A DNA stretch of 60,884 nt, filler included, from Jimgerdemannia flammicorona (taxonomy: Eukaryota), in NCBI GenBank assembly GCA_003990765.1. It is 3 parts of 3 records of this genome, joined end to end, with 100 filler letters (N's around TTAATTAATTAA, not from the genome) between each part and the next. Parts side by side here need not be neighbours in the genome. Positions count along the whole stretch, not along the records: positions 20,332 to 40,558 come from RBNJ01001730.1; 2 more parts are not named here. One strand, 5' to 3'. Within the stretch, counting starts at the first letter, position 1; every line of letters starts with the position of its first letter. Under the pieces are notes generated by a model that was given only the letters and a program-made list of their open reading frames with translations, was not told where the DNA came from and searched no databases. This document shows, one piece after another, positions 1 through 60,884 of this stretch. The position numbers were made by a program, and so were the translations under genes.

Positions 1-3000
1 TTTTTTATAGTCACTTGGACTCTGCCATTTATTACTAGTCTATTGGTAAATACATGCACCCTTCACACTACCCAATTCCCATAGGGGAGTCCTCCCCCAC
101 ACTCTCCTATATAAGTACTACTCTCCCCTCCACTACCCTCACTCTCCCCCTGCTCCTCTGGCAGATTTTCTCCACCAATCGACACCTCTGACCACTCTGC
201 GGACTCCAGCCATGCCACCAGCCTGTCATTATATCTTCCATCAACCCCTGCCACCACAGAACCTGCACCCCCACACTCAAACTCCTCCCATCTTTGAAAA
301 CAAACAACCAGTGACCGGCTAACTCTACCCAAACTGCCAAAACCCACCCCAAGATAAGCCACTCATTTTCCACCCCCCCTACCAATCTATCCCTCAAATC
401 CTCCCACCGACCCCACTCACTATCTCCCCTATGCACTACACTAAGCTTCTTACCAACTGCCAACCAAAAGTCACTCAGCACCTCACATTCCCCTAGCCAA
501 TGTTCAGGCGTCTGCATATATCCCCCCTCCTGTCCTATATTGTGGCACTCCTTATAGTCAAAGCTCTTTCCTTCAACAAGGTGCTCCGATCAGAAGTTGA
601 GCATAACATTCCTCCTCAGCATCTGCCACCATACCACCCAATACTTTGATGGCATCCAACATCACACTCTATCACTCTATGTCCAAATGCCACTCCAGTC
701 CCACTTCTCGCCAATACCTGCTAGTTGCCAGCTGCTGGGCCAAAGATCCTAGCCTGGTCCCCACTGGCACTCCACTCTATCACTAATATTAAAGTCCAAA
801 AGGGGAGCACCCCCCAACAGTACTCAGTCCCATCTCCATATGGTTAGGCCTCATGGCTCCTCCCTCTCATTCTCTTGCCAACGAACTCTAATATGGTGAG
901 CACCATCTACCACTCCCCACCAGAAGCTTTTGAATCATATTCTTCCAATGCTCCAAAGTCCTACCAAGGACAGTAGATCTCCTGTAGAGCCTCTTGACAA
1001 TGACCTCATCTCCCAGACCTTCTGCATCAGGAGGACTCAGCTACCTCCATGCAACTCTACCACCCTCTTCAGCCACTATACACGTAAACAGAATAGCCAC
1101 TTTGGGAAGTCCACCAGCCCAAGGCCTCCTCTAATCACTGGAAGAGACAAAACCTCTCAACTGATCTGACTTCGTTTGCCAGCCCAGATCCACCTCTTGG
1201 CTAGTTTCATCAACCTCTTTACCACCCAGGCCAGAAAGTCCAGGTGATATGCCAAATACCACAACTTCGGAAGCCAATAAGTGTTCAGAATTGAGACTCA
1301 CCCCATCAAAGACAGGTGACGGCCACCCCAACTCTGCAAAGCTTCCTCCCAGATTACAATTCACTGCTCCCACCAGGGTCTCAGAAGGACTGACCCATAA
1401 ACTGACAGATATATACTCAGGTACCACACTGTCTCTCCCACTGGGACAATTGTTCCAATGACATCCCCTCCCACTAGACCATTGCCTAACACCATTGTCT
1501 CACACTTATGCTAATTAAGCCAAGCCCCAGAGTGGACCTCATACCATTCCACTGTCTTCTTGAGCTCCATGACATCCTCAATCGATTCCAGACTGACTAC
1601 CATGTCATCTGCAAAGGCACCAACTTTCCACCCAATACCATAGATAGAGAGCCCAACTATTTTCCTTCGAATCTTATCCATTAGCAGCTCCAGAGATAAA
1701 GTATACAAAATGAGAGATAGAGGGTCACTCCCCTGCCCATGGGAAAAGCCCCCCCTCTGTGTCCATTGCAAATGAAAGCAGCCCTACTTCTTTCCAGTAG
1801 ACTGATCATTGCTTTCCTGAACTGAGGATGTATACTGATTCTGGCCAGTACTCTTGCCAACCATGCTCATTGAACACAGTCATATGCCTTTTCCTAATCT
1901 AGGAAAACCAGTCGACCATCCAGGCCACATGCCTGCACTCCCTCAATAACTCCATGCACCCAAGCCATGCCATCTCTAATCAGCCAATCTCCAATAAAGC
2001 CACACTGCTCCTCACTTAGGACCTGCTAGGCCACCCTCTGCAATCTAGCCACTACCACCTTAGTGACCAACTTTCTGTCCATATCCAGCAGCATAATTGG
2101 CCTCCAATTCTTCCAGTCCTCCCTCCTCCCTTTGTTCTTAAAAATCAATGTCACCAGCCCAAGGTCCTGCTCCCCCACCCATCGCCCAGACTGTAGTATC
2201 AGATCGCACAATGCTGTGAACTCTCCCAATATTCCAGGGACTCTCACCATCTTCTTCCAGAAGTCCCAGGGCAGACCATCCTCCTCTGGTGCTGTGCCTG
2301 AAGTGGTTGCGGCCAGTACCCAGTGAATCTCCTCCTTCTGAACTAGTGATACCAAGTCACTCAGCCCTTCTACTTGTAGTGGGTGCCAGTCCTCCAGAGC
2401 ATGGTCAATGGCGGCATCATCTGCCCCATCCTCCTCCTCACTTCAAAGTCCACTCCAGCACCCCTTCAATACACCGAGAATGTCTTATACACCATATATT
2501 AGCAAACCATCAGGTGCCTCTACTCCCTCCCATCTTTGCTTCACCCTTCTCACCTGAAGGGCCCTCGTAAGATACTTTGAAGGTCTTTTTCCTTCCTCCT
2601 GCCCCTGCCATCATAGCCTTGCCATCAGGCCCTGTACTTGTGCCTCCTCCTCATCCCACAGCACCTGTTGTAGTTCCCCAATTTCCATTTTCACCCACCT
2701 TACTCTCCAGTCCTCCCCCCCCTCTTGCTCCACTAGACCAGCCCAATCCTCCAGAAGTCTAGTCAATCTAGCTGAAGCTCATCTCCCCTTTCTTCTCCTC
2801 CATCTTCCAGCCACTTTGCCAGCCTTGCTCCAGTAGACCCTGGCAGCATCTTTCAACCTCAACCACCTGGCACTAACTGGGGCACCCTCTTGTATCCAGC
2901 CCTCCACCTTTTGTTGAATTTCTACCACCTACTTATCCCACAGTATCTTATCAGCTAGCAAAGAGAAATTGAGGCACCAATGTCCAGGCCCATCCCCACT

Positions 3001-5861
3001 CCCCCCAAAATGTCCCTGCCCTAGCAAACCCCAATGATCCAACCATGAATACCACTCAACCTCCAGTGACTTCCACACATCGAGACCCAGCAGCTTGCTA
3101 TCAAAATCCAGTCAATTCTTATCTCCAGGCCTCTAGTCCAATGTATGTATACCCTCCTGTCACCCCAAATCCCCCTACCAGCATCCATCAGAGCACTCAA
3201 CCTTTCCACCTCCTCCCATGCCTCCAGCCCACCACTCTTACCCTCTGCCCCCCACCCTCTGTCAGTCTTATCCACCAATACATCTCTGACCATATTAAAT
3301 TCCCACCAAGCAAGTCTACACCCACCTCTGCAAGGACCCCACTCTCTCTAAGGTCCTTCACTCAATCAATATGCTCAATTCTCACAGCAGGGCAGTAGCA
3401 GGACCCCACTGTGGTTGGCTCCCAGCCTGCTCATATTTATTCTCTCCAAACCAGTCTGTCACCCCAGTTCCTCACATCCCGGATCTCCCCTCTACCTCTC
3501 TGAACCAGAATCCCAACCTTCCCCATCCAAACTGCCTCCCCTCCCCATTTCTTCATCCATTCTAGTCCTTCCAAGTCATCCTCACATCTGACATCCTGCA
3601 AAAGAAAGAGATCAGCCTCCAATCCCTTTAACTAAGTAAAAATATTCCAGCACCAAAAAGACCCCCATAGCCTGTTCACATTCAAAGAAAAAATGTTGGT
3701 TGTACTATTCATAAGGGAGATTATAAAGTTTCAAAAGAGTCCTCTACTGCTCTATGTCCACTTCCTTCTATGCTCTATCCAGATTGTGCTCTGCAATAGC
3801 TTCTGCCTCCTCAGCCCTCTTAGCCTCCAATTCAGCCAGGATCTCAGCCATCTCCCCATCCTCCTTTTCCTCGAACTCCTCGTGGTACTCCAAGCAAGCC
3901 TCTTACCAGAGCTACAGTCCATGCTGCTTAGCCCAACAGTGGGCAGTCCTTTCACCCACCACAACTGCCAGAGCAGCCTCCCTCTCCTTATTGATCTCAT
4001 ACCCCTCCTCCTCCAAGTATATCATCAGAATTTCTGCCTTCAATGCTGCCACCACTCCATCACCCTGCAGGATCCTTGTCCAATGCTCATTGCTCATCAC
4101 TTGGAGGTCAACTTCCCCCAGCTCTTCTGCTGTCAAGTTGTTCATCATCCGGCACACCCAGAGCAAATTCCCCACCTCTTTCCCTCCTGGGGTTACTGGC
4201 CTCCCTCCATCTAACATTGTAGTATCAGCCCCTATACTCGCCGACTCATTCCATCCCTCCTCAGGGACATCCACCAATTCTTCTTCTCCAGTTGCCTCTA
4301 CCAATCCCCCCTTCTCTACATTTGGAACTCCAAAGTACACCTGCTGAGTACCGCTCATCCATACATCCTCTACCACCCTACCTCTCACCACTGGTCCCCT
4401 TCTGATAAGGGGGGAGGGTGAAGGTGAATCCTCCCAGGTTTCCTCCCAAACCTCCAATGTACCATCCTCATATGGATTCTTGCTTGGCACCTTCTCGGCC
4501 TCCTCCTGACCCCCCTTCTCCATCCCTCTACTCCCAGCAGCCCAGACACTCATCTCAGCACCTCCAGTGGTTGCACTACCTCCTGCCTTACTCTTTGCCC
4601 CCACCCCCATTTTCTCCAACAACTCCCTCTGCCTTCTGCGCCCTTGGGACCTCTCCTATGCCACCTTATTGATGTGGACTCACTTCCCTCCAACTACCTC
4701 AAGATGTGTTGACTCCTTGAATGCCTTCCACACCTTTGCCCTCCTCTCTACTGCCCCACTCAACTCCTCCAGTGCTTCTAACAAATCCTCCTCCTCCTTG
4801 CTCCCCTTTACTCTCATCACCTTGCACAAGAAAGCCCCCCACACCATCCCCAAGGGCCAGTCCCAAGCCTTCCCAGTAGCCTCCCTCCCTGCCAACTGAA
4901 TCCTGACATCCACATCTTTTGTCCAGAGGGAGATTCCTTCCCACACTCTAAACCCAATATCAACCACCTCCCCATACTCCTCCATGATCTCCTCAACTTG
5001 CTTCCTCATCTCGACAGCAGTAACAGTGGAAACTCCTTTCACCAGAAGCTGCACTACTCTTGGGTCCCACCTCAGGCATCTCACCATTGGTACACACACC
5101 TCACCCACCATCATCCCAGTCTTCAGAGCCTCCTCCAATGGCCCAGCCTTCTCAAATTCCACCTCCACCTCTTCTAGGCCCTTCAGGAACTTAACAGACA
5201 CCGTACCACTCATTTGCTTCGCGATCAGCCCCAGAACCATTTTTGCCATCACTGCCAAGCCCCTGAAACACATCATAACTGCAAATTCTGGGATCAACTT
5301 CTTGAGTAATGGGGCCACTTCCAGTCCTATTACACTATCCACCAGGTCTCCTGGCCTTGTGCCCTCCCCACTGCTTGGTCCACCATCAGCAGTCCCATCT
5401 AGATTTTTTTCCAGATCACCCATCACACCCCCATCAACAGTCTCCGCCCCAGCTGCTACTCCCCCAGCTCCACCCCTATGGTCCTCCAGAGAGGCACCCC
5501 CATGAGGCTGCTGCCTTGTAGCCCTCACCGGCACCTTCCCTCCCTCAGTCAGCTCTTCAGTCCAGCTCCCTGCTGACCCCCCTTTACCTTCTCCACAAAG
5601 CTCACTCTACCAGACCCTTGACCTCCAGCTCTGCCCCCTCCTCCACTATGTCCTTCCACCAGCAGGCCCCTCATACTTCCCCCCAAGCCTGGGCCTCTCC
5701 CTACTTACTGCCACTTACATAAATACTCCAGGGCCACCCTGCCCAGTATGTACCTCAGGATGCTTGTAGGTTGCCATAATACTAGTAGCTTGTCTCCAGA
5801 AACTGTATTGAAAGTGTTGCCAAAAGGTTGTGTAATCTGAATGTTACCAGTAGAAGGGACA
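1..5861 (-). mobile_element. Full-length but degenerate L1/Tx1-like non-LTR retrotransposon (LINE copy A): ORF1 ~5700-3715, ORF2 ~3712-63 (APE endonuclease, RT, C-terminal Zn knuckle), poly(A) at window start
   Basis: Minus-strand fragments: APE (MNSTTNIFSLNVN.., FLLQDVR, IRIDWILI), RT (NWRPIMLLDMDRKLVTK, QGSDPLS, AFADD), Zn knuckle (..QTPEHWLGEC). 3' end AATAAA..GTGACTAT-poly(A) and 5' end (TGTCCCTTCTACTGGTAACATTCAG) both match copy B. Many stops and frameshifts. Confidence 0.9.
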
Positions 5862-8800
5862 GTTTTGTTCTTGTCCATTTCCTCATCTTTCATAATGACA
5901 CTCTGTCTTGAGCCTCTACTTTCCTTCAGGGTCTCCTTGGGTGCTGCTCTTTTCTCCCCTGCCCAAGCACTCACCCTCAACTCAACATCTTCAGTGGCAA
6001 TCCCCCCCTCTGCCTCCTCATCTAACTTTGCCAACAGCTCCTTCTGAATATATCTCCCCTATGCCCTCTCTTAGACTGCTCAAGCAAAAAGACAATTATG
6101 AATATATCTACCTATAAGGAAAAAATTAAAGAAAACTCTATTGAAGTTCTCATCAACAGTAGAGCAAACAAGTACTATTTTGATAAAGAGATCACTGATA
6201 AGCTCAGACTTAAGAAATAAAAAAATTCAGAAGGAAATATTACTATATTTAGAAATGAAACAATTTAGAAACTCTTTAAAATATGTAAAAATATACTTAT
6301 ACAACTAGGAAACTATACTATAAAACAGATATTCTATGTATATTATATATCTTTTAAGACATAATCTCATTCTTGAAAAATTCTGGCTCACTTAAGAAAA
6401 TTTATATATTAACTAATAAACTAATACAATCTCTCTAGGATATATCAAGTTATAGCTAGAATAGACTAAGAAGAAGATAAAATCTAAGTATAATATCATT
6501 TTTGCTATCTAAATGAAGAAGCTAATCTGGAAATCAGAACAATGTATCTATATATATACTATTAAAGAGCTATCAGCAGAAGATGATAATGATAATAATG
6601 ATCTTTCTGAACTATTGAAAGAAAAAAGCCTTTAGGAACTACTTAAACTACAAAGATATCTTTTAAGAATGTCAAGAACTACCACCTATCTGAATAGTAA
6701 AATATAGTATTAAAACTACTTCAGAAGCAGACTCTCTCTACTATAGAATATACTAACTAGATTAGTCTAAGCTAGAGACTCTTAAGAAATAGCTAGCAGA
6801 CCTGTCAAACAAAGGTCTCATATGTCTATCAAAATTATCATATAGTATACTAATTTTCTTTATTTATAAGAAAGATAAAAGTCTCTATATATATATTAAT
6901 TACCAAGTACTCAATAAGATATCTGTTAAGAACTAATATATACTCTTACAAATTAATAAACTACTTGACTAAGTATATAATGCCAAGATCTTTTCACTTA
7001 TTGATCTTATATCTAGATATTATCAAGAAAAAAGACAGTATTTCAAATAAGATTTAGACATTACAAATTCTATATAATATCTTTTAGACTTATCAATATA
7101 TATACTAGTAATCTTCTAGATACTAATGAATAATATATTTTGCAAATATCTTAAAGTATTTATTTTAGTATACTTGGATAATATTTTTATATATAGTATA
7201 TGTAGTACTATCTATTAATAATATCTACAGATGGTTTTTGATATACATACTTAAAGAACATAAGCTCTCAGTAAAAAAGAAGAAGTATTACTACTTTAAG
7301 AAAGAAATTAAATATCTAGGATATATTGTCTCAACAAATGATATTGCTATCAACTCCAAAAAAAACTGAAGTAATTTATAACTGGTCTATTTTGAAGACT
7401 CTCAAGTCTCTATAAGGGTTTAATAGATTAGCTGAATATTACTGAAGATTTATTCAAGAATTCTTAGCAATTGCCTCCTTACTTACAAATCTTTACAAGA
7501 AGAAAACCAATGTCAAAAAAGAATAGACAGAAGAATATACTATAGTAATCTCAAGAGAATACTAACCAAATATACTAATTCTGATTAGCCTAAACTCAAC
7601 AGAACTCTTCACTATTATTACAGATATCTCAAATATTATCATTAGAGCCATATTGATTCAGTATAAATATTCAGTTACATATCTATTCCAAAAGCTAAAT
7701 GAGTATAAAAATAACTATATAATATAAGATAAAGAACTTCTTACAGTTATCTGATCTCTGTAATTATAGAGATATTTTCTTCTTAGTAAGAAATTCATCT
7801 TATAGTTAGACTATTACATAAGTTCTATAATATATTTAGATATAACTAATCCTTATAGAAAGATAAGTATAATAGATACAGATTCTTATATCCTTTAATA
7901 TTGAAATAAGCACATTGCTAGTACTAAGAATAAAGTAGCTAATATACTTTCTGAAGTACTCAGAAGAATAATTTCATAGTAATTAACAATATCATTACTA
8001 GTTTATTTAAAAAGATCAAAAAGGGGTATACTAAGAATACTAATATATATATAAGAAATTATCAAAAAAATCTTCAAAGAAGGAAGCAATATTATGAAAA
8101 AGATATATAAGAATATTTCTGTTCAAAATAGATATATATATCTTAATAATATAAGAATTTGGATTTTTAACACTTCTATATACCTGCAAATTCTATAAGA
8201 ATTATATAATATACTTCTAGCTAGTTATATAGAATTTGACAAAATATACTAATATATTACTTAAGATTTCTACTAGTTTATAATGATAGCTAATATTAAG
8301 AACTATATTATCTTATAATGTTTGCTAAAGATATATACAAGCCTAGCAACTAAGCTCTAGCTGGAATACTATAGCTACTATCAATTTCTATCTAAAATTG
8401 AGATTATATCAGAATAAACTTTATTATCTAACTGTTAAAAATAAAGAAAAGAAGAGATATAATTATTGTCTTCATCAATTATCTCAGTAAGCAGGCTTAT
8501 TTCATTATAATAACTACTACTATAATAGCTCCAGAAACAGTATAATTATTTATTAATAATATATTCTATCTCTATAGATTATTATCAATAATCATCTCTG
8601 ATAGAGATATGAAATTTACAAATAACTTCTAGTGAGTGTCTTTAAAAGACTAGATATATAACTCAAGATATCTACTGCCTATTATACGTATATAGATAGA
8701 CAGTCAAACAGAATGAATCAATTGAATTCTGAGCAGATACTTAGTATCTACTAGAGCTATAAACAGAATGATTGAAATAAAAAAATAACTCTAGCTAAAT

Positions 8801-10540
8801 TTATATATAATAATAGTATAAGTATAAGTATAAAAATAACCTCATTTTATCTGAACTATGGATAATATCCCTGAACTCTCATAACTTATATAAGTAATAG
8901 TATTAGTAGTATAAGAAGTTATTAATATATATTATATAAGATACTATCTAGCAAGTATATAATATTCTTATAGAAGTATATATAAAGAATATATATAAGT
9001 AGTATAAACTAATAAAAATAAAAAAGAAGTTATATATAGAAAAAGGTAAATGAATATTACTTAGTATATAATACCTAACTCTAGATAATATAAGACTAAA
9101 AAAAAAACTTAAATCCTATTATATTAGATTATTTAAGATCTTAGAGAAGTATAGTCCTGTTATATATAAGTTAGACCTCTCAGTAGCTCTAGAAAAAATC
9201 CATCTAGTGTTTCATATATCTCAACTCTAGCTATATATATCAAAAACACTTTTGAAAAAAGAATAGTATTACTTTCAGATCTAATTATTATTAACTAAAA
9301 ACTAGAATATAAAATCAATTACATTCTGGATCATAAGGACTATTAATTTGGACAAGCTATTAAGCTTATCTAGTATTATCTTATAAAATGAAAAGAATAT
9401 ATTGAGTATGATACTATTTGAAAAAAAGAAGATAATCTTTTACTAAATATAGAAGAAGTAGTAATCTAATATAGATATCTGATATAATAGAAATTTTAAC
9501 AGAATTTTCAAAAGACAGTTATATCTCTAAATATCTCTAATAAAGAGAAGTATAAATAACCTAAACAATCCTATATAGATAACCTACTACAATATAAGTA
9601 CTCAGTAATAATACTGAGAATAAATCAAGAACAAAATTACTACTACTGATCTTATAGCTATTAAATACCAATAGAATTCTACTGAACTACTCTCTATCAA
9701 TATATAAATCTCTAGAGACTCAGATTCAAATAAAACCCAACAATATCTTAGAAGAATCTAATATTTTCAGATCTTTTATTACTAATAAAAATTAAAGGAG
9801 TACTATAAGATAAGATATCTTATTTATCAATAAGCTACTCTCAATAGTATTAAGTAATGAGTCTGTCTTTTCATTAATAACTATATCTATATTATTGTCA
9901 AAAGACTTTATATTCTTTTTGTATCTGACCCTAAGTTCTCAACTATCTCTATAGAGTATCTCTTGAAAATATTACTAATTTGAGTAATAAATAATAAAGC
10001 AATATTATTTTTTAAATAGTTTAGTATACTGCTCTTCAGTTTGATGAATATATATCTAGAGTTTAGTACTGAATCTAATAAGTAGGTTCAGACAAAGAAG
10101 AGAAGAATATAATGAATTATTATATATCTATAAGCTACTAGAATTTCCAATAGAAATTCTGATAAAAATTTCTATGGAATTTTCAACTAGTAGTTATAGA
10201 TACTGAATATAGTATATATACTATATAAAGATATACTCAGTATACTATATTTAATCATAGCTTTAAATTTATATAAATACTCTCTATTGAGTATATTGTA
10301 ACCTCAGCTCTACTTTTTTCAAATAAAGAATAAAGTAGTATTTCTATCATAGAACTCTCAGGTCTGACTTATTAATGATTCTGAACCTTATTAACTTAGA
10401 ATATAAGTATGGTACTTTCTAGTATAAGAATCCAAAAGTAATACTTAAACTATACTACTATAATAAACAATTAAAACTCAGTACTTCCTTATAAGAACTC
10501 AGAACTTAAGACCAATAGTTAATCCTGATTATCTATAATA
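5862..10540 (+). mobile_element. Heavily decayed Ty3/Gypsy chromovirus, 3' part (PR-RT-RH-IN-chromodomain, probable PPT 10094-10107 and 3' LTR from ~10108); 5' part cut off by LINE copy A
   Basis: Relic motifs: PR VLINSRA (from LIDSGA) ~6146; RT YLDNIFIYS ~7171; RNase H TDIS..IRAILIQ ~7620; IN ISDRD.KFT ~8592 and STAY....RQSNRMN ~8671; chromodomain EYKINYILDH..YLIK*KEY..TI*KKEDNL ~9305-9440. LTR boundaries are approximate. Confidence 0.85.
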
Positions 10541-10754
10541 TATTAATTTTATCAATATATATAGTTTTATTATAACTAAAATCAAATAGAGATATAAATA
10601 TATATATATATATTTTTTTAAAAAAAAAAATAAGTTTATAATTACTATTACTAGTTAATAATATAAGTTTTAGTAAATAAGATATATTAGTTAATAAAAA
10701 TAGTATCTATAGAATATAAGTACTATACTTAATATAAAAATAAATTTTATTTAC

Positions 10755-11103
10755 TGTAATATAGTAGGCATATAACCAGAGAAATACAGCAGATTTCTAT
10801 AACTCTTCTTGACTTCTCAGAGTCACAAGTAGTATCTATCTGATCTTATTATCAGACTATTAGAGTAAGACTCAAACTCTTTTGATTTGAGATTTATTTG
10901 CTCTAGATACTAGAATATTTATATAAGTTTGCTAGCTATAAGGTAACTAAGTTATGACTATATTTCCTATAAGTTACTTTTTACAAGTATAGATTCTCTA
11001 CATCTGTAAAATCTCTACATTTGTAAAGTTTCTACATTTGTGAAATAATTACAATTATATATCTATTTTCTATTTCTATTTCTATTTCATACTATATATT
11101 ATA
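10755..11103 (-). repeat. LTR (3' LTR) of TRIM-like element
   Basis: Colinear with 17631-17962; differences are mostly transitions plus small indels. Confidence 0.85.
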
Positions 11104-11462
11104 TCTTTTCTCTGAATAGATTATTTTTAATGCAAAAATACCTATTCAAATTTCTATATCTCAATATTTATATATTTATTCCCTCTATATAGACATATTT
11201 ATAATATATTTAAGCAATTGTCAGAATGTTTTTTGAGGTTCCAAAAGTCTTTAAATAATTAATTCAAGATGTTATCAAAAGAGTCAGATAATGGTTTATA
11301 TATAATGTCTTTAGTAGAGTAGCAGTTTATATAATAGGCAGTATTCTTATATTATGAGATGGCTTTTAAACTCATTGAGTATAAATAACAGACTTTGGAG
11401 TGGGGCAGCAAATTGTATATCATGGGTTAGTAAATCATATGTCATAGAATAGCTTCCAGACT

Positions 11463-14400
11463 GATGATGTCACTTTTCACTAATAACATTCAGATGACAC
11501 AAGATTTAGACAATACTTTATACAATGTTTTTGATGAAAGGAGATTATTGATATAAATAGCAACAATCATACTAGTGAGCATACCAGCCAGGAAAGCAGT
11601 AGTGCCTTTGGCTGGCAATACATAGAGAGGAGAGAAGATGGTTTGGAGATACCAGGGCCCTCTATAGCTGGCTGCAACACTGGTGGTAGAGGGAGGGGTG
11701 GTTTGAGATAATGAGGAGGAGAGAGGATGATCTTTACTGATAAGGTCAAGATGGGGAGAATGGTGTCTAGACTGGATAGTTGGTTGGGACTGGGAAAGAT
11801 ATTGATGATTCTGGTTGGGAACCAGAGAGGGGCCCCTATAGGAGAGTCAGGCAGTCAAGAGAGGGGGGGAGTAGGGGCTGGAGAAGTGACTACTGATGGA
11901 GCTGTGACTGGGGATCTGGAAAAAAATCTAGATGTGATGGTGGTTGATAGATCAGGACAGGGGGAGGGCACAAGACCCAGAGACCTAGCAGATAGCATGA
12001 TGGGCATAGTGTTGGCACTATTACTCAAAAAATCAAGATCAGAATCTGCTATTACATTGTACTTCTGAGGCTTAGCAGTGACTGTGAGGATGATTTTGGA
12101 GCTGGTGGTATAGGAGGTGAAGGGGGCAGCTTCGGTGAAGTTTTTGAAGGGGAAAGAAGAAGTTGAGGTGGGATTTAAGAAAGAGGTGTCATTATTGGAG
12201 GCTGTGAAGAAGGGGGTAGTAGTGGGTGGAGTAGTAATTCCTATGACCCAGTACATATACTGAGACCCTCAAGTGGTATAGTTGATAGTATTGGATCTTC
12301 CTATGGTATCAAGGAAGAGGGCCAGGTGGGGATAGTTAAGGAGTATGGAGAGATCATGGACATTAGGTTCTAAGTCTGGGAGGGTACTGAACTCAGAACA
12401 GGAGACATAGATGTCAGAGTATGGCTGGCTGGAAGAGAGAATACAGGGAAGATGAGGGACTGGCCTACTACTCTCAAGTGGGACTTAGTGGAGTGCAAGG
12501 TTTTGAGGGTGAAGGGGATGCTTGAGGAAGAGAAGGACTTGCTGGAGGCTCTGAAGGATCTGGCAGGAGTAGTTGAGAAGAGGAGACTGGCTTGGAAGGA
12601 GTATGAGACCAAGATAGTGGTGGAGATTATTGATGGAAAAAGGATCAGGATGGACAAGAAGACCTGGGAGAAGATACAGAGGAGGCAAATCCAGAAGGAG
12701 TTACTGGCAAAGATGGGAGGAGGTGTGGCAGACAGCAGGGTGAGAGAAGGTGGTACTGAACTGGGGGAGAGCACCTGGGCTGAGGAGCACAGGGTGGCTC
12801 CAGAGGTGGCTCCAGATGGATCGAATGAGGAGGGTCTAGGCAGCATAGTGGAGAATACTGAAATAAGAGAGGAGATACACCCTCTATATAGTGTCTCAAG
12901 TAGGGTAGAGGGGGAAGAGGAATTGCTGAACATACTGGAGGAGGAGTGGGATAAGTCAGGAAGGAGGAGTGCTCTGATAGACCCTATGGTGGGAGTTGAG
13001 AGAGTTGCCCAGAGTATTGCTGAGATGGTGGATGAAGAGAAGTGACTGTGAAAGACTCTGAAGGAGATAGTAGCTGAGGAGCTTGGGGGAGAGGACTTTT
13101 GTATGCTAAGTGATCAGTACTGAAAAGAAATTCTTTATAGGGAGAAAGTGCCAAGGAAGATTAGGAATGAAATCCTGGCAGTACTATTAGAGTCAGAGAA
13201 ATATCAAGTTAATGATCAGAGGGAGGAGGCCCTTCAGAGGATTGTGAATGACTGGGTAGTATACTTGTGAGACTCAAGGAAGGGGTTGGAAAAGTGGAGA
13301 GTAGTATGCATAGATTATTGAACAGAAATGGAGGTTGTAGATAGAGTAGAGTGTCAGAAAATCTTGGAAGCACTGGATGCTCAAGCTGTGGCAGAGGATG
13401 ATTTGGAGGCAGAGCAGCATTTGGATCTGGCTGGGGATAAAATAAGTATGGAATTCTAAATGGGGCTCTCAATTATTAAATATTTTTTCAATATGAACAG
13501 TATAACTAGAATCTTTTCTTTGAATGTGAATGGGTTGAGGAGAGCAGCACAATGAAGGAATATCTTTAGCTGGCTGAGGGGACTGAATGTGGATCTCTTT
13601 TTACTGCAGGATATACAGTATGAGGTTGACATAGATTTACTGGACTGGACTAGAAAATGGGGTGGGGCAGCTATGTGGACTGGGTGAGTGGGCATTCTGG
13701 TTTGAAAGAGAATAGGAGATATTGGGGACATTGGACATTGGGGGAGTAGATTGGTGTGGGGAGTATGGAAGAGATCTGGATGGACCTCTTTGACTATTGG
13801 GTCATATTATTGCCCAGCTGAGAGGAGGGAATGCATAGATTGGGTTAGAGGCCTGAGGGAGGCTAGTATCATGAGTAAAGCTGGGATTAATTACTTGGGG
13901 GGAGATTTAAACATAATATAAGATAATGGAATAAATAGGACTGATGGAGAGAGAGGAATGAGAGGCAGAAGTAGTGAGTTAGATGATTGAATGGAGATTG
14001 AGAGGTTGAGCTCACTGGTTGACTCAGAGTGACAGTTCTGGGTAGATCACAGAATTTATACCCACTGGGTAGCAGGGCTGGGCTCCAGAATTGACTGAGT
14101 GTTGATGGCAGAGTACTGGAGAGTGGATGTCTGGGATGTACTGGAGGTGGTTTGGTGCCTGTAGTTGGATTACTGGGGTCTGATCAGGGGTGGGAGATTT
14201 GGGGGAAGTGAGGACAAGCCAGGACACTGGTAGCTGAATTCTTCTTTACTGGAGGATAGTTCCTTATGGATAGATTAGGAGGTGGAAGTTATTGAGAAGA
14301 TTAATAGGTGGCAGGAGTAGGGATTAGTGATTGGAGATTACTAGTGGTAGCTGAAATTGAGTGCTCAGAGGTGGCAGCAAGTGCAATGGGCTTCACTGAG

Positions 14401-17211
14401 ATTAGTGGCACTTCTGGGGAGATGGGCAGGATTGCTGGAGGAGTAGAGAGCAGCAGATTGGAGAATTCAGTAGATATGTAAGAAAGTTGATAAGTTAAAG
14501 GAAGTACTATGAATGGAGAAAGAGGTTCAGTTGAAGGAGATGGTGGCAAGGTTGTGGTGGCAGATTTTAGAGGAGGGAGAGAGATCCACCAGATTTCTTT
14601 CACAGTTGTTTCAGGTTTGGAGAACTAGACAGTGGTAGGAGGGATTCTGGATGAAGATAGAGTGATGGTGGCAGAGACTCCTAAGATTCTAGGAGTGCTG
14701 AGGATTCATTGGGGGAATTTATGGAGTGAGGAAGAAGGGGGAGAGGATACCCTGAACATTGAACAGCAGTTGGAGAATTGGTATCTGGACCCAGCTCTGG
14801 GCCTGGAGACACTGGAAGATCTAGTGAGAGGAGAGAAAGTATATAAAGTATTGGCTTCAATAAGCAAAGAGACTGCTCTGGGAGAGGATGGGCTTCCCTG
14901 GAATTTTTGGAAGAAGATAGTTGGGGTGGAAGTGGTATTGGAGGAGATGTTGGTAATGTATGATGAGGTTCTTCGATCTGGATCATAGATTGGAGGCCAG
15001 TACATAGGGCTGGTCTCATTGCTCTATAAGGATAAGAGGAGAAGAGAAGATTAGAAGAACTGGTGACTGATCATGCTCCTTGACATAGACTGCAAGCTAG
15101 TGACAAAGATCTTAGTGACTAGACTGCAGAGGATCACTCAGCAGGTACTAGGAGTGAAACAGAGGGAATTTGTTGGTGGATGGTTGATCTGAGATGGAAC
15201 TACCTAGGTCCATGAGGTGATTGAAGGAGCTTAGATAGCTGGGGTTGATGGCCAGTTAGTGTTTCTAAATCAGAAGAAGGTATATAATAGAGTGAGGAGA
15301 GTCTGGCTGGAGGAGGTGCTGAAATAGGTGGGAGTTCCCCCAGAGTTCAGAAGGTTACTAATCAGTCTATTGGAGAACAATCAAGCAGTATTGATAGTGA
15401 ATAGGCACAGAGGTGTGACTTTCCCACTAGGTCATAGGGTGCCACAAAGAGATTCTTTGTTACCCATCTTATATGTCTTTTCCTTGGAGCCCCTATTGGA
15501 CAGGATCAGACATCGAATTGGGGGTTTGGACATTTTAGAAATTAACTAGAAAGTGGGGGCCTTTGTGGATGATATAGTGGTTGGACTGAGTTCATTGGCA
15601 GATGTGGAGGAATTATGAAGGTCTGTAGAATGGTATGAGAGAGGCTCAGATACCAAACTCAACTGGTATAAATGTGAGACTCTGGTGCTAGGTGGCAGAA
15701 TAGTTGATGGTAATGTGATTGGAATAGTGGTGCCAGCAGGAGAACTGGTCCAGTATTTGGAGATCTACTTTTTAGTATATGGGTCTTTCTTGCCCCATGC
15801 ATGGTGGGAATAGTGGCTTCTAGTATGGAGAAATATGCTCTTGAGATGGGGTAGTCAGTATATATTCTTAGCAGGAAGGGTGATAGTACTGAATGTATAT
15901 TAGCTGCCAAAGCTGTAGTATGTAGAGTATTATCTAGACTTCCCAGCATAGGTGGTCAGGTGACTTCTAAAGATGGCAAGATCATGGATCTGGGCTGAGT
16001 GGTGAAGTCAGATTGGATGAGAGGTCCTGACTCTGCCTGTTGACAGAGGTGGGCTAGGCTTAGTGGACTTTACTAAATGCCTTCACTGCCTGAGGGTATA
16101 GTGGCTAAAGAGGACAAGTGAGTTGAGGGGCCAGGAGTGGGTACCACTCATACAGAGAGTATGGAAAGTCTAGTATTCCCCTTGCAGAGTAACTGGTAAT
16201 CTGTTTGCAATGGTGGCCCTGGATGGGAGCAGGAGGCTGTAGTATAAAGGCTTTTAGTGAGAAGTGGTGAATGGTGCAAAAAGAATTGGACTTTGGTAGC
16301 AGAGTGATAAGAGGGAGGAGGACTGAGGCCCACAGATATGGAGATAGGACAGGCTATTGCTGGGAGATATATTGGTGGAGAATTTCTAGCTTGGCAATAG
16401 AATGGATTGTATGTGAGGTCTAAGAGGGGGAATCTATGGCCTGTAGCATAGTAGAGAGTGGGGATTGGTGAGGAGTGGAACTGGAATAGTCTTTGGCCTT
16501 GAAGTAAGCAGATAATGCAGTAGCTTTCCTCTAAGTTCTGAGTAATATGGTAGAGGTTTCTGAGATGGAATGTAATGCTAAACTATTGGTCTGGATACTT
16601 AGTGGTGGATGGTATATTTGAGTGTAAGGAATGTATAGATATTGGCCAGGAGGGGAGAGTGGTACAAATACCTGAACATTGGCTTGGTGAGTGTGAAGTC
16701 CTGGGGGAGTTTTGGTACTATATTACAAACTAGTTAGGACTGCAGGCCCTGGTAGGGGAAGAAGAGGGGAGATGGGGGGAACTCTGCCAAAGGCTAGTGA
16801 GCAGGGTTGGAGATAAATAGTTGACCTTAGGCTGGGTTCTGGAAATTTGAATTGGGCTGACCAGGTATTGATTGTATATATTTGAGGAGAGCCAGCAGGT
16901 TGAGGTTGGGGCTAAGGTGGTAAGATGAGAATGGTTAATACTTGACATTTTGAATAGCTGGTAGTGAGGGTGGGGGCCAGGTAGGGGGAGTCAACAGAGT
17001 TTGGTGAATTGTATTTGCTGAAAAAGTAGAGGGAGAGTTCAGATAGTAGGTGGCTGAGTTATTCTTCAATAGAGAGAAATGGAGGGTGAAGAAAGAGATC
17101 CAAAGAGTATTGGGTGAGGGGTGGGGGGTGAAATTATATTATTATTTATAGATTATATTAATAAAGGGAAGTCTGAGTGACTATAAAAAAAAAAAAAAAA
17201 AAAAAAAAAAA
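11463..17211 (+). mobile_element. Full-length degenerate L1/Tx1-like LINE (copy B) with 27-nt poly(A) and 13-bp TSD
   Basis: ORF1 homologous to copy A (12452-13045 ORF). ORF2 from ATG 13493 (MNSITRIFSLNVNGL, FLLQDIQ, LGGDFN, AFVDD, EHWLGEC). Poly(A) 17185-17211. TSD (T/C)AGCTTCCAGACT at 11450-11462 and 17212-17224. Confidence 0.92.
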
Positions 17212-17212
17212 C

Positions 17213-17560
17213 AGCTTCCAGACTCATCAAGTATGTAATAGACTTCAGAGTGAGATGATAAATCATATATCATAGGATGACTTCCAAGCTCATTAAGTGT
17301 GGGTAACAGACTTCAGGATAGGGTAGTAAATTATATATTGTGAGATGACTTCTAGGCTTATTGAGTATAGAGAGCAGTAAATTATATATTACAAAATGGC
17401 TTTCAGACTCATTGAGTGTAGATAACAGGTTTTAGGATAGAGTAGCAAATTATATATCATGGGTTGATAAATTGTATATTGCAGATTAGTAAATCATATA
17501 TTGTTAAAAGTTAGATAATAATAGTTTATATATCATCAAAAGTTGGATAATGATAGTTCA
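17213..17560. repeat. Degenerate ~65-70 bp tandem repeats inside the TRIM-like element (also 11320-11462, split by the LINE)
   Basis: Recurring GCTTCCAGACTCATTGAGTGT..ACAGACTTCAGGATAGGGTAGCAAATTATATAT motif. Confidence 0.7.
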
Positions 17561-17630
17561 TATCAGTTGTTTATTATTTAGCTTGAAAGTGAGAGATTCA
17601 TCTTGAATCATCAACTAATAGACATTAAGT

Positions 17631-17962
17631 TGTAATATAACAGATATATAATCAGAGAAATACAGTAGATTTCTATAACTCTTCTTGACTCCTCAGAGTC
17701 ATAAATGGTATCTGTCTGATCTCATTATCAGACTACTAGAAAATTTTTTAACCTAAGATTTATTCACTCTAAATACTGGAATATTTATATAAATTTACTA
17801 GCTATAAGGTGGCTAAGTTATGACTACATTTCCTATAAGTCACTTTTATAAGTATAGATCCTCTATATCTATAAAATCTTTACATTTGTAAAGTTTCTAC
17901 ATTTGTGAAATAACTATGATTATATATCTATTTCCTATTTTTATTTTATACTATATATCATA
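17631..17962 (-). repeat. LTR (5' LTR) of TRIM-like element
   Basis: Colinear with 10755-11103. Confidence 0.85.
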
Positions 17963-18624
17963 TTACTTAATTTCTTACTTTATAGATAAGCTCTAAACTA
18001 GATTATAACTCTTAGGGCTATAATATAAACAAATTTGCCTACAATATATATATATATAATTTTTATTTGAAAAAAATTTTATAATTTAAAAATATTAAAA
18101 AATTAACTTTTTAAAAAAATATTTTTATTAAAAATTTATAATAAATATAGTCAAAAAAAAAAGGATTAAAAATATATAGCCTATCAGATAAAAAATGATA
18201 AATAATAAAAGATAATAAAGACAAAGAATGATGAGAGTAAAATATAATAAGATAGTAAAAAATAATAAGAGAAAAATAATAATATATTAAATCTAAAATT
18301 ACAATAGCTCAGATTATAACAGCATGATAGCTTTGTAGTAACTTTGTAATGACTTTGTATATAATATATTATTAATTATTTATTAAATATGTTTATAGAA
18401 ATATTTATATAAAAATCAAACATAATTTTTCTAGTAATTATTAGTAATTAGAAAACTTTGAACTATATTCTTAAAGAAACCAAACCTATTATAATATTAT
18501 TTAATTTAATATATTTATAAATATATATTAAATAAAGATGAAAGAAACCTTTTCAAATTAATCTAGATCTATCTTTTATAAACTTTAATAGTTTTTATCT
18601 CTTAGTTTTGCCTGCAAATTTCGC

Positions 18625-18671
18625 CACGTGATTCACGTGATAGAATTAGCTCATTGGTCAAAATGCACGTG
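18625..18671. promoter_or_regulatory. Cluster of three CACGTG(AT) E-boxes plus a CCAAT box, ~0.8 kb upstream of the PAQR gene
   Basis: CACGTG at 18625, 18634 and 18666, each followed by AT; ATTGG at 18653. Confidence 0.5.
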
Positions 18672-19480
18672 ATACAATCAATGGTATCCTCTCTTTCCAG
18701 CATGAAACAGATTGACTATACGTTTCCAATGTGGACGTCGCTCATGTCCAGCAACATCGCTTTGTACGGAGCCGAGACAGCCTTGAGGATGGGTTAGCTA
18801 TCGAAGTTCGGTGTTGTGAAAGTCCAGATGCCCATCTATAAATACGGGATCTATAAATACGGGAGCACTCTGATTAAGCATAACGGAAACGTGATAATAC
18901 GTTGATGGAAAGTTGGTTGATGCTGACGGAATGATGTCGCCCATCCACAAGCGTTTTTGCTCTGGAATAAAAGCAAAGTGACGGAGTTGAGATCTGCGAC
19001 TCGGATCAGTGTCATTGTTCCAATGTGTCAAACGCTACACCTATTATCCCGCTCGTTTGAACCTAAAAATAACAATTGGACCACTACTCCCACTCGTTCT
19101 CCATCATGTCGTGTGATGCGGAGCTAATTGGCCGTAATCAACACTCATTGGTGATCGGATCGACGTCGGTAAATGTTTTGCCGGATGCCGTCACCCTGAG
19201 CCCTATCTTGATATATTCTGCATATTCACTTGCTTATGTAGATCTATGTATATCTCATGAGCAGCCAAGAAAACGTACAAAACCAGCCATTTGGACTCGT
19301 GACAGAGCGATGACCGCGTGTGTTGCTGGCTCGTGCTCCAGCATCTCAGTCTAACCAGTCAAAAAACCCCCGCTTAGCTATCTGTGCCTCCTCTTCCCTT
19401 CCATTCCTTAACCCCTCCCGCCGTAACCCCCCCCCTTCCCTCCACACCCCCACACCACACATCCCATTTTCTGCGGCATA

Positions 19481-20140
19481 ATGGAAAACTTTATTCAATT
19501 AAATAAGCCCGGTCTCAACAACCAAGGCACCATTGACGTTGAGGCTTTCCTGACTGCGCGTCTCGACTCGGTCCGCGCCAAGATCAAGGCCCAGCTCTCG
19601 TCCTTCGATCAGAGGGCTTGGACCTTCGACGCCGCCTTCTACGAGGAGCGAGTCAGCGCCACCCTGCGAAAGATGAAGGAGGCCTATGCCGTGCTGGAGA
19701 AGCTTGACCTGGACCTCCAGCAACGGGTCGATCATGCCCTCGACATCCTCGAGGAGCGCTACGACAGCCTGACCTACTCCCTCCCGCATATTAACGCCAA
19801 ATCTCTGCCCTTCCTCGAGCGCCTCGACGCCGCCGTCCATATTCTCGAGCAGAAATACGAGGAACTCGAGTGCGCCAATCTAGACAGGTTCGAGCGCGCC
19901 GTCGACGGGGCCATCGATGCCACCATGCGCAAGATCGAGGAGGTCGATGAGCGGATATCTGAGGCAGTTGAGAGCGCGAACATGCAGTACGGCGCGATAA
20001 AGAAAGGGGTCAACGATAAGATCTTGCAGGCGGCAGAAACGGCGCACACACACGTCGACGCGATTAAGGAGGCAGCGATCGAGGGAGCAAAGCGGTTACT
20101 GAAGTATGACGAGCTGCCGGAGGATTGGCAACATAATCAG
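19481..20140 (+). CDS. PAQR / hemolysin-III / IZH-like membrane receptor, first exon only (rest lost in the gap)
   Basis: GC-rich, codon-biased ORF ending ..KRLLKYDELPEDWQHNQ, the typical PAQR pre-TM motif (LL.Y.ELP.W..N.YI), followed by an in-phase GTACAT donor at 20141. Confidence 0.8.
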
Positions 20141-20231
20141 GTACATTGCACGTTTGTTTTAACCTTTGTATGTGTAAGCGGAGTTGGGCCAAGTTTCTCT
20201 TTCTCTCGCTCTCTCTCTCTCTCTCTCAAAA

Positions 20232-20331
20232 NNNNNNNNNNNNNNNNNNNNNNNNNNNNNNNNNNNNNNNNNNNNTTAATTAATTAANNNNNNNNNNNNN
20301 NNNNNNNNNNNNNNNNNNNNNNNNNNNNNNN
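20232..20331. other. Assembly gap with artificial TTAATTAATTAA linker
   Basis: 100-nt N-run with a six-frame-stop linker at 20276-20287. Confidence 0.97.
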
Positions 20332-20965
20332 AAATAGCCAATGTCCCACCAGACCCACCCAAACTACTATCACTCACCCCCTCCCACCAGCCGAGATCTC
20401 AAGTCCTCCCAGTGATCCCCTTCACCTGCTGGCCTGCACTCCACCCCTAGTCTATTCTCTATCTCAACCCAAAAGTCCCCCAAAACCTCACACTCCCCCA
20501 GCCAATATTCCAGCATCTGTACCAAACCCCCAACTTGTCCTACATTATAATACTCCTCATAATCAAAACAGCCACCATCCACCAGATACCCAGTGTGGAA
20601 ATTCAGCATGACATTTCTCTACAGCATTCTCCACCATACCACCCAGAACTTGGGGGGAGGCCACTGCTGCACTTCAGCACTCTAAGACCAGATACCAGCC
20701 CAGTCCCACTCCTTGCCAATCCCGACTACCAGCCAACCACTTGGCCAAAGGTCTTGGCCAAGACCCTGCTGACACTCCACTCTATCCCCAATATCAAAAG
20801 TAACAAGTAGAGTACCCCCCAAAAGCAGTCTATCCCATCACCACATACGAGGACCCCACAACCCCTCCCCCTTATTGCCTTGCCAGTGTAGACCAATTCA
20901 GTACACTCCATTTACCACTCCCCACCAAAAGCCCTTAAATCGCAGCCACTGAATTCCATGAAGCC
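20332..20965 (-). mobile_element. LINE fragment (copy C, 3' region of ORF2, 5'-truncated)
   Basis: QMLEYWLGECEVLGDFW..WEDLRSRLVGG is homologous to copy A 107-517. Confidence 0.8.
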
Positions 20966-20969
20966 CTAT

Positions 20970-22745
20970 CAGAGAGTTCACTTTATTACCAATCAGTCTA
21001 TGTTATACTAATATAGATGAACCCCTCTCTAATCTCACAAGGAGCTCCTCCCCCCTTTCCATCACCCTAAAAAGTTACTATCCCCCCTGCCACCCCAATT
21101 CTCTCCCCACTCTGTCTGTAAATCTTCTCTACAAGTCTTCTATAGAGCTTCCCTCTAGGATCCCACCCCTACTACTAACTATTCAAAAGCTCTAATATCA
21201 ATCATTCCTATCTCACAACTCACATTCTAAGTACTAATCTCTGACCATCCTCAAATACATATAGCCAATATCTGATAAGTCCAATTCAAATAGTCAGAAC
21301 CCACTCAATAGTTAACTACTTATTACTAACTCCTCTCACCAGCCTCCTCCAGAGATCATCCCACCTCCTATCCACTACCAGCCCAGGTAGGTTAACCACT
21401 ATCTGACTCTTGATTACTCTTCAAAAGACTCCCATTACCTCATATACCCCCAGCCAGTACTCAGGGATCTGTACTACTCCTCTCTCTTGTCTAACATTAA
21501 GGTACTCCTAATACTCCAAGATACTCCCTTCCACCAGATATCCTGACCAAAAGTTCAATATCATATTGTACCTCAAGAACCTCTACCATACTATTTAAAA
21601 CTTAGGAGAGATCTACTGTATCACTTGCTTGCTCTATGATCAAATGCTATTTCAGTCTCACTCTTTACCAATCTCCACTCTCTGCTAAGCTTCTAATCAC
21701 AAATTCCTCCCATGCTCTCAAAGATACTCTATACTATCCTCTAAACTGAAGTTATCCACTAGTATGCCCCTCAACAGAAGCTAGTCCCATCTCTATATCT
21801 AGAGTCCTCAGTCTATCTCTCCCTTATCACTCTACCATTAGAGGTCAATATATTGAGCTCCATTAACCACTCCCTACCAGAAACTTCTAAAGCATATCTT
21901 CTGACTCTCCTCTAGTGCTACTAGAGAAAGCAAGTCACCAGATATACTATGGAAAGAAAACTGTACCTCCCATATCTGCTGTATAAGAGATATTTACTCT
22001 CAATCTCTCAACTCACTAACTTGCTTCAGTCACCATATCTATAAGTAGTGTAGGTGCTTGGTAAAGTCTACCAGACCCTGCTCCCTCTAGTCTATCAGTA
22101 ATATCAATATCTCTCAATCAATCTGACTCTACTACCCTACTCATATTCAGATTCTAATTATCTTTAATAACCTCTTAATCACTTATACCAGAAAGTCTAA
22201 GTGATATCCCAGATACCACAACTTAGGCAGCTAATATATATTTAACACTATCACTCTTTCTGCCAGAGAGATATAACTGCCACCTCACTCAAGGAGCATA
22301 TTCCCCCACTCTATCAGCCATTACTTCCACTATCTCCTAGATAGTAGGGAACCATACATATGCTGAGAAGTAGATCTCCAGATAGCAAACCACTTCTCTT
22401 ACTGAAATAACTGTTCTAATCTTATCCCCACCCATTATCTCTCTATTTAGTACCAGAGTCTCACACTTATACTAGTTAAGCTTAGTATCAGAGCACTCTT
22501 CATACCATTCTACTGCTCTCTTCAATATTGCTACATCCTTTACAGAGTCCAGCCCAACTACTATATTATCAGCAAAGGCCCCTATTTTCCAATTTACTCT
22601 AAGAATGTTCAACCTTCCCACCTTATACCTAATCTTGTCCAATAGAGACTCTAGGAAGAGGATATAAAGAATTAGTAATAGCAGATCTCCCTGTAGTACT
22701 TCTCTACTTAGGGGGGATGAAATCTCTCTGTATTTATTTATCACA
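20970..22745 (-). mobile_element. LINE fragment (copy D, RT C-terminal half to 3' end, 5'-truncated)
   Basis: QGDLLL..WKIGAFADN (22472-22744). 3' end with minus-strand AATAAA near 20977 resembles the start of copy A. Confidence 0.82.
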
Positions 22746-25680
22746 GTTGAACTACTAGTAGTAGAGTTACTGATATGCCTTAAGATACTAGTGCAGAGTG
22801 TGGTGGTGTTCTTTAAGTCTGAGTGAGTTGCTGGAGTAACTGTTATAGATCTAGTATGAGGGTCTGATAGATAACTATCTATTATTCTATAGGTGTATTT
22901 TATTCTAAGGTAAGTATATCTCCTTTGGTAGTATATCTAGAATTTTATTTAATAAGATACTCCTCCTCTTCTTTGCTTTGGTCTTCATGTAGCTGAGTTT
23001 ATTCTATATCAAAATAGATAATATCAGTTATATATATACAAGATTTCAAATAGGTTTAAATCAAAAGCTGTTTCTAGTTCTGCTTCAAATTCAGATAGAG
23101 TTCAAGCTGGGCCTGCTTCTAGCTCAGGGTCTGGTTGTTGATGAAGGATTTCTCTGGCTTCTTCTTTAAGAATTTAGTAGGCCTTAAAATTCTGAAAATA
23201 ATAGTATAGAGCAGTCTTAGTCCTAGTAAAGTGATAGTCAGTAGAGTTGAGCTACTTGGCTACAGAGACTTAGACTTTATAAGAAACTAAGGCTAGGAAG
23301 ACAGCTGCTGGTTATCCTAGATTACTTGGTTTTGTAGAGCTTATAAAACTCTTATTAAGAAGAGTAAAGAAGGCTTCTATAAGACCTTCTTCATCTTGAC
23401 TTATAGAGTATAGAGCAAGAAGTTTAGTAATTAGAGTTTTGCCTATCCGCTGATTTAATTGGAGTACTTCTTTATATATATAAAGCTTGTCCCACTTATT
23501 ACAGGTATAGAGGTCTAATTGTCCTTATATATTAGGTTTAATTTGCTCCAGATTGTCAGATGGTTCAGAATAAATTCTAGTTTAGTGATTGGACTTTATA
23601 CTAACTTGTAGAAATTTTTATAAAGGATTGTAGCTAAGTGAGAAAGCATTTTGAAGTAGAAATAGATTGTAAACTGCTACTACTAAGTTATAAGAGTACT
23701 TTGTTATAGTACTATTATATAGTTCTGAAAGAGTTTTCTAGAAGTTCTGAATATTCTGAAAGACTATGTTCTTAAGATCAAGATCAATTTCATATAGAGC
23801 ATGCCCTCTATACTTATTGATTTTAAGATTATATTGATATCTTAACCAAAATCCTTTTTTGGGCTTATTCTAAATATTGAGAATATTCCTTATTTCAGAA
23901 AGTTCAAGAAACTAAGACCAGCTTAGTTAAATTGATATATTGCTATAGTCAATACTTAGTTAGAAAATTTCAAGATCTAGATAGGAGTGAGATCTATTAT
24001 AAGTAGTATGAGTTTACTTAAGAGTAATTTGTGAGTTATTAAATAGATTTATTCAATATTTATGATATTACTATTAGCTATTACTAGGAGTAGTGTGTGA
24101 AGGAATATTTGTATAGAGAAGTGTTCTTGACTATTTATATCTGAATTTCTGAGGTCTGGAGAGGAGGTATTTATATTAATGGAAGGCTATCTAGACTATA
24201 CTAAATATGAGTATAACACTTTAATGCTTAATGAGTCAGAATATAGTCATGTAGTATAAATATAAACTGATATATCAAGAGATCAACTGACTGCTGAGTC
24301 AGTATATAGTTATATAATATAAGGCTAATATAACTATACTAATACTTCTAAGCTATTTATAGATTTATAAACTATCTAAATATTCTCCAATAAGGTCACT
24401 ATTGATAATATTATCTTTAATGAAGTAGTCATCAAGAAAGAGTGGTTCTTGGATTATATCTCTCTATTTATTCAAATAGTAATATATTAGAACTAGATTG
24501 CCATCTTACAGAATAGTATCATCTGTTTCATATACTAGATATAGTGTTAGTAGGCAAAGAAGGGGTATATTGTCTTTACTTTCATCAGATTTGCAATTAA
24601 CATACCTTCAGTAAGTTATAGTACTATATATTATAAATTTTAGTAAGTTGGTAGCTATTTTTCATATTGCCCATATCTGAGAGATGGGGTAGTTGGTTCT
24701 ATCTCAAGAGTTGTCTGGAGGTAGATTGTGTTCTCTAGTCTCTTCTTTATAGTTAAAGTAGTCAGATATGAATGCAGATTAATACTTATATCAGTGGTCT
24801 TTATTCCAATAGGTCTCATAAACAGTTATGAACTATTACAAGTTCATCAGCAAGATTGGCAGAGATCCTTGGCTGAGGGTTATATTAGTGTCAGAGGAAT
24901 CATTGTCTCCAACTTCATTATTATCAAACTAGATTATATTATAAATATCTTTTATGATATATTCAACTTAAGGTATTTGCAGGATATAGTTATCTGAATA
25001 CAGAAAGGATCTATCTGTGGTTTGAGTATACTTGATATATTTGTGATTGAGTTCTTATACTATGTCATCAATTTGGTCATTAGTTAGAGTAGTAACTATT
25101 TCAGCCATAGTAACTCAGAGGTAAAGAATAAAGGTATTATACTCATAAAAGAGTTCTTAATATTTATAGGTAATGAGTTTTTGATGTTGAGATATTTCAG
25201 CTATATTATAGTAATAGTTAATCATATCTTTTAGGAAATAGCTAATCTGATAATAGCTTGAGATTTGTCTAATTTGATGGATCTCACTAAGTATATTCAG
25301 AGCATTCTATCAGACTTCTATAAAATAGAGAGGTACTAGGCTATAGATATTTATGAGGAGCAGAGTGCTGTAGCTTGGTTGACAAATAACATTCTAAATA
25401 TCAGTATAGATATAGTTATAGATTCTAGTAATCATAGCTGGATATATGTTCAAGAGTTGTAGTTATTGTTTTGGTTTATTATGGTTCTCTATTTTGATAT
25501 ATTATATATTTAGTATATATACTTTCAATACTGATTGAAAAGATTCTGTTTTCATATATCTTATATTTTATGACTTTGAGTTGACTCAGCTTTGTAATCT
25601 TGTATATAATTTCTGAATTTGTTCTAAAGGTGATATGTGATTTTGGTAGCTTAGAGATTGTGTACTTATATATATATATA
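22746..25680 (-). mobile_element. Decayed minus-strand retroelement-like segment: gag-N-terminus-like ORF relic (~23600-22760) preceded by an unidentified ORF relic (~25108-23900)
   Basis: Stop-riddled but coding-like frames. QQPDPELEAGPA*TLSEFEAELETAF weakly resembles QPDQPDNIGGPAGDFEELAQELEDLI in the gag of the 29133-39441 element. Identity is not established. Confidence 0.4.
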
Positions 25681-26885
25681 GGAATAAAGCACATTATATT
25701 TCTTTATATTAATCTATTTGGCCTTTCAGCTGATAACTGTATACATACATTCTATATATTCCTCTCTATAAGAAATAGTATTGGTGAGATAAGTATCATT
25801 GCACTAGCCAATATATTGAAGACAAATATGAGTCTATAGAATCTGATCCTAGATAGTATATATAAATAAAGTGCATTATATTTCTTGGTATTCATCTGTT
25901 TAGTCTTCTAGCTGATAACTATATATATATATATATCTTATATATTCCCCCCTATAGTGAATAGTATTAGGAAGATAGAAGCTATCATATTAGCTAATAT
26001 ACTGAAGATAAATATAGATCTACAGAACCTGAGCCTATATAGTATATAAGAATAAAGTATATTATATTTCTTTGTATTTATCTGTTTGATCTTCCAGCTG
26101 ATAACTATATATATATATATATGTATCTCATATATTCCCCTCTATAGGAAATAGTATTAGCAAGATAGATATCATCATACTAGCTAATATACTAAAGATG
26201 ATTACAGATCTGCAGAATCTGAGTCTATAGTATATAGAAATAAAGTATATTATATTTCTTTACATTTATCTGTTTAGCCTTCTAGCTGATAACTATATAT
26301 ATATATCCTATATATTTTCCTCTATAGAGAATAGTATTGATAAGATGGGTGCTATCAAACTAGCTAATATGTATACTAAAGATAAACATGGGTTAGCAGA
26401 ATCTGAGTCTGGGTAGTATATAGGAATGAAGTATATTATGTTTCTTTGTATTCATCAGTTTGATCTTTTAGCTGATAACTGCATATATACATATTATATA
26501 TTCTCCTCTATAGAGAATGATATTGATGATATAGGTGTCATTGCACTAACTAATATGCTGAAAATAAACACAGGTCTGTAGAACTTGAGCCTAGACTATA
26601 TATAGGAATAAAGTATATTACATTTCTTTGCATTCATCTGTTTAGCCTTCTAGCTGATAACTATATATATACATCCTGTATATTTTCCCCTATAGTAAAT
26701 GATATTAGTATAACAGATATCATTGCACTAGTCAATATGCTGAAGATGAATATAGGCCTACAGAATCTGAGTCTAGATAGTATATAGAAATGAAGTATAT
26801 TATATTTTTTTACATTTGTCTGTTTGGCCTTTTAGCTAATAACTGTATGCATATATCTCATACATTTCTCTCTATAGGGAATAGT
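25681..26885. repeat. Tandem array, ~182-188 bp unit, ~6.5 copies
   Basis: Units start at 25681, 25863, 26049, 26237, 26423, 26605 and 26787 (GGAATAAAGT..TTTCTTT..CATCTGTTTGGCCTT..AGCTGATAACT..). Confidence 0.92.
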
Positions 26886-28078
26886 AAAAATTATACTAGC
26901 CAAAGTGTGGATTGTGAACAGAATAAGTTTTTAGAAATAGAGTATATATATAATTTTTTTATATATAATTTCTCTATTGCTGATAGTATTCACAGAAATA
27001 AGATAGAATGAGCAACCTATTATAATAGATATCTATATATAATAAATAAATAAAATACAATATAATTACTATCTATATATCTTTATTCCTATAAAATCTA
27101 TCTCAAGTCAAATTTTTAACTATAACAACTATCCTCCCATTTGTCATTTATTATAGACAGAGGCACTACCTTCTACTTCCACCTACTTACTAACTGATTT
27201 CTCTTCTAAATAATAGCTCTATTTCTATAATATCAATAATTCAGACTACTAAACTCACAATAGACAATATCATATACATTAGAATAATTAAGGTTAGATA
27301 TTCAGTAGTTAAGGTCAGATATTCAGTAGTTAAGATTAGTTATTTGCTTGATACTTATTAACTGAGTATCTGGGCTATATTGTTATTTCAATTGATTAGA
27401 CATATTTATATTTATAAAAGAAAACCAAACTACCTCAAAAGGTTTTGATGATCTATATATATAGTTTGGATAGAAGATTCTTATATAGCTGAGTTTGAGT
27501 AACTCAGTATATAAATGAGAAGGTTACAAAAACAAAAGTCTATGCAAAAAAGTTAAAAAGAATAAGTTAGGAAACAAATCTGTATCAAAAAAGATAAAGA
27601 AATAATGAAAAAGACAGAGAAATAAAAATATAGAAAAGGCAGATATAAGTAATAATATATACTTTCAAAGCTTAATATATATACTTGATAGTTATATATA
27701 AAAGAGCAGAGAAAAATGATATTTTACATTATACTAATATGTGATATATTATATTATATAATTATATCTGATGTCTTGAGATATATATAGCTCTAAATTC
27801 AAGATGTGATTAACTAAATAAATATCTACCTCTATACTAATATTATTATTCTTTATATTATTCTTTCACCCAACTCTATTTCAGACTGACTTATAACTAT
27901 ATCAATGACTCCATCATATTGTAGAGGTATTGAATACAGATGTAAGTTTTCTGAAATTTATATAATTTATAATTAATGCTGATCAATACTCTGTAACTCT
28001 ATACCTAACTACTCACTTATATATATTATACTATATATTTCATTTTCTTTACTAAATAAGATATTGGCTATATAGTAC

Positions 28079-28625
28079 TAGTACTCCAAATAAGCTGATT
28101 CAGATCAATTTAAATTAACCATTGTTTTGGTTTTCAAATTAGTTAATTAAATGTTTACATCAATAACTTAATTAATAATTATCCATTTTTGATAATATTG
28201 ATGTCATTTGAAAGCCCTTAATAAGGTCTTTCTAATAATACCAAGAATATTGAAATTGGATTATATATTGCTGAGTTATCAAGGAAAATGTCTGACTTAC
28301 CAATTTCAACTACTGATTTTGGAAATTTCTTCAAAAGACCATTTTCCTTAATAGCTTGGTAATGTATCATCCGATTTTAATATTCTTGATATCATTAGAA
28401 AGGCCTTATTAAGGGCTTTCAAATGACACTAAGATCATCAAAATTAGATAATTATTCATTGAGTTATTGATATAAATATTTAATTATCTAATTTGGAAAT
28501 CAAAACAATGGTTGATTTAAATTAATCCAGATCAGTTTATTTTTTATCTAAGTTGATCTGGATGGGATTCAATTCAAATCCAATCAAAATCTAATCTGGA
28601 TTAAATTAACTCATTCAGAGCACTA
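28079..28625. mobile_element. hAT-like non-autonomous foldback element (MITE) with ~205-bp internal inverted arms and a decayed 8-bp TSD
   Basis: TIRs TAGTACTCCAAATAAG and revcomp TAGTGCTCTGAATGAG. Flanks TATAGTAC (28071-28078) and TATGGTAT (28626-28633). Inverted arms 28088-28293 and 28336-28542. Confidence 0.8.
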
Positions 28626-29132
28626 TATGGTATAATATAACTCTATAATTATATAGAAAGATATATAAAGTATAAAGATATAGAACTAGAATTTATAATT
28701 TCTACTTGGTAGTAGCAATATTAATTATTAAAAAGGACTTTCTGTAAAGCTAAATTACAAATACAATAAGCAGTAATTTGAGCAAACTAAAATTATGAAA
28801 TTTCAGAAATTGTATTCTATATAATATAAAATATTTTAAGTTAGACTTTTAGTTAGTTTGGAATTAAAGATAGATTATATAATTAATTATAAATATTAGT
28901 ATATTTAAAAATTAATACATTTTATATTCAATATACTTAAATTATTATTATATAATTATTCTTACCTAATGAATTATAAATATATCTATAATTTAAACTA
29001 TATTTTACTAAATATATATAATTTCTAAAGGAATAATACTTGCCAGAGTACTTTAATTTTACTTTCATATAAATTATATTAAATCTAGTAATGGTGTTTA
29101 CTAAGTGCTAATTCTAAAATTTATATATATAT

Positions 29133-30515
29133 TGTGACAAACTAAGATATATCGCACAAATTATACCTTAGTCAGATGATATGAACAATTAGTCAGATGA
29201 TGTGAACATACAGCATAGTAACCAGTAACCATTGCTGTGGAAACTGTATAAATAGCCAGACTACCAGATAAGGTATATCTGTACAGGACCTGCACACCTG
29301 TGCTGGACCTGCACACTTGTGCTGAACCTGCACAACTTGCCATAAGTAGTAAATCTATAGTTAGCCACATAGCAACCAGATAGCAACCAACTTGTATAAA
29401 TTACCCCAGAGATAAGAGTGAATAAACCTCAGTCCAAATTGAAGTGTAAACCAAAAAAGCCTCTAAAGATTGAGCATTGGTCTCCTTATTCCTACTCTGG
29501 TCCACTTTCCAATACAAAGCTTGAAGATTTTACCATCAAGTTTGATTGAAGAACTTCACTACCTTTGGAATTATTGGTACTCTTGTCAGACTAAGCCTGA
29601 AGAATCCAAGTTTGCCACCCTTTGAGTTATTTGCCACATTCTCAGAGAGCCTGTCTTTCTTACCACAAGCCAGTCTCTTGATACAACTTTGCAGTAATTC
29701 ATTTGCACAAATGAAGCCAGTCTAGATATAACTTGTTAAGAACTCAAGTTATTTCCCAGTTGAAGCTGATTCAGGAAGAATCCATGCCATCTGAGTTATT
29801 TTCCAGAAGCCCACTAATTTAGGAGAATCCATGTCATCTGCTATTTTTAAGTTATCTGCATTCCCAGAAGACCCACACCACCCAAGTATTATTTCTAGAA
29901 GAGCCTGATCCATGTCATCCAGAGTTATCATGCCATCCGAGCTATTTATTGTTCCTAGTAAGCCCAAGCTATCAAGTTATCCACTACCAGTATAGTTCGC
30001 AGTAAGAAGAATCTGCAATATTCAAGAAGCCTACTGCTTTTGGAGAAGCTGTGCCAAATCAAGCCATCTGCCAGAAATTACATATTTTTGGAAACCCATT
30101 GCACTATACAGAGATTGTTGTACTATACAAGATTATCATACAGAAATTACATAAGGAGAACTGCTAAATTGCTAGACCATTATATATAGAGATTATCATA
30201 TTATACAAAGAAATCACCCACTACTCAAGAAGGAAACTGTTCATACTACACATAAAATTCTACTAATTCCCAGTTGATCTAAGAAGAAAACCCATTCACA
30301 CAAATCACCACTATACCCAGAGAACTGTCCCAATAAGGAAATCACCAGAACTGCTTGCAGATATTCTGCTTTGACTATTATATCACTAAACACCAACAAG
30401 GACCTCAGGAATCTTAGAATATTTTGTTGATTTTGACAAAGTAACTAAGGACTCAAGCCAAACTACATCAACCCCCAACCTTGTAATTTGCCTTCATTGA
30501 GCCAGGCATGTTATA
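29133..30515 (+). repeat. 5' LTR (1383 bp)
   Basis: Colinear with 38047-39441; TATAAAT boxes and AATAAA inside. Confidence 0.95.
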
Positions 30516-30517
30516 TT

Positions 30518-30536
30518 TGGGGGCTCAACTGAGAAT
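30518..30536 (+). promoter_or_regulatory. Primer binding site, tRNA-Pro type (decayed)
   Basis: TGGGGGCTCAACTGAGAAT 2 nt after the LTR; reverting transitions gives TGGGGGCTCGACCGGGAAT, matching a tRNA-Pro 3' complement. Confidence 0.75.
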
Positions 30537-30584
30537 ATTTCAAAATTAACATGACTTTTCAGCTCATAAGAACCCACAGTCAAA

Positions 30585-32021
30585 TTGAATATATTTGATA
30601 TAACACCAATCTCTGCCACCACAGGAGAATCAGTTATCACTAGCATCTGGATAGGAAGAGAAGTAATCACATCAAGACTTGCCAACTACCCAGCATTAGA
30701 AGGATCCCAACCAGAACCAGAAGGCAGTATAGCCCAAAATCCCCAACCAGATCAACCAGATAACATAGGTGGCCCTGCTGGAGATTTCGAAGAACTTGCA
30801 CAAGAACTAGAAGATCTTATTATATAAGCCTGAGATCTTACAGCCAGATACCCCATATCAGCCCCATCAATCTCACTAATAGAACCTTTACCACAACCTC
30901 TTACAGAGTTGGAAGTAGCTCCTATCAGAATACCTAAACTCATTCCACTTCATCCAAGGTCCAGAACACTATCTTCAGGATATCCAAGCACCCCTATTTC
31001 CAGTGATAGTTCAGAAAGTGAACCAGAATCAGAATCCAGACCAGAACCAGAATTAGAAAAAAGTAATAATGAAATGGCCACCTTATTGCCAACCTTTGCA
31101 GAATACCCAGATGAAGACTCCAGAGAATTCCTTGATGGAATTGAAGGAATTGCAGCTCTGAGGAACCTCTCAGATAAAAGAAAAATTGCCATCTACAAGG
31201 CTTAGCTCAGAGAACCAGTTAGAGGAATTTTCCATCAAACAGCAGACAACCCAGATTCAGAACTGGTGAGACAGATACAAGTAGCAGTATCTTATGAGCT
31301 AGAATATGTGGCCATGGTCCACTGGCTCATTGAAAAGTATGCAGGAAATGAAATCTACCACAAGGCTCAAGAATCCATTGTAGGGATAAAGATGAATCTT
31401 GGAGAATCACCCAGAGCCTTCTTCATAAGAATCCAGAAGGGAATGCATGCTGCCAGGTTCAATGCCACTAACTAGGACATCATAGGTCCAATGACTTTCA
31501 TGAATGGAATTTTCCCAAACATTGTCCAGCATGTCTGCACCCTAGGCATCAGAAGGTCTGAAGAGCAAGTAGATGTAGCTCAAGGATTCTTTGATGTTAG
31601 ACAAGGAACTACCTGGAGTGATCATGGCAAGAAAGAAGATAAAGAAGACATCCTGGTCAAAGCCCTGCAGGGACTCCTTCAAGGACAAGAAAGATCTGAA
31701 GAAAGAAGGCCAGCCAAGGAAAAAAAGAAGGATAGAAGTGAAATCCAAGACCTTAGCTCCAAGTTGGACTGATTGGTTGGACAGATTGAAAAACTCACCA
31801 TATGTGAAAATCAGAGCTACCAAGACAACAGAGGATACCCACCACAGAGGAGCCAAGGTTATTCACCAATAGATAACAGAAACTACCAGCAAGAAGAAAG
31901 AAGATACCCTGTCCAAGATAGAGCTCAAGTCCAATGCTTCCACTATAGACAAATTGGACACTATGCCACTGAATGTAACAACAAAAGAAGTGACCGAAGG
32001 GACTCAGAATCATCAAACTGA
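30585..32021 (+). pseudogene. gag: gag (disrupted) with C-terminal CCHC zinc knuckle
   Basis: LPTFAEYPDEDSREFLDGIE capsid-like region; QCFHYRQIGHYATEC (Cx2Cx4Hx4C with one C>Y transition). Confidence 0.85.
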
Positions 32022-32589
32022 AGGAATGACACTCAGTATAGAAAGACTGAAGCTCATCCTGTTGAAGATTTTGAGGAGGTAAGCAATAGTAAAGACTACA
32101 GTGACCTGGACTTATACCCTACCAAGGTTACAACTTGGAAAACAGTCTACCCAGTAGAGAAAAGGAAGAGACCTGTAGGAAGACCATCCAGAAATATCAG
32201 CAGAAGAATTATCCAGGAGAAAGATGAAGAACATGAGGAGGAATAAGTAGAAATACCTCCCCAAACCCTCTCACCTTTTGTTCCTGAGACAAATGAGTTG
32301 CCACCAGAAGATGAAGAAATGGAACAAGAAGAATGAGAACCTGCTACCCCAAAGCCTAAGCAGAAGTACACTCTGAAGACTATGCCTAAAGATATCTATA
32401 ATAAAGTCTGGCAGAATATTCAAGAGGCCAAGATGGAAGTCCCACTCCTGCAGTTCCTGCAACTGATACCAGCTGGAGTCTGAAACAAATTATTGAGAAC
32501 AACCAGATCCAGCACTGGCTGAGTTCCAATTCCACAGCAAGGACCAGTTCCCATCTCTGCCCAAGTGGCTGGAAGGCATGTCAGCACTT

Positions 32590-35500
32590 ACCTACATGGA
32601 GATATTGAAGGACAAAAGATAAAGATCCTCATAGACATAGGAGTAGCTATCTGTATTATAGCTAAATGGTTCCTGGACACCCTCCAATGGCCCATTGATG
32701 GACCATCCAACCTCAGCATCATAGTAGCAGATGGAACCTGAACTCAACCCCTTGGAGAAGTACAAAACATCACCATCTCCCTTGGACACATTCAGTTCTC
32801 TATCCCAAAAGCTGTTGTCACTAAAGCTGTCACCTATTATATAATTCTTAGCACCAACTGGATGAAGGAAATGAATGCAGTTGTTGATATTGGTCAACAA
32901 GTACTCAAGTTTGACTACTGAGGCAAGAAGTACAGAGTCAAGATGATCAGTTATGAGCAATTAAAAAAGAAGAAGAAGGTCACTATTCAGGAGGAATATG
33001 CCAGTAGTGAAGAATCTACCACAGAAGAAGAGGAAGAATCTGAAAATGGAAATGATCCCAGACTCAATACTGATCAGAAGACAATGTGTGGGCCAAGAAC
33101 ACTATCTCTATTACCATTAGAGCAATTGCAGGAGAAATCAAAGGATGCCCCACCTACCTTAAGAGATACAGGTGTCTCAAGCATTCTTCCAAGATCATGG
33201 GAACAAGGAAATCATCTGGTACAGCCTGCTCTGAGTACAGAAAAAAGAAGAAGAAATGCAGACATGTTTCAGAAACACCTGCAACCAAAGCTGTGGAAGT
33301 ATAAGCAATTTGGGGACAAGAATCATCCAAGGAAGAAGAAGTTCCAGACCAAGAAGTTCCTGAACAAGAAGCACTTGAAGAAGAAGAGGTCTCCAAACTC
33401 ATTCTCTGGGATGACTCTCAGTGGACACCACCTGAAGACAATGACCCTTGGAATATAGAAGAAGGACCCAACATAATCACCATTATCCCCAAGAAAGAAA
33501 CTCATCAAGAAAAGGCTTTTCAGCTAGGAAGATGCCTACATCAAATGGTCTTCCACTCTCCCCAAGACTACTACTATCAGTGCCATTTACTAGACCAACA
33601 GGAAAGACATAGACCCTAGAGACCAGAACCCCTAAATACAGTTGCACAGTTAACTACCTTCCAAGAAGTTACTACCAAGTTGCAAAGTCAATTTAGAGGA
33701 CAAGGCCTCTTTACCCAAATAGATGTATACCCCTTGTCTACTCTTCCACCAACTTATGACCAAGATGGGTACCAATTCCCAAAATAATAAGAGATCAACA
33801 ACCAGGAATATCATTTCTGAGCAATGGAATATTGTAACCATTGAAGATACTCAGATTGCTGAGACTGCAGGCATCAGAAGATCCATCTCAGTTATGATGT
33901 TGCAGTTCACACCTTAAAGAGAGGAGATAACTGAAGTCAGATTTGAAAAAGCCAGACCAAAAAGCCAGGAAGAAGAACTCTCAAGATCAATGATTTAGGA
34001 GAAGACATCCTAGCTCTCATCAGACATGCAACCCACCAAGAAAGGGCAGAAGATGCCACCAACTTCATAGAAGCCCTAGACCCTACATGAAGAAGAGGAA
34101 TCAACTATCTCTGAGACCTCTCTACTGAAGCCAGATGGTCACACCTCAACCTCAGAGCCTGGAGACTCTCTACTAGTGGAGCTTCAGCCCTAGGACAGCC
34201 CAAACTCAGCAAGGACATTGCCCAGTATGCCCTGCTACATCACAAGGCCAAACCCTCGACCAAAGCCCACCCAGAAGATGTAGGGTATGATCTTCATAGT
34301 CTGGAGGATAAATCTATCAAATCTGAAAAAACCTTTATGATCAGAACCAGATTAGCCATACAGCCACCCCAAGGAGCTTACATCAAACTGATCTCAAGAT
34401 CTGAACTTGCCAGACAAGGAATAACTATAGAAGGAGGAACTACTGACCCAGGGTATATAGGTGAAATCAAGGTTATCCTACACAATAGTAGTACAGAATG
34501 GCACTGAATCATTAGAGGACAGAAGATTGCCCAAGCAGTCTTCATGAAGGTCATGATCCCACAATTACAAGAAGCCTCTGAATTGACTGAAGGAACAAGA
34601 CAAGCCAAAGGATTTGGAAGTTCAGACAAGAAGGTAGTATACCTCCTTCAAGTCAACCACCTTAAGAGGAATGTTCTCCAGCAAGTATATCAGCAATCAG
34701 TCAGACTGCACAAGAATCTTATCCTAGAGCCCAGAGAACAAACCACCTTCGAAATCTTTGCACTACCCCACCCCAGAAACCTTTTCTTTGAACCCAAGGA
34801 AGATATTCCACACCTGAACATAGAGGGACACACATTCCCTGACAAGATGAATCTAGTATACTCCCAAGCAACCAACCAAAGTTGGGAGACCATCATCTTG
34901 CTGAAAGGAACCATCATAGGACATCTGGTGCCTTTTCTCAACTGAACTCATAGGGAAGTTTATGAACTAAACCTATCAGGAAATGGCAAGAGGTCTCAGA
35001 AGAAAGGAAAGGCCCCTCTGTGACCCAGGAGACAGTGAAGCCTTCCACCAACATTGGAGAAGAATTGACACCCCATCAACAGCAACAACTAGTAGAACTT
35101 CTCAACAAATATCAAGATATCTTCACTACCAATTATGGCAACCTACCATACAATCCATCATATCATTACAGCATAAATATAGGAAATGCAACACCCATCT
35201 GACAGAAACCCTACAGAATACCCCATCACATAAAAATATTCAAAAAAAGAGCACATCCAAAAACTCTTAGACAATGGAGTCATCTGACCCTCTACCAGCC
35301 CCTGGGCCAGCCCTATACTTATTGTACCAAAGAAAGGAGGATGGAGACTCTGTGTAGATTATAGGAAACTCAACTCAGTCACTGAAAAGGATACCTATCC
35401 TTTGCCCAGAATTGGGATCAGTTACAAGATGCCAGATACTTCAGCAGTATGGACCTCTTTACAGAATTCCATAAGATCCTCATGGACCCCAAAGACATTC

Positions 35501-37507
35501 AAAAGACAACCTTTCTTGCCCTAGGAAAACTGTTTGAATATCTCCAAATACCCTTTGGACTTTTCAATGTACTCTCCACCTTTCAGAGGATGATGAATTC
35601 AGTCTATGCCCCCTTGATTCACCACTGCCTGGTTGTATATATAGACGATTCCAACATCTATTCAGCAAATTTTGAAGAACACCTGCACCACCTAGAGGAA
35701 TTCTTCAAGCTCACCTGCAAGAATCACTTGAGACTGAATGCAAAGAAATGCTACTTTGGGAAATAGAAACTCAAATTCCTTAGATTCATAGTTTCAAAAG
35801 AAGGAACCCATGCAGACCCAAAAAAAACTGAGAAGATCAACAATTGGCCAGTACCTAAGACCCGAAAGGAAATACTATCATTTCTGATGCTAGTATCCTA
35901 CTATAGAAGGTTTATCAAGGACTTTGTCCAAATCACTGCCCCAATCTGAATCCTTCTCAAATAAAGAAGTACCATTCAAATGGACAGAATTATAAGAAAA
36001 AGCCTTTAAAGAACTCAAGAACTACATGTCTACAGTACCAATCCTTGTGTACCCCAATCTACAGAAGCCATTCATCATACTTCTAAAGATGACCTTGGAG
36101 CAGTTCTAGCCCAAGAGGGACCTGATCAAAAACACCATATGATAGCTTATATAAGTAGAGCTACTAATCAGCAGCAGATGAACTATGGTAGCACTAAACT
36201 GAAATACCTTGTAGTTATATGAGTGATCACCCTGTTTAAGTATTACCTCATTGGAAAAAAGTTCACCCTGATCACAGATCATATAGCTCTCAAATAGCTA
36301 TTCAACCACAAGGAACTCACCAGAATCCTAGCCCACTGGATTCTTATTCTTCAGAATTACAAAATCACTATCATCTACAAAGCAGAGAAAGCTCACAATA
36401 ATGTTGATGTACTTTTCCACCAGCCCCAATGAACCAGAAGAAGGGTATTCCAAGGAACTACACCCTAAAGGAAGCTCCTCAGACCATCAAGACACAAGAA
36501 GATCTCATCCAAAAAGAACATCAGAAAGCCCACCAAGGATAGGCAAATATAGAAGAGAAGCTGCAAACAACACACCAACATTGGTCCAACCTTAGAACAT
36601 AAGTCCAGGACATACTCAAGAAATGTGACATCTGCCAGAAGTACCAAGATGGAAGAACTATCAAGAACCACTGCAACCAATTACACCACCAGACAACATC
36701 TTTCAGAGATGGAAAATAGATGTAATTGGACCTCTACCAGTTACACCAAGAAGAAACAAATATATCTTTGTACTTGTAGAACATCTGACCAAGTGGCCCA
36801 AGGCTTTCCCAATGGAAATCGCAGATGTCTTAACTATTATAGGCCTTCTCCATAGACTTACACTCAGATACAGACCCCTAGAAGAACTCATCTCTGACTG
36901 AGGCACAGAATTTATCAATAACATAATTACAAGTTATACCCAAATTCACAAGATTCACCTCAAATGGACCACATCATATCACTCTCAGACCAATGATATG
37001 ACAGAAAGAATGAACCAGACTATCAAGAAAGGACTTGCTCAAGTCAATCCTACCAATTGGGACCTCTGCTTACCTGAGATCCTATGGGAAATTTGGAACA
37101 CCCCTGCTGCCTCCACCAAACAGAAGCCATTCAAAATGATGTTTGCTAAGAAAACCAGAACTACTGACCATAAGAATCTCAGAGATCTTCTCAAGAAGGC
37201 AGAACAGTTACATAATCAAGCCCAAGGTCAGATTATCAAAGCCTAAGAAAGACAAAAGAAGTACTATAACTAGAAACAGAAGGATCAGAAGATCAAGATT
37301 GGAGATTAAGTATTAGTTTGGAGAAGTATAATTGAAATGAATTTTGCCACCAAATTGGAGTCCAAATGGAAAGAACCTTATTTTGTACACAATATCAGAG
37401 GAACTAGCATCTATTTAAGAAGTATGGATGGACAAACTCTGAGGACACCAGTATATATCAATCATCTCAAAATATACCTTTCTCCACATCATGAATCAGA
37501 GAGTTGA
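32590..37507 (+). pseudogene. pol: pol (disrupted): aspartic protease, accessory spacer, dUTPase, RT, RNase H, integrase (no chromodomain)
   Basis: PR KILIDIGVA ~32625; [24 protein letters not shown] ~35632; RH LGAVLAQ, ITDH, HNNVDVL; IN CDICQK, IDVIGPLP, ISD*GTEF, YHSQTNDMTERMN, WKEPYFV. Confidence 0.92.
34226..34627 (+). pseudogene. dut: Trimeric dUTPase domain within pol
   Basis: All five motifs recognisable: VGYDL, SRSELA (RSGLA), GGTTDPGYIGEI, QKIAQ, RQAKGFGSSD. One TGA stop at 34505 (CGA>TGA or TGG>TGA). Confidence 0.93.
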
Positions 37508-38006
37508 CAACTGCCTTCAAACTCTTATCCTTAGCTCATTTCAATTACTGTCAGTTCTCTTACCCCAATTTTGCAAAGTCAATGGGAACACTCTCCAGAA
37601 GATCCAGATTCATCAGGAGAATCTTGTCCTGGCCAGATGATTGCTACAGGTCTATCAACTCCAGGCCTATTATGCAATTGGAGAACAATTGCAGAACCTC
37701 CCAGTCCTAGAACAAACATACATCAGAAATACTACAGGACTATCAAGAAGAGATGCTACTGCTACAGACAGACTGTACACCCTTTATAAGTGAAACCCTG
37801 TAGCCCTGATACAAGTACAATTCTCCTAGTATGATACATAAGGAATGAACCTAGCCACCTATCTGAGCATCATCAATGCTGTTGAAGTCCTATTCCCAGA
37901 AAAAGAAAAAGAACCCTTGGAATGGAGCAACCATAGTACAGATGATGAGGATGATAAAACAGATATTGATGCAGAAGATACTTACCCATACTGAGATAAT
38001 GACTAA
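37491..38006 (+). pseudogene. Extra ~171-codon ORF between integrase and PPT (unknown function)
   Basis: Single frame MNQRVDNCL..QAYYAIGEQL..DRLYTLYK..acidic tail, interrupted only by TGA/TAG/TAA stops that transitions can explain; overlaps the pol stop. Confidence 0.65.
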
Positions 38007-38046
38007 AGGACAGTCTGAGGACAGACCATTCTTTAGTGGGGGCTGA

Positions 38047-39441
38047 TGTGATAAACTAAGATATACTGCATGAATTATACCTTAGCCAGATAATACAAAC
38101 AATTAGCTAGATGATGTGAATACACAATATAGTAACCAGTAACCATTGCTGTAGAAACTGTATAAATAGCCAGACTACCAGATAAGGTATATCTGTACAG
38201 GACCTGTACACCTGTGTCAGACCTATACACTTGTGCTGGACCTACACAACTTGCCATAAGTAGTAAATCTATAGTTAGCCACATAGCAACCAGATAGCAA
38301 CCAACTTGTATAAATTACCCCAGAGACAAGAGTGAATAAACCTCAGTCTGAATTGAAGTACAAACCAAAGAAGCCTCTAAATATTGAGCATTAGTCCCCT
38401 TATTCCTACTCTGGTCTACTTTCCAATATAAAGCTTGAAGATTTTGCTGCCAAGTTCAAGTGAAGAACTTCACTGCCTTTGGAATTATTGGTATACTTGC
38501 CAGACTAAGCTTGAAGAATTCAAGTTTGCCACCAAGTTCAAGGAGAACTTTACTGCTCTTTGAGTTATTCACCGTATTCCCAGAGAGCCCACAAGCCAGT
38601 CTCTTAATGCAACTTCACAGTGATCCATTCATGTAAATGAAACCAATCTAGACATAACTTGTCAAGAACCTGAGTTGTTTCCCAGTTAAAGCCAATTCAG
38701 GAAGAATCTGTACCATCTGAGTTATTTCCCAGAAGCCCGCTGATTTAGGAGAATCCATATCATCTACTATTTTCAAGTTATCTGTATTTCCAGAAGACCT
38801 ATATCACCTGAGTATTATTCCTAAAAGAGCCTGATCTGCATTATCTGAAGTTATCATACCATCTGAGCTATTCATTGTTCCCAGTGAGCCCAAGCTATTG
38901 AGTTACCCACCACCAGTATAGTTCCCAGTAAGAAGAATCTGTGATATTCAAGAAGCCTGCTGCTTTTGGAGAAGCCATGCCAAATCAAGTTATCCACCAG
39001 AAATTGCATACTTTTGGAAACCCATTATACTATATAGAGATCATCACACTACACAAGATCATCACACAGAAATCATATAAGGAGAACTGCTAAATTACTA
39101 GACCATCACACACAGAGATCATCACACTATATAAAGAAATCACTCACTACTCAAGAAGGAAACTGTTCGCACTACACATGAAATTCTATCAATTCTCAGT
39201 TGACCTAAGAAGAAAACCCATTCACACAAATCACCACTATACTCAGAGAACCATCTCAATAAGGAAATCATCAGAACTACTCACAGATATCCAGCTTTGA
39301 CTATTATACCACTAAACACCAATAAGGATCTTAGAAATCTTAGAACATTTTGTTACTTTTGATAAAGTAACTGGGGGCTCAAGCCAAACTACATCAACCC
39401 CCAACCTTGTAATTTGCCTTCATTGAGCCAGGCATATTACA
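38047..39441 (+). repeat. 3' LTR (1395 bp), preceded by PPT AGTGGGGG (38035-38042)
   Basis: Colinear with the 5' LTR; ends ATTACA. Confidence 0.95.
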
Positions 39442-40558
39442 ATATATCAAATATATAATTAATCATAAATATATATAAATATGTAAGAATAATTATATAT
39501 TTATTCTCTATAATTAGCTATTTATTTTAATTTTGCTAAAAACTTTGAATAACTCAAATTATTAATAAGTTGATAGTAAAACTATATATTATAAAGTTCA
39601 ATAGTATCAAAGTAGCTAATAGTAAAAAATATATATAATAATATTCTATCTCTATATAAATTATATAAACTTTATTTTTGATAAATTGAACAATAGTCTA
39701 ATTATTATCTATCTGATAAATAAATATAATATAAAGCTGAGAATACATATATAGCTTTTATACCAGCTTAAAGATATTAGTTATAATTTCTCCTACTTAT
39801 AATCAAATAACAGATATATATTAATGAAATTCTTTATACTCTTAAATAGAGACTCTTATAGATTATAAATACTATTCAGAATAGTGAAATAGATAATATG
39901 ACAAAAGAATTAATAAGATAGAATCAAACCAATAGTAAAATAAGATAATATAGCTAAAAATATAATAATATTTTATAATAATTAATCTATTTTCTATTTT
40001 TTTTTATTTTTTTTTTAATAAATCAAATTTCTGTAGGATTTTATTTGGAGAGAATATAGACTATATAGGCAAAATTCTCTCTTACCTCTCCTTGAGTACT
40101 ATCTTTCCATTATCTTTAAACTATAGAGAGAACTAGTAGTCTCACTATTCTAGCTATATAAGAGTAGTATTATATTGTAATAACTCTCACTTCTATCCCT
40201 CTCTTATCCTTTGGATAATTAGAGAAGTAGACTATTACTTAGGGACTTAGTACACAATGTGTACCAAGAAGCCTTCAGTTTGAGGAAGTGCTCACTTAAT
40301 AAGTAGTTGTAGCAGCAGTGCCTTATCTTTCAAAGGTCTTTCTCTGGGGTGCCTTCTGTTTCAAAGATCTTTCTCTTGTGCCCTATTTCGAGAGTCTTGT
40401 TCTTTGCTATACACAGACTGAATTCACCTTAGAATTCAGGTTCAATGGGTTTACTTAAGTCTTTGGGGATTTATATACCAGTCTCAGTTCTGGCAGAAGT
40501 TAGCTAGGCTTCTGGAGTTTAGTCAGAAATACTAGAGTCACTTAGATGTCATTACTAA

Positions 40559-40658
40559 NNNNNNNNNNNNNNNNNNNNNNNNNNNNNNNNNNNNNNNNNN
40601 NNTTAATTAATTAANNNNNNNNNNNNNNNNNNNNNNNNNNNNNNNNNNNNNNNNNNNN
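40559..40658. other. Assembly gap with artificial TTAATTAATTAA linker
   Basis: 100-nt N-run with linker at 40603-40614. Confidence 0.97.
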
Positions 40659-40716
40659 AAAAAAAAAAAAAAAAGTGACTTATTTTCATTTCCTCACTCA
40701 ATTTGGACGAAAATAG

Positions 40717-41507
40717 GATCAACGCGACCGCCGCCTCCTTCTCCCAGATCGTGCTCATGGACGGTTCTGCCGCCGCCTTGCAGGTCGTTCAAGTCCTCCT
40801 CGTGAATGTCCCGTCCAACCCTAACACCATTACCGTCAAGGTCCCCAGCGTCATCACCAACGTCGACTGTAAGTAACGGGTTTTTATTATATATCCAGCA
40901 CAATCTCTTTTCATTCGATACACCGAATTGGTCTTTTTTCGACTGCTTTTGTTTACTAACCCTTTCTTCCTTCGCATCTCCACATCATCCTTTCGTCAAC
41001 GTAATAACATGATACAGATTCGTAAGTTTATATTACACAGTTGTTCCTTTTTCGTGCATATGGTCTGCCTCCCTGAAGTCACAAAACTAAAGCACACCTC
41101 TTCTTCCTCCCTCCTCAGCATCGCCATCGGCACCTCTCCCGACGTCGCCTATATCGGTCCCTTCACGTAAGCATCTTGCTGTCACTCCTTCCACCCTTCC
41201 CACGCCGAGCCTCCCCAATCTCACTCCCTACCCTCCTGCCCCAACCAGCATCCTAAACAACGGCGTCGTCGGCACCTCCGTCCCTGTTAACGCTGTCGCT
41301 TCCTCCACCACCGCCTCCGTCTCTGCCGCCTCCGGTGCCTCAACCACCGCCAAGACTGCCACCACCCCCTCCGGTTCCGGCTCCACCTCCTCTGCCTCCG
41401 CCTCCGCCTCCGCCTCCGCCTCCGCCAAGACCGGTGCTGCTGGCCAGCTCGTCCCCGCCGCTGCCATGGCTGCCGTGCCTCTCATATTCGCCGTGCTCGC
41501 CTTCTAA
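40717..41507 (+). CDS. Ser/Thr-rich GPI-anchored cell-surface protein (Kre9/Knh1-like N-domain family), 5' exon(s) lost in gap; exons 40717-40868, 41018-41021, 41119-41166, 41249-41507
   Basis: Spliced product ..INATAASFSQIVLMDGSAAALQVVQVLLVNVP..NVDYSIAIGTSPDVAYIGPFTI.., Ser/Ala/Thr tract, hydrophobic C-terminal GPI signal. All GT-AG junctions are phase-consistent. Confidence 0.85.
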
Positions 41508-42106
41508 ATGTGCGGATATAATAGTGTGTGCGATGTCGATCTGGATCCTTGAGACGCGAGGCGTCGTCGATAATGGTGTATTTAGAGTGCTTAATAGTAA
41601 TTTAATCTTCGAAAGCGTGTTTGTGTTATCTACCTTTTGAATCGATTTTTTTTTTTTAATGGTTTTGGCTGCCGATACATATCGAGTGTCGATCGTTTCT
41701 TTGATGTACTTACAAGGCACGCCCAATTTCCTTGTTCGCACAATCAACCGAGAATAATGGGAATTTGGGTCACATGAACCAGACTTTGAAAAAGGCGACC
41801 CCCCGAAAAAGGGCAAAGGGGACAATCGAACTTTGAGACAACCGAGTTGCGGTCGCACGATCAAGAAAGGTTTGGTCGATCTGTCGTGGTCAGTCGTAAC
41901 AATAGCGCATGTTTCAGTAACCTCGTGAAGGTCTTGGTGTGCGAAAGGTGTATCGACTGACCGATCTGTATGGGATAGGCGTTGTACATTTATTACCTTG
42001 GCCTCATAGTGTAGATTATACATCCAACGTCCAATGGCACGCACCTCCAGATTAATTAATTAAAAAAAAAAAAAAGAGGAAGATGAAGGAAAACACTTCA
42101 ACCCCA

Positions 42107-43186
42107 CTACGTCATCCACATCCCGCTCCCCCCAGCCCACACAAGCCCGAACCCCTCGAGCGCAAATTTGAATCTGAATCTCTCCCTCCCAAAGTTGAAT
42201 TTCACGGTTACCGGCCCGTCGGCGCCGAAGCTGGGGAAGTACGTATGCTTGATTCCGCGGAACGCCTCTCCCACGTTCCTTCCGTTCTTGGTGAAGAAGA
42301 TGGCGCCCTCGGCGGGTAGGTACCCGCACCCGACGACGTCTCCGACCTCGCCGAACCCTTCTGCGTACGGCAGGCCGCCCTCAGAGTCGTCGCAGAACTT
42401 GTTGCCGTCGTCGCTGTGCCATCCCACGCTGTGTTTGTTCCATCCAGGCATTCGGAACAACGGGTACGGCCGCGTGCAAAGCCCGATCGCTACGCACGTC
42501 GTTTCGTAGTACGGGTTCGCAACGATCGTCACCTCGAAGTAGTGCGCTTGCCGCATCGGCGCAGGACCGGGGAACGACGGGTTCACTCGGGGAGGGGGGT
42601 AAGATGGGTTCACTCCGGGAGGCGGATACGATGGCGGCGTGTACATATTCAGCGGGGTAGGGGGCGCGAAGGACGGCTCAGGAGTGTAGGCTGGGAGGGC
42701 CTCGGTTTGCGGCGAGGTGGGGGGGGGTTCAGACTTGTCGTCCGCGCTCGAAGCGGCGGCGATGCGCCTCATTTCCTGCGGGAGGATAAAGGGGAAAAGA
42801 CACTGGATGGTGCGGTCGGTATCGCCCTTTGGCAAGACGGGCTTCCTAGGAAGGTGGGGCTTCTTAGCGCCGAACAGGCCAGTGACCGTCTTCTGTGGGT
42901 AGAACTCAACGGTGAGCTCGTCGGGCAAGACGACGAGGGCGTTCAGGATCTGCTGGGCGACATCCATGCGCAGTGCGGGCACGCCGTGCTGCAGCAGGTA
43001 GCGACATGTCTCCGGCGTAGACGGTGAGTCGATGACCGCGGCGAAGTCGGCCGTAAAGCGTTCGCTCCGACCGAAGGCGGCCTCGGAGGCGTTGTTGTAG
43101 GCGCCGACGCGTTGGGATTGGACAAAGTTAGTGGTGCTGGCGTAGTCATAGCTGGGGAGGGCATACTTATGGTGTGGGTTATCCAT
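42107..43186 (-). CDS. Ssh4/Ear1-like SPRY-domain protein with PY motifs (359 aa, single exon)
   Basis: YFEVTI..VAIGLCTRPYPLFRMPGWNKHSVGWHSDDG..GDVVGCGY..IFFTKNG..FPSFGADGP..FNFG is an Ssh4-type SPRY domain. Confidence 0.9.
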   Translation of the reverse strand: MDNPHHKYALPSYDYASTTNFVQSQRVGAYNNASEAAFGRSERFTADFAAVIDSPSTPETCRYLLQHGVPALRMDVAQQILNALVVLPDELTVEFYPQKTVTGLFGAKKPHLPRKPVLPKGDTDRTIQCLFPFILPQEMRRIAAASSADDKSEPPPTSPQTEALPAYTPEPSFAPPTPLNMYTPPSYPPPGVNPSYPPPRVNPSFPGPAPMRQAHYFEVTIVANPYYETTCVAIGLCTRPYPLFRMPGWNKHSVGWHSDDGNKFCDDSEGGLPYAEGFGEVGDVVGCGYLPAEGAIFFTKNGRNVGEAFRGIKHTYFPSFGADGPVTVKFNFGRERFRFKFALEGFGLVWAGGSGMWMT

Positions 43187-44716
43187 GTTTCGAGTTGTCG
43201 AGTTGTGGACTATGTGGCGACGCAAAGGTCTGGTCTTATATCCTTATCATTTGGTGGCTTTCCATGACGTCATCTTACTTCCCCTTCTATGCTATTTCCA
43301 TTGTTCTTACCTTACATCACTCTGACATCATAAACACTATCCTCATTCCAAAGAAGAATTTGTTGTGCTCAAAAAAAAATGTGTTGTACTGGTCTTTTCA
43401 TCCAAGAGGTCACACATTCCAATAGAAAGATATCTGATAGCTGAAATGTTAAATCAAATACTAAGCTGAATGTTGTAAATGAATATATTTTAAGATAATT
43501 GGAATAGTTGGCTAGAGTGATTTTTTTTTTTTTTTCTTGGCTCAGCTTGAAGATCTATATTCCAAGTAACTCTATTTATTTCCAATCAAGTAAAAATAAA
43601 GAATAATTGAAAAACTATAAAGTAAGAAACAAAAAGATACTGAGAACCATTGCACTTTGTCTGATTTTTGTTTCAGCGCAAATTCACATGTAACCTTTCA
43701 GCAGACCCTGCTCTATGTTCGCATCCAAGAGCCTGATGGTCACCATGAAGCATATCTCTTCCACACAATCGCACATAAGGGCTGTTAAAACATAATCTAT
43801 CGAGTTAAGTGGTGTGTGCCGTTGGCGGACCGACCCAGTGAGTACTCTAACGGAACAAAGAATAGAAAAAACTGAGAAGCTGTCCAAGGTCTGCAAAATC
43901 TCTTCGGGTGCAACTTTGCTGATTACGTGTTCTAGAAAAGTACATACCAAAAATATGATGGATGACTCATGTAACATAATCTACTGTCGTTTAATAGAAT
44001 TTTTTACCCACGGAAGGGCGGCGTGCATGGGTTAGTGGCAACCGTTCAAAAGGGGGAGAATGTATTCAGGTACAAACGTCTGTATACTGCAATTGGGCGT
44101 GAGAAAGGTGTCTTACTTCAGGTCAGGAAATTTCTAGCCCCTTTTTCTCGTCCAAAGCCATGATGGGTTATTTTTTTGTTTTCTTTCTCAAAATGGGTAT
44201 ATATTTATTCTGAATCCGACAGACACTTGGCCTTCTTTCTCCTTTGTAGTCGTCGAGGGTCGAGGGCTCTCTTCCAATTCCTCCTTACTTTGCTGGACAA
44301 TAGCACGCAGAAGATTCCAGGCAAGGAGAGTGGGTTGAGGATTGGCGACTGTCAGTATATAGGGCAAGATACCAGACAAGAGCCCGAACCATTAACACGG
44401 ATATGATTGCGATGTTGCATGATTCCGGGGTTAGGCAGACATCAACAGGGGGTACGTTTGCGATGGCTAGATCATGATGGGAAAGCTGGCACACGGAATT
44501 GTGACATCATCATGCAGGAATTTGTGACTGGGTTTGCAGGCAGGCGCGAGGCGATGAGGCCATGGAGCATGTTGGCGTTTGTCCGTGGAAAGGGGCGAAA
44601 CAGGTTCCCATTGTCGAATATATTTCAAACAAACCAGGAGCTTGTTTCATTGAAAAACCTGCATCTTTCTTTCTCCTCAATCAATTCCCCCACACCCCAC
44701 ACTCCCTCCCGTCCTT

Positions 44717-44797
44717 CCCCATCCCCATCCCCATCCCCATCCCCATCCCCATCCCCATCCCCATCCCCATCCCCATCCCCATCCGCATCCGCATCCG
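44717..44797. repeat. (CCCCAT)11(CCGCAT)2 microsatellite directly upstream of ATG 44800
   Basis: Directly visible. Confidence 0.95.
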
Positions 44798-44799
44798 CC

Positions 44800-46382
44800 A
44801 TGACCTCCTTTGAGAAATATATGAGTCAGGGCGCCACAATCCTGGAGCACCACCCCAACCAAAAGGATCCTACGGGCCAAAAGACCCGTACTGTGCGCAT
44901 TCGTATCCCCGGCTCGGAACACATCAAGGTCTACCCCAACCTTAGCGTCGAACATTTGCGCCCCTTTATCGACGAGGCCTCGCTCACCGCCGACTCGACC
45001 TCGTTCCCCCAGACCTCGGAGGCCGACAAGAAACACCCGCGCGAGGAGAACGAGGAAGTCGCCGACGACGACGACGACGGAGCGTCGGAACCCGATGTGA
45101 AGACGCCGTCCTCTGAGTTGGACCAGCCCGTGGAAGAGGCCGACAAGGAGGAGAAAGGGCTCAAAAATGGAGAGGAAAACGAAAAGGTGGAGGGCAAGAA
45201 GGAGCCACCGCCGAAGAAACAGAAGCACAATCCGACCACGGTGGGTGACGGAGGCGAGGAGAAAGAGCCTGGGCCCCATGGGTATGGAGTCGGGAGGAAC
45301 TTTGAAAAGTTGATGGAAGAAGGGGCTGTGATTACTGACTATCATGTCAATAAGACGGAGCATTTCACGTAAGTTGGCATAGGTCTTTGTGACGGTCAAT
45401 TTATTCGTTTTATTAATCCTAATCGGTAAAATATAGCGTCCACACACGCAATCCCGATGGCACCACCGATGTATTCAGCAATATCACTGCTAAGCACTTC
45501 GAGCAGCACAAAACAAACGAGGTCATCGAGCGCCCGCCTGAACAAGTGTCCCTGCGCCCGCACCATGCCGGCGACACGTTCGAAAAGGTCATGGAGGCTG
45601 GTGGCCGCGTCCTCGAGAAGAACGAGTTTGTTGGATACTCAGTCACCATCCTCATGCCACCCGCAGAGGGTGAGATCGAACAGAGGCTCGAGTTCTTTGG
45701 GAACGGTGGGGTTATGTATGGGGTTTCTGGGGTGTGCGTCTCTGTTGGGTGTATGGTTGAGGGCATCCAAGTCATTGATTGACTTTGGGGTTTGCCCGCC
45801 GTTCTTAACTTCCTCGCCCATCTCGCATATTTCTGAAAAACAGTGTCCGAGGAGGTCTTGAACAAGCACAAGGATCATATCGATCTTACGCGCTCTGTGC
45901 CCAACAAAGACACCATCTCCCACGCTCGTATGAATTTTTATTATAATCATTCTTTATTATAGAATCCGAATTACGCTACCAATTTATTGCACAGTGAAGG
46001 AATTTTTCTTTCCAAATTTGCAACACTAATAATCCGTCATTTAATCCCAACATCCACCTACACGTGTCATGCTCTTGCTTTTGTGTTCATTCCTCCACGT
46101 GAAAAACCAACCACGCCTGCCAGATCACAAGGGCTATACCTTCGAAACCTGCATGAAGATGGGCGGGATCATCATCCGGCATGACCCGCACCCATTCTAC
46201 TCTGTCCGCGTATGTTCTTTCTCACTACATTTCGACAAGATCCCTAGCGTTATTGTCGCGCTCTCTAATTTCCTCTCTCCTTTTAACGCCGAAATTTACA
46301 GGTCAAATCCGTGGACGGCAAGATCGAATTCTACTCGCACGTCAGCAAGGACCGGCTGCAGAAGTACGAGGTGGAGCCCTGA
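44800..46382 (+). CDS. Hypothetical 362-aa protein with four ~50-aa internal repeats; exons 44800-45368, 45437-45705, 45844-45927, 46124-46209, 46302-46382
   Basis: Phase-consistent GT-AG splicing gives an open 1089-nt CDS; repeated FE..M..G..I motif. Confidence 0.8.
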
Positions 46383-46811
46383 ACATCCTATTGGTCGGAT
46401 TGTGTGACTTGGAGGATTTGTGCATTGGCGTTTATGATTTATTCGTATTCCTTTTTTCTTGCGATGTACACACGGGCGTGAGGGATTGGATATCGAAACA
46501 CTGTTGCCCTTTTTTTTTTCTTAGTTTTTCGGGTCGCGCGTGACCATTGAAATTTGTAAAATTAAACGAATGAACGGGAAAATAAATCATGAGTATGTGG
46601 ACATGCATTTATCTAGTTGCGATCTAACCACGTATATTGTCAGCGAATAAACATTGCATAGGGGAAATGAAAATTAAAATTAAATCCATTAAATTGCTTG
46701 AGAAATGATACTAATATCTTCGGCCCGAGAAAGCCAAGAAAAGACAGATAGATGCAAATCATTTTCGCCACCAAGTAAAGATTCCCTTGCTGTGGCGATA
46801 GGCCTTTTCGT

Positions 46812-47523
46812 TCAGTGGTACATGATGCTCTGGCACTCGACGGTGCAAGAGTAGCGTCTGTGCCGGAAGAAGAGGTTGCTCGTTTTGGTCATCTTGATGT
46901 TAGCGGCGAAGTAGTAGACCTCGCAGGTATGCAATCCGCCGCGTACGGACAGGTAGCGGTCGGTCTTGAAGCTCCCGGCGGTGGTCAGGGTGGCGCCGGT
47001 GGTCCACAGGCTGTCCTTGCGGGCCTCGCCAGTCACGGCCACGGTGGCGGCGTCGTCTTTCTTGCCCATGAGCGTGTTCAGCGAGTTCAGCAGGAACGCA
47101 ACCACCGCCTGCGCCTGCTCCTTGGCGCCGCACGTGAGGACCGTGAGCGTGGCCCCGAGAAGGAGCCCGAGGAGCTTGGACAGCGCCGCGTCCGTCTCCG
47201 AGATCTCGACGCTTTTGCTGGTCCGCGTTTGGTGGCACAGCGTCCAGAATCCCGTGTCTTCCAGCTTGGATTTCTCGTGCTCGAATCGCAGGCGTAGGCT
47301 CTCCAAGTTGGCGTCGTCTGCCAAAATGGTAGTCGTGGATGTTAGCTGTATGGTGGTGACCCCTTTCCCCCCCCCCCCCCCCTTTTTCTTTCGGTTACGA
47401 ACCTGCTTCAAGTCGCATACGCTCTTTAAACTTTGCTTCCTTTTCGGCATAGAGCATCTCCGTTCTGTTGAATGGCTTCCGCTGTTCTTCAGTCATGTTC
47501 TGGAATGTGATGTTTTCCGCCAT
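46812..47523 (-). CDS. 208-aa protein, putative Cyt/volvatoxin-like (delta-endotoxin CytB fold); exons 47523-47403, 47317-46812
   Basis: Phase-consistent single intron. C-terminus FAANIKMTKTSNLFF..SCTVECQSIMY aligns by eye with Cyt1A FEIKVSAVKEQVLFF..SYNVNIQSLKF. The gene model is more secure than the family call. Confidence 0.6.
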
Positions 47524-47934
47524 GTTGAATGCGGAGAGTTCGGTGTTGGGCTTTTGGTCCATGACAATGATTTAATTATGTGTCTGCGGACTCGAATGTC
47601 AGTTGAAATACTTCCCGTCAAACTGCGCCTTGATTACATAATGTGACGGGAACTCCGAAGGTGTATATATATATCAATAGCTTGTAACAATTGTGGGAAC
47701 GGTTATTCGAGCTTTGGGGGTGTAGGTGCAAGTAAACGTGTCAGTTTTGAGAACGCCTTATTGAGGAATAGATGACATAGATGATCAATGGTCATCTTCT
47801 CCACTATACAATGCGAAGCGTTGGGTCAAAGCTGCCTTGCTATTGATTTATTTGCACTACTATATATAAATTATACAAATACGAGACGCCTGCACAGATA
47901 CATTTAAGGGTAGTCCGTTGGATTTCTGGAATTT

Positions 47935-49297
47935 TTATGCCTCTACCTCCGTCTTATCGCCTCCGTAAGCAAGCTCTATATCATAATGCTTTGTGACGCC
48001 TGAATGATTTTTTAAAAAAAGGAGGGATACGGTGTCAACAAAAACAGGGTCTCCCGTGCAAATTATAATCATAAATGAAAGAAGCAACAAACCTCCGAAA
48101 ACATCCTCCATCTCTTCAAGTGTTCTGCCTTTGGTTTCCGGAATGAAGCAGCACACGACCTGGTGGGAGGGATAAAAGATAAGATACTACCTAATTCAGA
48201 TGAACAGCAGTCGAACACAGGTACTTACCGTCATAACAACGCAGCATGCAGCAAAGAAGAAGTACAAGGCGTAGGTGCTCTTTGCAATGACAACGGGAGT
48301 GACGAAGGTAACGACAATGTTGAAGAGCCAGTTGCTACCCGTAGTGATAGACATTCCTTTCGAGCGCAAACGCATTGGGAAAATTTCTAGTTTCATAGTA
48401 TAGGCAGAAATAGAAAGTAGTGAGATAGGGGTAGGCGCTGATATCATCGATTCAACGGCACTATACAATCCAATGGTGATGGTCAAAGAAGTGCCCTTAC
48501 CGGCGGGATATACGGTGCCGACAGCGCCCCAAGAGTACGCGAACCTGATATTGACGGAAAATGTGTAAGCCAGCCGAGTAGTAAAACGAGCGAAAGTAAA
48601 ATCATATTCAATTGCGATACTCACCCAGCGACGAAGATGAAGATGAAAGCCACGATTGTCCACTGAACAGCCCGGGATGAGATTACGACGGCACCCGTTT
48701 CGTCAATGTAACTACCAGCCGCAAAACTACCGCCAATGGTGAACATTGCAACAGCCTGGATAGCAGCGCCAGAGACCAATGCTGGTCTGGAGAAGGGTGA
48801 AAAACGTAGGGGCATGAGTGGAAATTCCAGTAGAATGACAGATTGGAGAAGATTCCACACATACTTGCGACCAACTTGATCCATCCAAAGCAGCGGCGGG
48901 ATAGTGAACACGAAGTTGACAATTCTAATATTTGAAGAGTCAAGGTTAATAATAATCTCACAAGAACTTTGGTTTAAACAATGGGCAAGTCAGCACGTAG
49001 AACATACCCGGTGACACCAGTGGCAATCAATGAAGTAGTATAGCTGTCCAAACCGGCTTGGGCGAAAATGACTGGCGCAAAGTACAGCACACCATTAATA
49101 CCTACAAAATCGGATTGTGTTAGTTTTCGCTAACTCAAAGGGGAAAAACTCGCTCGAAACCCTTTTGCACTCTCCAACCTCACAGAAAATTCTCTCGACC
49201 GTGATTCTTACCAGTAAATTGCTAAGTTAAGTTGAGATTATAAAGATAAGCAAGTTTTAGCACTTTCTTGGCGTCACGAGCCTAAATCGCATAAACT

Positions 49298-49330
<33 letters not shown>

Positions 49331-50787
49331 TTTTACCTGGAAGGTCTGAATGAACACCCCGATCAACGTGCGCTTCAGCACAGTCCCCTTGACCAATTCG
49401 ATCCAGCTAGTCTCGGCCATCTCACGCTCCAATTTAATTTCCGCACGGATCTCGCCATATTCCCTGACAACGTCCACGTCCGTCCTGTCACCACCAGCGC
49501 GCATGCTTGCCAGCGCGGCGAGTCCCTCCTCATCACGGCCATAGTAAATAAGCCAGCGAGGGCTGATGGGGAAATGGGTAATTAGTACCGATCGACGAAG
49601 AACATAATCTGAACAAAACCAAGTCGATGTCGAGGAAAATCTACCTATAGGGAAGCACGAGGCAACCGGCAGCTAAAGCAACTGAGGTGACGATTTGAAT
49701 AGCGAACGGAACACGCCAGGAAGCACTCCCCTCCAAGTTCTGAGTACCAAGATCCACGACTTTTTTTTTTTTTTTTGAGGAGGAGGAGGAGGAGGAGGGG
49801 GGTTAAGTTATGGACGCATAAGAGTGATAAGTCATTGATTCTGTTACACGTATTAAGCACATAAATGTATTTTGAGCACTTACAGTAACCCAAGGCAATG
49901 CCGAGGGTAATGGCCAGCTGGAACAGAGTAATCAGACGTCCGCGAATGCGGGGCGGCGCAATCTCCGAGTGATCTGTTGGACAAAAGGGCATGAATACAG
50001 GAAAATTGTAATCCAGTTAGAAAAAGTTGATAAACTTACACATCGGGATGACATTGCTCATAATCCCTGCCCCGAATCTGCCGTGGAACGATGAATGGAC
50101 ACAGATATGGTAGTTAGTCTTCACCCTTCCTCTTGAAATATTTTCATACTGGGAACCTGAATAGAAAAAAAAAAAAAAAAACTCACCCCGCCACAGCTCT
50201 TGCGACAAACAGAACCACAATAGTGATACCGACCGTCTCCAAGGCCGCGCCTACGGCGAAAAGCAGGGCACCGAAGATGATGCTACGTTTACGACTGAAT
50301 ATATCTGGTAAGGGATATCGATACAAACTTTAGATTGACGTACAAACTATTGAACGAACTCAAGGTAAATGTTCACATGTATACCTGCGAGCCATCCGGA
50401 AATTAAGCAGCCCACAAAACTCGTGAACAAAATCGTTGATACTAGGAAGCCTTGCTGGGCCGATGTGATGCCAGGGAAGCTGAAGGGTTTGATTGATTGA
50501 GGGGCCGTTCATGAATAAGTATGTGGATGGAAATGGTCAAGCATTTCACGTAATTGAGAGGTGACGCTCACGCTTCGTTGAATTGGGGCATGGCGAGAAT
50601 CCCGCTGATGGCGCCTGTGTCGAAGCCGATAATGAACTAAAATAAAATGCAAAGAAACCGCGTAAGTAACAGATCAGAATGCAATTTAGCAAAGAGAAAG
50701 TTTCGTGAATGTGACGCTTACCCCACCGAGAGCAGCCAAGGTGGCCGCTCCGTACAAGACAATTAAACTACCCTTATGCTGAGGCAT
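47935..50787 (-). CDS. MFS sugar-porter family hexose transporter (HGT1-like), many introns
   Basis: GGFIIGFDTGAISG, SRKRSI, SEIAPPRIRGRL..FQLAIT, SPRWL, QQFTGINGVLYFAP, MDQVGRRP, YSWG, EIFPMRLRSKG..NWLFN, PETKGRTLEEM. Confidence 0.93.
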
Positions 50788-51762
50788 GGTGGTTGTATGC
50801 TCTGGTAGGTGATGTGGAGTGGTTATGGCAATCGTCCCGCGTTGAACACAGGATCGGGAAGGCTATAGCGAGATAGCGTTAAGTAATTCGTTCAAGATGG
50901 ATGTGAGGTTCTGGTGTCACTGGCTTTATAGCCGCGGCCGGAACATGCTTGACGCATGTGAAACCCTGTCCACCGTCAGGGTTATTAGATTTCCGCCTAT
51001 TTGAGTGCCGAGGTCTTTGATAGCCCAATGCCATATGGGTATTAGATCAAAGTTTGCATGCTATTGTTGGCGGCCTAACTACTGTAAACAATTCAACATA
51101 TGACTTGTACATGATGTTTGACCCCCGGCGCACTATTGTCAAACTTCCCCACCCCTTCGTCGGGCCTAAAAGGATTCAGCGTTTTAACAGTGTTCAGTGT
51201 CCTTTTCAGAATCCTTTGTCAACTCTCCAAGCCACCCTTCGTTGTAACCCTGAATTCTTCGGAGCAACCACCCAGATTCCAGAGATTCTGACCGAATTGG
51301 CGGGGAGGGTCTTCTCCACAGGTGTTCACCTCCGACGGGGGACGAAAACCGCCGAACCCACAAATAGACCCGGCCGAGAAATAGCGTGGTTACATGTTAT
51401 TAATACACGGGTCATGAGTCTTGGTCCTATCAACCGAGAACGGCAAAAAAATGTTGTTCCTTGAATAACAAAGTCGTTCAAGGTCTTTCCTTTACCACTT
51501 TAAGCAGGGAAATTTCGAACTTCCCCTGCATCCTTAAGGCCATCCAGTCATATGTGATTTAATTGCATTCATCTGACACAGCGGAATGCTACTGTTCATA
51601 TTTTCCTTTTTACATTGTAGCACATGAATGTGGTATACTATTGCCACTATTGACCTTGGTTCACCCAGAATAGCCTGAAACCCTGGATCCGTTGTCGACG
51701 TCACTTTGGACAACCCGTGACCTGGCGTCCGTCCAACACTTCGCCCAACACTTTGCGCAAAC

Positions 51763-52569
51763 ATGAGCAAAAGCGCCAAAGCCCTCGCCGTGGGCTCCAA
51801 GCAGGACTGGTCCATCTCTGTCTATTGCTTCACCCGCGCCGCCTGCAACAACCTAATCTGGGAGAAGGACGCCGCGGCCAAAACCGCCCTCAAGCACTAC
51901 TTCCAGAAGCACCTAACCTCCACCCCGGTCTTCAAGCACTCCACCTCCAGAGTTATTATCCAACTGTACTACTACGCCGACCCGCTCCACGTCGACCTCG
52001 CTACCTTCCAGCTCGACCCTCTCCGCACCCTCCTCTCCAACGTCTACGGGCCCGCCAAGGAGCTCGACCTCCGCATTACCCGCCTCTTCTACCCCTACCT
52101 CAATTCGGAGATCCTGGCGCGTTACTTGGCCCTCAACTCCCAGAACTCCTCCTGGCCCCAGCTGACCCGCAAGTTTATGCGCTCCGTCCCCATCGTCAAA
52201 GCGCCTGCCGTCCCCGTCGCGTCGCCTATGGTGCTGCACTGGGGAAACCTGCTCCCGCACGCCGGCAACGGGACCATCGCCTCGGCCGTCCAGGGTATCA
52301 AGTACCAGGTGTCCGGCAGGCTGGGACGGAAGCGCGGCGCCTCGCGCACGTCCACCATGCGCAAGTCCGCGGGGACGTTCAAGTTCACCAGCACGAAGTC
52401 GTTGATTGACGTGGGAAGACACTCTTTCACGAACAAGAACGGGAGCATTACCGTCAAGGTGTGGATCAGTACCGCCTTGTTCGGTGTCGGCGCCGCCGCC
52501 GCTAGAGCTGGCGTTGTGAAGGCGGTGAGGGGGGCGGGGACGGAGACGATGACGGTGAAGAAGGTCTAG
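51763..52569 (+). CDS. rps3: Nuclear-encoded mitochondrial ribosomal protein S3 (uS3m, Rps3/Var1-like), intronless
   Basis: N-terminal DWSISVYCF..D..LKHYF and C-terminal GIKYQVSGRL..GASR..ID..NKNGSITVKVWIS motifs of fungal mitochondrial Rps3; middle YPYLNSEILARYL. Confidence 0.85.
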   Translation: MSKSAKALAVGSKQDWSISVYCFTRAACNNLIWEKDAAAKTALKHYFQKHLTSTPVFKHSTSRVIIQLYYYADPLHVDLATFQLDPLRTLLSNVYGPAKELDLRITRLFYPYLNSEILARYLALNSQNSSWPQLTRKFMRSVPIVKAPAVPVASPMVLHWGNLLPHAGNGTIASAVQGIKYQVSGRLGRKRGASRTSTMRKSAGTFKFTSTKSLIDVGRHSFTNKNGSITVKVWISTALFGVGAAAARAGVVKAVRGAGTETMTVKKV

Positions 52570-53552
52570 AGCTTTATTAGTTGATGGATGGATAAATGTA
52601 TCATGAGGATGGCGAGAGAGGCGAATAGGAAGGCACAGAATCATAGGATAGAGAATTTAATGCTAAAGTTGGAAATGTCGCTTCGATCGGTTGGCTTTGA
52701 ATTAGATAGACAGGATTGGCCATTACTAGCCACCACTGCTTTAATCATATGTCCAACTGGTACCATAAGACTCTAAGGATAGCTCCATCCTCCAAGTGTG
52801 TTGTTTGTTATTATATAAATCAGCTTCAACTGTCGCTCGCCGCTCACCACTCACCGCCAGTCCGCCAGCCACTGCCACTCGCTCGTTGCCCACACCCAGC
52901 CAAGATGGAGGTGAATATAATTAGTGAGAACATTTTCGACAAACACTCGCCAGTGTAAGTGTACGATTTACTCTTGACCGTCATTCTCGAGTAGGGTTTC
53001 TCAGCTCCTGCAATGCATTTTTTTTTTTTTTTTCACAACCCAATCCTTTTGTCCCTGAGCAATTTTTAATTCGAAGAGTTGACTATAGTTTATTAAGGTA
53101 TAATTGAGGGAGGTATTTCAACAGTTATCCAGTCAGCAGTATGGCATGTCATCGTTGGTTGCTATTACACACACCAAACAAACAAAAAAGAGCTTTGCGC
53201 AATACCAAAGGAGCATTGCGCCAAACAAAAAAAAAAGGAAAAATTGCATGCGCATTTGCCGTCAAGCCAATAGAGATCATTAGCCATAATTAGTCAGAAA
53301 TCCTTCACTACTGCAAGTCAGCCAATCTATATAACTCTCCATCTAGTTCGTACATTACGTCACGTACAATTACAGCATTATCACTCAAGGCACGAGGAAG
53401 CCACCAAAACCCGCAAAAAAAAAAAAAAAAAAAAAAAAAAAGCCTGAGAACATTGGAAGCACGTCTATATTAATTGTTGCCCGTCAATTCTACAACATAT
53501 CCGTAACGAATTAAACAGCTCATAACCGTCCTATTCATCGCTATTTCGCTAC

Positions 53553-56500
53553 TCACCACCTCCGTAGATTGTCAATTCTCCTCTGGACCGCCTTCGCTGC
53601 TTCGATCCCAACCCCACCCCTAATCTCGGTCCCCAAATTCGCCCCAAACTCTCTCAGCAGCTTCCCAATGCGCTGTGACCAGACGGGGCCCAAACCCTTT
53701 TCTCGTTCGCGCAGGATGTCAGCGTATACCTGGCGCGTTCCTTTCGCGTCGCCAGTCTCGAGCATGCCACGGAGCGCCCACGCGTAAGACCGATGCAGCA
53801 GCGACGTGTCGGAGCGGGCCTGCTTGTGAATGTACCAGAGCCGGACGACGGTCGGCCAGTCATCATGCAGGGCGGCGCCATTGAAGAGGATGTCGAGGGT
53901 GGTGATGTCGGGGGCCGGCACGGATGGATTTGAGTCCAAATGTCTTGACGTTGATCCAGATGACGCGTCGTCCGTGATAGATTGCCCGACCATCTCTTCG
54001 AAAATCCGCAACGCCGTTCTGTAATGTTCCCACTCACTCCTTACCATCCCCGTCAACACCGCATTATAGTGGATGACGTTCAATTTCACCTTCGGTCCCC
54101 CTTCCTCTCCATCGCGCCTCATTTTCTCAAGCACCCTTGCCGCCGCCGCGACCTTATCAAGCCTACATAACGCCGCGAACAACGCCGTCACCATCACCCT
54201 GTCCGGTGCCCACTTTTCCACCGTCCGCAAATATATTCTCACCACCGCCCGCGCACACACCTCCGAATCCTCTCTATCCTCCTTCTCCCCGTCTGTCCGC
54301 GCCACTCTCCGCCTCCGCACCTCCCCGGCGATTCCATACGCTGTCATTAAACTTGTGGCTGCCACGCGGTCCAGCCCTCTCCCCTCTTTCTCCTCCGCCT
54401 CTGCGATCCTCTCCAGCACCTCCACCGCGTCGACAGCGTCCCTCCCGCCCGTGACGACCAACGTGTCCGCCAGCACGGTATACGCGATGATGTCGAGCCT
54501 GACTCCGCGCTCGACCATCTCGCGGAAGACCTCTCGGGCTTTGTGGTACTCCGCGGAGAGAGCGTATCCGCACATCAGAGTCGTGTAGATGGTGACGTTG
54601 GGGACAAGCAAATATGGGGGCTCGCTCATGCGGCGCACAGTATCCTCGGCCTTGTCCAGTTCTCCCGCGCGAATGTAGCCGAGAACCAGATGCGCGAAGG
54701 TGTGGGAAGTGGGCCGGAGGTTTACGTTGAGCATGGCCTGGAGGCCGCGCTCGGCGAGCAGGAGGTCAGAGCGGATGACGGCGAGACGGATTAGGATGGA
54801 GTAGGTGATGGCGTCGCGGGGGACGTTGTGGACGGCCATTTCGGCAAGGAGGTGCGATTCGAGGATGAGGAGGGAGGGGTCGGAGCTGTTGTGTTGGCGA
54901 TAGCCGTGTAAGGGGAACCTCGCAGAAGCGGTACCGCTCCTCCCGCGCGATCGCCGCGCTCCCGCAGCCTCCGCTTCCGCCAGCAGGTGCAGCAGCTGGT
55001 TAAATGTTCGGTCCGTGGGTGCGATCCCGTCATAGATCATGGTGTCGTACAACTGCATCGCCCCCTCCACGTCCACCTCCCCCTCCTCATCACCACCCCA
55101 AAACCCCCGAATCAAAGTATTATACGTCGTGGCGTCCATCTCCATCCCCTCCCACATCATCTCTGCGATCATTCGCCCCCCTTCCACTTTCCCGCTCCTC
55201 CGACCTAGCCCACGCAAGAGCATATTGTAAACGGTTAAGCTGGGCACAGCTCCTTGCTCCTTCATCTCCATAAACCACTCCAGCGCCTCGTCGACCCTAT
55301 CCTCCCGCGCGAAATGGTCCACGAAAATCCCATACGTCACATCGTTGGGCCACACCCCGCGCACCACCATCTCCTCCATCACTCGTCGCGCCTCCGTCTC
55401 CTCCCCCTTCGTTAGGTGCATCCCGATCAGCGCGTTGAACGTCCGTACGTCCGGCGCGATCCTCTCTCCCGTGGCGCTCTTCCCGAGTCCGTCCAGCAAC
55501 TCCTGCACGCCGTCCTCGTCTCCGGCCCGGATGAACCACTTGAGCATCACGTTCATCGTCACTACGTCTGGTGCCACCTCCTGCTGCTGCATTAACTCAT
55601 ACAGACCCTTAATCATCCGGGTTGTGTCCTCCGCCACTCCCTCCGCATCCTCGACCAGGCCCTCGAGCAGCAAGTTGAACGTCACCACGTTCGGCTTGAT
55701 CCCAGCCGCGATCATCTTCCCTAGCCAAGTGTACGCGGAGTGCATCTCCCCTCTACGGTTCATGTATCCGCGGATAAGGATGTGGTAGGTGAGTTGGTCT
55801 GGCTGGAAACCCTTGGCGATCATATCGTCGACGCGGCTCTCGGCCGTGACCATGTCGTCATTCTTGATATCGGCGACGATCAGAGAGTTGTAGGTAATGC
55901 GATCGGGTTTGACTCCGTGGCAGGCCATCTCGAAGAATAGGCGGAGCGTAAAATCTTCGAGCCGCCGGGCCGTGCGGGAGGTCGGGGTCTCGGTCGCAGC
56001 ACTAAGAAAGACGGCGAGCATCTGGTTGAAGGTGCTGGCCTTGGGCGGTTCCGAGAGGACGCCTATGTGCACGTAGAGCGATGCAGCGACCGTGTGCCTT
56101 CGGAGTTTGGTGAGAAGGAAGAGGATAGTCTCGAATTCGGAGGTGAGGAGCTTGATCCGGTTGCGTTTGAAGTAGGAGAGAAGAAGGGTGAGACGGTGAA
56201 GACATTGAGCAGGAGTGGTCGTGAAACCCTGTTTAGGTTCGTTGCCCTGGATGGGAATGTCAAAAAAAGTGTCTTCTCGGAGGAAGGTTAGTAGCTTGTT
56301 AAAGTTTGAGCTTCTGTCAAGTCCTTCGTAAGGCTCTAATGATTCTAGTTGTGAGAGAGATAGTTCTAGTTGCGCAGAAGATAATTCCTCGTATATCTCC
56401 CATGCTTCTCTTAGCTTTCCGTGGCGAATCAATCTCCGCATACCCTTTAGCATTTCTATATGTTTGTCTGTTACAGTGTTTTTTGCGGGTTCAGATGGCA

Positions 56501-56831
56501 ATGATGAATAAAGTCTGCGCGACACACGCGATGCGACAGTGGCTCCCGGATCGGTCTTACGCGATTCCCGCAGTCCAATCCCGTCCTGCCCCTCGGCCCT
56601 CTGCCCGCCGGCGGGAAGCACCCAATCGCGCCCGTGATGGTTTGGTCGCACATCTCTCGACGCGGCTACCGTTGAGAGCGCGGCTAGTGGTGATGGGAAC
56701 GAGTTCGGAGCGATCGTGTGGGTGTGGCGGGGAACGTCCTGTAGCCGCCTATTTAGGCAACAACATAAAGTCGTGCTCAACGCAAGCAGGCGTCCTCCGG
56801 ACTGAATGTGGCGGTATTGGACGTGCACCAT
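53553..56831 (-). CDS. Pentatricopeptide repeat (PPR) protein, 1092 aa, probably mitochondrial, intronless
   Basis: Many 35-aa PPR units (PDRITYNSLI, PDQLTYHILI, PNVVTFNLLL, PDVRTFNALI, PNDVTYGIFV, PNVTIYTTLM); basic N-terminus. Confidence 0.95.
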   Translation of the reverse strand: MVHVQYRHIQSGGRLLALSTTLCCCLNRRLQDVPRHTHTIAPNSFPSPLAALSTVAASRDVRPNHHGRDWVLPAGGQRAEGQDGIGLRESRKTDPGATVASRVSRRLYSSLPSEPAKNTVTDKHIEMLKGMRRLIRHGKLREAWEIYEELSSAQLELSLSQLESLEPYEGLDRSSNFNKLLTFLREDTFFDIPIQGNEPKQGFTTTPAQCLHRLTLLLSYFKRNRIKLLTSEFETILFLLTKLRRHTVAASLYVHIGVLSEPPKASTFNQMLAVFLSAATETPTSRTARRLEDFTLRLFFEMACHGVKPDRITYNSLIVADIKNDDMVTAESRVDDMIAKGFQPDQLTYHILIRGYMNRRGEMHSAYTWLGKMIAAGIKPNVVTFNLLLEGLVEDAEGVAEDTTRMIKGLYELMQQQEVAPDVVTMNVMLKWFIRAGDEDGVQELLDGLGKSATGERIAPDVRTFNALIGMHLTKGEETEARRVMEEMVVRGVWPNDVTYGIFVDHFAREDRVDEALEWFMEMKEQGAVPSLTVYNMLLRGLGRRSGKVEGGRMIAEMMWEGMEMDATTYNTLIRGFWGGDEEGEVDVEGAMQLYDTMIYDGIAPTDRTFNQLLHLLAEAEAAGARRSRGRSGTASARFPLHGYRQHNSSDPSLLILESHLLAEMAVHNVPRDAITYSILIRLAVIRSDLLLAERGLQAMLNVNLRPTSHTFAHLVLGYIRAGELDKAEDTVRRMSEPPYLLVPNVTIYTTLMCGYALSAEYHKAREVFREMVERGVRLDIIAYTVLADTLVVTGGRDAVDAVEVLERIAEAEEKEGRGLDRVAATSLMTAYGIAGEVRRRRVARTDGEKEDREDSEVCARAVVRIYLRTVEKWAPDRVMVTALFAALCRLDKVAAAARVLEKMRRDGEEGGPKVKLNVIHYNAVLTGMVRSEWEHYRTALRIFEEMVGQSITDDASSGSTSRHLDSNPSVPAPDITTLDILFNGAALHDDWPTVVRLWYIHKQARSDTSLLHRSYAWALRGMLETGDAKGTRQVYADILREREKGLGPVWSQRIGKLLREFGANLGTEIRGGVGIEAAKAVQRRIDNLRRW

Positions 56832-57166
56832 GAATCTGCGGAGAGGTTTAGTCTGTTTCGGCGGCGGCGGAGGCGCTGCGGCGATCGCAGAGTATATGCG
56901 ATGACGGGGAGGCTAGGAGCTCGTCTGCGATGGTGCTGGGTGTGTTAGCGGGTTTCCTGACGCGACTTTGTCCAGAAGAAGAAAGGTGTTGTGGCTGGTG
57001 ACGTCACCTCCATCGTACATAAGGTTTATCCAGATATCCAAAAGCCTAGTTTATTTGGGTGAACTGTATAGATGCAATTATGTACAATGATACCCCGAGA
57101 TGAATACTTGCTAATGCCAGATGTCCATGAATGGCGACGAACGCTCCATTGGTTACCGATATGACC

Positions 57167-58876
57167 TCACTTAATGAAGACATACATCTCCCTTCGGAAC
57201 CCTACATACAGACCGCAAAAACAACGTGTGAGCACCGGCGGCGCGTCAAGCGAACTCACAAGACCATTCGCTCGCCTCAACATACCTTTCTTATCGGCTG
57301 TCACCCTGCCCAGATCAAACTTCTCGGAGAACCCAACGTTGGAGCACAGGTAGTTAGGAAAATCCCTGGGAAGGAGTTGTATGCTGCGGTAGCGTTCCTC
57401 CATCTCCTGTGTTGCAAAGACCGGTAGGGAGATGAAGCAAATTTATCTGGATCAAACAGTTCCCTATCCTTGTCGATCTGAGCAACAACAGCAAAAGAGT
57501 AAAAGCAAAACAAAAGTTGGCACACCTCCGACCATTTGCTCCTCCGCCTGTATGTCTCCCACTCCTGTGGCTCTAGCACAAACCTCCCTCCCGGCTTGAG
57601 CACGCGATGGATCTTGTGAAAGAAGGCCTTGATCCCGTCGTCGGCCCCATGAAGGTGGATCCACTTGGTGATACTTAGGCTATGAGGGTTGCGTTACCTA
57701 TTAGTGTCATATACAAAACCGAAATATAACCCCCTCAAAAAAATTTTTAAAAAAAAAATCCGGCACTCACGCAAACACGGCATCATACACGCCCGTCTCA
57801 TCGACCTCCTCCGTCGTCCAGTCCCCGCTCACCCTGAACTTGACGTTGGTCGGGAATCGGGGTAGTCCGTCGTGCGCTGCCGCCCCCTTCTCTGACATCC
57901 AGTCCACGGGTATTTTCCCGAACATGAGTGGTATCGATCGCGGAAAGTATTGAAATAGGTGATCGTCGTCGTGGGCGAAGACCGCAGGCCGCTTGGATGG
58001 CGGCACGAGGAGCGAGTGCTGGAGGCGGAGCGTCTGGTGGGCCATGTTAATCAGATCCCCATCGATATCGACGCCCGTGATGAGCCGCGGAGAGAAGCGG
58101 AGCGCTGATTGGGATGAGAATAAGGAATTTGAATCGGGAACACCACTAGATCATATAACATATTTGTTGCCTTATGACTTCGCATTCTGCCCCTCATTTC
58201 CCATCGACAAACCACGAACAACACATACCAATCTCAACCGTGAACTGTCCCGAGTTGCACCCAATGTCCAACACGGATTTCCCTTCAAACCATTCCTTCT
58301 GCAACAGCGGGACCCGCATGTCGTTGAGCGACTCTGTTTTCCTGCGTCTAAAAAAATTTAACCCAATCCAATGAGAACGAAATATACGAGATTAGAGTAC
58401 GATGGATAACCGTATAACCAAGATTACAAATAGCTGCTGTATAGCATTCTCTGCCCTGTTCATTTCGCAAACGCGGCAATGCTCTCGCCCCACCAGCGCA
58501 TTACCCCAACCAATACATACGAACTGTAATAACTGCGATAGTTTCCGTAAGGGAACTTCTCCAACTCCTCCCACACCCTCTTCCTTACTCCCTCGCTCCT
58601 CGCCTCTCTCGGCTCGTCCTTCTCCCAATTCACCTCCTCATCTCCTGTCTGCATATCACCAGACCTCTGACTCCCCTCTGTCTCTTGAGTACCGGTCATC
58701 TCAGTCTCAGCTTCCTCCTTCGGCTCCTTCGGCTTGCTCACGGGCGGAAAGCGACGCCTCGGCTTCTGCGGCCTCGCGGCGGTCAAGCGTGCGAGGTACG
58801 GGTTTTCTTTGGGAACCGTCGCAGGGTTCGAGGTCGCAGGCTCTACGAGCTCATCAGGTTCCATGGAATCGGTCAT
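57167..58876 (-). CDS. Bin3/MePCE (Bmc1-like) RNA methylphosphate capping methyltransferase, multi-exon
   Basis: FPYGNYRSYY, VLDIGCNSG, GVDIDGDLI, FPTNVKFR, LSITKWIHLHGADDGIKAFF..LKPGGRFVLEPQEW, GFRREMYVF. Confidence 0.92.
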
Positions 58877-59214
58877 GACGGCGCGATGTCTGAGGGCAGT
58901 GGTAGTGCTCGCCCGAAGCTGATGGAGATTACACTTGTAGGAACGTTGGGAGGAGATATGCGTCGCGTGCGGACAAAATTTGAATATAATTTATAATTTG
59001 GTGGCGGTGGCTTGAGCTCTTTTTCTAAGGTCACTCTCTGTTAGAGCAACAAAATGCTTATGATTCCATCCCCATGTCAATTCCTTTTATGCGTACTTAA
59101 ATATATTCCGAAATAAATCTATACCAGCCAAAGCTCGCGCGCTCCGCTCACTCAGCTACTTCTAATCTATCGTCGTTATATAACGCCAACCCGAACCATA
59201 GTACACCAACCATA

Positions 59215-60764
59215 TCACTCCTTCACCTCAGTAGCACCTTCATCCTCGTAATCCAATCCAAGCTCGGCCTTGAAGACGCCGAACTCCCGTTTCACCATCT
59301 CTGACTTTATGGCAAGCAAGATGTCCTTGGCGACGCGGTGGTAACCCTGAGTGGATCGCGAGAAATTGTTAGTTGCGTGATTCGGTTGTGTGAATATGAC
59401 AGTGTCAACGTATAAGGATTATAAGGTCCCACCAGCAAAGGACTTCATTGATAATGGGCAAACAAAATAAAATAAAATGACAAAGACATGGAAGAACGAT
59501 ACATACATGGGTGTTGAAATGCCGCTTATCCTTGCAATAAATGTCGGCTCGGTCATATTCGAAATTTGTCAGGTCAATCTTGGGGCCCGCAAGCACGTTA
59601 GCCGGCGGGTTGCTATCATATCAGAGGAAGACATGAATATGCATTCAATGAACTTTTGGATCTGACATAATCTGCGCACAAAACTGCCATCGGCCCAAAG
59701 CATCTAGTCAAATCGGCCCAAAAGCAGACAGCGATAGAGCTATTGACAGTGCACCCACCTCAACCACTCCTCGATCAGCCTGTTCCGCTCTTCATTGGCC
59801 TTAATCTGCGCCTCGTTCAGTAGCTGGTCATCGCCCGCTGTTGGTATGGACGCGATAAAGATTGTCGGAGGCTTTGCGATTGTCGAGCACTTCAGGATGT
59901 ATGCGCAAATGGCCTGAATGTTGTGCAGGGATTGTTTCGGGGTGATGGTCTTAGTGCTGTTACGGAAGGTGAGAGGGCAATGTCAGTTTGAGCACCAACA
60001 CATGAACAGCCGGAACGAATAAATGTCGCGAGACGTGAAGTTTACCGCACGTCCTCCGATCCGACGATGATGACGAAAATTTCGGCCGTTTGGATCTTGG
60101 GTTCATTCATCATGGCGCTGAGTATCCTGGGCTTGATTTTCTCTTTCTGTTAAGACAGAATTCCAAATAAATTCACAGCACAGATTTAGAAATAAACGTG
60201 CATGGGCATCAAACATCGACCATGTGAAATACCTAACACGTTCATTGATCTGACACAAAATTAACGATAACGCTTACCGACTCCGACTCCGGCAACCACT
60301 CCTCGGTCGTGGTATGCCATCTCCCACGGCTGAGGACAATCCACCGTTGGCGAAGTGTCGCTTCCTTAGGGAATAACTGAGGGAGCTTGTGGGCCAGGCC
60401 CGCGGGGTTGCCGAGCATCGCCCAATCGCCGTAGCCCATGGCGTGGTCATCGCCTATCAGATCCCAGGAGAGCGACGGAGTGGCTTGATGTTAGTATGTG
60501 GTGAGATAGCTTTTAGGATGATGATTGGGATGTAAACAAGCTTACCCAATATGACGATGCTATGTACGCGCGGGTTGTTCGGCTTCGGTCTCGGATCGAA
60601 TAACCACTAGAGAGAGATGGGGTCAAGAGCTGGAGGAGGAATGGTTGCAGGAACGTGAGAGTAGAAAGACGGTATGATACCCTGTTGTAATAGATCCATC
60701 CGAGATGAATGTAGCAATAAGCTACATAAAAAAATGTTTGTATGTTTTGTAGGATGCTAGGCAT
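59215..60764 (-). CDS. SGNH/GDSL-fold protein with N-terminal hydrophobic segment, multi-exon
   Basis: Spliced IVILGDDHAMGYG (block I), VIIVGSEDV (block III), DKRHFN..GYHRVAKDI (block V). Confidence 0.75.
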
Positions 60765-60884
60765 GGCAAAAGAGAGTGAGGAGGGTTGAACCCTTCCTAG
60801 GACGCTCTTTCATGTGCATGTGCAATCAGCCACAGATTTCACGTCACACCCCTCAAATAATCGTGCTCTCAACAAACCAAAAAA

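Follow-up and report, generated by a model that had tools for sequence, protein, structure and literature searches.

Context-ranked C-to-T hypermutation of transposons and satellites in repeat islands of a putative Jimgerdemannia (Endogonales) genome

Repeat islands and genes of the window

The window, i.e. the whole stretch of 60,884 nucleotides that was analysed, consists of three contigs that were joined artificially, with linkers of the form N44-TTAATTAATTAA-N44 at 20232–20331 and 40559–40658. Two of the three contigs hold transposon islands (Table 1), and the sole genuine neighbourhood in the joined window is the border between transposable elements and genes at 18.6 kb. To judge from one 966-residue match, in which 957 of 966 aligned residues of the pentatricopeptide repeat (PPR) gene product are identical to an NCBI protein of Jimgerdemannia flammicorona, the source is this species or a near relative (Endogonales, Mucoromycota), in agreement with the first-pass annotation, in which the host did not look like a member of Pezizomycotina. 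Transposons are reported to occupy more than 77% of the 240-Mb genome of J. flammicorona (review PMC10386755).

Table 1. Features of the window, with the evidence for each and their base composition (o/e, observed/expected CpG)
Feature	Position	Strand	Evidence and domains	GC; CpG
LINE copy 1, least decayed	1..5900	-	RVT_1 matches in minus-strand read-through; RT remnant ~1490-2115	0.51; 37 vs 300 expected, o/e 0.12
Ty3/gypsy LTR-element relic	5901..11462	+	Pfam, single read-through frame: RT_RNaseH 2.7e-8 (RNase H ~7599-7814), SH3_Tf2-1 1.1e-10 (integrase SH3 ~9093-9236)	0.24; 1 vs 79 expected
LINE copy 2, inside relic	11463..17211	+	Exo_endo_phos and RVT_1 matches: APE endonuclease 13517-14143, RT 15052-15684	0.45; 4 vs 223 expected, o/e 0.02
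AT-rich relic continued, short tandem units	17212..18621	.	carries repeats of 10753-11105 and 11348-11462	
Gene-type DNA, CpG-normal	18622..20231	.		o/e 1.09 over 18701-20231
LINE copy 3, fragment, most decayed LINE	20332..22750	-	88% purine/pyrimidine identity to 15394-17091	0.43; o/e 0.05
AT-rich block	22751..29132	.	182-nt tandem array 25672-26886, inverted repeat 28088-28542	0.27; 2 vs 111 expected
5' LTR, 1381-1383 nt, TG...TA	29133..30515	+	alignment to 38047-39441	whole LTR element: 0.40; o/e 0.03
Ty3/gypsy-type interior	30516..38046	+	Pfam on read-through frames: protease 32598-32858, dUTPase 34256-34624, RT 35407-35784, RNase H 36076-36360, integrase 36492-36982	
3' LTR, ends CA	38047..39441	+	alignment to 29133-30515	
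AT-rich flank	39442..40558	.		0.25; o/e 0.06
Third contig, gene-rich internal control	40659..60884	.	SPRY, sugar transporter, nuclear VAR1/uS3m, PPR and Bin3 genes	o/e 1.04

The second LINE copy ends in a poly(A) tract (17185–17211), is inserted in a Ty3/gypsy relic older than itself, and is bounded by a 12-nt target site duplication (TSD; 11451–11462 and 17213–17224) with the same sequence on both sides. The claim that even TSDs carry transitions was not confirmed; the ATATAT flank of the LTR element is likewise identical on both sides, though ambiguous. In purine/pyrimidine space the two LTRs are 98% identical, the AT-rich repeats 94–96% and the LINEs (copy 1 against copies 2 and 3) 81–88%, and BLAST in the same space gave no sign that the AT-rich gypsy relic is related to the younger LTR element. 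The designation of 'chromovirus' given at first pass holds for both LTR elements as far as the Ty3/gypsy type is concerned and is not borne out as regards the chromodomain (PF00385), for which no match was obtained in the read-through frames of either element, where decay may hide one. Six read-through frames of the AT-rich block at 22751–29132 gave no Pfam match.

In-frame stops are many and frameshifts few in the interior of the LTR element. The stops had been thought to derive from CGA, CAA, CAG and TGG codons, and this was found to be partly so: at conserved columns, one C>T/G>A step suffices to explain two of five stops in the LTR element and leaves three unexplained, and it explains two of eight in the gypsy relic; for this reason stops were dropped as a main argument.

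The contrast in CpG content between repeats and genes is as stark as initially perceived. The repeat contigs contain 62 CpG in total against approximately 1,245 expected (42 against ~620 in 1–18621 and 20 against ~626 in 20332–40558), whereas there are 110 against 101 expected in the genes at 18701–20231 and 1336 against 1291 in those at 40659–60884; an AT-richer non-coding kilobase of the gene contig (43001–44000) has a ratio of 0.92. The edge of the depleted domain, seen on one contig, is abrupt, as a CpG-free run from 15514 to 18622 (3.1 kb) is followed by CpGs at 18622, 18627, 18636 and 18668 and thereafter by approximately one per 15 nt, and the ratio of 0.21 for 17212–18700 is reached only through these four. 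CpG loss is thus restricted to repeats and spares the genes. Decay within the repeats is graded, as had also been noticed, the LINEs being richer in GC than the AT-rich relics (GC 0.23–0.27, elsewhere given as 22–27%; CpG o/e 0.01–0.06), in which 54–63% of the surviving cytosines stand in CpT (63% in the gypsy relic) against 22% in genes.

Context, strand and direction of the changes

Both LTRs of a retroelement are identical at integration, so that the 169 transitions by which the present pair differs arose in the chromosome. Over 1405 columns these are accompanied by 6 transversions and 36 indel columns (a second aligner gave 170:6), and a recount of the first 125 aligned columns returned exactly the 16 differences, transitions throughout, that had been recorded before. 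Transition to transversion ratios of 28:1, 43:1 and 28:1 were obtained for three pairs identical at origin, namely the LTRs and two relic repeat pairs (pair X, 43 transitions to 1 transversion; pair Y, 28 to 1). These exceed, as expected at first pass, the 6–8 : 1–3 of a tiny single-copy control, which consists of nine amino-acid differences to the J. flammicorona protein (six forced transitions, one forced transversion, two ambiguous). Transitions also prevail in the tandem array at 25672–26886, where 72 columns are transition-only, 9 transversion-only and 8 mixed, and in the inverted repeat at 28088–28542 (28:7). The dominance of transitions among differences between repeat copies (169:6, 43:1, 28:1) is a hallmark of canonical RIP.

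The changes follow a ranking of contexts, CG > CA > CC >> CT. Sites differing between the LTR copies amount to 55/60 for CG (0.92), 74/214 for CA (0.35), 32/140 for CC (0.23) and 8/184 for CT (0.04), with odds ratios of 11.6 for CA against CT (p=6e-15) and 6.5 for CC against CT (p=7e-7). The same order was obtained in three independent AT-rich pairs, at 15/16, 42/77, 19/38 and 19/81, respectively (0.94/0.55/0.50/0.23). The earlier observation that LTR transitions fall in CpG, CpA and CpC is therefore borne out by the context counts, CpT being nearly spared, and isolated differences in the LTR pair repeat the pattern with 73 YpA and 24 YpC against 8 YpT. CHG-type (plant-like) methylation was ruled out, as CpA>TpA changes are not tied to one following base (CAA 20, CAT 17, CAC 14, CAG 13). 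CCA>TCA accounts for about 60% of the changes at CpC (14/24 in the LTRs, 8/11 in the polarised set), which might reflect former CCG sites.

The order of contexts in Neurospora RIP is CpA >> CpT > CpG > CpC. Within the window, RIP-type indices, by which CpA preference is judged, are found for the AT relics and are absent from the LINEs and from the LTR element, and CpG is lost before CpA. Most 1-kb windows of the relics pass the thresholds of both classical indices, with TpA/ApT of 1.04–1.36 and (CpA+TpG)/(ApC+GpT) of 0.59–1.0 at 6–11 kb, whereas the second index stands at 1.3–1.8, beyond its threshold, in the LINEs and the LTR element.

Both strands are mutated at similar per-base rates in the LINE triple and in the LTRs. 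Strand-clustered C>T runs, proposed at first pass as a check, are absent from both LTRs, where runs per mutation are 0.536 and 0.535 against means of 0.508 and 0.513 under a null matched for context (P=0.69 and 0.66, respectively). No single-strand episode in the style of Neurospora RIP is hence visible, although many superimposed rounds could mask such runs. One-strand deamination was considered as the source of the extreme GC skew in the LINEs and was rejected, since the three-copy alignment, with 249 G>A and 77 C>T, yields similar per-base rates for the two and the sense strand shows no richness in T.

Three tests, based on metagenome copies, conserved residues and the LINE triple, give C>T/G>A as the direction of change. 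For the first of these, 2456 contig pieces matching the LTR element (29133–39441) were drawn from a soil metagenome in which 7% of the sampled words occur and which served for variant letters only, its copies perhaps belonging to other strains or species. At the 40 best-supported of 759 variant places, where all contigs differ from the window, T/A in the window stands against C/G in the family in 27 cases, the reverse in 6 and a transversion in 7 (27 against 6, binomial p=3e-4; 26 of the 27 non-CpG), while all 759 variable places comprise 405 of C>T/G>A type and 273 of the reverse. Codons at conserved residues show 51 changes of C>T/G>A type, 6 reverse and 41 of transversion type in the LTR element, and 36 against 4 reverse in the gypsy relic. 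Forty-five unrelated metagenome gypsy elements gave 748:253 (pooled p=7e-4), and as their polarity is already approximately 3:1, the codon test alone is only moderately discriminating; these relatives are all at most 44% identical and include no same-family copy, which precluded a DNA-level consensus. By majority rule, the third LINE has 113 G>A and 30 C>T changes of its own, while the reverse changes A>G and T>C number 23 and 18.

Methylation, deamination and alternative causes

The context ranking indicates a methyltransferase of DIM-2 type rather than RID. According to PMC9963178, RID-1 is exclusive to Pezizomycotina and DIM-2-like homologues are present in Endogonales, and J. flammicorona AD002 is listed in its table SD01 with three DIM2-class proteins (JGI 471264, 479070 and 483080) and no RID. 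Glomeromycotina (Gigaspora, Rhizophagus) are likewise credited with DIM-2-like genes in that table, and such genes are also known from Phycomyces. We infer methylation as the cause of the decay and DIM-2-like enzymes as its agents: repeat islands of Endogonales would carry DIM-2-type multi-context 5-methylcytosine confined to repeats, the deamination of which results in C-to-T hypermutation, a reading to which we assign a probability of roughly 0.65. Transposons and satellites would lie together in a sharply bounded chromatin domain, within which such C5-methyltransferases would act on cytosines with the preference CG > CA > CC >> CT, and 5-methylcytosine would become thymine either by spontaneous deamination or through the enzyme itself. 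All CpG would be lost first and CpA and CpC next, while frames would be destroyed by substitutions and stops with few frameshifts, and AT-rich relics whose few cytosines stand in CpT would be the end state. It speaks against this reading that the DIM-2-like genes are known from a published table of one strain, AD002.

A rather improbable alternative, which overlaps with DIM-2-type methylation and differs from it solely in the deamination step, is that of an active mutator analogous to RIP, triggered by homology or heterochromatin and run by DIM-2-like enzymes instead of RID in premeiotic or mitotic nuclei, with enzymatic and episodic conversion. Such a mutator finds precedent in the DIM-2-dependent C>T mutation of Neurospora (bioRxiv 10.1101/115501) and Zymoseptoria (PMC8016269), and the three DIM2-class paralogues tabulated for J. 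flammicorona would be at its disposal. It would also account for a mutational load that is very high relative to background: per LTR copy, 16–18% of CpA, 10–13% of CpC and approximately 46% of reconstructed-CpG cytosines are mutated, almost no reconstructed CpG remains intact in both copies, and the two copies together present 6 transversions in ~1,370 columns. We estimate the CpA rate at approximately 9–17 times that of the CpT context, which is probably more than partial non-CpG methylation combined with mammalian-type deamination would yield. The LTR differences are, furthermore, patchy, with one 83-nt stretch devoid of any (p=0.014), and counts per 100-nt bin are over-dispersed (p=0.007). 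Against episodic conversion stands the lack of C>T versus G>A run clustering in either LTR, and the grading of decay with stratigraphic age is fitted as well by a continuous process. The first-pass annotation had offered dense multi-context 5-methylcytosine with deamination, or an active RIP-like defence, and the data support these as a pair, without separating the two and without any observation that fully refutes them.

Changes of C>T/G>A type with a context preference might also be the work of a DNA cytidine deaminase, AID/APOBEC-like or of another kind, that needs no methylation and attacks retroelement cDNA or heterochromatin, and the LTR element encodes its own dUTPase, a tool of retroelements against uracil in DNA. 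This is nevertheless unlikely, as the 169 LTR transitions arose after integration, tandem arrays which are not retroelements share the spectrum, both strands are affected at similar rates, and the context ranking equals a known methyltransferase preference. An APOBEC-type signature, i.e. sense-strand G>A asymmetry confined to retroelements and predating integration, was not found in the LTRs, the LINEs or the tandem array.

Depletion in the repeats is everywhere strongest and most complete for CpG, and 25 TG/CA doublets in the LTR pair attest to classic two-way CpG decay. Both would be expected if ordinary maintenance methylation of the DNMT1/DNMT5 type, known from basidiomycetes, were limited to CpG and followed by passive deamination; transitions outside CpG would then reflect normal mutation bias in relaxed DNA. 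The context counts already contradict this, since CpG decay explains only about 55 LTR transitions and leaves 114 of 169 outside the CpG classes, where CpA and CpC are mutated 6–12 times as often as CpT and the transition to transversion ratio is still approximately 19:1; the suggestion made at first pass that the transition excess reaches beyond CpG is thereby confirmed. Among the DNMT1 rows examined in the published table, moreover, Endogone sp. has one and Jimgerdemannia has none (PMC9963178), and we regard CpG-only methylation as very unlikely. Canonical RID-dependent RIP of the Neurospora type can be virtually dismissed despite the index values of the AT relics, given that RID is reported only from Pezizomycotina (PMC9963178) while the present organism belongs to Mucoromycota, that the first target is CpG and not CpA, that the second index is not passed by the LINEs or by the LTR element and that strand runs are lacking.

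Related systems and significance

The closest parallel to DIM-2-type methylation as invoked here is Dim2 of Zymoseptoria tritici (Moller et al. 2021, PMC8016269), which likewise targets transposons, prefers CG for methylation, followed by CA and CC, and leaves CT almost untouched, in the order of the mutation ranking found here, and promotes C>T changes (>95% of changes) in repeats during mitosis, without a need for RID and in a manner its authors describe as resembling mitotic RIP. That organism is an ascomycete whose mutator acts on CA (>98%) and spares CG, whereas CG is erased first and most depleted in the window, pointing to two superimposed processes or to a different behaviour of the enzyme; the Zymoseptoria case is, in addition, experimental, while that of Jimgerdemannia is deduced from sequence. 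The DIM-2/DIM-5/HP1 branch of RIP in Neurospora crassa (Gladyshev & Kleckner 2017, bioRxiv 10.1101/115501) also employs the DNMT1-related DIM-2, which is able to mediate RIP-type C-to-T mutation of repeats via heterochromatin and independently of RID, but it is premeiotic, triggered by homology and described from a Pezizomycotina species, and the Jimgerdemannia LTRs are without strand runs. With canonical RIP the present case shares irreversible C>T/G>A decay of every repeat class to AT-rich relics and the loss of frames mostly through stops and substitutions with few frameshifts; it differs in the sparing of CpT, in having CpG as first target, and in that no RID is reported from its lineage in the published tables. 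The CpG hypermutation of Basidiomycota (DNMT1/DNMT5; review PMC13297926) is similarly confined to transposon-rich regions with genes keeping their CpG, yet Jimgerdemannia is heavily mutated at CpA and CpC also and the published table points to the DIM-2 class and not to the DNMT1 class.

RIP-like mutation of repeats has so far been treated as an ascomycete speciality, and a 2025 screen of ~1,200 fungal genomes describes RIP-like signatures as unique to that phylum (PMC12543289). Our literature search found no report of such repeat hypermutation in Endogonales or Mucoromycota, although the genome paper (10.1111/nph.15613) may bear on this claim. In the window, LINEs, LTR elements and satellites of a root-associated symbiont of Mucoromycota clearly show C>T hypermutation that is polarised and specific to context, and lineages in which CpG is erased first can be overlooked by k-mer screens that look for AT-rich CpA products.

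As a tentative conjecture from these sequences, Endogonales might run a RID-independent, enzymatic C-to-T mutator of DIM-2 class against repeats, either ancestral to the fungal DNMT1/DIM-2 superfamily or convergent in Mucoromycota. If so, repeat hypermutation by a methyltransferase would not be an ascomycete invention, and the mutator would still have failed to stop the expansion of transposons to their present share of the genome. Should the pattern prove genome-wide, methylation-coupled genome defence would originate deeper in the fungal tree, or a convergent case would be established; an irreversible mutator directed against transposons would be at work in a very large genome that is nevertheless filled with them, and Jimgerdemannia would offer a natural system in which to ask whether DIM-2 enzymes alone are mutators.

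Make-up of the window and its host

The linkers at 20232-20331 and 40559-40658, each N44-TTAATTAATTAA-N44, are of the contig-joining type, and the window is therefore composed of three contigs, A (1-20231), B (20332-40558) and C (40659-60884); apparent neighbourhoods across the linkers are non-physical. Fungal genes with introns are found on contig C, namely SPRY, sugar transporter, nuclear VAR1/uS3m, a 1119-codon PPR ORF and Bin3. Since the PPR ORF is identical at 957 of 966 positions to 'hypothetical protein [Jimgerdemannia flammicorona]', and this species is placed in the Endogonales (Mucoromycotina, Mucoromycota), the host is J. flammicorona itself or a very close relation. This fungus is early-diverging and lies, as the first-pass annotation had supposed, outside the Pezizomycotina. 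A CCATCC/CCCATC hexamer array at 44689-44802, within a long ORF of contig C, yields a proline/histidine/serine-rich low-complexity stretch.

Repeat features of contigs A and B
Feature	Position	Strand	Content
LINE1	1-5900	-	RT remnant
AT-rich Ty3/gypsy relic	5901-11462		RNase H and integrase-SH3 remnants sharing one reading frame
LINE2, inserted into relic	11463-17211	+	APE endonuclease, RT, poly(A) tail, identical 12-nt target-site duplication
Relic remainder	17212-18621		followed by CpG-normal gene DNA
LINE3 fragment	20332-22750	-	
AT-rich block	22751-29132		182-nt tandem array 25672-26886; inverted repeat 28088-28542
Complete Ty3/gypsy-type element (LTR element)	29133-39441		1.38-kb LTRs; protease, dUTPase, RT, RNase H and integrase remnants
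AT-rich flank	3' of LTR element in contig B		

No recognisable protein was found in the AT-rich block, and as no chromodomain was detected in either the relic or the LTR element, the label 'chromovirus' applied earlier is unverified. Transitions had also been claimed for the target-site duplications, with which the duplication of LINE2, the same on both sides, does not agree. A dUTPase domain (Pfam, 6e-22) lies at 34256-34624, between the protease and RT of the LTR element; dUTPase-bearing fungal gypsy elements have been described from basidiomycetes. That such a domain occurs in a family probably exposed to heavy deamination may be of interest.

Substitution spectrum and sequence context

The LTRs of one element are identical at integration. 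Those of the LTR element (29133-30515 and 38047-39441) now differ by 169 transitions, 6 transversions and 36 indel columns over 1405 columns (170:6 with a second aligner), and the earlier count by eye of 16 differences in the first 125 columns, all transitions, proved exact. Transitions also outnumbered transversions between the X repeats (10753-11105 and 17629-17964; 43:1), between two tandem units (11348-11462 and 17385-17499; 28:1) and in the inverted repeat (28:7), and the variable columns of the 182-nt array comprised 72 transition-only, 9 transversion-only and 8 mixed columns. When every base was recoded as purine or pyrimidine, the recomputed identity rose from 85% to 98% for the LTRs, from 77% to 94-95% for the 182-nt array, from 83% to 96% for the X repeats and from about 65-69% to 81-88% for the LINE copies, which also hold many transversions (Ts:Tv 1.5-2.5), as expected of members of old subfamilies. 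A weak and tiny single-copy control, nine amino-acid substitutions relative to the NCBI protein (6 requiring a transition, 1 requiring a transversion, 2 ambiguous), hints that the baseline bias is much lower than 28:1.

Among the 169 LTR transitions, 50 form 25 adjacent TG/CA doublets, each a single CpG decayed oppositely in the two copies, and 5 are CG/TG differences; isolated Y differences stand before A in 73 cases, before C in 24 and before T in 8, with 9 ambiguous. Counted on a C/G-restored reference, the sites differing between the copies were 55 of 60 for CG, 74 of 214 for CA, 32 of 140 for CC and only 8 of 184 for CT (odds ratios: CA vs CT 11.6, p=6e-15; CC vs CT 6.5, p=7e-7; CA vs CC 1.8, p=0.02), which bears out the multi-context transitions described in the first-pass annotation. 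Three independent AT-rich pairs, pooled, gave the same order (CG 15/16, CA 42/77, CC 19/38, CT 19/81). The end state of the relics (22-27% GC) agrees with this ranking: T follows 54-63% of their remaining cytosines vs 22% in genes, CpT/ApG are over-represented (1.4-1.7), CpA/TpG depleted (0.7-0.9) and TpA enriched (1.1-1.2). A CHG-type pattern was rejected because CpA>TpA changes take place whatever the third base. CpC events are mostly CCA>TCA (14 of the 24 between the LTRs; 8 of 11 in a metagenome-polarised set, 30365-38052), an excess which may come from sites that were once CCG or from a preference of the putative enzyme for this trinucleotide.

The near absence of CpG from repeats and its abundance in genes were likewise upheld, observed/expected counts being 37/300, 1/79, 4/223, 4/85, 2/111, 13/413 and 1/18 in successive repeat blocks vs 110/101 and 1336/1291 in genes. 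The depleted domain has a sharp edge within contig A, where no CpG occurs over 15515-18621 and one per about 15 nt thereafter. Low GC or non-coding status was rejected as the cause of this loss, since an AT-richer non-coding kilobase of contig C (43001-44000, GC 0.41) retains a CpG o/e of 0.92.

Direction and distribution of the changes

Three tests, using metagenome copies, conserved codons and the LINE triple, agree on a C>T/G>A polarity. In a soil metagenome (run X1), 2456 contig pieces matched the LTR element at 80% likeness or more, and as 211 of these were at least 99% alike, the metagenome includes this fungus or one very close to it. At the 759 places variable between metagenome and window (678 transitions, 81 transversions), the window carried T/A against C/G in other copies at 405 and the reverse at 273 (p=5e-7, all 759 places); among the best-supported 40 of the 759, at which every matching metagenome contig departs from the window, the figures were 27 and 6, with 7 transversions (p=3e-4), and the base following those 27 was A in 9, C in 11, T in 6 and G in 1. 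The family of the LTR element stands at high summed depth in this metagenome, and joints resembling solo LTRs, which skip about 8.9 kb from one LTR to the other, were also observed.

The codon test was confined to columns with a residue common to no fewer than half of the Ty3/gypsy homologues (15 or more) and to window codons one step away from that residue. It gave 51 C>T/G>A-type, 6 reverse and 41 transversion-type changes for the LTR element, and 36, 4 and 15 for the relic. Since 45 unrelated metagenome elements gave 748:253:1590, a codon baseline of about 3:1, the two window elements exceed it to a moderate degree (pooled p=7e-4; measured against transversions, p=7e-6 and 3e-8). One distant gypsy relative from a metagenome, locus L037 (6657 nt; GC 0.33, CpG o/e 0.01), seems to be hypermutated as well, its codon changes of C>T/G>A type exceeding the reverse by 40:4. 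Codon bias is similar in the AT-rich loci L039 and L043, whose CpG is normal.

By majority rule, the three-copy LINE alignment yielded 249 G>A, 133 A>G, 77 C>T and 82 T>C changes on the sense strand. The most decayed copy had 143 forward vs 41 reverse changes, and the apparent reverse pattern of the least decayed is expected from parallel changes in the other two. Per-base rates of G>A and C>T were similar, so both strands are affected, and as the sense strand is also not T-rich, the extreme strand composition of this family (G 29-36%, C only 11-14%; GC skew about 0.5) looks native rather than a product of decay.

The claim of graded decay held: from LINE1 through LINE2 to LINE3, GC (0.51, 0.45, 0.43) and CpA o/e (1.26, 1.12, 0.98) fall and TpA o/e rises (0.71, 0.88, 1.15). 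The relic is far more decayed than LINE2 and, since LINE2 with its duplication is inserted in it, older. CpG is lost first, completely even in the youngest LTR pair, CpA and CpC next and CpT last.

A RIP-like process had been proposed, and strand-clustered C>T runs are a criterion for RIP; in both LTRs, same-strand runs were no longer (P=0.69 and 0.66) than under a null in which sites mutate independently at the observed context-specific probabilities. LTR mutations are somewhat patchy, being over-dispersed in 100-nt bins (p=0.007), which could reflect local gene conversion or patchy targeting, and a CpA-rich 83-nt stretch identical between the copies (29330-29412, columns 197-280; p=0.014, context-matched null) may mark either a tract of gene conversion or a patch that is protected.

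Candidate mechanism and its relatives

In Zymoseptoria, according to the accessible part of PMC8016269, Dim2 methylates transposons at CG, then CA, then CC, leaving CT almost untouched. As the mutation ranking observed here equals that methylation ranking, the best explanation, which we would put at roughly two chances in three from sequence evidence, is DIM-2-type methylation of the repeat domains in several contexts, after which 5mC would be converted to T, spontaneously or by catalysis. A mutation load that is high compared with the transversions, together with the patchiness, points more towards catalysed conversion; the graded decay and lack of strand runs point more towards a continuous process.

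Canonical RIP requires RID. The strand clustering expected of it was not seen in either LTR, and a survey of chromatin genes in Mucoromycota (PMC9963178), in its accessible text, reports RID solely from Pezizomycotina. A CpG-only maintenance methylation system cannot account for the measured spectrum, with which it is incompatible. Nor can editing of retroelement cDNA apply, since the two LTRs diverged only once integrated, the tandem arrays are affected too and both strands are involved.

For DIM-2-type methylation, the text of PMC9963178 records DIM-2-like homologues in Endogonales and Glomeromycota; its table SD01 gives three DIM2-class proteins for one strain, J. flammicorona AD002, and the DNMT1 rows in parts 229-231 of that table include Endogone sp. 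and not Jimgerdemannia. Zymoseptoria Dim2 raises C>T mutation more than 10-fold in methylated repeats during mitotic growth (PMC8016269, accessible part), and DIM-2 of Neurospora is itself able, together with DIM-5 and HP1, to bring about mutation of the RIP type (bioRxiv 10.1101/115501, accessible part). Unlike the Zymoseptoria mutator, which is described in that part of PMC8016269 as sparing CG, the process in Jimgerdemannia repeats erased CG first.

A 2025 kingdom-wide k-mer screen, in the accessible part of PMC12543289, presents repeat-enriched mutation signatures as unique to ascomycetes, and our literature searches turned up no paper describing hypermutation, RIP-like or multi-context, for Endogonales or Mucoromycota, a point on which the J. 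flammicorona genome paper could bear. DIM-2-linked C>T hypermutation is itself already known; judging from one 40-kb sample and one metagenome, what would be new is its occurrence outside the Ascomycota, with CpG as its first target.

Follow-up and report, generated by a model that had tools for sequence, protein, structure and literature searches.

The window, a stretch of 60,884 nucleotides (filler included) from Jimgerdemannia flammicorona, holds a dead 10.3-kb Ty3/Gypsy retrotransposon, in which all three Cys/His strings of the original prediction lie (Table 1). A pair of LTRs, 85.0% identical over 1405 columns when the element is matched against the window by blastn, brackets gag and pol, and Pfam gives the domain order gag-PR-linker-dUTPase-RT-RNase H-IN. 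The integrase follows RT, which is the Ty3/Gypsy order of pol (RVT_1 and RT_RNaseH at 34954-36426, rve at 36332-37789; E 9.5e-19, 7.1e-24 and 1e-6, respectively, on read-through frames), and a dUTPase domain (PF00692; the match with E 1.9e-14 spans 34115-34507) lies in frame with pol, after PR and before RT, which makes this an element of the PR-dUTPase-RT type. There are 11 in-frame stops in the 384 codons of 33074-34225, and 13 in 624 codons when the dUTPase and the region behind it are included. The element cannot be expressed, and the modules in the window are relics without a function of their own.

The linker is also covered by P0003, a 1179-aa metagenomic gag-PR-linker-dUTPase protein that aligns through it and that was found by HMMER among 1.84 billion representatives (E 7.2e-58, query 88-623 on residues 587-1125). 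In tblastn, the alignment of P0003 residues 3-551 follows the frame of PR over 31392-33056 (E 1.1e-57), and another follows the frame of the dUTPase over 33347-35071 (E 9.9e-67, 30.0% identity in 601 columns); residues 300-374 of another relative, P0022, match 33407-33628 (E 6.7e-5). The PR region, with D-I-G as its active-site stretch (32628-32648), aligns with the PR of both proteins (tblastn). In the gag knuckle relic a Tyr codon (TAT) stands in place of the second Cys, and its counterpart at residues 169-184 (PF00098) is the only Pfam zf-CCHC match in P0003. A structural comparison of the P0003 model covered residues 1-74 and 885-1003, both outside the linker; the former matched the capsid C-terminal domain (Z 9.6) and the latter, the dUTPase counterpart, solved dUTPases (Z 16.5, rmsd 2.1, 118 residues). 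In the same AlphaFold model the pre-dUTPase stretch is helical at 814-826 and 831-839, at low confidence, and the region between dUTPase and RT is beta-rich, with pLDDT 68-86 at residues 1040-1123. P0002 is 72.6% identical to 34358-35035 over 226 residues. At the frame-change site, sister contigs have loose ends before 33075 in all four runs and behind 33068 in run X1, and whichever of the two presumed lengths of the missing bases is right, the result is a +1 shift.

Table 1. Features of the Ty3/Gypsy element, in positions of the window
Feature	Position	Strand	Basis or remark
5' LTR	29133..30513	+	blastn match to 38047-39439; repeat search
gag CCHC knuckle relic, CFHYRQIGHYATEC	31935..31976	+	aligns with zf-CCHC of P0003 (tblastn, MAFFT)
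Aspartic protease (PR), frame mod 3 = 0, 2 stops	32523..32920	+	Pfam Asp_protease_2, weak, E 0.011
Acidic post-PR linker, PR frame kept	32922..33056	+	tblastn alignment of P0003 3-551 stops at 33056
Frame-change site, position mod 3 from 0 to 2	33060..33074	+	10 or 22 bases present in sisters, absent here
K1, knuckle-like, GCPTYLKRYRCLKH	33143..33184	+	sister contigs have TGC at Tyr codon 33155-33157
K2 (motif 1), ACSEYRKKKKKCRH, C-x2-Y-x6-C-x-H	33224..33265	+	translation; inside purine-rich run
Trp-rich conserved lead-in, L-W-D-D ... W ... hydrophobic strand ... E-K-x-F	33398..33532	+	precedes knuckle A
Knuckle A (motif 2), CLHQMVFHSPQDYYYQCH, C-x-H-x10-C-x2-C	33533..33586	+	aligned to P0003 C653, H655, C666, C669
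Knuckle B (motif 3), C-x-H-x5-C-x2-C-x5-H	33833..33886	+	aligned to P0003 C762, C764, C776, C779, H785
Conserved pre-dUTPase stretch	33990..34110	+	aligned to P0003, about residues 810-850
dUTPase, one in-frame TGA	34225..34640	+	Pfam PF00692, halves E 1.9e-14 and 7.6e-4
Conserved dUTPase-to-RT region, without Pfam family	34641..35071	+	aligned to P0002, P0003, P0005
RT, RNase H, integrase core, several frames, stops	35288..37246	+	Pfam on read-through frames
3' LTR	38047..39439	+	blastn match to 5' LTR

Knuckles A and B of the linker

Translation and a coordinate look-up confirmed the three predicted strings in the dUTPase frame (position mod 3 = 2), where the linker holds a fourth, K1; motif 3 reads CNH*RYSDC*DC at 33833-33868. 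The three had been taken for different motifs, but motifs 2 and 3 have one shape, namely C-x-[H/C], a short hairpin and C-x2-C. Over the linker the window and P0003 are identical at 72 of 271 aligned columns. P0003 has seven Cys in these columns, all of them within knuckles A and B, and the window's linker Cys fall on those columns in five cases out of five (hypergeometric P 1.8e-9, a value somewhat inflated by the reward that aligners give to Cys-Cys matches). The remaining two Cys columns are occupied in the window by a Tyr, which is one transition away from Cys, and by a His, itself a zinc ligand. At the columns of H655 and H785 the window, like P0003, has His. Because their ligands align one for one with Cys and His of intact relatives, motifs 2 and 3 exceed chance, and they are shown to be decayed forms of two small Cys/His knuckles, each with four ligands. 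Conservation across related families, which the original prediction had made its touchstone, holds for these two motifs. Furthermore, since both knuckles are kept in intact but distant relatives, they appear to have been held under selection by the family. The idea of a linker module between PR and dUTPase survives in this form, as conserved Cys/His modules (motifs 2 and 3) that canonical Ty3/Gypsy pol lacks. What does not survive is its extent as one module of ~400 aa: the linker is mostly acidic/basic low-complexity sequence with pLDDT under 50.

The four ligands of knuckle A are aligned in P0022 and P0152 as well, and the Trp-rich lead-in aligns across the window and all three proteins. In the window ligands 1, 2 and 4 are kept, and ligand 3 is a Tyr codon (33572-33574). 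Knuckle B, with the general pattern C-x-[C/H]-x5-11-C-x2-C-x5-H, is common to two sequences only, the window and P0003; the window copy has two TGA stops inside, a His at the C764 column and a loop six residues shorter. Recent tandem duplication of the knuckle units was rejected, as local alignment scores did not rise above those of shuffles (214 of 500 as high for A against B in P0003, 36 of 500 for units 2 and 3 of the window).

Knuckle A belongs to no curated family, and we define it here as C-x-H, a hairpin of 10-12 residues with [RH]-[FM]-Y, and C-x2-C; a fuller pattern is C-x-H-G-x-R-F-Y-S-P-S-x2-C-x2-C. Of 152 stored proteins, 5 carry the tight pattern (P0003, P0018, P0022, P0119 and P0152), and by our own estimate ~3e-6 occurrences would be expected by chance over their 41,535 residues. 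In P0018 and P0119 a near form, C-P-H-[GS]-x-R-M-Y-x7-C-x2-C, follows the dUTPase. Both forms lie about 30-230 residues from the dUTPase in differing domain orders (PR-knuckle-dUTPase-RT and gag-dUTPase-knuckle-PR), an association that may be an effect of ascertainment, as all relatives were found via their dUTPase. Among the eight listed dUTPase proteins with adjoining gag- or PR-type parts, five have the tight motif and P0011, with a gag-/PR-type neighbour, has a looser C-x-H-x15-C-x2-C. The other two, P0026 and P0116, have a PR-adjacent dUTPase and no knuckle, so that the knuckle would be dispensable for some elements. None of seven proteins with a Copia-type or integrase-side dUTPase has the motif. 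In the dUTPase tree, where 13 of 148 branches are supported, the knuckle-bearing rows are ungrouped and require five changes (331 of 500 shuffles as low); a single origin of dUTPase and knuckle was dropped in view of that support.

Family and structure libraries gave little for these knuckles. The order and spacing of the retroviral-type CCHC (PF00098, C-x2-C-x4-H-x4-C) were matched by none of the four linker motifs. Pfam returned only sub-threshold matches on six knuckle-A sequences, zf-CCHC not among them; one of the six reached 17.6 bits (E 0.0033) with zf-ChsH2 (PF12172, Rubredoxin-like zinc ribbon), for which the cut-off is 23.2. The knuckle-A profile had no match among PDB sequences at E up to 10. 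AlphaFold modelled P0003 as a whole, from a 7-row alignment, with a mean pLDDT of 43.4. Its knuckles, at about 45, form islands in a linker for which the model shows no order elsewhere, and residues 652-655 and 666 score higher than those around them. For P0119 the mean of 67.6 is carried by the dUTPase, with the knuckle at 52-60. In both models a helix begins, at low confidence, at C-x2-C (P0003 667-674, P0119 186-202).

Wider searches for relatives added little. None of the 4238 candidates from a protein search by word index, with the read-through as query, reached E 0.001. The same kind of search recovered P0003 alone from 997 candidates with P0003 residues 590-890, and both P0022 and P0152 among 14 candidates with P0022 residues 285-400. 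An atlas look-up of P0003 residues 610-890 yielded no usable match. Scanning metagenome contigs with the two-row knuckle alignment produced 144 pattern matches and one locus confirmed by tblastn (L001); the latter lies on a bacterial contig of high GC that carries a relaxase-like ORF, and was set aside as a chance match. Scans of viral contigs with the knuckle alignment and with P0002 found nothing useful, and knuckle A written as a degenerate DNA pattern matched six loci there, all out of frame with stops.

Possible roles beside the dUTPase

We lean toward the view that these are conserved accessory Cys/His knuckles that adjoin the dUTPase, decayed to relics in the window, and that by analogy they might serve in nucleic-acid tethering. 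Each knuckle would bind one zinc ion, and its predicted shape starts with a brief turn at C-x-H, continues through a hairpin that carries conserved Arg and aromatics, and ends in a C-x2-C that opens a helix. The knuckles could then act as accessory nucleic-acid or replication-complex binders that hold the dUTPase where reverse transcription takes place, for which the betaretroviral nucleocapsid-dUTPase fusion may be taken as the model.

A bolder reading, which we hold only tentatively and think will more probably prove wrong, is that knuckle A is a new small zinc-binding domain that forms with dUTPase a two-part, functionally coupled cassette among LTR retroelements, and that the family in the window has multiplied modules of this kind to four in each polyprotein (K1, K2, A and B). 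Knuckle A lies on either side of dUTPase and of protease, and the coupling could, for example, tether dUTP clearance to the reverse-transcription complex.

Alternatively, the role could be structural or one of protein-protein contact, in which the knuckles bind zinc, and not nucleic acid, and help the long linker to fold; they could also expose sites for cleavage by PR, or make contact with RT or the dUTPase trimer. The islands seen in the P0003 model would suit such a role, as would the siting of the knuckles close to the dUTPase, before it or after it, with knuckle A of P0022 only ~40 residues ahead of it. The conserved Arg and aromatics of the hairpin are, however, compatible with either role, and we regard the structural one as rather unlikely.

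Motif 1 and its twin K1

Motif 1 is in the authentic frame, since the letters of the sister contigs at 33060-33074, when the PR frame is followed by eye, run open into frame 2 of the window. The stretch that contains it (33057-33346) exceeds its length in the closest intact relative by ~58 codons, and tblastn and MAFFT alignments revealed no counterpart in P0003, P0022 or P0152. K1 lies 26 codons upstream and has the same shape. The change 33156 A>G, one of the 40 differing places listed out of 699, was found in 11 contigs from four runs, with G at a depth of 35.3/35.3 in X1, 7.93/9.93 in X2, 5/5 in X3 and 10.2/10.2 in X4; the exception is one divergent X4 contig with TAC, which has a loose end before 33182. 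In its sister form K1 thus reads C-x2-C-x5-C-x2-H. We put it at about even odds that motif 1 and K1 are two more knuckles, C-x2-C-x5/6-C-x1/2-H, in a family-specific insertion.

Decay from Cys to Tyr in the window copy affects the gag knuckle, K1 and knuckle A. RIP was rejected as its cause, as the indices of the element are not RIP-like (TpA/ApT 0.75-0.81; (CpA+TpG)/(ApC+GpT) 1.45-1.5) and the contexts of the transitions are mixed. Synonymous and non-synonymous differences private to the window were likewise discarded as a test of frame: the neutral decay of a dead copy leaves no such signal.

The original prediction had read motif 1 as half of a fungal Zn2Cys6 cluster and the strings as captured DNA- or chromatin-binding modules, perhaps of a targeting or anti-silencing protein. 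The Zn2Cys6 pattern is C-x2-C-x6-C-x5-12-C-x2-C-x6-8-C. Motif 1, with C-x2-[Y]-x6-C and basic residues between, resembles such proteins (Zn_clus, PF00172) as C-x2-(C)-x6-C if its Tyr was once Cys, and together with the sister form of K1 the family may carry six Cys (C-x2-C-x5-C-x19-C-x2-(C)-x6-C). However, the x5 and x19 of this series fall outside the x6 and x5-12 of the pattern, and motif 1 by itself offers two Cys, with Tyr at the second position, none in the next 12 residues and no further Cys triplet at the family spacing. A His of its own after each triplet suggests two separate CCCH knuckles instead. Pfam had no match, PF00172 included, on 33074-33304 at E up to 10, or on the read-through of 33074-34291 at E up to 0.01, two tests that the decay of the copy weakens. 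The motif 3 region, searched at the cut-off of E 10 as well, also had no Pfam family, and PDB sequences gave one meaningless match (E 1.2) to the motif 1 region. Motif 1 is not a member of PF00172. In Ty3/Gypsy elements targeting belongs to the integrase end; the strings are sited by the dUTPase, far from integrase, and nothing observed favours a targeting role. Given also the absence of the segment from the three relatives, capture of host modules seems to us very improbable, even though the searches, which found no cellular protein with knuckle A, were hardly suited to finding one.

We think it equally improbable that the strings arose by chance, from the translation of a linker that is decayed, purine-rich and of low complexity. 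The composition of the frame is by itself weak evidence for motifs: Cys and His together number 27, against 21.8 +/- 4.1 in 500 dinucleotide shuffles, and are thus not raised, and segments with at least four Cys/His per 20 residues number two, against a mean of 0.39, a count reached in 24 of 500 shuffles. Although the window copy is full of stops, no motif has a match in Pfam or among PDB sequences, and motif 1 lies in an AAG/AAA run without a counterpart in the relatives, chance is excluded for motifs 2 and 3 by the placement of all five Cys on Cys columns of a relative only ~27-30% identical. Against it stand also the five natural proteins with the knuckle-A pattern and, for motif 1, the twin of the same shape with its Cys restored in sisters.

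Comparison with known systems

According to the account in PMC2864245, dUTPase occurs at three alternative positions of pol in LTR retrotransposons, and why some of them carry it and how it is kept at reverse transcription is called unclear. A conserved Cys/His knuckle that recurs by dUTPase across architectures, without a match in Pfam or among solved structures, offers a testable handle on this problem. It raises the questions of whether the knuckle binds zinc and nucleic acid and whether it serves these elements in the way that the nucleocapsid-dUTPase fusion serves betaretroviruses. For annotation it represents a domain that current libraries miss.

Among fungi, Ty3/Gypsy elements with dUTPase are described from Postia placenta (PosPlaTy3-5), Phanerochaete and Tuber (PMC2864245). 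The element in the window resembles them in having the dUTPase inserted between PR and RT; the passages of that source that describe them name CCHC (gag) and HHCC (integrase) fingers only and mention no Cys/His module on the dUTPase side. An extra Zn knuckle by dUTPase is already known, as described for the Juno LTR elements of bdelloid rotifers (PMC5408684), in which the dUTPase lies between PR and RT and is followed by the knuckle, an arrangement called there a departure from the standard organisation. An extra pol knuckle that adjoins dUTPase is thus shared with Juno. The gag knuckles of Juno are C-x2-C-x4-H-x4-C, and knuckle A is C-H-C-C with a C-x-H turn. In addition, the knuckle precedes the dUTPase in the family of the window and follows it in Juno. 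The likeness is one of arrangement, and any homology between the two knuckles is putative.

The nucleocapsid-dUTPase fusion of Mason-Pfizer monkey virus is described as combining nucleic-acid and dUTPase functions (PMC1802613). Its knuckles are the CCHC fingers of the gag nucleocapsid, joined to dUTPase by a frameshift, whereas the element in the window has a gag with its own CCHC and extra pol knuckles of another pattern. The likeness between the two is functional only and putative, and consists in a zinc-knuckle nucleic-acid-binding domain, a flexible linker and a trimeric dUTPase brought together in a reverse-transcribing element (PMC1802613).

Setting and state of the element

The linker, the spacer between protease (PR) and dUTPase at 33074-34225, is enclosed by an LTR retrotransposon of 10.3 kb. 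The domain order of the element is that of Ty3/Gypsy, and its dUTPase stands between PR and RT, a placement described in some basidiomycete elements (PMC2864245) and in bdelloid rotifer elements (PMC5408684). The LTRs have diverged by 15%, 13 of the 624 codons in the frame 33074-34945 are stops (11 of them upstream of the dUTPase), and RT and integrase are scattered across several frames. This copy is dead, a fossil, and the biology of the knuckles described here belongs to the element family. Sister copies at 80% likeness or more were found as short contigs (782, 51, 41 and 59) in four public soil-metagenome runs, X1-X4. Over 32500-35500, where contigs of X1-X4 differ from the window, A or T is commoner on the window side; X1 has window A/T against sister G/C at 231 places and the opposite at 139, an excess that fits C-to-T and G-to-A decay of the window copy. 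Sister indels over these positions are mostly multiples of three (3, 15 and 21 bases), and the dinucleotide indices of the element are not RIP-like (0.75-0.81 and 1.45-1.5).

Elsewhere in the window, blocks of 37-53% GC show extreme strand asymmetry, with GC skews of -0.43 to -0.47 (1-6000), +0.40 to +0.52 (12001-18000) and -0.44 (20001-22000). They hold long Gly/Glu/Val-rich ORFs, such as 4680-5606 and 3912-4655 on the minus strand, to which Pfam assigned no family, and may represent another repeat family under one-strand C-to-T change. The regions 6001-12000 and 24001-30000 are AT-rich (22-29% GC), the former with weakly RIP-like indices (TpA/ApT 1.15, second index 0.93), and a 182-base unit is repeated in tandem (25675-26886; 6.6 copies, 76% matches) within the AT-rich block immediately upstream of the 5' LTR.

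Features of the retrotransposon and host genes in the window
Feature	Position	Strand	Remarks
LTR pair, 1.4-kb repeat	29133-30513 and 38047-39439		85.0% identity
gag with worn CCHC knuckle	31935-31976
Aspartic protease	between LTRs		frame position mod 3 = 0
K1	33143-33184		GCPTYLKRYRCLKH; upstream of motif 1, same shape
Motif 1 (K2)	33224-33265
Motif 2 (knuckle A)	33533-33586
Motif 3 (knuckle B)	33833-33868
dUTPase			frame position mod 3 = 2; PF00692, E 1.9e-14
RT, RNase H, integrase core	between LTRs
SPRY-domain ORF, host gene	42107-43243	-
ORF matching fungal-type mitochondrial ribosomal protein VAR1/uS3m, host gene	51721-52569	+	E 1.4e-49; hints at a fungal host
Pentatricopeptide-repeat ORF, host gene	53553-56912	-	uninterrupted, 1119 codons; PPR_2, E 4.5e-85

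Cys/His modules of the linker

The original prediction had read three Zn-binding-like strings, motifs 1 to 3, in the dUTPase frame of this spacer, and translation confirms all three at their positions. By composition they are unremarkable: the linker holds 27 Cys and His against 21.8 +/- 4.1 in shuffles, and two Cys/His-dense 20-residue windows against 0.39 expected, a number reached by 24 of 500 shuffles. Chance translation of a worn, low-complexity spacer was therefore the initial expectation, which Cys and His conserved in relatives overturned for motifs 2 and 3.

Searching 1.84 billion representative proteins by HMMER with the read-through of 33074-34945 (X for stops) gave 14,779 matches at E up to 0.001, nearly all via the dUTPase. 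Among them, P0002 (226 aa, 72% identical) is a sister copy spanning the dUTPase end and the region downstream, and P0003 (1179 aa, E 7.2e-58, query residues 88-623 aligned) is a metagenomic protein with intact gag-PR-linker-dUTPase. In tblastn, P0003 matches the window in the PR frame at 31392-33056 (E 1.1e-57) and in the dUTPase frame at 33347-35071 (30.0% over 601 columns, E 9.9e-67); the linker is therefore, by alignment, homologous coding sequence and not filler. Identical residues occupy 72 of the 271 aligned linker columns. The seven Cys of P0003 there all fall within two clusters (653/666/669 with His 655, and 762/764/776/779 with His 785), and all five window Cys stand on P0003 Cys columns (hypergeometric P 1.8e-9, somewhat flattering in that aligners favor Cys-Cys pairs). 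At the other two columns the window has a Tyr, one transition from Cys, and a His, itself a zinc ligand; both cluster His are retained. Because the ligands coincide with these columns, motif 2 is assigned as knuckle A, C-x-H-x10-C-x2-C, whose window copy is without the third ligand, and motif 3 as knuckle B, C-x-[C/H]-x5-11-C-x2-C-x5-H, whose window copy is interrupted by two TGA stops. Two modules are thus ligand-conserved among relatives sharing less than one third of their residues, so that the claim of Cys/His motifs in the spacer stands for motifs 2 and 3, while motif 1 lacks a P0003 counterpart.

At 33057-33346, where tblastn found no P0003 counterpart, the window is longer by ~58 codons with a frame change inside. 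Contigs aligning from 33075 on have differing letters upstream of it in all four runs, and X1 additionally has contigs diverging past 33068. By eye, sisters carry 10 or 22 extra bases near 33068-33075, either of which is a +1 shift, and their letters, read in the PR frame, continue without a stop into frame 2 of the window. Among the sister differences listed for 33075-33346 there is no further indel. The dUTPase frame is therefore authentic from 33075, which places motif 1 in a real reading frame. Position 33156 reads G in 11 contigs of X1-X4, which turns the Tyr codon of K1 into Cys and gives C-x2-C-x5-C-x2-H as its family form; one more divergent contig retains the Tyr. Because Cys-to-Tyr loss in the window copy recurs in the gag knuckle and in knuckle A, it is plausible that the Tyr of motif 1 also derives from Cys, giving a candidate C-x2-C-x6-C-x-H. 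Motif 1 had been proposed as half of a fungal Zn2Cys6 cluster, a reading that none of the tests applied supports: there was no Pfam match at E up to 10 and no PDB relative, the second triplet is absent at the required spacing, and a His trails each triplet. This His, in K1 as in motif 1, points to two separate, putative CCCH-type knuckles. The PR-dUTPase linker carries small Cys/His modules, two and perhaps four.

Knuckle A beside other dUTPases

P0022 (PR-linker-dUTPase-RT-RNase H) and P0152, which share 55% identity over the knuckle region, have C-x-H-G-x-[RH]-F-Y-S-P-S-x2-C-x2-C ~40-90 residues upstream of the dUTPase, and P0018 (gag-dUTPase-...) and P0119 (dUTPase-...-PR) have C-P-H-[GS]-x-R-M-Y-x7-C-x2-C ~30 residues downstream. 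The tight pattern occurs in 5 of 152 proteins, against our estimated chance expectation of ~3e-6 over 41,535 residues. Among the proteins listed, eight have gag or PR parts adjoining the dUTPase: five of these show the tight pattern, P0011 shows the looser C-x-H-x15-C-x2-C, and P0026 and P0116 show no knuckle. The pattern is absent from all seven listed proteins whose parts are of Copia type or whose dUTPase lies on the integrase side. As judged from these patterns, one knuckle recurs beside dUTPases in polyproteins of differing order; all compared proteins were retrieved through the dUTPase, and confinement to dUTPase-bearing elements is not to be read from them. In the dUTPase tree, built on 142 columns and with support for 13 of its 148 branches, the knuckle-bearing rows do not group, a result that speaks neither for nor against a shared origin of dUTPase and knuckle as one cassette.

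Pfam found no family at E up to 1 in the linkers of P0003 and P0022 and nothing in six knuckle-A sequences except one sub-threshold zinc-ribbon match, and a knuckle-A profile had no match at E up to 10 among PDB sequences. For full-length P0003, AlphaFold gave, from a 7-row alignment, a model of low confidence (mean pLDDT 43.4), and its linker (501-885) lies below 50 save at residues 642, 652-655, 666 and 674, i.e. the knuckle-A ligands; a helix (643-650) precedes the knuckle, and the model also has two bridge residues and a helix from C-x2-C (667-674). In the P0119 model the dUTPase is confident, the knuckle reaches 52-60, and a helix (186-202) begins at C-x2-C. As far as these weak models go, such a layout would be expected of a treble-clef or zinc-ribbon-like finger. 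Structure search with the P0003 model confirmed the capsid C-terminal domain and dUTPase, and nothing else. Between dUTPase and RT, a conserved region of ~140 residues (34641-35071) is common to P0002 (72.6% identical), P0003 and P0005; Pfam gave no match to it, and its P0003 counterpart (1040-1123) is predicted as a confident beta-rich domain (pLDDT 68-86).

Possible role and precedents

We propose that each knuckle would bind zinc and, via conserved Arg and aromatic hairpin residues, may contact nucleic acid or the replication complex, and that such contact would hold the dUTPase where cDNA synthesis occurs. A role confined to structure or protein docking is a serious alternative. Targeting or anti-silencing, as originally suggested, has nothing in the present analysis in its favor.

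Extra knuckles in the pol of LTR elements with a dUTPase are already known as a kind, and knuckle A is a variant of this kind. Within the literature searched (dUTPase retrotransposons with zinc finger or Zn knuckle), where only a passing remark on the rotifer element Juno turned up, knuckle A appears to be undescribed as a domain. In function, the closest precedent is the fusion of nucleocapsid and dUTPase in Mason-Pfizer monkey virus (PMC1802613); in structure, it is the 'extra Zn knuckle' adjoining the dUTPase of Juno (PMC5408684).
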